From contig JAWVZQ010000001.1 of the NCBI GenBank assembly GCA_033722095.1, positions 1 to 56,690 of the forward strand: 56,690 nucleotides of DNA, written 5' to 3'. The notes beneath the pieces were generated by a model. It did not search any database, had not been told where the DNA came from, and saw only the letters and a program-made list of their open reading frames with translations. Below, in pieces: positions 1 to 56,690 of this stretch. The position numbers were made by a program, and so were the translations under genes. Origin of the DNA: Wenzhouxiangellaceae bacterium (lineage in GTDB: Bacteria; Pseudomonadota; Gammaproteobacteria; Xanthomonadales; Wenzhouxiangellaceae). Position 1 is the stretch's first letter, and each line of letters starts with the position of its first letter.

Positions 1-2
1 CC

Positions 3-2690
3 GGCCTGTCCGACGCCCGCCGCGCGCTCGGAAACGCGCTGAAGGGCACCGCCTTCGGAGACGGCGAACTTGCGGCGCTGCTGTCGTTCGCGGCCGGGAC
101 GCTGGCCGCCGAGGACCGTGATTCCCCGATCAGGGAATGGAACGCCGACGGGCTGCCGGAGCCGGAGGCCGAGGTCCTGCCGCAGTGGCGAGCGCTCGGC
201 GAGGCGTTGCTCACCAAGGGGGGCGACTTCCGGCGTTCGGTCTCCATCGCGACCGGCTTTCCGCCGAAGACGCCCGAGAAGGACCGCATGGCCGCCCTGC
301 TCGATGCGCTGTCCGATGCGCCGGACGCGGCCGAACTGCTGCACCGCGCCCGGCGGATGCCCGCTCCCGCCTACGACGACGAAGAGTGGCGCGTGCTCGA
401 AGCGCTCGTGCGCGTCCTCGAGCGCGCCGCAGCGGAACTGCAACTGGTGTTCGCCGAAACCGGCCGCACCGATTTCACGGGACTGTCGGCCGCGGCGCTG
501 CAGGGCCTCGGCGACGAGGAGTCGGGCTACACCGATCTCGGCCTCTACCTGGATCGACGCATTCGCCACGTGCTCGTCGACGAATACCAGGACACGAACT
601 GGGCCCAGTTCCACCTGCTCGAGAAGCTGACCCACGGCTGGGAGCCGGGGGACGGCCGCACGCTGTTCGTGGTCGGCGATCCGATGCAGTCCATCTACCG
701 GTTCCGCGAGGCCGAGGTCGGCCTGTTCATCCGGACGCGCGACGAAGGACTCGGTGACCTGGCGCCGGATCCGCTGAAGCTCACGCGCAACTTCCGCAGC
801 CGCGCCGAGATCGTGGAATTCGTCAACGACGCCATCGGGCCGGCGTTTCCCGACGAGGAGGACGTCGCGGCCGGCGCCGTTCGCTATGCGGCCTCGGAAC
901 CGGCCCGGGATGCCGGCGGACGCGTCGACTGCATCGCCAGGCCCGATGCCGCCAGCGAGGCCGCGGCCGTGGCCGAGACCGTGCACGCCGAACTCGAAGC
1001 CCACGCCGAAGACCCCGGGTTCCGGGCCGCGATCATCGTCCGGGCCCGGGGCCACCTGGCCGAGATCCTGCCGGCGCTCAAGGCCCGCGGCGTGCCCTTC
1101 CGGGCCGTCAAGCTCGACCCCCTGCTCCAGCGGCCCGCGGTCCTCGACCTGCTGTCGCTGGTCCGCGCCATCCTGCTGCCGGACGATCGCACGGCGCTGG
1201 CTGCCGTGCTGCGCGCCCCCGTCGCGGGACTCACGCTGGCCGACCTGCACTGCCTGCTCGGCGACGGACGCGACCCCCGAGCCGACGACGCCACGCGGGC
1301 GCTCTCCCCCGACGGCCGCGAACGCGCCCGGCGGGTCCTTGCCGCGCTGTCCGACGCGCACGCGCGCATCGGCCGGCGGTCTCTACGCGAACTCGTCGAG
1401 GGAACCTGGAAGCGGCTCGGCGGACCCCGCAGCCTGGCACGACCGGACACCGAACTGCGCGAGGCCGGACGATTCCTCGACACGCTCGAAGCGGCCGACA
1501 CCGAGGGACTGGCCGAGGACCTCAACGATCTCGTCGCCCTGCTGGAGACGGCCTTCACCGAGGGCGATCCGGAGAACGAGGCGGTCCGCCTGGAAATCCT
1601 CACCATGCACGGCGCGAAGGGCCTGGAATGGGACCTCGTCGTGATCCCGGGCCTGGATCGCGGCAGCCGCGGCCCGGACCGCGAACTGCTGTACTGGCTG
1701 CCGTTCACGCCCACCGCCGGCGCCGAGGAAGTGCTGCTGGCGCCGCTGCGCGCGGCCGACCAGCCCGGCGACCCGCCGCTGGTCGCCCTGATCCGCGACG
1801 AACAGAAGCGACGCGACGCCTTCGAGATGCAGCGCCTGCTCTATGTCGCAGCGACGCGCGCCCGGACCCGGCTGGTGCTGACCGCGCGGGTCGATCCCGA
1901 GAAGCCCCGCCCCGGCTCCGGCAGCCTGCTCGAACTGCTCTGGCCGCGCGTCGGGCCGGCCTTCGTCGATGCCCTGGGGCAGCCCGAGGCCGCAACGACG
2001 CGGCCGGCCGCCGCAGCCCGGCCCGAGGCGCCCCCGCAGGCCATCCGCCGCGTCCCGGCCGGCTGGAACCCGCCGTGCGGCGAGCGGCTCGACTGGTCGC
2101 CGGCGATCCCGCCGCGCGAGCACGAGACCGAGATCGAGTTCCACTGGGCCGGCCAGCAGGCGCGCAGGACCGGCACGGTGCTGCACCGGCTGCTCGAACA
2201 CGTCGGCCGCACGGGCATCGAGGATCTCACCGACGAGGCGCGCCGCCGCCTCGAAGACCGCGTGCCGCAGTTGCTGCGCGCGCTGGGGACGGGGCCGCGC
2301 ACGCTCGAGGAGAACACGCGCATCGTCCGCGAGGCGTTCGAGCGCACGCTCGACAGCGACCGCGGCCGCTGGATCCTCAGCGGCGCGCACCGCGACGCGG
2401 CCTGCGAACTGCCGTTGACGGGCGTCGTCGACGGGCAGCTCGTACAGGCCGTCATCGATCGCACGTTCGTCGACGAGAACGGCACGCGCTGGATCATCGA
2501 CTGGAAGTCGGGCCACCACGCCGGTGGCGACCTCGAGGGCTTTCTCGCCGACGAGGCCGAACGCTACCGCGACCAGCTGACGCTGTATCGGCGCCTGTTC
2601 GAACAGATGGGCGAGACCGACATCCGCACTGCCCTGCACTTCCCGCGCCACGGCGAAATGCGCGAGGTGGAGACCCGTCCCCGCGCTTGA
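3..2690 (+). CDS. addA: ATP-dependent helicase/nuclease, AddA/UvrD family (5'-truncated by window edge)
   Basis: Frame is open from position 3. SF1 helicase motifs LVDEYQDTN, VGDPMQSIYRFR, NFRS, TMHGAKGLEWD, LYVAATRA; C-terminal PD-(D/E)xK nuclease signature IDRTF...IIDWKS. Confidence 0.88.
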   Translation, partial: GLSDARRALGNALKGTAFGDGELAALLSFAAGTLAAEDRDSPIREWNADGLPEPEAEVLPQWRALGEALLTKGGDFRRSVSIATGFPPKTPEKDRMAALLDALSDAPDAAELLHRARRMPAPAYDDEEWRVLEALVRVLERAAAELQLVFAETGRTDFTGLSAAALQGLGDEESGYTDLGLYLDRRIRHVLVDEYQDTNWAQFHLLEKLTHGWEPGDGRTLFVVGDPMQSIYRFREAEVGLFIRTRDEGLGDLAPDPLKLTRNFRSRAEIVEFVNDAIGPAFPDEEDVAAGAVRYAASEPARDAGGRVDCIARPDAASEAAAVAETVHAELEAHAEDPGFRAAIIVRARGHLAEILPALKARGVPFRAVKLDPLLQRPAVLDLLSLVRAILLPDDRTALAAVLRAPVAGLTLADLHCLLGDGRDPRADDATRALSPDGRERARRVLAALSDAHARIGRRSLRELVEGTWKRLGGPRSLARPDTELREAGRFLDTLEAADTEGLAEDLNDLVALLETAFTEGDPENEAVRLEILTMHGAKGLEWDLVVIPGLDRGSRGPDRELLYWLPFTPTAGAEEVLLAPLRAADQPGDPPLVALIRDEQKRRDAFEMQRLLYVAATRARTRLVLTARVDPEKPRPGSGSLLELLWPRVGPAFVDALGQPEAATTRPAAAARPEAPPQAIRRVPAGWNPPCGERLDWSPAIPPREHETEIEFHWAGQQARRTGTVLHRLLEHVGRTGIEDLTDEARRRLEDRVPQLLRALGTGPRTLEENTRIVREAFERTLDSDRGRWILSGAHRDAACELPLTGVVDGQLVQAVIDRTFVDENGTRWIIDWKSGHHAGGDLEGFLADEAERYRDQLTLYRRLFEQMGETDIRTALHFPRHGEMREVETRPRA

Positions 2691-2722
2691 ATTCACGGGC
2701 GAGCCGGCATAGGATCGAATCG

Positions 2723-2738
2723 TACGATCGACTTCGTA
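2723..2738. promoter_or_regulatory. Putative BlaI/MecI-type operator palindrome TACGA-N6-TCGTA
   Basis: Inverted repeat tacga(tcgact)tcgta, flanked by ggatcg...cgatcc, 25 bp upstream of the BlaI-family start codon; these repressors typically autoregulate through a dyad. Confidence 0.5.
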
Positions 2739-2763
2739 ACGATCCGGCCGCGCGAGATTCCCG

Positions 2764-3156
2764 ATGAACCAGCTTCCCCAGCCCACGTCCTCCGAACTGA
2801 AGATCCTGCACGTGCTGTGGCGCGAGGGGCCGAGTACGGTCCGCGCCGTCCACGACGAGATCAGCCGGCACGAGCGGCTCAGCTACACGACGGTGCTCAA
2901 GCAACTCCAGGTCATGACCGACAAGGGCCTCGTCGCGCGCGACACCTCGCAGCGCGCCCATGTCTACCGGCCCACGCGGTCCGAGCAGGACACGCAGGAA
3001 GAGATGCTCGGCGACTTCATGTCGCGCGTCTACGAGGGCTCGGCGTCGAAGATGGTCATGCAGGCGCTGGGCCTGTCGCGCGCCGCTTCGCCCGAGGAAC
3101 TCGACGAGATCCGGCGCCTCGTCCGGGAGCTCCGCGAACGCGGCGAAGGAGGCTGA
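2764..3156 (+). CDS. BlaI/MecI/CopY family transcriptional repressor
   Basis: 130 aa; ELKILHVLW..GPSTVRAVH...SYTTVLKQLQVMTDKGLV.R...AHVY winged-helix pattern; directly upstream of an M56 gene. Confidence 0.93.
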   Translation: MNQLPQPTSSELKILHVLWREGPSTVRAVHDEISRHERLSYTTVLKQLQVMTDKGLVARDTSQRAHVYRPTRSEQDTQEEMLGDFMSRVYEGSASKMVMQALGLSRAASPEELDEIRRLVRELRERGEGG

Positions 3157-3160
3157 CGCC

Positions 3161-4924
3161 ATGCCGTTTTCCCTTCCCGCACTCCCGATGCCGTCTCCCG
3201 AGCTGATCGAGGCTCTGGGCCTCGCGCTGCTGCATTTCCTCTGGCAGGGCCTGGCGCTGGCGGGGCTCTACCGCCTGTCGCTGTGGGCGCTTCGCGAGGC
3301 GGACGCGAACCTGCGCTACCTGGTCGGGGTCGTCACGCTGGCACTCATGGCTCTCATGGTGCCCATCACGGCCGCCTGGCTGATGAGCGCCTCTGCGCCG
3401 GCCACGCCGGCCTCGACCGCCCCGGCATCGCTGTTGCTGGCCGTCGCGGCCGCGCCGGGCGATTCGGCGCCGGCCCGTTGGAGTGCCGTCGTCGCCTTCT
3501 GGCTGGCCGGCGTGACCGTGCTGAGCGCGAGAACGCTCGTCGACTGGACGCAGTTGCGCCGGCTGCGCGCCCGGGCCGATCGTGCCGCGGCGGACTGGCT
3601 GCGGCCCACGCTGGCCGCGCTGGGCAGACGCATGGGCATCGCCCGCGACGTGGAAATCGGTCTCGTCGAAGGCCTCCCCGGCCCGGCCGTCGTGGGTTGG
3701 CTCCGCCCGGCCCTGCTGCTGCCGCCGGCCCTGGTGCTTCGCCTGTCGGGCGAGCAGCTGGAGATGATCCTGGCCCACGAACTCGCCCACCTGCGGCGAC
3801 TGGATCACTGGGTGAACCTGTTCCAGCTCGTCGTCGAGACCGCGCTGTTCTACCACCCCGCCGTGGGCTGGGTCTCCCGCCAGGTCCGCATCGAACGTGA
3901 GAACGCCTGCGACGATCTCGCGATCGGCGCCACGGGCAAGCGGCTGGCCTACGTCGAGATGCTGGCCGGTCTCGAGCAGTCGCGGCCGTCGCGGGCGGCA
4001 CTCGCGCTGGGCGTCGGCGACGGGCAGATCGTCACGCGCATCCGGCGCCTGGTCCGCGGCGCGGAGCCGCGAGCGCAGCGCGGCGTCGCCCTGCCGCTGG
4101 CGCTGGGCACGGCCCTGGTCCTGGCGCTCGCGGTCGGCGGCGGGGCACTGCTCGTCCCCGACGGCGATCCGGCGGCGCCCGCCGCGGCGACGGCCGTCAC
4201 GCCCAGCGTCGCAGTGCCGTCCACGCCCTCTTCTACCTCCACCGCGGGCGAAGTCGTGGCCGACACGGCGACGGTCGTCCCGGTCGGAGCAACGGAAGAT
4301 GCGCGCGCGACCCCGGCCACCCGATCCGGGCCCGTCGCGGTGCCGACCGCGGAGGCCGCGGTATCGACGCCGACTCCGCAACCCGAGGAGCGGACGTCGC
4401 GAAGACTGGCCAGGACGTCCATGCCCCTCGTCGAGCGCACCGCGGCCGCGCACCTCGAGTTGCCGCGATCCGATGCTCCGATGCTGGCATTCACTCCCGA
4501 CGAAGCGCTGGCCTACGTCCCCGGTCCGTCGCTGCCGTCTTTGCCGGAGCCGCCCGCTTCCGATCCGGCGCCGGCGGCCGGTGATGCCGTGGCCGCCGCC
4601 GCGGCCGTGCTGACCGGCGGCGAGCTCGTGCGACGCGTCGAGCCGACGTTCCCGCGCGCGGCGCTGCGCCGCCTCGTGCATGGCAAGGTCCGGCTGGAAC
4701 TCGACGTGGGGCGCGACGGGCGCGTCCGCGGCGCGACGGTGATCGAGGAGTCGCCCGACAACCAGGGCTTCGCCGAGGCGGCGCGCGAGGCCGCGCGGGG
4801 ATGGCGCTTCGAGTCCTTCGAGCGCGCCGGCGAACCCGTGGCCCATCGTGTGCGTGTCGAGTTCGATTTCGACCCGGCCGCGAGCTGCCGGGCAACCACG
4901 GGCACGCGGCTGCCGCGCTGCTGA
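3161..4924 (+). CDS. BlaR1-like M56 metallopeptidase with Pro/Ala/Thr-rich linker and C-terminal TonB-C domain
   Basis: ATG 4 nt after the blaI stop; LLHFLWQG TM start, HELAH zinc motif, FYHPAV, ERENACDD; C-terminal P.FP..A.....G.V.L...V..DG.V......W.F TonB_C pattern. Confidence 0.88.
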   Translation: MPFSLPALPMPSPELIEALGLALLHFLWQGLALAGLYRLSLWALREADANLRYLVGVVTLALMALMVPITAAWLMSASAPATPASTAPASLLLAVAAAPGDSAPARWSAVVAFWLAGVTVLSARTLVDWTQLRRLRARADRAAADWLRPTLAALGRRMGIARDVEIGLVEGLPGPAVVGWLRPALLLPPALVLRLSGEQLEMILAHELAHLRRLDHWVNLFQLVVETALFYHPAVGWVSRQVRIERENACDDLAIGATGKRLAYVEMLAGLEQSRPSRAALALGVGDGQIVTRIRRLVRGAEPRAQRGVALPLALGTALVLALAVGGGALLVPDGDPAAPAAATAVTPSVAVPSTPSSTSTAGEVVADTATVVPVGATEDARATPATRSGPVAVPTAEAAVSTPTPQPEERTSRRLARTSMPLVERTAAAHLELPRSDAPMLAFTPDEALAYVPGPSLPSLPEPPASDPAPAAGDAVAAAAAVLTGGELVRRVEPTFPRAALRRLVHGKVRLELDVGRDGRVRGATVIEESPDNQGFAEAAREAARGWRFESFERAGEPVAHRVRVEFDFDPAASCRATTGTRLPRC

Positions 4925-4969
4925 CCCATCGTCCTCGATCCGGGGCCGCCCGGATCGATTCGCGGTGCC

Positions 4970-5464
4970 TCAATCGCCCAGCGCGTCGCGGAACACGGCC
5001 TCGGTGTCCTCGTCGAACAGCACGAAGACCGCCTCCAGTTCCTCCGGCGCCTCGCGGCGGACCGTCTCCACGGCGATCCGGGCCGCATCGTCGAGGGGGT
5101 AGCCGAACGCACCGGCCGAGATCGCCGGGATGCCGACCGAGGAAATGTCGCGGTCGCGGCACAGCGCGACGACGTGCCGGTAAGCCGATTCGAGCAATTC
5201 GTCGGAAGGCTCGTCGATCCCGTAGCGCGGCCCGAGCGCGTGGATGACGTACTCGTTGGGCAGATCGAAGGCCTCCGTGATCACCGCCTCACCGGGCTCG
5301 ATCGGGGCCAGCGGCCTGCAGGCTTCGGCGAGCCCGGGTCCGGCGACCGAGTGGATGGCCCCGGCCACGCCACCGCCGGGCATGAGTTCGGCATTCGCTG
5401 CATTGACGACGGCCTCGAGGTCTTCCTGGCGCGTGATGTCGCCGACGCGTGTCGAGATCGGCAT
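4970..5464 (-). CDS. Macro domain protein (ADP-ribose binding / O-acetyl-ADP-ribose deacetylase family)
   Basis: GDIT, VNAAN..L.PGGGVAGAIH, VIHALGP, PAISAGAFGYP motifs. Confidence 0.93.
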   Translation of the reverse strand: MPISTRVGDITRQEDLEAVVNAANAELMPGGGVAGAIHSVAGPGLAEACRPLAPIEPGEAVITEAFDLPNEYVIHALGPRYGIDEPSDELLESAYRHVVALCRDRDISSVGIPAISAGAFGYPLDDAARIAVETVRREAPEELEAVFVLFDEDTEAVFRDALGD

Positions 5465-5591
5465 GTGCAGACTCCGTTCCTGTCGGTCTCCCTCCCTAGC
5501 CTACACGGCACGCCAAGACCTCCGGCACATGGCAGCGCGGGCCGATTCGGCTATCTTCGACCCGTCGTCGACCCGCTCGCTGGAGAAAGGC

Positions 5592-7694
5592 ATGATCCGC
5601 ACCCTCGTTTCCGCAGTCCTTCTTGCCACGCTGCTGGCCCTCCCGCATCGATCGGCCGCGCAGGACGAAACCGCGAGACCCGCCGGAATCCAGGACCCGG
5701 GCCCGTCCGAGAGTGGCCCGCGCCAGCCCGATGACCCCGGCTTCGAGTGGCTGCGCGCCGAGGGCCACGACGACGTCGTCTGCCCGTTCCGCGCAAGCGT
5801 CGACTACGAGCCCGGCGACCTGCGGTGCGGCCTGATCCAGGTGCCCGAGAACCGGGAAGTGCCCGGTAGCCGGACCATCGAACTGCTGTTCGTGCACATC
5901 CGGGCCACGGGCGAGGACGAGGACGGGGAAGCGGTGGAAGTCCGCGACGACCCCGTCATCTACCTCACGGGCGGGCCCGGCGTCGGCGTGGCCGGCTACG
6001 TCGACCGGCTCAAGGACCACTCGATCGTCCAGGGGCGCGACCTCTACATCCTCGAGCAGCGCGGCATCGAGAATTCCGGCGATTTCTGCCCGTTCTACGA
6101 CGGCCGCGACCGCGCGAAGATGATCCACGACGAGTGGTCGGAGGCCCAGCAGGCCCTGATCGAACAGGCCCGGGCCTGCGCGGCGCGGGCGCGCGGCCTC
6201 GGCGTGGACCTGACCGGCTACCACACCTTCGAGAACGCCCGCGACGTGCGAGCGCTGCGCATGGCGCTGGGCTTCGAGAACTGGAACGTCTGGGGCATTT
6301 CCTACGGATCGGTCCTCGGCCAGGCCCTGCTGCAGGTCGATCCCGAGGGCATCCGGGCGATGGTCATCGACGCCATCGTCCCGCTGAACCTCGACGAACT
6401 CATGCGCATCCCGCACTGGTCGAACCGCATGCTGGACCGCTTCTTCGCCGCCTGCCTTGAGCAGCGGGCCTGCCGCCGCAACTATCCGGACCTCGAGGAC
6501 CGCTATTTCGCCGCCATCGAGTCGATGATCGAGCAGCCGGCCGAGGCCGATGTCCCGGCCGGAGAGATGTTTCCCGACGGCAAGGCCTGGATCTTCCAGG
6601 ACGTGGTCGCCGGCCTGCCGTTCGGCATGGCCTACGAGCAGTCCCGGCACCCGGCGATCCCGGCGATGATGGACGGCCTGGCACGTGCGGTTTCGGAGCG
6701 CGACCCGGAATTCTTCGAGGCGCTGGCCATCGCCATGACCGAGCCCGACCCCGGGTTCTCGATCTCGATGGGCATGTCGATGGCCGTGCGCTGCCAGGAC
6801 GGGTACTTCGCCGCGCTGGCCGAGGAGGCGCCGGCCGACTTCGAGCGCTACCCGGTCCTGGCACGCGCCTTCGGGGACCTGGCGATGATCGAGCGCGCGC
6901 CGGAAGTCTGCCGCGAGCTCGGGATGCCGGCCCGCGACCCGGCGCAGTACCGCCTCGTCGACAGCCCGCTGCCCGTGGTCGTCGCCAACGGCGCCTGGGA
7001 TCCGATCACGCCGCCGCCTCTGGCACGCATCGTCGCCGATTCGCTCACGAACAGCCGCTACGTCGAATTTCCGCACGCCGGCCACGGCCCGACGCGCTCG
7101 CTCGACTGCGCGGGCGGCTTCCTCAACGGCTTCTTCGACGACCCGGCGGCGGAACTCGACATGGAGTGCGTCCGCGAAGGCGAAGAGGCCGCCGAGTACC
7201 TCGCACCGCTGCTCGAGACCGCGGCGATGCGCCGCGGGATCGTCATGGAAGCGACCGACGAGCAGCGCTTGAAGATCCACGTCGCATGGCTCGGCGCTTC
7301 GCTGGTCCCGATGGCGGTCGGCTTCCTCGCGATCGGCCTGGCCTGGCTCTCGCGCCGCTTCGGAGCGCCTCCCGCCGGATCCGCGGGCGGGGCGCGTCTT
7401 GCCGCGTTCCTGGCGGGCACGGCGGGCCTGGGTTGGGCAGTGGGCCTGGGGATGGGCCTGGCGAGCAGCGTCGAGGTCACGCCGGCGCTGCTGCTGTTCG
7501 GCATCGCCGGTCCCGCGCCGTTCGCAGCCTGGCTCGCCCCCGTGGCGGGGGTGCTGGGACTGGTCGCGCTGCTGATCGTGTTGCGCGCGCGGCGGGACGT
7601 CGCCCCGCTGCCGTGGCTCGGGCTGCTGTTCGTGGCCGCCTCGGCCGTGTCGCTGAGCGCCTTTGCCTGGGTCTGGGACCTCTGGCCGATGTAG
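5592..7694 (+). CDS. Secreted alpha/beta hydrolase (TAP-like peptidase family) with C-terminal membrane helices
   Basis: GGAG RBS before ATG 5592; signal peptide MIRTLVSAVLLATLLALPHRSAA; GGPG, nucleophile GISYG, Asp NGAWDPITP, His AGHG; hydrophobic helices at the C-terminus. Confidence 0.85.
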   Translation: MIRTLVSAVLLATLLALPHRSAAQDETARPAGIQDPGPSESGPRQPDDPGFEWLRAEGHDDVVCPFRASVDYEPGDLRCGLIQVPENREVPGSRTIELLFVHIRATGEDEDGEAVEVRDDPVIYLTGGPGVGVAGYVDRLKDHSIVQGRDLYILEQRGIENSGDFCPFYDGRDRAKMIHDEWSEAQQALIEQARACAARARGLGVDLTGYHTFENARDVRALRMALGFENWNVWGISYGSVLGQALLQVDPEGIRAMVIDAIVPLNLDELMRIPHWSNRMLDRFFAACLEQRACRRNYPDLEDRYFAAIESMIEQPAEADVPAGEMFPDGKAWIFQDVVAGLPFGMAYEQSRHPAIPAMMDGLARAVSERDPEFFEALAIAMTEPDPGFSISMGMSMAVRCQDGYFAALAEEAPADFERYPVLARAFGDLAMIERAPEVCRELGMPARDPAQYRLVDSPLPVVVANGAWDPITPPPLARIVADSLTNSRYVEFPHAGHGPTRSLDCAGGFLNGFFDDPAAELDMECVREGEEAAEYLAPLLETAAMRRGIVMEATDEQRLKIHVAWLGASLVPMAVGFLAIGLAWLSRRFGAPPAGSAGGARLAAFLAGTAGLGWAVGLGMGLASSVEVTPALLLFGIAGPAPFAAWLAPVAGVLGLVALLIVLRARRDVAPLPWLGLLFVAASAVSLSAFAWVWDLWPM

Positions 7695-7725
7695 CCGGAG
7701 CCGCCCTCGATCCTGCCGGATCGCC

Positions 7726-8796
7726 TCAGGCGCCGGCCGGCGAGTCGGTCTCCGTCGAGGCCGATTCACGGCGCGGCGCCGGATCGGCCCGGACGAATTC
7801 GACGCGATCGCGCCCGGCCTGCTTGGCGCGATACATGGCACGATCGGCGCGCATGAGCCAGTCCGACCAGTCCTCGCCCCCCCGCAGCACCGCCACGCCT
7901 GCGGAGAAGCGGATCCGGAGCCCCTGGCACTCGATCGCGCCGCTCATGCGGCGATGCAGCCGCTCGGCAAGCGCCTGCGCCTCGTCCTCGTCCCGGCCCG
8001 GCAGCAGCAGCACGAATTCCTCGCCGCCGAAGCGGTAGAAACCGTCCTCGGCCCGGATATTGGCGCGCACGAGGTCGGCGAAACGGCGCAGCGCCTCGTC
8101 GCCCGCCTCGTGCCCGTACCGGTCGTTGATCTCCTTGAAGTGGTCGAGATCCAGCAGCATCAGCGTGTAGCCGGGCCCGTTGCGCCGACTGGCCGAAACC
8201 GCCGCCGTCAGATCGCGACGCATCATGCGGCGATTGCCTGCGAAGGTCAGCGGATCCTGGAGCGCCAGCGTTTCGAGTTGGTCCTGGTAGCTGGCCAGGC
8301 GATGGGCGAAGATCCACGCGAAGGCCGTGACCAGCAGGGCCGTGATGATGTAGGTCAGACCCTCGAGCGTCGACTCGAACAGGTCGGTCTCGATGATCAG
8401 TATCGGCGTCAGGATCAGGTTCGCGACCAGCGCGAAGCGGCGGGAGGTCAGCAGGAAGTTGACCCAGAGCACCACGTAACCCCAGAGGATGCCCGTGCGA
8501 CCGAACATTGCGGTCGAGGCAATGCAGGCCACGACCGTGACGACGACGAAGAAGCGGCCTGCCCGCCGGGTCTCGCCGCTGCGGATGGCGTAGACCAGGA
8601 CGAGCAGCATCCCGACGACGATCATCAGGTTCACGGTGCCGCCGAACAGGTAGCCCGCGACGTAGCGGTAGACGACGAACCCGAAGACCACGACGGCGGC
8701 CAACGTTCCGAACAGCATGATCATCGCGAACTGGTAATCGTTCCGGAATCGTTTCCGGAACTCGGACGCGCTCATGAACTGGCGCTTCGCGGACAT
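7726..8796 (-). CDS. Membrane-bound diguanylate cyclase (GGDEF)
   Basis: About six N-terminal hydrophobic segments; DPLT, DLDHFKEINDRYGHEAGD, RFGGEEF, ADRAMYRAKQAGRD. Start could alternatively be ATG 8775. Confidence 0.92.
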   Translation of the reverse strand: MSAKRQFMSASEFRKRFRNDYQFAMIMLFGTLAAVVVFGFVVYRYVAGYLFGGTVNLMIVVGMLLVLVYAIRSGETRRAGRFFVVVTVVACIASTAMFGRTGILWGYVVLWVNFLLTSRRFALVANLILTPILIIETDLFESTLEGLTYIITALLVTAFAWIFAHRLASYQDQLETLALQDPLTFAGNRRMMRRDLTAAVSASRRNGPGYTLMLLDLDHFKEINDRYGHEAGDEALRRFADLVRANIRAEDGFYRFGGEEFVLLLPGRDEDEAQALAERLHRRMSGAIECQGLRIRFSAGVAVLRGGEDWSDWLMRADRAMYRAKQAGRDRVEFVRADPAPRRESASTETDSPAGA

Positions 8797-8956
8797 GGGA
8801 CCGGAGCCTCCCTGGATCCTGTTCGAAAATCTACCACGGAGGCGGCCGGCGTGCCGCCCGGAGCGGTATCCGGAATCGGCCGATACCGCTTACGGCAATG
8901 GCGCTCGGCCGGGAGGCGCTGCGACACCGTATCGTCACGGACATCTGGGGCCGGAC

Positions 8957-10951
8957 TCAACCCTTCAGCGGATGGCCGTCGGGCAGGGCGCCGGCGGCTT
9001 CCCCGTCGAGCGCGTCCACGGCGCGCGTTTCGTCGAGCCAGATGTACTCGTCGAACTGCTCGGGCAGCACGGTCTGGAAGTAGTGGCTGATGCGCTCGGT
9101 CTCGGGACGGTAGATGACGCCGATGGCGCGCTGGAGACGCGGGCTGGCCAGTTCCCGGCCCAGCGGGTCGCGCTTGGCGTCGGGCAGCCACAGCACGAAG
9201 TTCGCGGGCGCCCCTTCGTGGAAGACGGCCTCGTAGCTTTCCGGCAGCGATGGCCGCACCTTCTTGATCTCCATCGGTTCACCCCAGTTCGACGCGGCCG
9301 CTACCGTGCCGTGGTGCGTGCCGAAGCCGACCAGGCAGGCGGCATCACCGAACTCCTCGCGCGCGAGCTGGCCGATGTTGAGCTCGCCGCGCATGCCCAT
9401 CTCGGTCGCCCGGGCGTTTCCGACGTGACTGTTGTGCGCCCAGACCACGGCCCGCCCTCCGTCGCGGTGGGCGATGACCGATTGCAGCGTCTCGAACATG
9501 TGGCGGTCGCGCAGGTTCCAGGATTCCCGTGAGCCCAGGTACATGACGCGGTAATAGCGCTCTGCGTCCCGGATCAGGCGGGCGTTCTGCTCGGTGTCGA
9601 ACAGCGCCTCGCCGTCGTGCGCGCGGTAGTCGAGGCGGCTGCGCAGCAGATCGGAGAGCTCGGCGAGCACTTCGTCCTCGCAGTCGTCGCGCTGGCCCGT
9701 GACCGTGGCGCGTCCGTAGACGGCCGGATCCTTTTCCCAGGGCGAGAAGCAGCCGTAGCGCTGGCGCGCGCGAGCCGCCGCGGCCGGGTCCACTTCGTCG
9801 AGGTAGTCGAGCACGGCCTGGATGGAGTTGTAGAGGCTGTAGAGATCCAGGCCGTGCATACCGGCCCGGCGCGCCATCGGCCGTTCGGCATTGAACTCCC
9901 TGAGCCATTCGACGAACTCCAGCGTTTCGCGGTTGCGCCACATCCACTCGGGGAAGCGCGAGAACGGCGGCTCGGAGAGGTCCGGACCTTCCCATCCGCG
10001 CACGTGGCGGTCGAGCATGCTGACGTCGGGCCAGTCGCCCTCGATACCGACGATCGTGAATCCATGGTTCTCGATGAGCTCGCGCGTCAGGCGGGCGCGC
10101 ATCCGGTAGAACTCCGAGGTGCCGTGAGAGGCTTCGCCGATGAGTACCACGCGGGCCTTGCCCGCGCGCTCGGCCAGGGCGCCGAGGTCGGCCGAATCGG
10201 CGTCTTCGAAGGGTTCGCAGGCCTCGCCGACGCGCTTTCCGAGGTGGCGCCTGCGGATCGAGAAGGGCGGTTCGGGGGGTGCCGTGGGCTCGCGGCGCGC
10301 ACCGCTGCTCCAGCCCTCGCTGCCGACCAGCGGGACGAACTGCACGCGACCCAGCGATTCCTCGTCGTACTCGTGCTCGCCGGTCCTGCGGATGCGCAGC
10401 AACTCCTGGCTTCGCGTGCGGTCGCCGACGGGGATGACCATCGTGCCGCCGATCGCCAGCTGCTTCAGCAGCGTCGGCGGCGCATCGGGACCGCCGGCCG
10501 AGACCAGGATTCCATCGAACGGCGCCTGCTCTTCCCAGCCGCGCGTTCCGTCACCGTGCCGGACCTCGACGTTGTCGTAACCGAGTTCTTCCATGCGATC
10601 GGCGGCCAGTCCGGCCAGCGTCCCGTGGTATTCGACGGCGAACACCCGACCGGCCGTGCGGCCGAGCACGGCGGCCGCGTAACCGGAGCCGGCCCCGACC
10701 TCGAGCACCCGGTCGCCGGGCCCGAGATCCATGGCCTCGATCATGAGCGCGACGATGTAGGGCTGCGAGATGGTCTGGCCGTCCTCGATGGGCAACGGCC
10801 CGTCGCGGTAGCTGAGTTCGCGGTGACGCTCGGGCACGAAGACTTCGCGCGGAACGACACGCATCGCCTCGAGCACCCGCTCGTCGCGGATGCCGCGCTC
10901 GACGAGCTGGCGCTCCACCATCTCCTCGCGTTGCTTGCTGAAATCGCTCAT
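8957..10951 (-). CDS. pcm: Protein-L-isoaspartate O-methyltransferase fused to an erythromycin esterase (EreA/B-like) domain
   Basis: N-terminal GQTISQPYIVA, VLEVGAGSGY, APFDGI, VQFVPL (PIMT); C-terminal IGEASHGTSEFY, EGDWPD, WAHNSH, RAIGVIY, QFD (Ere family). Confidence 0.88.
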   Translation of the reverse strand: MSDFSKQREEMVERQLVERGIRDERVLEAMRVVPREVFVPERHRELSYRDGPLPIEDGQTISQPYIVALMIEAMDLGPGDRVLEVGAGSGYAAAVLGRTAGRVFAVEYHGTLAGLAADRMEELGYDNVEVRHGDGTRGWEEQAPFDGILVSAGGPDAPPTLLKQLAIGGTMVIPVGDRTRSQELLRIRRTGEHEYDEESLGRVQFVPLVGSEGWSSGARREPTAPPEPPFSIRRRHLGKRVGEACEPFEDADSADLGALAERAGKARVVLIGEASHGTSEFYRMRARLTRELIENHGFTIVGIEGDWPDVSMLDRHVRGWEGPDLSEPPFSRFPEWMWRNRETLEFVEWLREFNAERPMARRAGMHGLDLYSLYNSIQAVLDYLDEVDPAAAARARQRYGCFSPWEKDPAVYGRATVTGQRDDCEDEVLAELSDLLRSRLDYRAHDGEALFDTEQNARLIRDAERYYRVMYLGSRESWNLRDRHMFETLQSVIAHRDGGRAVVWAHNSHVGNARATEMGMRGELNIGQLAREEFGDAACLVGFGTHHGTVAAASNWGEPMEIKKVRPSLPESYEAVFHEGAPANFVLWLPDAKRDPLGRELASPRLQRAIGVIYRPETERISHYFQTVLPEQFDEYIWLDETRAVDALDGEAAGALPDGHPLKG

Positions 10952-12126
10952 CGGTTCCTCCCGGTCGGGCTCGGTTCATCGTCGGGTTTCACGGCGTCCG
11001 GACGCACGGGCTCGCCGAGCACACCGCCGGGCAGAAGCGCGGCGACGAGCATCGAGTCGTTGATGTCCGCGTGCTCGCGCCAGGCCTCCGTGTGCCGCGA
11101 CTCGGGCTCGCGCCAGAACGCGCACAGCCGCTCGCCCACCTCGGCGTTTTCGGTCAGCGCGGACAGCGGGCCGCGCCGGAGCAGGCGGTCGCCGGCTCGT
11201 GCGGCGGTCGCGCGGGCGGCGCTCAGGCCGAGTGCAAGGCCCAGTTCGCGGAACGCCAGCCTCGAATGCGCCGGCCTCTGCAGTTCGCCCGCCGAAAGCA
11301 CGTGCGCCAGACCGCTGGCCGCGGCCGAGAGCAGCGCCTCGATATCGGGGGTGTCGACATCCTCCGTCAACTGCCGGATCCGGAACAGCCGCCAGGCGTC
11401 GAGAAGGAGCCCGCCGATGCCCAGCGTGTCCGCGGTCGTCCAGTCGCGGCCGCGGCACATGTCTGCGTAGAGACCGGCCTGGCGGTCGAGGGCGCGCGCA
11501 ACGGATGCATCGCAATGGGCCGAGGCGCGCAGGCAAAGGCTCGTGACCCAGCCGTCGAGCGGATCGTGGTGACCCATGCTGGCCACCTGGGCCCGGTCGA
11601 GGTCCACGCTCGTCTTCCAGACCATTCGATGGCGGCCGGTCGCCGGGTCGGTCACCACGAATGCACGGCTCGCGGCCTCGGACAGTTCCACGGCCCAGCG
11701 GTGGTATCGCGCCTCGCCGGTCGCCTCGGCCACGCGCAGCAAAGCCTGCATCCAGCGCGTCAGGTAATGGAAGTACTGCCCGTCGCGCTCCCACTCCTCG
11801 CGCGGGTGCGGCGGCTCGCCGGGCGGACGCTCGAGGCCGGCCTTGCCGATGCGCAGTCCGTGGGCGGTGGGATGCCGTCGATGGCTCGACTCGTCGACGC
11901 CGCCGAGCCAGCCCTCCCTGGGATCGTCGTCCGCGTAGCTTCCGAGCACCTCGTGGACCTGATCGACGAGCGCCAGCGCGAGATCGAGATGGCGGCCGGG
12001 ACTTCCGGCTTCGCGTATCCGGCGATCCAGCTCCAGGTAATTGCAGACGGCGAAAGCATCGGTCCAGAGATAGCGGCGCGGATTCGCCGGGCCGAGCAGA
12101 CCCGTCCGCTCGGCGAACGCCTGCAT
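10948..12126 (-). CDS. Conserved hypothetical protein (RYLWTDAF / DGQYFHYLT motifs), possibly alpha/alpha-barrel
   Basis: 392 aa with GC3-biased coding; stop overlaps the pcm start (ATGA); aromatic-rich motifs suggest a conserved family. Confidence 0.7.
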   Translation of the reverse strand: MQAFAERTGLLGPANPRRYLWTDAFAVCNYLELDRRIREAGSPGRHLDLALALVDQVHEVLGSYADDDPREGWLGGVDESSHRRHPTAHGLRIGKAGLERPPGEPPHPREEWERDGQYFHYLTRWMQALLRVAEATGEARYHRWAVELSEAASRAFVVTDPATGRHRMVWKTSVDLDRAQVASMGHHDPLDGWVTSLCLRASAHCDASVARALDRQAGLYADMCRGRDWTTADTLGIGGLLLDAWRLFRIRQLTEDVDTPDIEALLSAAASGLAHVLSAGELQRPAHSRLAFRELGLALGLSAARATAARAGDRLLRRGPLSALTENAEVGERLCAFWREPESRHTEAWREHADINDSMLVAALLPGGVLGEPVRPDAVKPDDEPSPTGRNR

Positions 12127-12339
12127 GGTTTCCCGCGCGAATTCGGTCGCTTCTTCGTTCCGGATTCCTGGCTCCCCGGTCCCTGCGACCGGTTACGGAA
12201 TTTTCGTTCCATTCATCCTGCCCGACCGACCCCGCCCGATGCAAGCCGGATCCGGACTCGGCAGGGACGGCGGGGAGCGATGTGGTATTTTCCGGATTCG
12301 CGTCCGGCTCGAACCGGGGCGTGACAAGCGGAGATCGCC

Positions 12340-13440
12340 ATGGCGACGCAGGTCTACCTGGAAGCGAGTACGGGTCGCGGCCGACCGGCCCGACGCTTCG
12401 ACATCGAGACCTCTCCGGCCCTGATCGGCCGGGGCACGGATTGCGCCGTGCAGATCAACGAGCCTTCGATCTCGCGAAACCATGCCGAACTGCGCCGCGG
12501 CCACGACGGCGAATGGCTGCTGGCCGACCTCGAAAGCACGAACGGGAGCTGGCTCAACGGCGAGCGGGTGGTCGAGCCCGTGGCGCTCAGGGACGGCGAC
12601 GTCATCCACGTCGGCGACCAGGAGATGCGCTTCCGGACCGAGGACGTCGCCACGCGGGGCGGCCTCGACGAGCGCACGCAGATCGGCATCGAGGGCCTGC
12701 CGGGCGATTCGCGGATCCGCGTCAGGGAATTCCGCGAGCTGCTCGACGAGGAGCGTGTCGCCGGCTTCTGCCAGGCCGTGGTCACGCCGGACGGCAGGAC
12801 GCATGCCTACGAACTGCTGGGCCGCGGCGACCATCCGGATCTCGACGCCAGCCCCGGACCGCTGTTCGCGCTGGCCGCTTCGCTGGGTGAATCCGTGCGC
12901 TTCAGCGAAATCCTGCGTCGTCGATGCTTCCGGGATGCGGCTCGCGCAGGAATCCGATGTCCACTGTTCTTCAACACCCACCCCGAAGAGAATCGCGACC
13001 CGGACCGGCTGCTGGCCGAACTCAGGACCCTGCGCAAGCGATACGGGGACCTCGAGCTCGTCTTCGAGGTCCACGAATCCGCCGTCACGGACCTCGATGC
13101 CATGGCATCGATCCGGGCGGAGTTGAAGCGTCTCGGGATCGGCCTGGCCTACGACGACTTCGGGGCCGGCCAGGCGCGACTACAGGAGCTCATCGAGGTG
13201 CCACCCGACGTGCTGAAGTTCGATCTTGCGCTCGTGGTGGGAATCGAGGACCCGGATTCCCCGAAACGCCGGATGCTGGCGGGCCTGAACTCGATGATCC
13301 AGGAACTCGGTATCCGGACGCTGGCCGAGGGGATCGAGACCGAGGCACAGGCCGATGCCTGCCGTGAACTCGGCATCGACCTGCTGCAGGGGTTCTACTT
13401 CAGCAGACCGCGGCCGATCGCCGAAGTCGGTTCCGACTGA
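12340..13440 (+). CDS. FHA domain plus EAL c-di-GMP phosphodiesterase
   Basis: GGAG RBS; FHA motifs IGR, ISRNHA, DLESTNGSWLNG; EAL motifs ELL, FFN, EVHE, DDFGAG, KFD, AEGIE, QGFY. Confidence 0.9.
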   Translation: MATQVYLEASTGRGRPARRFDIETSPALIGRGTDCAVQINEPSISRNHAELRRGHDGEWLLADLESTNGSWLNGERVVEPVALRDGDVIHVGDQEMRFRTEDVATRGGLDERTQIGIEGLPGDSRIRVREFRELLDEERVAGFCQAVVTPDGRTHAYELLGRGDHPDLDASPGPLFALAASLGESVRFSEILRRRCFRDAARAGIRCPLFFNTHPEENRDPDRLLAELRTLRKRYGDLELVFEVHESAVTDLDAMASIRAELKRLGIGLAYDDFGAGQARLQELIEVPPDVLKFDLALVVGIEDPDSPKRRMLAGLNSMIQELGIRTLAEGIETEAQADACRELGIDLLQGFYFSRPRPIAEVGSD

Positions 13441-13443
13441 CCT

Positions 13444-15693
<2,250 letters not shown>

Positions 15694-15968
15694 TCGAACC
15701 TCCCGTCGTCCGACCCGGAGCATGCATCGCCCGGGCCGATTTTTCATTCTACGTCGTTCGTTCTACGGATTCGACCGCCGATCCGCGACGCCCGGATCGG
15801 CATGCGGGCTGCGCCGGTCCCTCCAGCCACCCCACTGCATTCCCACGGTTCCAGCATCGCCGATCGGCACTGAACATGCACTGAACGATATCGGGTCCGC
15901 GGGGGAGTGAATTCCGGGCGGAGGAAAGCGGCTATGCTAGCCGTTCGCCATACGGCCGAGTACGGAGC

Positions 15969-21832
<5,864 letters not shown>

Positions 21833-21946
21833 CAACGCTGACATAATGGGGCGCGACCAGTTCAAGGTGTATACTTGTGATGTTGGTCGCAAACCTGGCC
21901 GGAACTCGTGATGAGTTCCTCAGAAGACCGCCAAGGCGACCCGTGA

Positions 21947-23953
21947 ATGGAACAGTACCGCCCACGCTTTCAGCAATGGCTGTACGAACTCCGGAGAAGG
22001 CACGTCTTTCGTGTCCTCGGCGGGTACGTGGTCGCATTCTGGGTCCTTCTCCAGGTCGCCGACATCATCCTTCCCGCCGTCAACGCGCCGGCCTGGAGCA
22101 TGACGGTGCTGATCGCCGCCGGGCTGCTCGGCGTGCCCGTCGCGGCCGTTGCCAGCTACATCTGGGACCTCACACCGGAAGGCATACAGCGGACCGATGA
22201 CCACGACATCGATGCGCCGGTCCCCGAACTGCACCTGGCCCCGCGCTGGATCGACTACGTCATCATCGCCGCCCTGCTCGTCGTGCTGGCGATCGTCCTG
22301 CTGCGGCCCGATCCACCGCGAACCGGCGCCGTCGGCCAGAGCGTGGCGGTGCTTCCGTTCCGGGATCTCAGCCCGAGCCAGGACAGCCGCTACCTGGCCG
22401 ACGGCCTGGCCGAGTCCATCATGGACCGCCTGGCACGTGTACCCGGCGTCGTCGTCAGCGCCCGGACTTCGGCGTTCTCGTACCGCGACACCGACCTGGA
22501 TGCCCGCACGGTCGCGCAGGAGCTCGGCGTGGACACGCTGCTCGAGGGCAGCGTCCAGAAGGCCGGAGAGCGGCTGCGCGTGACCGCTCGACTCGTGGAC
22601 GGCGCCTCGGGCCGCCAGGTCTGGGGCGATCACTTCGATACGCGCGTCGAGGAAGTCTTCGAGATCCAGGACCGCATCGCCGAGTCGATCACGAGCATGA
22701 TGCAGGTGCAGGTGGGCAGCAGCGCCGAGACGGGCCTCGAGACCGACGATGCCGAAGCCTACGATCGATATCTGCGCGGGCGCAGCCTGCTGCGCCAGCG
22801 CGAGGACCTCGAGCAGATCGAAGCCGCGCTCGACCATTTCGAATCCGCACTGGAAGTCGATCCCGGCTTCGCGCTCGCCGCAGCCGGACGCTGCAGCGCG
22901 ATGTGGGAGCGCTACGAGCGCGTTCGCAGACTGGAGTACGCCGAGGCGGCGCTGGACTACTGCCGCGTCGTAGAAAGCAAGCACGGCCGCCGGGCGGAGA
23001 CGCAGATCGCGATGGCCAACCTTCGTCTCGGCACCGGTCAACCCCGCCTGGCCCGCGATGCCTTCCGGGAGGCACTCACCCGCGACCCGCACAACGCAGA
23101 GGCCCATGCCGGGCTGGCCGCGGCCCTGCGCGACCTCGGCGATCTGCCCGCCGCCGCCGAGGAACTCCGCGTCGCGATCAGTCTCGACCCGGCCTACTGG
23201 CGGCACCGCTGGCAGCTCGGCGTCGTCCACTTCCTCTCGGGACGCCACGACGAGGCCATCGCCGCGCTGGGCGAGGCGATCCGACTGAATCCCGAAGCCT
23301 CCGACCCCTTCGTCGCGCTCGGCGGCGTGCGTTTCATGCGCGGCGAATTCCTGCCGGCTGCCGATGCATTCGAAAAGGCGATCCGCATCGATCCCAACGA
23401 TGCGCGCGCCTTTTCCAATGCCGGCACCACGTACTTCTATCTCGGTGAACTCAGTCGCGCCGAGGCGATGTTCCGTCGCGCCACGGAACTGGTCGCGGCC
23501 GATTCGCGATGGACGGGTTTCCTGGCCTGGGCGATCCGGCTGCAGCCCGACCGCGACGGCGATGCCGAACCCTGGCACCGAGCGACGATCCGGACGTCCA
23601 CCGAACGCCTGGCCATCAACGAGAACGACGACGAGGCGCGTGCCGCGCTGGCCGTGCATCTCGCCGCGCTGGACTTCCAGACCGCCGCACGCGGCGCGCT
23701 TTCCAGCCTGCCCGCCATCGAGGAGCTCGCCGTCAACGCGATGATGATGGCCGGCTTCGCGCATTTCTATCTCGACGAACCCGAGCAGGCGGCCGCGATC
23801 TTCGAGACCGCGCTGGCGCGCGGTCTGCCGCCCTTCATGCTCTATCGCGACCCGCGCCTCAGGGACGCCTGGTCGCACCCCGCGTTCGCCCGGCTGCAGC
23901 AGCAGGTCCCGGCGCTGGCGCCCACATCCCCGACGGAAGGAGTACAACAATGA
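21947..23953 (+). CDS. Membrane-anchored TolB-N-like / TPR protein
   Basis: ELRRRHVFRV.. N-terminus with three TM segments; SVAVLPFRDLS...YLADGLAESI...ARTSAF module; multiple TPR-like repeats (AL..DP..A.A..G). Confidence 0.8.
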   Translation: MEQYRPRFQQWLYELRRRHVFRVLGGYVVAFWVLLQVADIILPAVNAPAWSMTVLIAAGLLGVPVAAVASYIWDLTPEGIQRTDDHDIDAPVPELHLAPRWIDYVIIAALLVVLAIVLLRPDPPRTGAVGQSVAVLPFRDLSPSQDSRYLADGLAESIMDRLARVPGVVVSARTSAFSYRDTDLDARTVAQELGVDTLLEGSVQKAGERLRVTARLVDGASGRQVWGDHFDTRVEEVFEIQDRIAESITSMMQVQVGSSAETGLETDDAEAYDRYLRGRSLLRQREDLEQIEAALDHFESALEVDPGFALAAAGRCSAMWERYERVRRLEYAEAALDYCRVVESKHGRRAETQIAMANLRLGTGQPRLARDAFREALTRDPHNAEAHAGLAAALRDLGDLPAAAEELRVAISLDPAYWRHRWQLGVVHFLSGRHDEAIAALGEAIRLNPEASDPFVALGGVRFMRGEFLPAADAFEKAIRIDPNDARAFSNAGTTYFYLGELSRAEAMFRRATELVAADSRWTGFLAWAIRLQPDRDGDAEPWHRATIRTSTERLAINENDDEARAALAVHLAALDFQTAARGALSSLPAIEELAVNAMMMAGFAHFYLDEPEQAAAIFETALARGLPPFMLYRDPRLRDAWSHPAFARLQQQVPALAPTSPTEGVQQ

Positions 23954-24372
23954 ACAACCCGTTGATCGCAGACACCGCCCGCATTGCGTTTCCCCTGCTG
24001 GCGGCCGCCATGCTGGTCTCGGCCTCCGAACCCGCTCGCGCTGCCTGCCAGCCGGGCTGCCTGATCGAGATCCACGTTCCCGGCGATCCCCAACGCCCGC
24101 CGGAGGCGCAACCGTCCACCGTGCGCGCGCAGCCCGGCGACGTCATCGACTTCGATGCCGATCGCGGCGTCGTGGTCGAGTTTCCCGAAGACACCCCGTT
24201 CGTCGGCGCCGGCGGGCAGCCCGTCCACGTGTTCACCGTCAACGGCCAGCGGCCGATGACCATCCGCGACGATGTCGCCGTCTGCCGGGAAGAGCCCGGC
24301 TGCAAGTACATCGTTCGCGATCCGTCCGACCCGGGCCGGCCGCCGCTGGATCCCTACATCATCGTCTACTGA
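23950..24372 (+). CDS. Small secreted Cys-containing hypothetical protein (paralog 1)
   Basis: ATGA overlap with the upstream stop, GGAG RBS; signal peptide; ends GCKYIVRDP...PLDPYIIVY. Confidence 0.8.
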   Translation: MNNPLIADTARIAFPLLAAAMLVSASEPARAACQPGCLIEIHVPGDPQRPPEAQPSTVRAQPGDVIDFDADRGVVVEFPEDTPFVGAGGQPVHVFTVNGQRPMTIRDDVAVCREEPGCKYIVRDPSDPGRPPLDPYIIVY

Positions 24373-24455
24373 CCCCTGATGGTCGCAGCCGGACTCCGAC
24401 CCCGGTCCGCCCGCGATGACTACACCTCTTCCCCCACGAACGAAGGAGCCTCCCC

Positions 24456-24881
24456 ATGAACGCACTTCGAATCGCAATGCTGATCACCGCATCCTCGCTC
24501 GCTCTGACGGGCTGCAAGACCATCGGGCTGGCCAAGCCGTTCACGAGTTGCACGGCGGATTGCACGGTCGGCATCGACCTTCCGGCCTCGAACGGAATGC
24601 CGCAGCAGCCCAATGCGACCATCCGCGTCAAGCCCGGCGTGAACGTCGAGTTCGATGTCTCCGGCGGTGGCGGCCAGGCCTGGATCGTCTTCACCGGCGA
24701 CACGCCGTTCGTCGACAACGCCGGCAACCCCGTCTACACGACCCGGTCCGGCGCGGCGAACGCACTGAAGGTGCGCAGCGACGGCCGGTCCTGCACGAAG
24801 GTGCCCGGTTGCAAGTACCTCGTGTTCGATCCCAACGACGCGAAACGCCCGGTCCTGGACCCGTACATCATCATCTACTGA
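24456..24881 (+). CDS. Small lipoprotein, hypothetical (paralog 2)
   Basis: AAGGAG RBS; lipobox LTGC; ends GCKYLVFDP...VLDPYIIIY. Confidence 0.82.
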   Translation: MNALRIAMLITASSLALTGCKTIGLAKPFTSCTADCTVGIDLPASNGMPQQPNATIRVKPGVNVEFDVSGGGGQAWIVFTGDTPFVDNAGNPVYTTRSGAANALKVRSDGRSCTKVPGCKYLVFDPNDAKRPVLDPYIIIY

Positions 24882-24893
24882 GTATCGGGGAAC

Positions 24894-24923
24894 GACGCCG
24901 GCCGGCCCGGCCGGTCCGGCGTC
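24894..24923. terminator. GC-rich hairpin between convergent genes
   Basis: gacgccgg...ccggcgtc stem with inner ccggc/gccgg pairing; no U-tract. Confidence 0.35.
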
Positions 24924-26007
24924 ATCGACCGCGGTAGTGATCGACCTCGTCGTCGGCCAGGGCCGCGTTCTCGAACTGCACTTCCAACGTGAAGATCATG
25001 CGCAGGTCGGAGCGGCGGCGGCCGGTCTGCTGATCGACGGGCCAGGCGTACTCGGGCTGGATCTCGTAGAACAGCCAGCTTCGAAGGAACGATCGTCGGA
25101 ACCGGAAGTTGACGAAATATTCCTCGGCATCGAAGCCGGGGCGGGAAAACCCGAAGGCACCGATCTCGCTGCGGATCGCGGTCTCCCGATTCAGCTGCCG
25201 GAATCCGATCAGCCCGGTGCGCCAGTCCATGCCGTCGATGTTCTCCGCCCAGGTTCCGCGCGCCGTCAGGCGCACCAGCGCGAGTCGGCTCGGCAACCAC
25301 TCCCAGTCGGCGCGCGACGTGGTGCCGTAGCCGTCGTCGCGTTCCCAGAACACCGTCTGCGTCAGGCGCGCCAGGGTCTTGTCGGTCAGTCCCCGCGTGT
25401 GCCGCGCGCGACCCTGGACACGCGGATTGAGCCCGTCCGAGGCGACCTTCACGGTGCCGTCCACGTCGAACTGCGTGCGTCCCATCTCCGAGAGCAGGAA
25501 GCGAAGCCCGAGTCGGGTCTTGTCATCGCCGGGGCCCCGGCGCTCACCGAGGTCGGCCTCGCCGTCGCCGCCGTCGTCGCGGCTCACGAGCAGACGGACC
25601 CGGTCCGAGATTCGCGGCAGCGAGATGTTGGCCGATACCGAGATCTCGTGGCCGAAGTCCTCGGTCTGGTCCCAGCGAACCGAATTGCGGACGCGGAAGA
25701 AACTGCCGACCGGCGTCTCTTCGTCGGCGCGCTCGCCACCGAAGAACCCATCGAACCAGGCCGCGGGCTCGCAGAGGCGCTCGCTGAGATAGGAGTGGGT
25801 ACGGTCCAGCCAGCTTTCGGGGCGCCCCTGCTCGTCGCGGCAGGACTCCCGGATCACTTCGCGCACCAGGTCCTCGCGATGGTCTTCCGCGGCCTCCTCG
25901 GACACGGATTCGCTCGCCGCGTCCCGAGACGCGGAAGGGGGTTCATCGGCCGCGCCCGCCGGGGGGATGACGGCCAGGGCCAGCAACAGGCAGGCGAAGC
26001 GGTTCAC
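24922..26007 (-). CDS. Exported hypothetical protein, probable outer-membrane beta-barrel
   Basis: GTG start giving signal peptide (M)NRFACLLLALAVIPPAGA; WFDGFFG motif; amphipathic beta-strand pattern ending MIFTLEVQF. Confidence 0.65.
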   Translation of the reverse strand: MNRFACLLLALAVIPPAGAADEPPSASRDAASESVSEEAAEDHREDLVREVIRESCRDEQGRPESWLDRTHSYLSERLCEPAAWFDGFFGGERADEETPVGSFFRVRNSVRWDQTEDFGHEISVSANISLPRISDRVRLLVSRDDGGDGEADLGERRGPGDDKTRLGLRFLLSEMGRTQFDVDGTVKVASDGLNPRVQGRARHTRGLTDKTLARLTQTVFWERDDGYGTTSRADWEWLPSRLALVRLTARGTWAENIDGMDWRTGLIGFRQLNRETAIRSEIGAFGFSRPGFDAEEYFVNFRFRRSFLRSWLFYEIQPEYAWPVDQQTGRRRSDLRMIFTLEVQFENAALADDEVDHYRGR

Positions 26008-26072
26008 GCCACTAGGATAGCGCGAAGCCGGCGCTGCGGGCGCGCGCCGCCGGGCGGCGCGCGACACGACGA

Positions 26073-28379
26073 TCAGAGGGCGGGATCCTCGAAGTCGTCG
26101 GTAAACACCATGTCCGGAGAAATGCGCCCGATGACGAGAATGGCGTTGTCTTCCTTGGCCACCACGTAGACGTGTCGGTCGTCGCCGCTGGCGACGGCGT
26201 CGGTCGGGCCGGCCATGGTAAGAATTTCGCCCTGGTCATCGAACAGCGTCTGGCGCAGGCGCAACGAGCCGACCGGAAGGCCGTCTGCGTTGCCGGGCTG
26301 CATGCGCTCGAAGATCGACAGGCTGTGGTCGCCGAATCCGGCCACGAAGACGCCGAGTCCGTCGGGCGCCAGCGCCAGGCCCTGCACGCCCTGGAGGCCC
26401 GGCACGCCGCCGGCGACATCGTGGGTGACCACGGTCCGCTGGGTCAGCGTCCCGTCGCCGGCGCGATCGAACAGCACCACGGCGTTCTCGTCCTCGCTGG
26501 ATACGTAGAGGTGCTCACCGGCGTCGCTGATCTCGATGGCATAGGCGCCGTTCAGGGCCGTGATGCCGTCGATGCCGTCACGATAGGCTGTCTGGTAGCT
26601 GAGTGCGCCGAACGACGCCGAGGTGTCATCGGTATCGCGGCCGAACACCTGCACGGCGTCCCCGAACCGCGAAGCGACGTAGAGCTGGTCTCCGGCCGGC
26701 GAGAGCGCGAGCCCGGCCGGTCGGCCCATGGCCTCCACCGTTCCGCCTGCATCGTCGGGGTCGTCGACGTCGCTGAACTCGGCCTCGATGAACTGCAGCG
26801 CGCCCGATGATCCGTCGCGCTGGAATACCGCGACGGCATTGTCGTCGGCGCCGGCGGCGTAGAGATGGGCACCGTCCTCGCTGAGCAGCAGGCTGCGGAC
26901 GCCGGTCAGGCCGGCGTTCGGCTCGGCTGCGCCGGTGCTCGTCGCGCCCTGGGCCTGGTTCTGCAGGAAGGTCAACGAGCCGTCGCCGGGATTTCTCGAG
27001 AGCACGACGATGGCGTCCGAGCGCTCTGCCGCGACGTAGACGTGCAACCCGTCGGCGCTGATCGCGATGTCGATCGGACCTTCCATCAGGGCCGTCTCGA
27101 AGCCGGGGGAATTGATGTCGTAGACCGAGCGGAACGTCAGCCGCCCGCTCGAGGAGGCCCGGTCGAACCGCACCAGGGCATTCAGCGAGTCGCTGGCCAC
27201 GTAGGCGTGCGCGCCGTCCGGAGAAAGCGCCAGGGCCGTGGGGTCGGCCATGCCGACGACGCCGTCCTCGCCGTCGACGACGGCCTGCTCGGGGTTCGCT
27301 GCAGGCCGGAAGCGCGGATCGATGATCACGCCCAGCGCCTCGGTGTCGTCGAGCAGCAGATTGAACGGCGTGGCGAAACGCACCAGGAAGCTCTTCGGCG
27401 CGCTGGTCCCCGGCGACGGCAGCAGCGTGACGGGAATCTCCGCCGAGAGGTCGCCGGCGGCGATGGTCACCGTACCGCTTGCGTCCACGTAGTCGACGCC
27501 CGGCATCGCGTTCAGCGGTGCCAGGGACCAGTTCACGCGGGCCTCGAAGTCGCTGTTCTTCGACAAGCGCGGCTCGAAGCGCAGGATGGCCGTCTGCCCG
27601 TCGGGAGGCTCCAGCGCGGCCGCGTCGGAGGCCAGCAGCGTCGGGACGTCATCGTCGTCGATGATCGTCAGCTGCGCGGCGGGGCGCGACGGCACGCCGC
27701 CCAGGATTCCGTTGACGTCGAGCTGGGCGGTCTCGGTACCCTCGATGATGGTGTCGCCGCAGACGAGCACCGTGACGGTCCCGCTCTGCTGGCCCTGCGG
27801 AATCACGAGCGTGGCCGAATCGGAAACGTAGTCGACGCCCGGGCCGCATGAACCGGCCCCCACGGCCGTGCCATCGCTCAGCGACCAGAAGATCTCGACG
27901 TCGCGATCGGCGGTGGTGTTCATGTCGAACGTGAACGTGGCCGCCGTGGTGCCGGCGTTGCCCTCGAAGACCTCGACGTCGTTGAACGACACGGCAGGCC
28001 CGGTCCCGAGGTTCTGCGGATCGAGGTCGAGCCGGACGGCCCGGCCCTCGAGGCCGACCGTCGTCTCACCGGCCAGTTCGTCGGCGATGTAGACCACGAC
28101 CGGATCACCGGGGCGCGCCCGGCCCGGCGGACGCGGTTCGACCGAGTCCATCGGGATCCTGAGCGCGTACTGATCGCCGAGCCGCCCGCTGCTGCCCAGT
28201 TCGTAGCGCGCGATGACTTCCCCGGTGGCGAGCAGGCGGGCCTCGATGACCTGCCCGTCGGCAACCGGATTGCCGAACAGCGTGGCGTTGCCGTAGAGAA
28301 CGTGGTCCGGCGCGTCGATCCTGGCGTCGACGCCACCCGCGACCATGAAGCCCACCAGTGCCAGTGCGATTCGTTTCAT
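26073..28379 (-). CDS. Secreted protein: N-terminal beta-sandwich, two Calx-beta domains, lactonase-like beta-propeller, C-terminal VFTDDFE motif
   Basis: Signal peptide MKRIALALVGFMVAGGVDA; EGNAGTT..TF...DGTA...GVDY Calx-beta patterns twice; repeated SPDG.H.YVA....VF.R blades. Confidence 0.85.
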   Translation of the reverse strand: MKRIALALVGFMVAGGVDARIDAPDHVLYGNATLFGNPVADGQVIEARLLATGEVIARYELGSSGRLGDQYALRIPMDSVEPRPPGRARPGDPVVVYIADELAGETTVGLEGRAVRLDLDPQNLGTGPAVSFNDVEVFEGNAGTTAATFTFDMNTTADRDVEIFWSLSDGTAVGAGSCGPGVDYVSDSATLVIPQGQQSGTVTVLVCGDTIIEGTETAQLDVNGILGGVPSRPAAQLTIIDDDDVPTLLASDAAALEPPDGQTAILRFEPRLSKNSDFEARVNWSLAPLNAMPGVDYVDASGTVTIAAGDLSAEIPVTLLPSPGTSAPKSFLVRFATPFNLLLDDTEALGVIIDPRFRPAANPEQAVVDGEDGVVGMADPTALALSPDGAHAYVASDSLNALVRFDRASSSGRLTFRSVYDINSPGFETALMEGPIDIAISADGLHVYVAAERSDAIVVLSRNPGDGSLTFLQNQAQGATSTGAAEPNAGLTGVRSLLLSEDGAHLYAAGADDNAVAVFQRDGSSGALQFIEAEFSDVDDPDDAGGTVEAMGRPAGLALSPAGDQLYVASRFGDAVQVFGRDTDDTSASFGALSYQTAYRDGIDGITALNGAYAIEISDAGEHLYVSSEDENAVVLFDRAGDGTLTQRTVVTHDVAGGVPGLQGVQGLALAPDGLGVFVAGFGDHSLSIFERMQPGNADGLPVGSLRLRQTLFDDQGEILTMAGPTDAVASGDDRHVYVVAKEDNAILVIGRISPDMVFTDDFEDPAL

Positions 28380-28381
28380 GA

Positions 28382-31300
28382 TCACAGCCCCGAGTAAGCG
28401 TAGGTCTTGAAGAAGATCAGGATGTCGTCGACGCCCTGGCCGTCACGGCTGCTTCCGTCGGGAAGCAGCTCGCCGTGGATGAACGTGTCGAGCCCGTCGT
28501 TCGGATCGTTGAGGAACGTTCCGCCCGGGATGATCATCACCCACTTGGTGTTCCACACCGAGCGACCGATCAGGCGGCTGTCGGCCGTGACCTGGGTGTC
28601 GTCGAAGGGCTCGGTCAGATGGAAGGCGCGGAAGCGTCCATATCTACGGATCTCGGAAAGCGTGCCCGACAGGGTGTCGCCGGCAGGGAACCAGTCGAAG
28701 CGTTCCAGGTCCTCGCTGTTGAGCGGGAACGGCACCGGCATGACCTGCTCGACGACCTGCCATTCACGCGTCCGGAAGTCGAAGGCGTCGGGCGTGCGCA
28801 GCACGTCGTTGCCGACCGGGATCAGGTAGATCCTCGGGTCGTCGGCCAGCGGCAGGTTGGCGTAGTTGCCGAACCACGATCCGACCGAGCGCACGCGCGT
28901 GGAAAACTGGCTGGAGTCGTAGCTCGAGTCGCCCGGACCCAGTTCCCAGCCGAAGAAGTTCAACCCGAAGGTCACGTTGGTCGGGAACTCGATGACCAGA
29001 CCGGGCTGCGGACCGGCCGACTCGGGCGCGAACGGCCGTGCGAAGCGGCGGAAGTTGCCGTAGTTCCAGAGGTCGTCGACGCGCATTTCCTCGAGCTTGG
29101 CGCGCCATTCCGCATCGCCTTCCGGTCCGGGCGGAATCCGGAACAGTTCCTCGCGCAGCGAGAAGCGATTGGTTTCGACCTGCGGGTTGTTGAAGCCCAT
29201 CTGGCCCTTGAGCACGTCGAAGTTCAGCCTCAACTGGGCGAGCTTGCTGGCCAGTCCCGGCGAGCCGGGCTGCGGCAGGCCACCGATGACCTGGCCGAGG
29301 CTGCGCTCGCGGACGATGTCGGTCAGGAAGGCCTGGCCGGCCTGGTCGTCGGTACCGAGCAGGTTCGTGTCGTAGTCGTAGGCCGCCGCGGCCAGGTAGG
29401 CGTAGCGTGATGCCAGGTCGAAGGCGGCGCGGTACTTCTGCAACGCGTCATTGCGGAAGATGCGGAATGCCATGTCCTGGTACCGGTATTCCTGCACGGC
29501 TGCGGCACCGTTCTTGCGGAACGACTTCAATCGCTCCATCGTCCTCAGGCCGCGGGCCAGCGTCGCCTTGTAGTCGTTGACGTGCTGCTTGATGGCCTCG
29601 GCCTTGGCGAAGACCTCGGCGCGCAGGATCGGCTCCTCGCGCAGCATCTCGTCGATCTCGCCCTTGACGTTGAACAGGTTGAGTTCGGCGTCGTTGATGG
29701 CCGTGCGGATGCCCGAAGTCTGGGCGACGTCTTCCTTCGCCGCATCGGTGATGTTGGCGCCGATGTCGAGGCCGTCGGCCACCGAGTCGATGACGGCCTT
29801 GGCCACGCTGCCGCCCGTCTTGACGGCACAGCGCGCCGTCGAGGCGATGTCGCCGCCGGCGGCCAGGCCCGCGATCAGGCTCTTGGGCACGCACTCGACC
29901 GTGTCCTCGAAGGTGGTATCGATGATCTCGGCCGCGCGCCGCGCGACGATGGCGCTGTTCTTCATGACCTGGGTGGCGACCGTCAGGTCGCGCAGCTCGT
30001 TGCGCTGCTGGATCGTCACGTTCAGGTTGTCCTCCGCGGTCTGGAACGTGGCCTCGAGCTCATCGATCTTGGCCTCGATCTCCTGGCGCAGCCGGTCGTA
30101 CTGGACCAGGCTCTTGCGCAGCGCGATGCGCGCCTGCAGCATGCTCTGCAGCAGTTGCTGCAACTGCCCGGGCGCGCGTCGCTGTCCCGTCCACGACATC
30201 GGCTTGGTGAACCAGAAGCCCAGGTCGGGCGACTCGATCGTCGTGTAGGTGACGTTGAGCAGGTTGTCGCCGGTCCCGTCCTCGGTCGTCAGGTCGCCGA
30301 GTGCACAACCGGCCGAGAACGGCTCGGAGCTGCAGGACTGCCCGTTGTCCCCGGTATGGTCCTCGCCCTGCGCGATCGGCGTCCAGTCGAAGAAGTTGAT
30401 GCCGTTGGCCGTGGGCTTGTACTGGCCGTCGAAGCTGTTGACCTTGAACGCGGCTTCGCCGCCGGCCAGGTCCAGCCCGCCGTCGAAGTCGAAGGCGGTA
30501 CCGGCAAGCGTCGGCACGTCGATGAGCATGTAGTTGTAGAGATCCGCACCGTCGTAGCCGGCCGGGTAGGTGCCGGCCGGGCCGATGTCGTCGGAATACG
30601 GCGTGCCGAAGATCTCGATGAGCTGGTTCGCGAAGTCGGTTTCCTGGGCGCGCGAGGCACGCTGCAGGTCCTCGACCTCGTTCTGGTTGCGCCGCATCTG
30701 GTTGCTGAGCTGGTTGGCGAAGTCCCAGACCTGTACGGCGTTGTTCAGCGCGCTCTCGGCGCGATCCAGCACCTGCTCGGTATTGGTCTTGTTGAAGCGA
30801 TCGAGCTGGCTCGGATCCATGTCGAAGATCACGACGTTGTCGGCCAGTCCCAGCGGGTTCAGGCCCGCGTCGGCCTCGTCGACCTGCTCCTGGATGGCCG
30901 TGTACTGGGCACTGATCTCCTCGAGTTCGGTCACGGTGCCTCGCTCGACGCGCTCGATGCCCACGTGCGTGGGGTCGGGATCCTCGGAAGGCAGGATGGC
31001 ATTGACGGTGACCCAGTCGAAGTAGGCGCCCATGCCGGCACGCGCACCCCACTCGGACAGGCCCCAGGCGCGGTCCTCGTCGGTGTCCTCGTAGCCCTGG
31101 AACTGGCCGTTCGGATCGGCGACGTACTCGTTGCGATACGTCAGATCGACGATCTCGGCGCCGGTCCGTGCCTTGGCGGCCGCGGTCTCGGCGAACTGCC
31201 GCTCGTCGAGGAAGTCGACGTTGATCGGCGCGCCGGCCACGAGGATGGACTCGATGCGCGGGTTCCAGCTGTAGAACTCCTCGTTGAGCAGGTTGTAGTA

Positions 31301-34300
31301 GATGTCCACGGCGGTCAGGTAGTGGCCCCATGCGTCGCCGTGACCCTGCGGGTAGAGGATCCGGGCATCGAACTCGTCGATGACGCCGTCGAAGTTCTGG
31401 TCGGAGATGTTGTAGCTCTGCTGGTAGGCCACCTCGCCGTCGCCGGTCGTGAAGTTCCAGAACAGCCGGTTGTAGACCGGTGCGCCGGCCACGCCGCCGA
31501 GCGTGCGGTCACGGCCGCGCAGCAGCGTCAGTTCTTCCTCGAGCACCGTGGCCATCTGGTTCTGGAAGTTGAAGATCGTCGGTGCCAGCGAGAAGTCGCC
31601 GCCGCTGGTCGTGATGCCGATCGTCGGATCCTGGGCGTCGGCGAAGGCCTCGTTGCCGAGCAGCGTGTAGAAGTCGACGATGCGCGAGGCCACGAGCAGG
31701 ATGGCGTTGTTGGCGGGTCCGTAGTCGATCGGGGGCGTACCGCGGACCGAAAGTTCCAGCGCGCGCTTCATGACCGTCGAGTAGGCCTCGATGAGGCCCA
31801 GCTGGTTGATCACGTCCGGGTCGTTCGTCAGCGGAACCGGTCCTTCGAAGCGCTCGCCGAGCTGGACCAGCATGCTGGCGTAGTTGTTGGTCGCGGCCTG
31901 GGCGAAGTCCTGGACGCGAGCCTCGAACGGGTTCAGGCGCTTGATGACGCGCTTGACCCAGCCCTCGGCCAGCTGCGGCGAGGGATCGGCCGGAGTGGCC
32001 GTGGGATCGCCGGCGAACAGGCTCCAGTCGGTGCCGTTGCCGCAGGCCGGGAGGCCACGGTAGCGCGCGACGTACCAGTTGTCGGACAGGGTCTGGATGT
32101 TCGCGCCCTCGATGCTGATCTCGACGGCACCCTGCGGGCTCGGCGTCGGGAACTGGATCCAGCCGTTGAGCTGGCCCGTGGACGGATCGGGCAGCGGCAG
32201 CGGCGGGTTGCCGTCGACGTCGGGGTGGAAGAACCACTGGAATTCCAGGGCGTCCGGATTGCCGCCGAAGTCGCCGCTGTGGCGCAGGACGAGCTGCTCG
32301 TCGAAGATGTTGTCGGGTTCGATGACCTGGATCTGGCCCTGGTAGGTCTTGACGAGGACCGGGTCGTCGGGCGGCGGCGGCGCGACGAGGCAATCGATGC
32401 GGATGACCTGCAGGCTGACCGGCAGCGGGTTCAGGCTGGGATCGTTGTTGAATGCGATGGTCATGAAGCCATTGCCCTGCGACAGGCCGGCGGTGAGTGC
32501 CGGACGCACGCCGACGGCCTGGAACGGCTCGAGAATCCCGTCGTCGTTGCGGTCCTGCACCCCGATCAGCACGTCGTCGATCGTGACCGGGCGCGAGGCG
32601 TCACAGGTGCGGATGCGGTTCTCGCCGATCGAGGAGGACTCGCAGATCCGGTTGATGCCCTGCGGGTTGCGCGACTGGCGGAACAGGGCCTCGACGGCCT
32701 GGTCCCAGTCGCAACCGTCGGCGACCGTCTGGCAGGTCCCCGTGAAGGCGTTGGCGTTGCTGCCGTCACCGTCGTTGAGCTTCTTCAGTGCCACGCGATC
32801 GTTCTTCGACAGCACGTTGAGCAGCAGGAACGGCTCGCCGATGCCGGATTCGTCGAACACGCCGGTCAGGATCAGCCGCTGGTTCAGCGGGTCGTAGGCC
32901 AGCCGCTGGCGGACCGATGCCGGCAACTTGATGGTTCCGTCGGCCGACCCGAGGATCGCCTCCGTGCCGTCGGTCTGGAGTACGCTGGCGACCGTGCCGG
33001 GAATCTGTGCCAGCGCGACCGATCTCGGATTCAGCGGGTCGATGAGCTGGGCCAGCGTGTCGGACGGCAGCGGATCGTCCTGCGTGTCCTGGATCTCGTC
33101 GAACACGACCTCGACGGCTGCCTGGTTGAAGATGTCGGGCAGACCGCGCTTCGGCGTCAGCAGCGTCTCGCCGTTGACGAGCAGCGGCACGTCGCTGGGC
33201 CAGGTGATGTCGTAGCTGACGATGATGGGGTCCATCGTGGAACCCGACCCGCCCTCGGCCTCTGGCAGGCGCGCCAGCCAGGGCACGCAGGTGCCGGAGA
33301 CGATGTCGTTGACGTCGTTGTTGTCGAGGTCGACCTGCCAGCCGGGCTGGGCGGGATAGTAGTAGCGCACGTCGCCGCTTCCGGCGGACTTGGCCCAGAG
33401 CTGGTTCTTGTAGTCCTGGAAGAACGGCGGAGGCGGCTGCTCGCCCACGGCCTGGCCGACGACGAAGGTCTGGGCGCAGCCCGGCAGCAGGCTGACGGGG
33501 TACGGCGGCGCAACGGTGGTCCCGGCCGTGCCGCTGAAGCGGAAATCGGTGAAACCGCCGCCGGTGGCTTCCACGGAGAAGACACGGAACTTCCATTCGA
33601 GGACGTTCTCGTCGAAGTACTTGATGAGCACGTAGGGATCCGACGCCGCGCCGGCGTCGCCGGCCAGCGCCGCGCCGAAGTCCGAACGCAGTGCGAACAC
33701 GGCCTCGAACGGCGTGCCCGTGCTCGACGGCGCCATGAGCGCGTGTTCGTCGTTCGGGTTGTAGCCCGGCAGGTTCCGGTCGTTCTGGGTGTAGATCCGC
33801 GCCGACGGATAGACGAGCGGGTCGAGCGGCTCCTGGCCCAGGACCTCACCGCCCTGCTCGCTGGCGATGATGATGCGGTCCGGGTCCAGCGGCCAGAACG
33901 GCGCGTATCGGACGCCCTTCTCGGGCCAGTAGACGCCCTTCGACTTCGCGTGGTACCAGGCCACCACGAGTTCGCGGCCCTGGTCCTGCGAGCGCCCCGG
34001 GTTGATGCGGTTGACCGGGATGATCGCGCCCGTCCGCGCCGAGCGGCTGTAGGCGGCGTCGGGGCCGGCCCCGTCGTAGTAGGCCAGTTCGTTGGCCACG
34101 AAGCCGGTCCGCCCGAGTTCGTCGTGGTGCGGGTCGGTGATCTTCTGGCCGATCTCGACGGCCACATCGTCGGTGAACAGCGGGGTCGAGGTCGCCGGCA
34201 GCGTGCGGACGATCTCGACCTCGGTGCGGTACTGCAGCGGGTCGGGCTCGGGGCCGTTGACGTAGATCAGCGTGGCCGTGCCGCTGCGCGGCGCGGTGAA

Positions 34301-36754
34301 GATGCCCGAGTCCACGGTCGCGCCGCTCGAACCGGAATTCGGGTCGACGAGACCGAGCAGTCGCCAGCTTCCGGAAGCGGGTTCCGCCTCGACGGGCGCG
34401 TCGATGACATGGACCTGGTAACAGTCCGTCATCTGCGTGTCTTCGCAGGGCTGCGTCGGCCAACCGACTCCGCCCAGGCTGCTGATTCGATCGTCGTCCT
34501 GGAGATCGGCGCCCTGGACGCGCCAGCGGACCTCGATCTCGGCGAAGGGCTGCAACGGGATCAACCGTGCGTCGGCGCCGTCGACGGGCGCGGCCCAGGC
34601 GAAGATCTGCTCGCCGATCGCGTCGAAGGGCTGTCCCCCGACGCGGAAGTCGGGCTGGAAGGCCACGTCGTCGACCTTGGCGTTCGGCGGCGGCACCAGC
34701 GCCACGCCGGCCGTCCAGGATTTCTGCTCGAAGAACAGGCCGTCGACGCTGAGGCTGGCCACGAAGGCGTCGGTGCCGCCCAGCGCCGAGATCGAGGTGT
34801 TCTCGCCGAAGATGGCCACGTCGCTGAACGCGCCGGACACGTAGACGTTGGCCACGCCGTCGGTCGCGATCGCGGCGCCGGAATCGGCCCCGAAACCACC
34901 GCTGAACGCGGGAATGCCGTCGGTCTCGTCGAACTGTCCGCCACCCGTCGCCCAGCGCCCGTTGAGATCCCGGTCCCAGGACGCGATGAACACGTCGGTG
35001 CCGCCGGCCGCGGTCAGCGGCTCTCCGGCGACGGTCAGCGAGCCGGAAAACTCGCCGGTCACGTAGACGTTGTCGGAACCATCGACGGCCACGCCGCGGG
35101 CCACGCCGCCGCCGGGTCCGGCCGCTGCCATACAGCTCGCCGGTTCGCCGAGAGCGAGCCGTGCCACGTAGGCGCCCGCGGGTACGGCCGGACAGGGCGA
35201 GAAGGTCAGGGACTGCTGCGCCTCGCCGGCGATGAACATCGAGTTGCCGTCCGAACTCAGGGCGACGTCGTTGATGTCGAGGTTGCGCGGCAGCTGGGTC
35301 TGGGCGCGGATCAACGGAGCATCGGAGGTCAGGTTGCTGGCGCTGAAGACCATCGGGACCGACCGGCCCGTGCGCTCGATCGAGACATTGTCGAAGTGCC
35401 ACCAGTCGTAGAAGATCGGGAACGTCGTGTTGAAGATCGTACGCTTGCCCGTCCCGTCGAAGCCCCGGCCGGCGAAGCGGAGCCGGAACCCGGAATGGAA
35501 CGCACGCTGGTCGGTGATCGTGATCGCCGAAGCGTCCCTCAGGTCGAAATACTCGCCCTGTGCACCGCCGCCGGAGAACGTGTAGGCCGTGCGCCAGAAC
35601 CCGTCGGATCCCAGCCACTGGATGTGCGTGTCGTCGCCGGAGTCGGGGTACTCCGAATAGATACCGAACATGTTGACCACGAAGAGGCCGAAGTCGACTC
35701 GCTCGTTGAACCCGCGCAGGGCCTCCAGGGACACGCGGATGCGCTGCGCGCTGCTCGTGTCGATGACCGGCGACGTGACGTCGACGTTGCGGCCGCGCAG
35801 CGCCAGGGCGTTGTTGCCCGTGAAGAAGCTGTAGTTGTAACTGGCCGAACCACCGTCGAAGGTGAAACTCACGTTCGACGAGGTATCCGTGACCGTGCCG
35901 TAGGCACTGTTGGAAGTCGTCCACGGCGAAAGCGAGTCGAAGTTCTCGCTCAGGACGACTCCGGTGCCGCCCTCGGCGAACTCGCCGACGATCCAGGCCT
36001 TGCCGTTGTGGATGCGGATCTGTTCGCCGGATTCGATGCCCGTGGCGCCTGCGCCCCGGTCGACGGCCCACAGCGCGTCGCCGGCGGACGAGTACCGGGC
36101 GATGAACAGATCGCGGCCATCGGGGCAGTTGCCGTTGTTCAGGTTCGGCACGGGATCGGTGCCCGAGTCCTGGAAGCTGGCCTCGCACTGGTAGCTGCCG
36201 ACGGCCACGACGGAGTCGGGAATCGGAGGAATCTGCGAGCCGTCGCCGGGCAGCGTGTCCAGCGATGTGGTGCGGTCGACGAGTGCCCCGCCCATGCGCC
36301 GTGCCCAGCGCCACTGGCCGACGGCGTCGATGCGTGCGATATAGCCGTCGACCTGGCCGGCCGAGACCACGTCGCTGCCGCCGAAGGTCGCGATGTCCTG
36401 GAAGTCGCCGGCCAGGAAGACGTTGTCGCCGTCGTCGAGCGCCAGGTCGTGGACGCTGTCGTCGAACTGGCCACCGCCGCTGGCCACCCAGAGCAGCTCA
36501 CCGGTCGCGGAGATGCGGGCCACGAAGACGTCGCGCTGGCCGTTGCTCTGCAGCGTGCCGACCGGCGTCTCGATGGTCCCCCGGAAGTGGCCGGTGACGA
36601 AGACGTCGCCGGTCACGGAGGTCTCCGAGGCGACGACCGTGTCGTCGTTCTGGCTGCCGAAGCCGAGCGGCCACTCGGCGCGCGCTTCGTCGACCGCGCC
36701 CAGTGCGAGCGAGAGACCGGCGGCGATCAGGACCTTTCTGGAATTCGTCGACAT
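28382..36754 (-). CDS. 2790-aa secreted protein: N-terminal beta-propeller repeats, central unknown region, C-terminal helical region resembling Tc-toxin A subunit channel and C-terminal domain
   Basis: Signal peptide MSTNSRKVLIAAGLSLALGAVDEARA; V.V.G.F.G.......G..D.F.A....G...W repeats; long heptad-like helices around the hairpin VPKSLIAGLAAGG. The CDS itself is certain; the TcA likeness is by eye. Confidence 0.75.
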   Translation of the reverse strand: MSTNSRKVLIAAGLSLALGAVDEARAEWPLGFGSQNDDTVVASETSVTGDVFVTGHFRGTIETPVGTLQSNGQRDVFVARISATGELLWVASGGGQFDDSVHDLALDDGDNVFLAGDFQDIATFGGSDVVSAGQVDGYIARIDAVGQWRWARRMGGALVDRTTSLDTLPGDGSQIPPIPDSVVAVGSYQCEASFQDSGTDPVPNLNNGNCPDGRDLFIARYSSAGDALWAVDRGAGATGIESGEQIRIHNGKAWIVGEFAEGGTGVVLSENFDSLSPWTTSNSAYGTVTDTSSNVSFTFDGGSASYNYSFFTGNNALALRGRNVDVTSPVIDTSSAQRIRVSLEALRGFNERVDFGLFVVNMFGIYSEYPDSGDDTHIQWLGSDGFWRTAYTFSGGGAQGEYFDLRDASAITITDQRAFHSGFRLRFAGRGFDGTGKRTIFNTTFPIFYDWWHFDNVSIERTGRSVPMVFSASNLTSDAPLIRAQTQLPRNLDINDVALSSDGNSMFIAGEAQQSLTFSPCPAVPAGAYVARLALGEPASCMAAAGPGGGVARGVAVDGSDNVYVTGEFSGSLTVAGEPLTAAGGTDVFIASWDRDLNGRWATGGGQFDETDGIPAFSGGFGADSGAAIATDGVANVYVSGAFSDVAIFGENTSISALGGTDAFVASLSVDGLFFEQKSWTAGVALVPPPNAKVDDVAFQPDFRVGGQPFDAIGEQIFAWAAPVDGADARLIPLQPFAEIEVRWRVQGADLQDDDRISSLGGVGWPTQPCEDTQMTDCYQVHVIDAPVEAEPASGSWRLLGLVDPNSGSSGATVDSGIFTAPRSGTATLIYVNGPEPDPLQYRTEVEIVRTLPATSTPLFTDDVAVEIGQKITDPHHDELGRTGFVANELAYYDGAGPDAAYSRSARTGAIIPVNRINPGRSQDQGRELVVAWYHAKSKGVYWPEKGVRYAPFWPLDPDRIIIASEQGGEVLGQEPLDPLVYPSARIYTQNDRNLPGYNPNDEHALMAPSSTGTPFEAVFALRSDFGAALAGDAGAASDPYVLIKYFDENVLEWKFRVFSVEATGGGFTDFRFSGTAGTTVAPPYPVSLLPGCAQTFVVGQAVGEQPPPPFFQDYKNQLWAKSAGSGDVRYYYPAQPGWQVDLDNNDVNDIVSGTCVPWLARLPEAEGGSGSTMDPIIVSYDITWPSDVPLLVNGETLLTPKRGLPDIFNQAAVEVVFDEIQDTQDDPLPSDTLAQLIDPLNPRSVALAQIPGTVASVLQTDGTEAILGSADGTIKLPASVRQRLAYDPLNQRLILTGVFDESGIGEPFLLLNVLSKNDRVALKKLNDGDGSNANAFTGTCQTVADGCDWDQAVEALFRQSRNPQGINRICESSSIGENRIRTCDASRPVTIDDVLIGVQDRNDDGILEPFQAVGVRPALTAGLSQGNGFMTIAFNNDPSLNPLPVSLQVIRIDCLVAPPPPDDPVLVKTYQGQIQVIEPDNIFDEQLVLRHSGDFGGNPDALEFQWFFHPDVDGNPPLPLPDPSTGQLNGWIQFPTPSPQGAVEISIEGANIQTLSDNWYVARYRGLPACGNGTDWSLFAGDPTATPADPSPQLAEGWVKRVIKRLNPFEARVQDFAQAATNNYASMLVQLGERFEGPVPLTNDPDVINQLGLIEAYSTVMKRALELSVRGTPPIDYGPANNAILLVASRIVDFYTLLGNEAFADAQDPTIGITTSGGDFSLAPTIFNFQNQMATVLEEELTLLRGRDRTLGGVAGAPVYNRLFWNFTTGDGEVAYQQSYNISDQNFDGVIDEFDARILYPQGHGDAWGHYLTAVDIYYNLLNEEFYSWNPRIESILVAGAPINVDFLDERQFAETAAAKARTGAEIVDLTYRNEYVADPNGQFQGYEDTDEDRAWGLSEWGARAGMGAYFDWVTVNAILPSEDPDPTHVGIERVERGTVTELEEISAQYTAIQEQVDEADAGLNPLGLADNVVIFDMDPSQLDRFNKTNTEQVLDRAESALNNAVQVWDFANQLSNQMRRNQNEVEDLQRASRAQETDFANQLIEIFGTPYSDDIGPAGTYPAGYDGADLYNYMLIDVPTLAGTAFDFDGGLDLAGGEAAFKVNSFDGQYKPTANGINFFDWTPIAQGEDHTGDNGQSCSSEPFSAGCALGDLTTEDGTGDNLLNVTYTTIESPDLGFWFTKPMSWTGQRRAPGQLQQLLQSMLQARIALRKSLVQYDRLRQEIEAKIDELEATFQTAEDNLNVTIQQRNELRDLTVATQVMKNSAIVARRAAEIIDTTFEDTVECVPKSLIAGLAAGGDIASTARCAVKTGGSVAKAVIDSVADGLDIGANITDAAKEDVAQTSGIRTAINDAELNLFNVKGEIDEMLREEPILRAEVFAKAEAIKQHVNDYKATLARGLRTMERLKSFRKNGAAAVQEYRYQDMAFRIFRNDALQKYRAAFDLASRYAYLAAAAYDYDTNLLGTDDQAGQAFLTDIVRERSLGQVIGGLPQPGSPGLASKLAQLRLNFDVLKGQMGFNNPQVETNRFSLREELFRIPPGPEGDAEWRAKLEEMRVDDLWNYGNFRRFARPFAPESAGPQPGLVIEFPTNVTFGLNFFGWELGPGDSSYDSSQFSTRVRSVGSWFGNYANLPLADDPRIYLIPVGNDVLRTPDAFDFRTREWQVVEQVMPVPFPLNSEDLERFDWFPAGDTLSGTLSEIRRYGRFRAFHLTEPFDDTQVTADSRLIGRSVWNTKWVMIIPGGTFLNDPNDGLDTFIHGELLPDGSSRDGQGVDDILIFFKTYAYSGL

Positions 36755-36765
36755 GGTTTCAGCCC

Positions 36766-38502
36766 CTACTGGTTCAACACCGGCACGTTCGAGACGCGCC
36801 GCATGCGAAACGATCCGGAAACGAAGATGGTGTTCTTGTGGAGCCCGGTCAGCGACTCCTCGAAGACGCCGCCGAGCAGCGTGCTGCCCCAGCCCGGCGG
36901 GTCGAGTTCCAGGGGATCGTCGACGGCGAAATCGAAACGCATCTCGCGGATGACCTGGAAGGCTTCCTGCTGGAAATTCAGGAACTGGGCATCCTTGTTG
37001 TCGTGATCCGGGTGGAACTTGTGGCGGAACGGATTGGTCGGGAATTCCGGCTCGAGCACGAGCGTGACCGTGGACTGGTTGCCGGGCCCGAACGCCCCGT
37101 CCATCTCCACGTATTCACCCGGAAAATCGTAGGCGACGGTGCTGAAACGGCGGCCCACCGACTGTCCGTCACGATTGACGGCCCCGGAATAGAGCGGAAT
37201 CAGCTGCTTGTTGGTCAGCAGCACGAAGCGGCCCGGCGTTTCGACTTCCATGAACTCCGGGTCCTCGTCGCTGGGGGCGAGGGTGCCCTCTTCCCACATC
37301 AGGATGACGTCGCGGATCAGGCGCGCCTGACCGCCCGAGTCCACGTGGATCAGGAAGCGCTGCTCGAACGGCGTCCCGACGGGCGTGGGCTGGGTCCCGG
37401 CCTGCTGCGCCTCGCTGACGGCCTCGATCTGGACGATGCCGCTCCACAGGCCGGCCAGCGCCGGGGAGGTACCGCCGGTACTACCGGCCCGCGTCGGCGG
37501 GACGAAGGGCTGCAGCGTGTCGGCACCGGCGTAGAGCAGGATGCGGCCGCCGTGCTCGTCGGTGATCGCGAACATCTGCTCCATCCGATCCGCGGTCATC
37601 TCGGTGCGACGCACGCCGAGGCTGAGGAAGACCTCGGAGTTGGCCTCGACCGGCTGCACGAGCGTGTTCTGCAGGGCCGGCCAGGCCTTCTCACCGGTTT
37701 CCGGGTCCTCGATGAGGAAGCGCAGCGGCAGCGTCTGGCCTTCGAGCCGCTCGATGAGGAAGCTCCCGGCGACATCGGCGCGGTTGCGCAGCACGATCTG
37801 GAGGTCGTCGGCGGCGCGCGCGTACTCCAGCGATTCGCCCTGGTCCAGGACCAGCTGCATGGCGCCCTGGTAACTGGAATTGCCGCGCGTGTAGATCCAG
37901 TAGGCCCGATCGGAATCGATGGTCGTCGTGGCCGGTGCGACGAGCGTCCAGCGTCCGTCGGCACCCAGTTCGTAGAACGGCTGGCCCTGGTGGGCGGCCG
38001 AGTATTCGAAGAACTCCGCGAAGGTCGGCGGCATGTCGGGCGAAACGGGCAGGCCCGTCAGCGCGAATCCGTCGGTGCGCCACTGCGGCGGCCTGAATTC
38101 CGGACGACCGTTGATGGTGATCTGGTGTGTGGCCGTCCCTTCCATCTCCACGAGGTAGGAAGTGTTGGCCGAGATCTTGTAGAGGTTCGAGAGGAAGGCT
38201 TCCGGTCGCGGCTCGGGGAACCAGCCGAACCAGCCCTCGAGGTTCTGCAGCCCCTCGGCGGGATCGGCGATGAACTCGGCGCCCCGGTCATCGGGGATGT
38301 ATCGCCAGACGCTGCGAACCGGCAGACCGGCGAACACCGTCTCGATGTCCGAGATCTCGGGTTCCAGGCGGACGTGGATCGCGTTCCAGCCCGGCGACAG
38401 TTCGATCGTCTGTTCCAGCAACTGGGCCGACGCCTGGCGCGGCAGGATCAGCAGCAGGCCCGCCAGGACGGCCAGTGCGGCGATCGATGCGGTTCGAGTC
38501 AT
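36766..38502 (-). CDS. Secreted hypothetical protein (LSPGWNAI N-terminal motif; NPFRHKFHPDHDN C-terminal motif)
   Basis: 578 aa, signal peptide ending ASA-Q; start overlaps the upstream PPIase stop (ATGA). Confidence 0.82.
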   Translation of the reverse strand: MTRTASIAALAVLAGLLLILPRQASAQLLEQTIELSPGWNAIHVRLEPEISDIETVFAGLPVRSVWRYIPDDRGAEFIADPAEGLQNLEGWFGWFPEPRPEAFLSNLYKISANTSYLVEMEGTATHQITINGRPEFRPPQWRTDGFALTGLPVSPDMPPTFAEFFEYSAAHQGQPFYELGADGRWTLVAPATTTIDSDRAYWIYTRGNSSYQGAMQLVLDQGESLEYARAADDLQIVLRNRADVAGSFLIERLEGQTLPLRFLIEDPETGEKAWPALQNTLVQPVEANSEVFLSLGVRRTEMTADRMEQMFAITDEHGGRILLYAGADTLQPFVPPTRAGSTGGTSPALAGLWSGIVQIEAVSEAQQAGTQPTPVGTPFEQRFLIHVDSGGQARLIRDVILMWEEGTLAPSDEDPEFMEVETPGRFVLLTNKQLIPLYSGAVNRDGQSVGRRFSTVAYDFPGEYVEMDGAFGPGNQSTVTLVLEPEFPTNPFRHKFHPDHDNKDAQFLNFQQEAFQVIREMRFDFAVDDPLELDPPGWGSTLLGGVFEESLTGLHKNTIFVSGSFRMRRVSNVPVLNQ

Positions 38503-39509
38503 GATTCGTCCTCTGTTCTCGTCGGCCCGCGCGGCGGCCCGGTACGTTCGGAACGCGGCGGCGAAAGCGGGTCGATGTCCCGCAACGCCTCCTCGTTGAT
38601 CTCGGTTTCGGCCTCGGCCAGCCGGGCATCGAGGAATTCGGTTTCCACGCGGCGCAGGCGCTCGGCCAGGAGCCGCTGACGGATTCCGGCCGAGAGCTCC
38701 TCCAGCGACCGCTCGCGACGCGGTTCGTCCTCGACGAGCCTGACCAGGTACACGCCGTCATCGGCGCGCAGCGGGCCGGCGATCTCGCCCGGCGAATCCA
38801 GTTCCTCGGCCGCCTCCGAAACGGTCGGATTGAAGCGCGGGCGCATGCCGCCCTCGCTGACCCAGCCGATGACGCCGCCGCGATAGCGGCTGCCCTGGTG
38901 ATCGGAATGCTGGCGGGCCAGGTCACCGAAGTGCGGAACCGGCAGGTCGAGTTGCTCGACCGAGTCCAGCACTTCGGCGGCCTGCGCCATGGCGTTGTCC
39001 CAGCGCTCGTCGGCCGCCCCTTCGGGCACCTCGAACTGGATGATGGCCAGGCGCTTCCGCTCGGGCACGACGTAGTCGCCGGCATGCTCTTCGTAGTAGC
39101 GCTGGACATCCTCGTCGGAAATCCGGATTCCGTCGCGCAGCGGTTGCAGGCGATCCTGCCGGTAGCGGTTGATCAGCACCGCGTCCATGGCCCTGCGGAC
39201 CTCGGGCTCCTCGTCGTAGCCTTCGCGCCGTGCCGAGTCGGCCAGCGAGGCGCGCACGATCATCTCGTTGAGCAGCAGGCGCTTCTGATCGAGGCTGCGG
39301 TAGGTGCCGGCCTGGCGGCCGCCCCGGCGCTCCATCTCGTCGATGAAGTCGGCCGGACGGATCACCTGGTCGCCCACCCGGGCCAGCCACGGTCCGTCCG
39401 ACGGACGTTCGGCGCCATCCGGCCAGGCGCGGCCGAGCACCACGCCGAGAACGAGGCCGATGGCCAGCACCACGATCCCGCGGAGCACGGTGGGTCCGCC
39501 GTCGCTCAT
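38499..39509 (-). CDS. Membrane-anchored parvulin/PpiC-type peptidyl-prolyl isomerase (SurA/PrsA-like foldase)
   Basis: N-terminal TM, LARVGDQVI, ISDEDVQRYYEEH, FGDLARQHSDHQGSRYRGGVIGW, G...GP.....G.YLVRL. Confidence 0.88.
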   Translation of the reverse strand: MSDGGPTVLRGIVVLAIGLVLGVVLGRAWPDGAERPSDGPWLARVGDQVIRPADFIDEMERRGGRQAGTYRSLDQKRLLLNEMIVRASLADSARREGYDEEPEVRRAMDAVLINRYRQDRLQPLRDGIRISDEDVQRYYEEHAGDYVVPERKRLAIIQFEVPEGAADERWDNAMAQAAEVLDSVEQLDLPVPHFGDLARQHSDHQGSRYRGGVIGWVSEGGMRPRFNPTVSEAAEELDSPGEIAGPLRADDGVYLVRLVEDEPRRERSLEELSAGIRQRLLAERLRRVETEFLDARLAEAETEINEEALRDIDPLSPPRSERTGPPRGPTRTEDES

Positions 39510-42500
39510 CGATCACCCCCGCCTGCTGCAGATGCGGCGTCGCAGCCGGCGATGCCGAACGACGAGCCGCGCGTCGTGCTGCCGGGTTCGCGCATGCGCA
39601 GACCGGCCGGCGACGACCTCAGGCTGGAAGCCGGCATCCACTCCAGGCGCTCGCCGTCGGTCAGCAAGGGGCGTGCGTCGTCGATGCGCACCGTCGCGCC
39701 ACGGCTCGGGTCGACCGGCCCCAGCCAACCACTGGTCAGCGCGGATCGCGAAGACAGCGTCACCATCCGGGTCCACCAATGATCGTCGTGGCGGCGAAGG
39801 TCGAGCCAGAACAGTGCCTCGCCCCCGGCGTCGAAGCCCTCGAGGCGGCGCGGACCGGCGTCGCCGGCGGGCCGCACCGTGATCTCGGTGCATCGTTGCA
39901 CGATCTCGAAGGAACTCTCGTGGGCGCGGACCGGCGACTCGAAGCCGTCGGAGAACATGACGAGCCGCACGGGGTCATCGTCGACGGCCAGGTTGTTCGC
40001 GGCATTGATGTCGCTGGCCGGATCGGCCGTCTCGGCCAGCGCGCTCATGAGCACCGACTGCGGAACGGACAGGTCCAGCGCCGGATCCACGCGGCCGGTC
40101 AGCGTCCAGGTGGCCGCCGCACCCGAGGGCATCGAGATCGACTCGGCGATCGGGCCGGTCCCGGAACCGGGGCAGCTTGCGCCGTCACTGCCGGCGCACG
40201 TCCATCCCGCGTCCAGCAGCTCCGCGGCGATCGGCAGCGAAACATCGACGAGGCCGGCATCGACCGAGCCGATGTTGCGGACGGTGAGCGCGTACGAGAC
40301 CGGTTCGTCGGGCGACAGCCAGGTCCGCGCGTTGTCGAGCGTGACGTCGATGTCGGCGCCCGTGCGCAGCAGCGTGGTCGTCGAGTCGACGTTGTTCGAC
40401 AGGTCCGGGTCATCGCCGCTGGTCACGACCACGCCGTCGATGACCAGCGTGGCCGGTGCCGCGGGCAGGTCGAAGAGCGTGAGGTTGAAGACCTTGCTCT
40501 GGCCGGGCCCGAGCGGTCCGGTCTGGCATTCGACGATCTCGGGCGCAGCGTTGACGCAGCCCGGCGATTCCGGCGTGATCGGTGCCGAGACATTCAGCGT
40601 CAGCAGCAGCCCATCGGCCGACGACGGGCCGGTGTTGGTCAGCGTCGCCAGGTACGGCATGCCGATCGGGCCGGCCGGATCGAACGGATCGAGCGGGTCC
40701 TCGAGCGCCAGCGCGACGTCGGGGACGACAGAGATCACGTCGCTCGTCGAGGACGTGTTGTTGCCGATGTCCGGATCGATGGCCGGCGTGCGGACGTCGA
40801 CCCTGAGCAGGTTGCCCAGCGTACCGACGGCGTTCGGCGCGAGGTCCGCGGTCACGATCACCTCGACGGCACCGCCGGCCGGGACCGACGCGTCGAATTC
40901 CGGGTCGCCCGTGCCCGACGCCGGGCAGGTGGCGCCGCCGGAACCCGAACAGGTCCAGGTCGCATTGGCGAGCGGACCCGGCAGCATGTCGGACAGGTGC
41001 ACGGTGGGTGCGTCGCTGGGGCCGGCATTGGCGGCCACGAGGCTGTACTGCACGGGCAGGCCGGCGACGACGGGAGAGGTCAGCGTGGTCTTCGTCGCGA
41101 CGAGATCGGGACGCGCCACGACGGTGGTGCTGACGTCGTCGACGAGGTCGCCCGTCGTCGGATCCGTCGAGCCGGGCTCCGGCGTGACGGTCACGACGTT
41201 GGTCATCAGCCCGATGAACGCCGGGTCGATGGTGCCGGAAACCGTGATGTCGAGCTGGCCGCCGACGCGCACCGTCGCGGTCAGCATCGGGGTCCCCGAT
41301 CCCGAAGCCGGGCAGATCGAGTCGGCCGACGCGGAGCAGGTCCACTGGATGTTGCCCAGCGGCACCGGCGGCGTGTCGGTGACGACGATGCCCAGCGCGT
41401 CGCTGGGACCGGCGTTCGTCACGGTGATGTCGTAGGTGATGACCTCGCCGGCCACGGCCTGCGCCGGACCGGTCTTCGTCACGGCCAGGTCGGACACGGC
41501 GATGACGGTGGTGCTGTCGAGTCCCGTGTTGTCCGAGGAATCGGCGTCCATGCCGATCGCCGGCAGGAGCTCGGCCAGGTTGACGAGCACGCCGCGAGCG
41601 GCCGGGTGGACGGTGGCCTCGTAGATGACCTGCCCGTAGCCGCCCGCGCCGACGTCGGTCGCGAACATCACGGCATCGCTGGTCCCCGATTCCACGAGAC
41701 AGCGCGAGAGCGGCAGCGCGCCGAAGCGTGCCAGCGAACCGGCCGCCGGGGAAACCGCGTAGAGCCCGGCCGGATCGTCGAGCACGGCCAGGTCGGTCGG
41801 CATCGGCGCGGTCGAGACCGGCGCGCCGCGGTACTCGAGGCTGCCGTCGATCCAGTCGCGGGCCAGGACGTGCACGATGCCGTCGGCGGTCGAGGCATAG
41901 AGCCGCGAACCCGCAGCGTCGATGGCCAGCGACTCCGGCATCACGATCGGCGCGCCCGACAGCGAGTCGGCGAACGAAAGCAGCCCGCTCGACGGATCGG
42001 CGAGCAGCGTCGTGATGGCGTCGCCGTCGCGGGCGGCCACGTAGAGCTGGTCGTCGCCGGGTGCGGCCACGAGGTCCCAGGCGCCGGCCATGCCGGTCAC
42101 GCCGGGATCTCCGGCCTGCAGGGCCTCGAGATAGGTCAGCGTGCCGTCATCCGGATCGATGGCGAACGCCGCCACGGAATCCGAGACCGGCGCAACCACG
42201 TAGAGGTGCTTGCCGTCGGCAGTGGCGTGCAGGCGGCGCACGCCGCGGATCACGTCGAAGTCCGGCGTGATCGTGCCGAATCCGTCGCGGACCCGCTCGA
42301 CGAAGGTCAGGCGACCGGTCGACGCCTCGCGGGAGAAGACCGTGATCGCATCGCTGGCCGCGGCCGCGACGAACACGAAGCGCTCTTCGGCCGAGAGGAT
42401 GACGTCCTGCGGGCCCTGCAGGCCGCTGACGCCGTTCTGGCCCGACTGGAGCTGCTGCTCGAAGCGCCACGTCCCTTCCGCGTCGCGCGTCAGCACCACG

Positions 42501-45500
42501 AGGCTGTTGGCGTCAGCGCCGGTCGCGTAGAGGGCGTCGCCGTCGCGGGACAGCGCGGCGGCGCTGGCGCCCACGAGACCCGTGATCGCATCTTCGGGAT
42601 CGGTGCCGAGCACCATGCCCTCGCTGAAGGTCTCGGCGAGCGCGAGGCTGCCGTCGAGCGCATCGACGTCGAAGACCAGCACCGTGTCCAGCTCGGGGTT
42701 CGCGACCAGGAGCCGCGTGCCGTCGGGCGAGAAGCGCAGCGCCGATGCACCGGCGAGTTCGGCGAAGTCCGGCACGCCGAGCACGAAGTCGTCGACGAGT
42801 GGCGGGTTGGCCGTGCAGGCCCACATCGCGCTACCCGAGACCAGTCCGGGATCCTCGGGCGGGAAGATCGGCGGGACGTCGCTGAACAGGGCGCCGAGCG
42901 CGTCGCTGGGTCCGGCGTTGTCGAAATCGATCGTGTAGGTGATTCCCGTCCCGGCCACGACTTCGTCGAGGCCGTCGGTCTTGGTCACGCGCAGGTCCGG
43001 TACCGGTCCCAGCGTGTCGATGTCGTCGTCGGCATTGTCGGACGGGTTGAGTTCGCGCTCGATGAACCGGCTCGAGGCCTCCACGGAATAGATGAGCTGG
43101 CCGCTGGCGTTCGGATGGATCACGCCTCCGACGAGGAATTCCAGGCGACCGCCGGGGGCGATCTCGACGGGTTGCTCGCCGATCTCACGTGCCCCGCCGA
43201 GCGCGCAGAGCGAACCGCGCCGGCGTGCGAGCACGCCGATCGCACCGGGATCGGCCAGGCTGTAGAGCGGCCCGTCGAACGGAATCACGAGGCGGGTCAA
43301 CCCGGCCAGCGCCGGAATGTCGGCCGTTCCGTACTGGGCCAGCAGTTCCGGCGCGGTATCGCGCAGGCTGAACAGGTGGATGGTCTCGCTGCCCGGCGAC
43401 CCGACGTAGAGGCGCTGCTGGCGCTCGGAGTAGGCCAGCGTCGCCGGCCCGGCCAGGTCGGTGATGCCGTCGACGCCGTCCTCGATCATCTGGACGAATT
43501 CGAGCACCGGCTCCGCACCGACCGTGGCGGCCGGGACGAATTCGAATTCGGACACCGCATTGCCGCCGCCGGCGGCGACGAAGACGCGCGTGCCCACGGC
43601 CAGCACGTCGAGCGGGGAATTCAGCGGAGCCGGCGGATTCGGCGGGCCGAGCTCGAAGTTCTGGAGGATCGCGACCTGGGTCAGCAGGCCGGTCGTCGCC
43701 GAGCGCTCGAAGGCGGCCAGCGAGGCGTTCTCGTCGGCGACGGCGAGCAGGTGCCCGTCGCTCCAGGCCAGCCCCGTCACGCCGTTGAGGCCGTCGACGC
43801 CACCGATGCCCTGCACGGTCTGGCCGGCGTAGAGCAGGTTGCCGCTCGCCCCGTCGATGCGGAACACCGCGACGGCGTCGTCGAGCCGGCCGGCCGCGTA
43901 CAGGAAGACGCCGGCGGGCCCGAGCACGATTTCCGTGACGCCGCCGATGCCGTCGACGCCCGATTCCCCGTCGCGGACGCGTCCGACCTGCGTCAGCAGT
44001 CCGGATTGGGCGTCACGGGCGAAGATGACGATGGCGTCGGAAACCGAGCCGGCCGCGTACAGGAAGTTGCCGTTCTCGCTGAGCAGCAGGTCGGTGACTC
44101 CCTGCAGACCCTCGACCATGTCGCCATCGCCGATCGGACCGCCCTCGACCCACGATTCGAGCGGGGTGAGTGCGCCGGACACGGGGTCACGCAGGAAGGC
44201 CGCGACCGCGCCGCTCCCGCCGACCGCGCCGGCGGCATAGGCGAACAGGCCATCGCCGGAGACCACGATGTCGCGGATGCCGTCGAGCGGCTGGGCCTGC
44301 ATCTGAACCTGCGTCAGCACGCCTTCGACGGGCGTGGCGCTGCACGACCAGGTCACGTCGTACAGCGCCGCCGGGATCGCGTCGGAAACGAGCACGTCGA
44401 CGGCGAAGGACGGACCGACGTTGTCCACGGTCACGAGGTACTCCACGGGTTCGCCGGGCGTGGCGACGGTCATGCCGTCGTCGACATCGACCACGAGATC
44501 GACGCTCGGCGAGAGAACCGTATCGTCGTCGGTCGCCGTGTTGTTGGCGATGACCGGATCCTGGAGTCCCGCCCCGGTCACGGTCGCCGTGTTGACGAGG
44601 CGACCGGTCGCATCCTCGCGGACCGTGGCGTTGGCCACGTAGGTGACGCGTGCGCCGGCCTCGAGCGAGACCGCGCTGTCGTTGATCGAGCCGGTGCCCG
44701 ACTGCGTGCACGCACCGGCCGGGTTGGCGCTCGGCGTACAGGTCCAGCTGATGGCCGAGAACGTGTCGGGGAAATCGTCGACGACGGTGATCTGGCCCAC
44801 GTCGCTGGGACCGAGGTTCTCGACGATGATCCGGTAGGTCACGACGGACCCCGGCGCCACGCCTCCGAGCCCGTCGAACAGTGCAGCCGAGAACGACAGC
44901 GCTCCGGGATCGGTCACGAGATCGCGCTGGAAGGTCGCCAGCGCGTCGTCGATGCTGCCCACCGCGTAGAGCTGTTCCCCGTCCGGCGAAGGCAGCACGT
45001 CGGCAACACCGTCCAGGCCCTGGACCTGCCCGCCCGTCAGCGGCGCCGCATCACCGTTGGCAACGATGCCGGCGAACTCCAGCGACGCGTCGCCGAGTAC
45101 GTCGAAGCGCACGACGGCATCGCTGGCAGCGCCGGCGACGTAGACCTGGGCCGCGTCGGAAGACAGGCGCATCGCCGCGGCACCGGCCAGACCCGTGGTA
45201 CCGGCCGTGCCGTCCTGCTTGAAGTCGATGAAGGTCAGCGCCCCGGTGCCGGGATCGCGCGAGAAACGCGCCAGCGTTCCGGTGGTGGCGCCCAATACGT
45301 AGACATGCATCCCGTCGGGGGCGACGAGCACGTCGATCGCGCCGGCCAGACCGGCCACGCCGCCGACGGTATCGACCTCGCTGTCGACGTAGCTCAGCGA
45401 TCCGAATGCGGAGCTGCCCGGATTGGGATTGCGCTGGAAGACGACGACGCTGTTGTCGATGCTCGAGACGGCGTAGACATGCAGCCCGTCGGGAGAGACG

Positions 45501-48500
45501 GTCAGCGCCACCGGCTCGGTCAGGTTCGTCACGCCGCCGACGGCGTTCTGGACGCTGGCGACGAATTCGAGGTCGCCATAGGTCGAGGCCATGGGATCGG
45601 CTTCGCGGCGGAAGACCGCGATCGAATTGTCGAGCCTGCCGGCGACGTAGACGTGCTCGTCGTCGGGGGACACCGCGAGCGCTTCGGCGCCGCCGATGCC
45701 GTTGACGCCGAGCGTGCCGTTCTGCTCGAGCTCGACGAATGCCAGTGCGCCCGTCGTCGGCACGCGGTCGAAGGCCACGAGCGTGTTGCTCGCCGCGCCC
45801 GTCGCGTAGAGGTGTGCGCGATCGACCGAAAGCGCCAGGTCGCTGACGTCGGTCAGACCCGACACGCCGGCCTCGCCGTTGCGCATCACGCCCGTGAAGT
45901 TCAACTCGCCGTGCTCGGGACCACCCGGGTCCACGGTGCGGCGGAACACGCCGATCGCGTCGTCCTCGCGGCCGGCCGTGTAGACGGCCCGGGCATCGCC
46001 GGCCAGGGCCGTTGCGCCGTCCAGGCCGTCGTACTCGGCCAGGCCGTCGTCCTTCGAGATCCTGAGATCGGCGACGACCTCGACCTGGTCGGTGTCGGTC
46101 TGCGAATCGTTCGTGTCGTTGATGTCGACGCCCGGATCGGCCGAAACGGTCGCCGTGTTCTGCAGTTCGCCATCGGTGGTCGCGGCCACCGTGGCCGTGA
46201 CCTGGAATACCACGCTGCCGCCCGCGGCGATGTCGACGGCCACGCCGTTCAGTTCGCCGGTGTCGGAAGCCGGGCAGCTCGAATCGCTGTTTCTCCGGAA
46301 TCGCGAAACGGCGGCATCCGCCGAGCCGGCCACGTAGACCTGGCCCAGCGCATCGTCGATGGCCACGGCGCTGGCACCGCCCAGGCCCGTCACGAAGCTG
46401 CTCTCGTTGCTGAGCACCCCGCCGAAGTCCAGGCTGCCGTCGGCCGCATCGCGCAGGTACCAGGAGACCGCGCCGCTGGTCTGCGCGACTGCGTAGACAT
46501 GGGCGCCGTCCTTGCTGACCACGAGGTCGCGCGGGCCCAGCAGGCCGCTGACTCCGTTCACGCCCTGCACGATCTCCTCGACGACCGAAAGGACGCCGTA
46601 GGTGCCGCTGGCGGGGTCCGCGTCCCGGTCAAGGACGACGATGCGGTCGGCGCTGCCTGCGCTCACATAGAGCGTGGTGCCCATGTCGAGCACGGTGTCC
46701 ATGGCCGCGCCGCCGGCGCCGGACAGGTCGACGCCGAGGTCGGCATCGAACTGGGAACGCACCCACGACAGGTACCCGTCGGCGGCCACGTCGAAGGTCG
46801 CCACGGCACGATCCGTGGCCGAAACGGCATAGAGGTGCGCGCCGTCGGGGCTGGCCACGAGGCGGACCACGCCGTCCAGCCCGGTGACCGTGCCGCCGGC
46901 GTCGTCGGGATCGTCGATGCCGTCGCGCTCGGACTCGAGGAAACCCAGTTCCCCGGAAGCCGCGTTACGCGAGAACACGGCGATCGCGTCGTCGTTGCTG
47001 CCGGCCACGTAGAGCACGTCGCCCGAGGCGCCGAGCGCCACGTGCGAGGCCTGGTTCAGCCCCGTCATGCCGGATTGGGATTGGACGAGGACCAGCTCGA
47101 GCGCGCCGGCGTTATCGGTCAGTTCGAAGACGGTGACCGCGTCGTCGATCTGGCTGGCCACGTAGAGGAACCGGCCATCCGGGCTGGCCACCACCGAGCG
47201 CGCACCGGCCAGCAGGTCGGCCGTTCCGCCGGTCAGGGCATCGCCGTCGGTGATCTTCATCAGGTGGGTCAGCGCGCCGTCGCCGGGCGCACGGCCGAAC
47301 ACGACGATCCCGTCGTCGACGACCGACGCCGCCACCAGGTAGGAGGTCAGCGGTCCGGCACCATCGGGATCGGGCACCACGGCGATCGAGGCGACGCCGT
47401 CCAGGCCCAGTTCGACCGCACCCGCGGTCGGATCCTGGACGATGCTCTCGGCGAAGGTCAGCGCACCGGAACTCGAGGCCACGCAGCTCCACGCGACGCT
47501 GCCGGGCTCGAAGTCGGGGTTGCCGTCGAACAGGTCGGTGACGGTCAGGTTGCTGGAGTCGTAGGTGACGTTGCTCGGGCCGAGATTGGTCACGCGAATC
47601 TCGTAGGTCACCGGCTGGCCGGCCACGACGGAGACCTGGTTGTTGGTCTTGGTCAGTGCGAGATCGGCCTGGGGTATCAGCTGCGTCGTATCGGTGGCGC
47701 TGACGGTGGGCCTGTCGACGCCGGGCTGGTTCGGGTCGGTGACGTTCTCGGGATAGGTGACGGTCACGGTGTTGGTCAGCGTTCCCGTCGCGTCGGGCCG
47801 GATGTCGGCCTCGATGCGGTACTGGACGAATCCGCCGACGCCGATCGTGACGGTGTCGTCGATCATGCCGCTGCCGCCTCCCGTGCAGACCGAGCCGATG
47901 CCGAGGACGAACGAGGCGATGGCGCGGTCGTCGAAGCCGGCCGCGTAGACGTTGCGCGAGTCGTGGCTGACGGCCAGCGCGTAGATGTTGTCGAGACCGT
48001 CGACGCCGTTGACGTCGTCGCGGCTGACCGCGACGGGCGCGAGCGCACCGAAGTTCGCCCCGTTGCGATTCAGGTCGCGATCGAAGACGAGAAGGCTGGA
48101 ATCGAACTGCGCCGCGACGTAGACGCGCTTGCCGTCGGGACTGACTTCGATGTCCCGGGGGCCGTTCATGAAGGTGATTGCGCCCTCGCCGTTGAACTGC
48201 TGGCGGGCATTGGTGAGCTTGCCGTAGTCGTCGTCTCCGGAGGCGCTCACGCGCCGGAAGACGCTGACCGAATCGCTGTTCTGCGAAGCCACGTAGACGT
48301 GGTCGCCGTCGCCCGGCGAGACCGTCACCGCCATGGGGCGGTCCCCGACGCGCGAAATGACGGTCTGCAGGAACGACAGGTTGCCGAACTGGTCGGGATC
48401 CACGCTCTCGTTGTCGCGCCGCATGGCGACGAGCGCGTCGTCGATGTCGGCGACGGCGTAGACCTGCGCGCCGTCCGGGCTGACGGCGACGTCACGCACG

Positions 48501-51500
48501 CCGGTCAGGCCATTGAAGCCCACGCCGTTCTGGGCGCGGCCGATCCACGTCAGCGTCAGGTCCGATTCTCGCCGGAAGACCGCCACCGAGGCATCGAAAC
48601 CACCGGCCACGTAGAGGTTCTTCGACTGTGCGTCCATGGCCATGCCGCGTGCGCCGGCCAGGCCCTCGACGCCGTCGACGCCGTCGATCAGCGAATGGAG
48701 GAACTCGAGACTGCCGTCGGCCAGGCGCTTGAATACGGCGACCGAATTGCCGTCCTCGCTGGAAACGAAGACGCTGCTGCCGTCGGGACTGACGAGCACG
48801 TACTCCGGTGCGCTCATGCCGGCGATGACCCCGCCGGGCACCGCATCGCCCTCGGTCCAGTCGGCGACGAACTCGAGATGCGTACCGGCCGTTGCTTCGG
48901 TGAGTCCGGCATCGGCATTGCGCTGGAACAGGCTCACCGAGCCCTGCGAGAGGCTGACCGCGTAGACGTGCTGGCCGTCGGGGCTGACCGCCACGTCGGT
49001 GGGCGACTCGAGGTCGCCGACGCCGGGATCGCTGTCCCGGTCGGTCTCGATGAGGGCGAACAGCGGGTCGGGGGCACGCCGCGTGTAGATCGCCAGGGCC
49101 GGCACGGCTCCCCCCTCGGACGTCGAGACCAGCACGTGGCGCCCGTCGCTGGTGACCAGGACGTCGACGGGCGCGGCGAGCGTGCATTCGTCGATGCACT
49201 GCGGCGGCGTCGCCGAATCGAAGCTGCGCGTCAGCACCGACTTCTCGCTGAGCGTTCCGGAGACGATGTCGCGACGGAACCGCGTCAGCGTGTCGTTCGA
49301 GGCGCCGACGGCAAGCAGGTGCTCTCCGTCCGGGGCCAGCGTCGATGAGGTGATTCCCGGAACGGCGTAGACGGCCAGCTGGAACGGGTCCGGGACCCCG
49401 TCGGCATTCGTGTCGCCGTAGCGAACGAGGACGACGTTCTCGCTACCGGCGGCGCTGACGTAGAGATCGTCGGTCGCCGCGAAGACGTCGAGGTCCGATA
49501 TGCCGGCGTGATCGGCGGATGTCAGCGTGTCGATCAGCGTCAGACGACCGATCGGGTCGCCCATGGAATCGTCGTCGTTGATCGAGAACACCGCGAGGCC
49601 CTGGCCCGAGCCGGAGCCGGCGAACAGCAGCCCGTCGGCGGCGTCCAGTGCCAGCGCCGAGGGATCGGCGGGCACGCCGCTCGTCTGGGTCTCGACGAAC
49701 GTCGCCAGGCCGGTCGCGTCATTGCGCGCATAGACCGAGACGGCGCCGGCGTCGCCGGCGACAAACAGGTTGTCGGCCGTCACGACGAGGGAACGCGGAT
49801 CGGCGGGAATCCCCTCCGTCGCCGATCCGGCGAACGAGAGCTGGCCGAAGTCGCTGGCCGTGGGGCTGGTCTGGCGACTGAACACGGCGATGGCGTTCTG
49901 CGAGTCGCTCATCGGGTCGGCCTTCGAGAGCACGTAGACGTGGCGCCCGTCGGGGCTGATCGCGAGGTCGACGGGGCCTTCCATGTTCTCGACGACAGGA
50001 CCGGCGTCGCCGGAGTCGTCGACACCGTTGGTCTCCCGGTCGGCGATCTCGTTCATCGCCCCGAAATTCAACCCGGGGACGTTGTTGCGCAGGTAGGGCT
50101 GGAGGCTGTCGAGTTCGGGTATCAACTGGTAGACGTGCAGGCCGTCGGCACTGGCCACGATGGCGCCACCGGGCGTACCCGTGGGACCGACGGCATCGAA
50201 TTCCTCGAGGTCGCCGGGGATCGGCGTGATGGCCTCGCAGGCCCAGGTGACGTTCTCGAGTTCCGGAGGAAACTCGTCGACGACGCGTGCCCCGAAGACC
50301 GGATCGCCCTCGACGTTCTGGACCGTGATCGTGTACTGGTGCGAACGACCCGGCACGGCCTGCATCAGACCGTCGGTCTTCGTGACCGAAAGTTCGGCCG
50401 ACGCCGTCAGGCTCGACTCGATGGAATCGGACGCCATCCCGCCCGGGGCGTTCACGGTGACCTCGTTGAGGACCGTCGGCGCCGGCGTTGCCGTGGTCAG
50501 CACTTCGACCCTGAAGCGGAGTTCGCCTCCGACGTCGATATCGACCGTCGCGGCGAGCGCGCCCGTGCCCGATTCGCAGGTACTGCCCCCGTTCGGATCC
50601 TGCTGCACGGTGCAGGTCCAGGTCGCCGGAGTCGTGGCGTTGTCGCGGTCGAGACTCGCGTCGTTGAGCGGATCGCTGACCATGGCGCCGGCCGCGAAGC
50701 TGGGACCGAGGTTGGCGACGTCGATGATGTAGGTCAGCAGGAACCGGCCGCCGCCGGCATCGGCAATGGCGATGAGATCCTTGGAGACCTGCAGCAGCGA
50801 ATCCTCGACCATGAGCGTGTCGTCGCTGGCGTCGTTGTTCGTCGTATCGGTCTCTTCGATGCCGGCCGGCAGCATCGCCGAGGCCGCATTCGTCAGCGTG
50901 CCCGTCGAGCGCCGGTCGAGATCGCCGGTGAGCGTGAATTCCACGCGGCCCTGGCCCGGCAGGTCGACGAGGTGATCGCTGAGCGAAACGACGCCTTGGA
51001 GCGTCGTCGGGCTGTTGGTGCCGCAACTGGAGGTGCCCGAGTTGCAGCACGCGCCGCCGAAGGCACGGCATTGCCACTCGACGCTGGTTTGGACGAAGCC
51101 GGCCGACAAGGCGGGATACAGCGGGACCGTGTCGCTGACCCTGACGCCGTTGGCCGCCTGGATGCCGTCGTTGAGGACGGTCACGGTGTAGCTGTGCGAC
51201 TGACCGGGCGTGGCCGCGGTCACGCCATCGGTCTTGGTCACCACGAGGTCGGTCGAGATCTCGACGTCGATGGTCGCGGGGTCCGAGTTCCCCGTCATCG
51301 GGTTCAGTTCGGTGACGGGATCGGCGGAATCGACCTGGACCGAAGCCTCGTTGACGATCTGGGAGCCGTTCTCGACGCCGCCCGAAAGGCTGACGAACAG
51401 CAGCACTTCGGTCGAACTTCCCGACGAAAGGCGCAGCGAGCCGGCCGGCGAGGTCGAGGTCAGGTCGCCGCGGTGTTCGACGATCTCGACCGGGCAGCCC

Positions 51501-53080
51501 ATGACGTCGGGCGTGAGCGTGCTGTCGTTGACGCCCTCGTCGGAGGGGCAGATCAGGAAGCACGGTGCCGCCGAATCGGCCGTGCAGCGCGCCTCGCCGG
51601 GATCGCCGAGAAGTTCGCCCGGGACGTCGTCGATGAGCCTCGCCCCGCCCTCGCCCGGGCCGTTGCCGACGTCGCTGGGGCCGAGGTTGGTGACCGTGAT
51701 GGTGTACATGAACGCGTCGCCGGGATTGACCGTCGTCGCACTCGACACCTTGGTGACCTGCAGATCGGCGCGGCGATCGATGCTCAGCGACAGCGTGCCC
51801 GCATCGTTCATCGCATCGTCCTCCACGTCGCCGCTGGCGGGGGACGGCGTGGCCGTGATCTCGAGCGGATCGAGCAGGGAGCCGCTGTCGTAGTCGACCT
51901 GCGTCAGTGCGATGGCCACCGAACCCGAAGCCGCAACGTCGAGATCGACGGTGATGTCTTCGCCGGCGGCCAGGTCGCCGCCGGCCGGCGAGCAGGTCGC
52001 ACCCATGGGGCAGTCCCAGCGCGCGCTCTCGACCTCGACGGGCAGCGCGACGACGACCGACGCCCCGATCGCGTCCGAGGGCCCGGCATTGGCGATCGTC
52101 ACCGTGGCCGTATTGCCGGTGCTGCCCGGGATGTAGCTGGTCCCCGAAGTGGTGACCGACGCCGACAGATCGACATGCGCCTCGCGCGCGACATCGGCGG
52201 TATCGGTGTTCGAGAGCGTGCCGCTGGTCGTGCCCACGTCGGCCGAGACCGCGGCCGCATTGGTCAGCGTGGCGTCGGTCAGGCTGCTCGGATAGGCAAG
52301 CGTCAGCGTGAAGTCCAGCGACCCGCCGGCAACGATGTCGAAGGTCTGGGTGTTGCCGGTCCCCAGCGATGCGGGACAGCTCGCGCCGCCCGAGCCGCTG
52401 CATGCCCAGTCGTCCACGCTCGTGCCGGCCGGCAGCGTGTCGGTCAGCGTCACGCCGGAGGCGTCGCTGGGCCCGTCGTTGGACACGACGATCGAGAACG
52501 TGCCGGTCTGGCCGGGCACGTAGACCATGGAATCGGCCGTCTTGGCGACGCCGAGGTCGCTGACGAGGTCGAGGGCACTGCCGATCGTGCAGGTATTCAT
52601 CGGACAGGAATCGGCGCCGTCGCCGCCGAACGTATCGGCATCGGTGTCCGTGACGAGCACGTCGAAGTAGAGCGGATCGACCGTCAGCGACGAGGCGTAA
52701 TCGACGCTCAGCGTGAACTCGATGAAGCCGCCGGCGGCGATATCGCTGTTGTTCGAGGCGAGGTTGCCGCCGTTCGTCGTGGTGCTGCAGCTCGTTGCCA
52801 TGCCGCCGTCATCGGCGCAGCTGACGGCCTGCAGGGTCACGCCGGCGGGGAAATTCGTGTCGATGTCGACGTTGGCGGCATCGGTGGTGCCGGTGTTGTC
52901 GATCCGGATCGTGTAGGTGATGCCCGTCTCGCCGGGCGTGTACTGGGCGGGCGCCGTGAAGTCCGTGACCAGGTCGACGGTGGCGGCGGCATGGGCCGGG
53001 AGCAGGAGCAGCAGGATTGCCGTCCAGCGTGTAAGGCGGCAGGCCCGGACGGCCCGTGCGAGAGGATTCGTCGAGTTCAA
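39506..53080 (-). CDS. Giant (4524 aa) surface protein/adhesin: tandem DUF11 (conserved repeat) Ig-like domains with inserted lactonase-like beta-propellers
   Basis: TTG start with AAAGGGAG RBS; signal peptide; many DL.VTK...PG...YTI.V.N.GPSDA repeats; many SPDG.HVY blades; MFSDGFE motif near the C-terminus. Confidence 0.9.
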   Translation of the reverse strand: MNSTNPLARAVRACRLTRWTAILLLLLPAHAAATVDLVTDFTAPAQYTPGETGITYTIRIDNTGTTDAANVDIDTNFPAGVTLQAVSCADDGGMATSCSTTTNGGNLASNNSDIAAGGFIEFTLSVDYASSLTVDPLYFDVLVTDTDADTFGGDGADSCPMNTCTIGSALDLVSDLGVAKTADSMVYVPGQTGTFSIVVSNDGPSDASGVTLTDTLPAGTSVDDWACSGSGGASCPASLGTGNTQTFDIVAGGSLDFTLTLAYPSSLTDATLTNAAAVSADVGTTSGTLSNTDTADVAREAHVDLSASVTTSGTSYIPGSTGNTATVTIANAGPSDAIGASVVVALPVEVESARWDCPMGATCSPAGGDLAAGEDITVDLDVAASGSVAIALTQVDYDSGSLLDPLEITATPSPASGDVEDDAMNDAGTLSLSIDRRADLQVTKVSSATTVNPGDAFMYTITVTNLGPSDVGNGPGEGGARLIDDVPGELLGDPGEARCTADSAAPCFLICPSDEGVNDSTLTPDVMGCPVEIVEHRGDLTSTSPAGSLRLSSGSSTEVLLFVSLSGGVENGSQIVNEASVQVDSADPVTELNPMTGNSDPATIDVEISTDLVVTKTDGVTAATPGQSHSYTVTVLNDGIQAANGVRVSDTVPLYPALSAGFVQTSVEWQCRAFGGACCNSGTSSCGTNSPTTLQGVVSLSDHLVDLPGQGRVEFTLTGDLDRRSTGTLTNAASAMLPAGIEETDTTNNDASDDTLMVEDSLLQVSKDLIAIADAGGGRFLLTYIIDVANLGPSFAAGAMVSDPLNDASLDRDNATTPATWTCTVQQDPNGGSTCESGTGALAATVDIDVGGELRFRVEVLTTATPAPTVLNEVTVNAPGGMASDSIESSLTASAELSVTKTDGLMQAVPGRSHQYTITVQNVEGDPVFGARVVDEFPPELENVTWACEAITPIPGDLEEFDAVGPTGTPGGAIVASADGLHVYQLIPELDSLQPYLRNNVPGLNFGAMNEIADRETNGVDDSGDAGPVVENMEGPVDLAISPDGRHVYVLSKADPMSDSQNAIAVFSRQTSPTASDFGQLSFAGSATEGIPADPRSLVVTADNLFVAGDAGAVSVYARNDATGLATFVETQTSGVPADPSALALDAADGLLFAGSGSGQGLAVFSINDDDSMGDPIGRLTLIDTLTSADHAGISDLDVFAATDDLYVSAAGSENVVLVRYGDTNADGVPDPFQLAVYAVPGITSSTLAPDGEHLLAVGASNDTLTRFRRDIVSGTLSEKSVLTRSFDSATPPQCIDECTLAAPVDVLVTSDGRHVLVSTSEGGAVPALAIYTRRAPDPLFALIETDRDSDPGVGDLESPTDVAVSPDGQHVYAVSLSQGSVSLFQRNADAGLTEATAGTHLEFVADWTEGDAVPGGVIAGMSAPEYVLVSPDGSSVFVSSEDGNSVAVFKRLADGSLEFLHSLIDGVDGVEGLAGARGMAMDAQSKNLYVAGGFDASVAVFRRESDLTLTWIGRAQNGVGFNGLTGVRDVAVSPDGAQVYAVADIDDALVAMRRDNESVDPDQFGNLSFLQTVISRVGDRPMAVTVSPGDGDHVYVASQNSDSVSVFRRVSASGDDDYGKLTNARQQFNGEGAITFMNGPRDIEVSPDGKRVYVAAQFDSSLLVFDRDLNRNGANFGALAPVAVSRDDVNGVDGLDNIYALAVSHDSRNVYAAGFDDRAIASFVLGIGSVCTGGGSGMIDDTVTIGVGGFVQYRIEADIRPDATGTLTNTVTVTYPENVTDPNQPGVDRPTVSATDTTQLIPQADLALTKTNNQVSVVAGQPVTYEIRVTNLGPSNVTYDSSNLTVTDLFDGNPDFEPGSVAWSCVASSSGALTFAESIVQDPTAGAVELGLDGVASIAVVPDPDGAGPLTSYLVAASVVDDGIVVFGRAPGDGALTHLMKITDGDALTGGTADLLAGARSVVASPDGRFLYVASQIDDAVTVFELTDNAGALELVLVQSQSGMTGLNQASHVALGASGDVLYVAGSNDDAIAVFSRNAASGELGFLESERDGIDDPDDAGGTVTGLDGVVRLVASPDGAHLYAVSATDRAVATFDVAADGYLSWVRSQFDADLGVDLSGAGGAAMDTVLDMGTTLYVSAGSADRIVVLDRDADPASGTYGVLSVVEEIVQGVNGVSGLLGPRDLVVSKDGAHVYAVAQTSGAVSWYLRDAADGSLDFGGVLSNESSFVTGLGGASAVAIDDALGQVYVAGSADAAVSRFRRNSDSSCPASDTGELNGVAVDIAAGGSVVFQVTATVAATTDGELQNTATVSADPGVDINDTNDSQTDTDQVEVVADLRISKDDGLAEYDGLDGATALAGDARAVYTAGREDDAIGVFRRTVDPGGPEHGELNFTGVMRNGEAGVSGLTDVSDLALSVDRAHLYATGAASNTLVAFDRVPTTGALAFVELEQNGTLGVNGIGGAEALAVSPDDEHVYVAGRLDNSIAVFRREADPMASTYGDLEFVASVQNAVGGVTNLTEPVALTVSPDGLHVYAVSSIDNSVVVFQRNPNPGSSAFGSLSYVDSEVDTVGGVAGLAGAIDVLVAPDGMHVYVLGATTGTLARFSRDPGTGALTFIDFKQDGTAGTTGLAGAAAMRLSSDAAQVYVAGAASDAVVRFDVLGDASLEFAGIVANGDAAPLTGGQVQGLDGVADVLPSPDGEQLYAVGSIDDALATFQRDLVTDPGALSFSAALFDGLGGVAPGSVVTYRIIVENLGPSDVGQITVVDDFPDTFSAISWTCTPSANPAGACTQSGTGSINDSAVSLEAGARVTYVANATVREDATGRLVNTATVTGAGLQDPVIANNTATDDDTVLSPSVDLVVDVDDGMTVATPGEPVEYLVTVDNVGPSFAVDVLVSDAIPAALYDVTWSCSATPVEGVLTQVQMQAQPLDGIRDIVVSGDGLFAYAAGAVGGSGAVAAFLRDPVSGALTPLESWVEGGPIGDGDMVEGLQGVTDLLLSENGNFLYAAGSVSDAIVIFARDAQSGLLTQVGRVRDGESGVDGIGGVTEIVLGPAGVFLYAAGRLDDAVAVFRIDGASGNLLYAGQTVQGIGGVDGLNGVTGLAWSDGHLLAVADENASLAAFERSATTGLLTQVAILQNFELGPPNPPAPLNSPLDVLAVGTRVFVAAGGGNAVSEFEFVPAATVGAEPVLEFVQMIEDGVDGITDLAGPATLAYSERQQRLYVGSPGSETIHLFSLRDTAPELLAQYGTADIPALAGLTRLVIPFDGPLYSLADPGAIGVLARRRGSLCALGGAREIGEQPVEIAPGGRLEFLVGGVIHPNASGQLIYSVEASSRFIERELNPSDNADDDIDTLGPVPDLRVTKTDGLDEVVAGTGITYTIDFDNAGPSDALGALFSDVPPIFPPEDPGLVSGSAMWACTANPPLVDDFVLGVPDFAELAGASALRFSPDGTRLLVANPELDTVLVFDVDALDGSLALAETFSEGMVLGTDPEDAITGLVGASAAALSRDGDALYATGADANSLVVLTRDAEGTWRFEQQLQSGQNGVSGLQGPQDVILSAEERFVFVAAAASDAITVFSREASTGRLTFVERVRDGFGTITPDFDVIRGVRRLHATADGKHLYVVAPVSDSVAAFAIDPDDGTLTYLEALQAGDPGVTGMAGAWDLVAAPGDDQLYVAARDGDAITTLLADPSSGLLSFADSLSGAPIVMPESLAIDAAGSRLYASTADGIVHVLARDWIDGSLEYRGAPVSTAPMPTDLAVLDDPAGLYAVSPAAGSLARFGALPLSRCLVESGTSDAVMFATDVGAGGYGQVIYEATVHPAARGVLVNLAELLPAIGMDADSSDNTGLDSTTVIAVSDLAVTKTGPAQAVAGEVITYDITVTNAGPSDALGIVVTDTPPVPLGNIQWTCSASADSICPASGSGTPMLTATVRVGGQLDITVSGTIDPAFIGLMTNVVTVTPEPGSTDPTTGDLVDDVSTTVVARPDLVATKTTLTSPVVAGLPVQYSLVAANAGPSDAPTVHLSDMLPGPLANATWTCSGSGGATCPASGTGDPEFDASVPAGGAVEVIVTADLAPNAVGTLGNLLRVDVRTPAIDPDIGNNTSSTSDVISVVPDVALALEDPLDPFDPAGPIGMPYLATLTNTGPSSADGLLLTLNVSAPITPESPGCVNAAPEIVECQTGPLGPGQSKVFNLTLFDLPAAPATLVIDGVVVTSGDDPDLSNNVDSTTTLLRTGADIDVTLDNARTWLSPDEPVSYALTVRNIGSVDAGLVDVSLPIAAELLDAGWTCAGSDGASCPGSGTGPIAESISMPSGAAATWTLTGRVDPALDLSVPQSVLMSALAETADPASDINAANNLAVDDDPVRLVMFSDGFESPVRAHESSFEIVQRCTEITVRPAGDAGPRRLEGFDAGGEALFWLDLRRHDDHWWTRMVTLSSRSALTSGWLGPVDPSRGATVRIDDARPLLTDGERLEWMPASSLRSSPAGLRMREPGSTTRGSSFGIAGCDAASAAGGGDR

Positions 53081-53481
53081 CGCTGCAGTCTCCCTTTGCG
53101 GGGGCCGACGCCGCGCTGGACCTGCCGCACGATCGCCTGCCCGACTCCCATCCCGCGACCCGCTGGTCGACGAGACCCGTTCCCTTCATCCCGCGCCGGT
53201 ATCGGGCACCTGTGGCGCAGGTCGCCAAGTCGGAACACTCAATCGGAGTCGGGTCGCTCGGAACGGACTCTGCTGGGCGTTTCGCTCGTTCGGCGGTCGC
53301 TGTCGCGATCCGATACCCGGTCCCTTGCCGGTTCGAATCGCTTCACGAGACAGGATTCCTGCCGCGATCGCCGAGTGAGAAACCTATCACGCTTTTCCGG
53401 AACCGCTCAACCATCCTGCATTTCCGGGCTCTTCGAGCCGATCGGTTTGGAAAAACCGTCGTGCAGGTCCACAATGAGTCG

Positions 53482-54477
53482 ATGGAAAACCAAGATTCCG
53501 ACCATCATCCCTTCGACGGCCTCGGCCCCGACCGGGTACTCGAAGCCGCCGTGGCGGCCGGGCTCGCGACCGACGGCCGACTGCTGGCATTGAACAGCTA
53601 CGAGAACCGCGTCTGGCAGATCGGTCTCGAAGATGCCGACCCGGTCATCGCCAAGTTCTATCGGCCCGACCGCTGGACCGACGAGGCCATCCTCGAGGAG
53701 CACCGCTTCGCACACGAGCTCGCCGAAGGCGAACTCTCCGTGGTCGAGCCGATGGCCTTCGAGGGCCGGACGCTGCTCGATCATGCGGGATTCCGCTATG
53801 CGCTGTTCCCGCGCCAGGGCGGCCACGCTCCCGAGCCCGAGCACGAACCGACGCTGCGCGCGCTGGGCCGCGCGCTCGGGCGCATGCATGCCGTCGGCGG
53901 CGCGCGATCGTTCGAGCACCGCGGCGCGATCTCACCGGCCGCGCTCGGCGAGCGGCCGCGCCGATGGCTGCTCGAGCACGACTGGATTCCGCCGCACCTG
54001 GAGTCGGCATTCGAGTCGCTGACCGGCGACCTCATGGCCCACGTGCAGAACGCATGGAAGCGGGCCGGGGATTTCCGCGAGATCCGGCTGCACGGCGACT
54101 GCCATCCCGGCAACATCCTGTGGCGCGACGGGCCGCACTTCGTGGACCTCGACGACTGCCGGACCGGCCCGGCCGTGCAGGATCTCTGGATGCTGGTGTC
54201 GGGCGAGCGCGCCGAGCGCGAATCGCAGTGGGAATGGTTGCTCGAGGAATACGCGCTGTTCGCCGACTTCGATGCGCGCGAACTCCAGCTCGTCGAGCCG
54301 CTGCGCGCGCTTCGGATGATCCACTACCAGGCCTGGCTCGCCCAGCGCTGGGACGATCCGGCCTTCCCGCGCGCCTTCCCGTGGTTCGACGACGACCGCC
54401 ACTGGGAGACCGTCATCGGCCAGTTGCGCGAGCAGCTCTCGGAGATGCAGGAGCCGGCCGTCGAATGGCGGCGATGA
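53482..54477 (+). CDS. srkA: Stress response kinase SrkA/RdoA (YihE)
   Basis: LNSYENRV, KFYRPDRW, ILEEH.F, LHGDCHPGNILW, DLDD...GPAVQDLWM, AWLAQRWDDPAFPRAFPWF. Confidence 0.95.
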   Translation: MENQDSDHHPFDGLGPDRVLEAAVAAGLATDGRLLALNSYENRVWQIGLEDADPVIAKFYRPDRWTDEAILEEHRFAHELAEGELSVVEPMAFEGRTLLDHAGFRYALFPRQGGHAPEPEHEPTLRALGRALGRMHAVGGARSFEHRGAISPAALGERPRRWLLEHDWIPPHLESAFESLTGDLMAHVQNAWKRAGDFREIRLHGDCHPGNILWRDGPHFVDLDDCRTGPAVQDLWMLVSGERAERESQWEWLLEEYALFADFDARELQLVEPLRALRMIHYQAWLAQRWDDPAFPRAFPWFDDDRHWETVIGQLREQLSEMQEPAVEWRR

Positions 54478-54482
54478 GGTGA

Positions 54483-54517
54483 CGAGCGTCCGGGGCCCGG
54501 CTGGCCCCGGACGCTCG
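54483..54517. terminator. Perfect 15-bp stem-loop between convergent srkA and maeB (likely bidirectional terminator)
   Basis: cgagcgtccggggcc-cggct-ggccccggacgctcg, 5 nt after the srkA stop; no clear U-tract. Confidence 0.6.
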
Positions 54518-54579
54518 ACCTGCGGTTCCGCGACGCTCGCGCGCCGCGCCGACGTCTACCCGAACGCCGTTCGCGCAGC

Positions 54580-56535
54580 CTAGGCTTCGTCGATCGTCAT
54601 CTGGCCGTGCGCACGCTGGTAACGCTGGGCGTCGGCCACGGCGATCGCGGTCATGTTGACGACGCGGCGCACCGTCGCCGACGGCGTCAGCACGTGGGCC
54701 GGGCGACCGGCGCCCATGAGCATGGGACCGACGGTCACGCCCTTGCCGACCACGCGCGCCATGTTGAACGCGATGTGCGCGGCGTCCTGGTCGGGCATGA
54801 TCAGCAGGTTGGCCGCGCCGGCCAGCCTCGAGTTCGGGAAGATCCGGTCACGGACGTTCGGCATCAGCGCCTGGTCGGCGCGCATCTCGCCCTCGACCTC
54901 GAGTTCGGGTGCGCGCTCCCGAAGCAGCGTCAGGACCTTGCGCATCTTCGAGGCCATCGCGTTGACGTGACTGCCGAACGAGGAGTGCGAAAGCAGCGCG
55001 ACCTTCGGCGTGATGCCGAACATGCGCACGCGCTCGGCGGCCATGATCGTCAACTCGGCGAGCTGCTCGGCCGTGGGGTCGGGATTGACGTGCGTGTCGC
55101 AGACGAACCAGGCGCCCGACTCGTTGGTCATCGCCGAGAGCGCACCCATGGTCTTGGCACCCTCGCGGAAGCCGAGCACCTCGCTGACGTACTTGAGCTT
55201 CTTGTGGTACTGGCCGACGACGCCGCAGATCATCGCGTCGGCTTCCTGGCGGTGGACCATGATCGCGGCGATCACGGTGGTACGCGTGCGCACGATCGCC
55301 TTGGCCGAATCCGGCGTCACGCCTCGCCGCTCGGTGATGGAGTGGAACGTCTGCCAGTACTCCTTGAAGCGCGGATCGGATTGCGGATTGACGAGCTCGA
55401 AGTGCTCGCCGGGACGGATGCGCAGTCCGGCCTTCTCGATGCGCATCTCGACGACCTCCGGACGACCCACGAGGATGGGCTTGGCCAAACCGTCGTCGAC
55501 GACGGTCTGCACGGCACGCAGCACCGTCTCTTCCTCGCCCTCGGCGAACACCACGCGCTTCGGATCCTTGCGCGCGGCATCGAAGACGGGCTTCATGAGC
55601 AGGCCGGTGCGGAACACGTACTGCGCCAGCTTCTCGCGGTAGGCGTCCATGTCCTCGATCGGACGCGCCGCGACGCCCGAGTCCATGGCCGCCTGCGCGA
55701 CGGCCGGAGCCAGCTGCATCAGCAGCCGCGGATCGAACGGCTGTGGTATCAGGTACTCGGGCCCGAACTTCGTGGCCTGGCCTTCGTAGGCCTGGGCCGC
55801 GACGTCGGAGGCCTCCATGCGCGCGAGCTCGGCGATGGCGTTCACGCAGGCCATCTTCATCTCGTCGTTGATGGCCGATGCGCCCACGTCCAGCGCGCCG
55901 CGGAAGATGTAGGGGAAGCACAGCACGTTGTTGACCTGGTTCGGGAAGTCCGAACGGCCCGTAGCGATCAGCGCGTCGGGCTGGGCCTCGCGCGCGACGT
56001 CGGGCATGATCTCCGGGACCGGGTTGGCCAGCGCGAGGATGATCGGGCGGCGCGCCATCTGCCGGACCATGTCGGGCTTGAGCACGCCCGGCGCCGAGAC
56101 GCCGAGGAAGATGTCGGCCTTCGGGATCACGTCGGCCAGCGTTCGCGCATCGGTGTCGACCGCATAGCCGGCCTTGCGCTCGTCCATGTCGGTCTCGCGG
56201 CCCTCGTAGACCACCCCCTCGCGGTCGCAGACCACGATGTTCTCCTTCTTCATGCCCATCTTGACCAGCAGGTCCAGGCAGGCCATCCCGGCCGCACCGG
56301 CGCCCGAGGCGACGAGCCGGACCTTCTCGATCTTCTTCTTGACGAGGATCAGCGCGTTGACGACGGCCGCGGCCACGATGATCGCCGTGCCGTGCTGATC
56401 GTCGTGGAAGACCGGAATGTTGACGCGTTCCTTGAGCGCCTCCTCGACCCGGAAGCACTCCGGCGCCTTGATGTCCTCGAGGTTGATGCCGCCGAAGGTC
56501 GGTTCCAGGCTCGCGATCACGTCGACGAGCTGGTC
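54580..56535 (-). CDS. maeB: NADP-dependent malic enzyme with phosphate acetyltransferase-like domain (5' part missing, broken by an inverted junction)
   Basis: [60 protein letters not shown]-like domain. The N-terminus predicted in the ORF track beyond about 56535 is not MaeB-like. Confidence 0.93.
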
Positions 56536-56690
56536 GAGACCGTCGAACGGTTGGAGCCGCAGTTCGGCGGCGTCAACCTCGAGGACATCAAGGCGCCGGA
56601 GTGCTTCGACATCGAGGCGCGGCTGCGCCAGCGGATGAACGTGCCGGTCTTCCACGACGACCAGCACGGCACCGCGATCATCGTCGCCGC
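56369..56690. repeat. Zero-spacer imperfect inverted repeat (161-bp arms) centred at 56529/56530; right arm is a diverged + strand malic-enzyme fragment
   Basis: + strand from 56521 reads [56 protein letters not shown], mirroring the - strand [55 protein letters not shown]. Confidence 0.9.

Follow-up and report, generated by a model that had tools for sequence, protein, structure and literature searches.

A five-gene operon of exported proteins

The window (the whole 56,690-nucleotide stretch of DNA that we analysed) carries on its minus strand a run of five genes, designated g1 to g5, followed by a sixth open reading frame, g6. The 4524-aa product of g1 (39506..53080, minus strand) has a signal peptide, DUF11 Ig-like repeats and several beta-propellers, and is a lineage-specific, adhesin-like accessory. 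g2 (38499..39509, minus strand) encodes a 336-aa, N-terminally anchored PPIase of the parvulin type. The original prediction had named it as a PPIase, and the Rotamase families confirm this, with PF00639, PF13145 and PF13616 all matching above cut-off (PpiC domain present). g3 (36766..38502, minus strand) encodes a 578-aa protein with a signal peptide and is counted as a core gene on the basis of its model, fold search, alignment and synteny. g4 (28382..36754, minus strand), also a core gene, encodes a 2790-aa protein with a signal peptide, variable N-terminal beta modules and a conserved core. g5 (26073..28379/28385, minus strand) encodes a 768-770-aa protein consisting of a signal peptide, a domain that we call g5N, Calx-beta, a beta-propeller and an FTDDFE tail. 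The minus-strand ORFs, overlaps and gaps read from the sequence were as first described: ATGA overlaps join g1 to g2 (39506-39509) and g2 to g3 (38499-38502), and gaps of 11 nt and 2 nt separate g3 from g4 and g4 from g5. The five genes are thus co-directional and translationally coupled, and each of the six proteins starts with a recognisable hydrophobic leader, in agreement with the predicted N-terminal signal or anchor on every product. The GC content of the operon is close to that of the rest of the window, scans for promoters and terminators returned nothing above chance, and the named best relatives of the operon proteins belong to Wenzhouxiangellaceae and other Xanthomonadales.

The operon is flanked by a kinase gene on one side and by g6 on the other. 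g6 (24922..26007, minus strand) starts 65 nt downstream of g5 and encodes a 361-aa exported protein that had no family match in Pfam or NCBIfam. It was present in 19 of 21 same-genus genomes, compared with 11 of 21 for g4. Among seven g4-negative relatives that were fetched, six had the kinase gene beside g6 with no operon in between, and the seventh had no kinase match in its stretch. The distribution and order of g6, the kinase gene and g4 in the relatives indicate that the five genes come and go as a unit and that g6 is a mere neighbour. The sixth gene of the original prediction therefore exists as an ORF, but we rejected it as a member of the system on its genus-wide presence and its adjacency to the kinase gene in operon-free relatives; it is a resident flanking gene.

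In one of the six genomes with the kinase gene beside g6 (G019, L179:10534-10713), 60 residues from the end of g5 survive between the two genes at the otherwise empty site, a scar left by deletion of the operon. G039 (L186-L187) has the operon in full but broken by stops or frameshifts, representing either a pseudogene or an assembly error. Elsewhere in the window, two small exported proteins without a family are encoded after a TPR gene (23950-24372 and 24456-24881); since three relatives have a single gene that is matched by both, the pair is probably a tandem duplication. At the end of the contig (56400-56690), the malic-enzyme gene seems to run into part of its own sequence in inverted orientation. 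A short match on the opposite strand occurs in three relatives too, and the arrangement is either a paralogue pair or an assembly artefact.

g3, g4 and g5N are conserved together across phyla

Across 61 genomes (the window's own and 60 relatives), g3 was detected in 20, the C-terminal part of g4 in 21 and both in 20. Ten loci from nine of these genomes all had the order g1-g2-g3-g4-g5, with g6 adjacent in four. At a wider scale, the C-terminal 1191 residues of g4 matched 1615 clusters at 50% identity, 910 of them with E<1e-30, and we estimate the family at about 1900 stored stretches in the genome collection. A cross-phylum genome scan, from which the best 80 of 708 matches were taken, yielded 78 loci labelled as Pseudomonadota, Acidobacteriota, Verrucomicrobiota/Lentisphaerae, Nitrospirota, Desulfuromonadales/Deltaproteobacteria, Omnitrophota, a spirochaete and a Kapaibacterium. 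The C-terminal domain of g3 was encoded upstream of g4 in 56 of the 57 loci with enough flank, and g5N was encoded downstream of g4 in 62 of 69 assessable loci, rising to 66 of 69 after profile iteration. The synteny that had been proposed for the 578-aa protein, the 2790-aa protein and g5N is thus present across phyla. For the PPIase, whose co-occurrence was also expected, it extends to 36 of the 78 loci (many of which have incomplete flanks) but to only 11 of 40 loci in Verrucomicrobiota. Among 301 genomes of that phylum, to which the locus L108 belongs by its record title, g4 was found in 39 with up to 7 copies per genome, and forty 20-kb stretches picked from 61 match rows contained g3 in 33 cases and g5N in 31. 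The conserved core of the system is g3, g4 and g5N.

In a midpoint-rooted tree covering 109 of 118 loci, the Marinobacter g4 (L095) groups with a spirochaete-labelled copy and the Xanthomonadales g4 proteins fall among Acidobacteria copies. From these sequences, transfer of g4 between phyla appears likely. The layout of a locus labelled Akkermansia muciniphila (L081) is nearly identical to that of an uncultured Verrucomicrobia locus (L083), and its label looks doubtful.

The C-terminal part of g4 is predicted to resemble the TcA channel

The first ~850 residues of g4 vary between homologues (SBBP, Kelch or RCC1 propellers, LamG, PA14, MAM, Ig), and residues ~900-2790 are kept across 63 distant loci. 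Within the kept part, residues ~900-1599 (31958..34057, minus strand) form a Pro/Gly-rich region covered in 50-63 of the 63 loci per 100-aa bin. Residues 1600-1966 (30857..31957, minus strand) form a highly conserved helical domain with a dockerin/EF-hand-like loop (Dockerin_1, E 0.0055, in 1 of 20 homologues). A predicted long helical hairpin with the hydrophobic tip PKSLIAGLAAGGD follows at residues 1967-2463 (29366..30856, minus strand) and resembles the TcA channel. Residues 2464-2790 (28385..29365, minus strand) form a C-terminal domain that in the model is like the TcB-binding domain of TcA, and the protein ends in a fixed motif, most often YSGN. The only Pfam or NCBIfam result for g4 itself was a sub-threshold SBBP propeller.

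Residues 1600-2790 were modelled from a 40-row alignment (pLDDT 72.9, pTM 0.62). The model shows the helical domain, then the interrupted hairpin (59+90 residues down and 160 back, with a ~150-aa insert), then a C-terminal alpha/beta domain. With about 150 residues each way, the predicted hairpin would measure about 22-24 nm. In a Foldseek search with this model, all 21 matches at E<=0.001 were TcA chains, at 9-14% identity; rank 22 was also TcA (1.0e-3), and the first non-Tc match had an E value of 0.11. VIA aligned model residues 368-1188 to TcdA1 2008-2516, which comprise the channel and the TcB-binding domain. The geometric scores were weak: TM-scores to TcA were low (0.12-0.19), and VIA Z-scores of 8.8-10.2 (rmsd 7-21) tied with those of unrelated coiled coils (SMC, chemoreceptor). 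Within the whole-model alignment, the end domain matched 6l7i_A with Z 7.8 and rmsd 4.0 over 148 residues.

Profile comparison pointed to the same region. A profile of 46 family members against eight TcA-family sequences matched over the tip and return helix (E 3.8e-5, probability 71), and profile-profile values there ranged over probability 71-81 and E 1-4e-5. The g4 tip faces the TcA tip consensus PNVFGxAxGG, and the hydrophobic hairpin tip and the funnel domain are kept across phyla. As a lead only, ESM Atlas assigned TcA_TcB_BD to g4 (0.88). The C-terminal domain and region 1600-2059 gave no TcA profile match when searched alone. PF18276 matched none of 71 g4 end domains and none of 20 C-terminal parts, and both controls were detected. 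Sequence searches of the PDB with g4 were empty, profile-HMM searches returned no TcA, and residues 780-1599 had no match at all. The fold search matched residues 1600-1966 to generic helical bundles, with no TcA-shell match. TcA is defined by an alpha-helical outer shell, a neuraminidase-like lock and an entropic linker in the consulted part of PMC11435725. Fold searches with residues 1600-2790 and profile searches of g4 identified no TcA-type shell, neuraminidase-like lock or spring linker; these parts of TcA lack support in g4, since the rest of the protein has no profile match and PF18276 is blank. Residues ~1967-2790 are thus predicted to fold as a TcA hairpin and a TcB-binding-like funnel domain. 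The proposal that the 2790-aa protein is TcA-like is supported, by prediction, for the channel and the TcB-binding domain in the last ~820 residues, but not for the rest of g4, for which no TcA match was found.

g3 and g5N flank g4 and match no Pfam family

The predicted model of g3 is all-beta (pLDDT 91) and comprises an LxxGWN beta domain (~27-212), a PapD/ASH-like Ig domain (~213-333) and a C-terminal small beta-barrel (~346-572). The fold search gave no clear match for the first domain, Z ~9-10 (rmsd 2.5-3) to PapD/ASH Ig folds for the middle domain, and Z 7.7-8.4 to small eight-stranded barrels (PsbO, avidin, OmpW) for the last. These are common folds with 4-15% identity to g3, from which function is not transferable. 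No Pfam or NCBIfam family matched g3, and sequence and profile searches of the PDB were empty. In some phyla, g3 is split into two separate genes. In the barrel (window 36790-37050), histidines of the motifs NPFxHxxHPDHD and GLH are conserved and may form a metal site. Judged from its model, g3 is not like the TcB/TcC cocoon.

g5N is a ~105-aa core domain that opens g5 (window 28008-28322); it matched no Pfam family, and PDB sequence and profile searches were empty. It is fused to varied Ig and Ca-binding passengers and ends in host-specific tails that follow the host lineage. The Marinobacter copy, for example, matched choice-of-anchor U above cut-off and JDVT-CTERM weakly. Tails of this type are missing from g4 and g3, and g1 carries an FSDGFE motif ~130 aa before its C-terminal end. 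Five other ORFs of the genome (G000 contigs C23, C85, C156 and C187) end in an (I/V/L)FxDGFE tail like that of g5. The FxDGFE tail may be a lineage-specific surface-sorting signal; searched as 'IFADGFE', it gave no paper hit in the full-text search. g5 is likely a tether or adaptor. Complex prediction of g3, g5N and the g4 C-terminal domain scored 0.00 and carries no weight either way.

The operon lacks TcB and TcC

Tc toxins are three-part, capsule-loaded weapons of insect pathogens. SpvB and RHS-core searches found no match in the locus or in its own genome (82% complete). Across the relatives, SpvB occurred in 5 of 21 g4-positive versus 18 of 40 g4-negative genomes, kin that are not independent, and it was not found in the near-complete g4 carriers G017, G027 and G035. 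A requirement for TcB in trans was rejected on this distribution. Several SpvB-type ORFs of 3000-4500 aa per genome, up to 7, are unlinked to g4 in G055, G029, G033 and G036; such ORFs occur in Wenzhouxiangellaceae and relatives, and the RHS core was confirmed in G055, G004 and G006.

A search with the L108 protein found a TcB-type neighbour in 1 of 118 loci, L108 itself, many of the first 78 loci being incomplete. There, the gene directly after the g4 homologue (L108:4996-11646) encodes SpvB, TcdB_midN, FG-GAP and RHS, which ties the g4 family to Tc biology. The corresponding gene of L099 (L099:4115-5878) encodes a signal peptide and an RHS core only, and in L145 a single ordinary RHS gene lies 3 kb away. 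Within the g4 tree, L108 and L099 form a nested pair of sisters. No g3 match was found in the available assembly of the L108 genome. The RHS proteins of L108 and L099 contain an LxxGWN insert resembling the first domain of g3 (44 columns, probability 89), which is a lead only. Type 3 ABC toxins are described in the consulted part of PMC12705794 as a single TcA with a fused TcBC, a layout matched by L108 alone and not by this window. The g4 family can thus pair with a cocoon, since L108 has the Type 3 layout, though its dominant form does not. The description of the locus as lacking TcB/TcC is true here and in nearly all others, with L108 as the exception in 118 and L099 as its RHS-only sister.

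With the known A components (TcdA1 6rw6/5lki, XptA1/2, YenA1/A2, TcaA-TcaB; Types 1, 2A, 2B, 3), g4 shares the predicted tipped hairpin followed by a C-terminal TcB-binding-like domain, variable receptor-binding beta modules N-terminal to the hairpin, and the lack of a noticed immunity-like gene. Unlike them, g4 has a signal peptide, a ~150-aa hairpin insert and an unmatched shell region; its loci have obligatory g3 and g5N, TcB/TcC is absent in 117 of 118, and PF18276 is blind to it. The survey in PMC7861908, as far as its consulted part goes, starts from TcC genes adjoining tcA/tcB. YenTc exits by lysis, and nearly all toxins co-released with it have no signal sequences, according to the consulted part of PMC10847048. 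In contrast, the operon described here has signal-peptide-like starts and is flanked by the kinase gene and g6, not by a lysis cassette. Pfam scans of the core and accessory proteins found no toxin enzyme domain, and the enzyme-type matches were an M6 peptidase beside one locus and others that were weak or carbohydrate-related. The system likely works like a Tc needle yet is not a Tc toxin as defined.

Adhesion accessories are exchangeable

g1 lies upstream of g2 and g3 in 10 of 10 Xanthomonadales loci and also occurs in Acidobacteria loci. Its description as a giant fibre stands as regards a 4524-aa adhesin-like protein of DUF11 repeats and beta-propellers, but its fibre nature is unsupported and it is lineage-specific. 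g2 is likely the dedicated foldase of the operon. The giant protein and the foldase are not universal parts, since many Verrucomicrobiota loci carry MAT-like fibres instead. Fibre genes were present in 26 of the 40 Verrucomicrobiota loci, with no overlap with those that have a PPIase. We rejected this exclusivity as repeated evidence, as the tree shows about one switch.

The Verrucomicrobiota fibres have a signal peptide and a ~120-aa head, some with Collar, Gp10_C or Peptidase_S74 tips. In all three tested, the head matched Bdello_MAT_N (NF053851) with E 3e-8 to 3e-5 and 24-34 bits, below the cut-off of 60. A MAT fibre consists of a signal peptide, a conserved ~130-aa beta head, a trimeric fibre and an S74 or other tip in the account consulted (PMC10769870). 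The Verrucomicrobiota accessories resemble the Bdellovibrio fibres described there in signal peptide, ~120-aa beta head, fibre and S74 or collar tip; they differ in sitting in an operon with a TcA-like channel and in matching below the curated cut-off. Arrays of one to three MAT-like fibre genes lie inside g4 operons in L142-L177 (for example L144:1275-4513 and L152:477-3812), and may reveal the binding partner of MAT-type heads. We rejected the idea that g5N is homologous to the fibre head (probability 10). A search of the window's own genome found no MAT-like fibre, and the positive control of that search was also silent. The adhesion accessories are therefore exchangeable: g1 and the parvulin here, MAT-like fibres in most of these Verrucomicrobiota loci.

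The proteins carry predicted export signals, and two are detected at a low level in Wenzhouxiangella sp. AB-CW3

By a simple heuristic, signal-peptide-like starts were present on 84 of 97 g4 ORFs compared to 32 of 485 internal control windows, and on 81 of 87 g5N and 44 of 47 g3 ORFs. The host genome encodes two GspD secretins. In Wenzhouxiangella sp. AB-CW3, Table 1 of PMC7691419 gives five genes of 4362, 330, 588, 2783 and 753 aa, all flagged for a signal peptide. We matched these orthologues by size, order and annotation, not sequence, and no g6-sized gene follows them. A search of sequencing runs listed no RNA run from a holder of the operon. In the proteome values consulted from that study, only the two largest proteins (g1 and g4) were detected, at about 0.0003-0.0009 compared to 0.005-0.014 for DnaA, and their levels were alike on killed Staphylococcus, peptone and casein, with no rise on prey (PMC7691419).

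Discussion

Genes for signal-peptide proteins are linked here to a predicted TcA-like needle fold, and capsule genes are missing, which makes an undescribed puncturing surface machine likely. We give roughly even weight to the specific proposal that the operon encodes a TcA-type needle which is exported by Sec, stays tethered to the surface and, lacking a TcB/TcC cocoon, punctures target cells. The proteins would be exported by Sec, with folding helped by the anchored parvulin g2, and would cross the outer membrane by whatever route the host provides; two GspD secretins are present here. g4 would then form an oligomer, probably a pentamer by analogy with TcA, with the conserved residues 900-1966 as a new outer shell. 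g5N would bind the machine and the host-specific C-terminal tail of g5 would tie it to the surface. The target would be picked by the propeller, LamG, PA14 or MAM modules of g4 together with g1, or by MAT-like fibres elsewhere, and g3 may be an obligatory cap or assembly factor that replaces the cocoon. The helical channel would be driven into the target-cell membrane, and either the pore itself or a cargo that is not encoded as TcC would do the damage. We lean slightly towards eukaryotic microbes as the target, since no immunity-like gene was noticed in the operons. Against the needle stand the weak geometric scores, the negative searches for a shell and a cargo, and flat low expression on prey. 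Many of the carriers (Nitrospirota, Geobacteraceae, Marinobacter) are not known as predators, which also counts against it.

Most of the passengers and neighbours are modules for adhesion or Ca binding (Ig, cadherin, LamG, TSP3, Calx-beta, propellers), as expected if the TcA fold served as a rigid stalk or anchor for adhesins in a structural appendage that punctures at most the producer's own outer membrane. Such an appendage would also fit the toxin cargo that was not found and, in the consulted part of PMC7691419, the low, constitutive expression. We nevertheless consider it unlikely, given that phyla have the tip motif and funnel domain in common, that one lineage retains a TcB/RHS partner and that a genome can hold up to 7 copies with different fibres. 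Distinctly improbable, in our estimate, is a conduit through the producer's own envelope, in which the channel would span the periplasm and export the giant adhesin or fibres, or import macromolecules. The Gram-negative envelope is of the same order as the predicted channel length, and large surface proteins are nearly always in the operon; the host group also feeds on protein, as reported in the consulted part of PMC7691419. However, g4 bears variable extracellular-type binding modules, we noticed neither an ATPase nor an inner-membrane component in the operons, and the tails that g1 and g5 share with five other ORFs of the genome point to a general export route.

A slightly smaller chance still attaches to g4 being an orphan A component that pairs with TcB-TcC-like fusions encoded elsewhere, as a remote Type 3 ABC toxin. 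The single TcA with fused TcBC of that type (in the consulted part of PMC12705794), the SpvB-RHS gene beside g4 in L108 and the large SpvB-RHS ORFs of several relatives would suit it. The uneven SpvB distribution and its absence from three near-complete carriers do not, and it leaves g3 and g5N unexplained, with the L108 genome itself having no g3 match. Finally, the low sequence identity to TcA and the VIA tie with SMC and chemoreceptor coils would be accounted for if the likeness were a convergence of long coiled coils and the operon an exported complex of unrelated function, a reading that we regard as very improbable.

The surface-tethered needle may, somewhat more tentatively than for this operon alone, represent a new class of injection machine: a TcA-type needle, exported by Sec and tethered to the cell, that has a shell of its own, a g3 cap, a g5N tether and swappable adhesins or MAT-like fibres. 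It would serve contact attack or feeding without a TcB/TcC capsule, would occur in at least seven phyla and would escape the Pfam TcA model. A characterised system of this composition was not known to the original prediction, and none was found in full-text searches, in which no listed title or abstract describes it; most subscription papers lie outside those searches. The operon belongs to a widespread, real exported system built around a remote TcA channel, which is undescribed. Cultured, non-pathogenic carriers exist in Wenzhouxiangella, Marinicella and Marinobacter. The family opens the questions of whether a TcA channel can function without a BC cocoon, how the module evolved and what MAT-like fibres bind to outside Bdellovibrio. 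Together, the 910 clusters and about 1900 stretches suggest that free-living bacteria have put the needle module to extensive further use, exporting it by another route and combining it with other partners.
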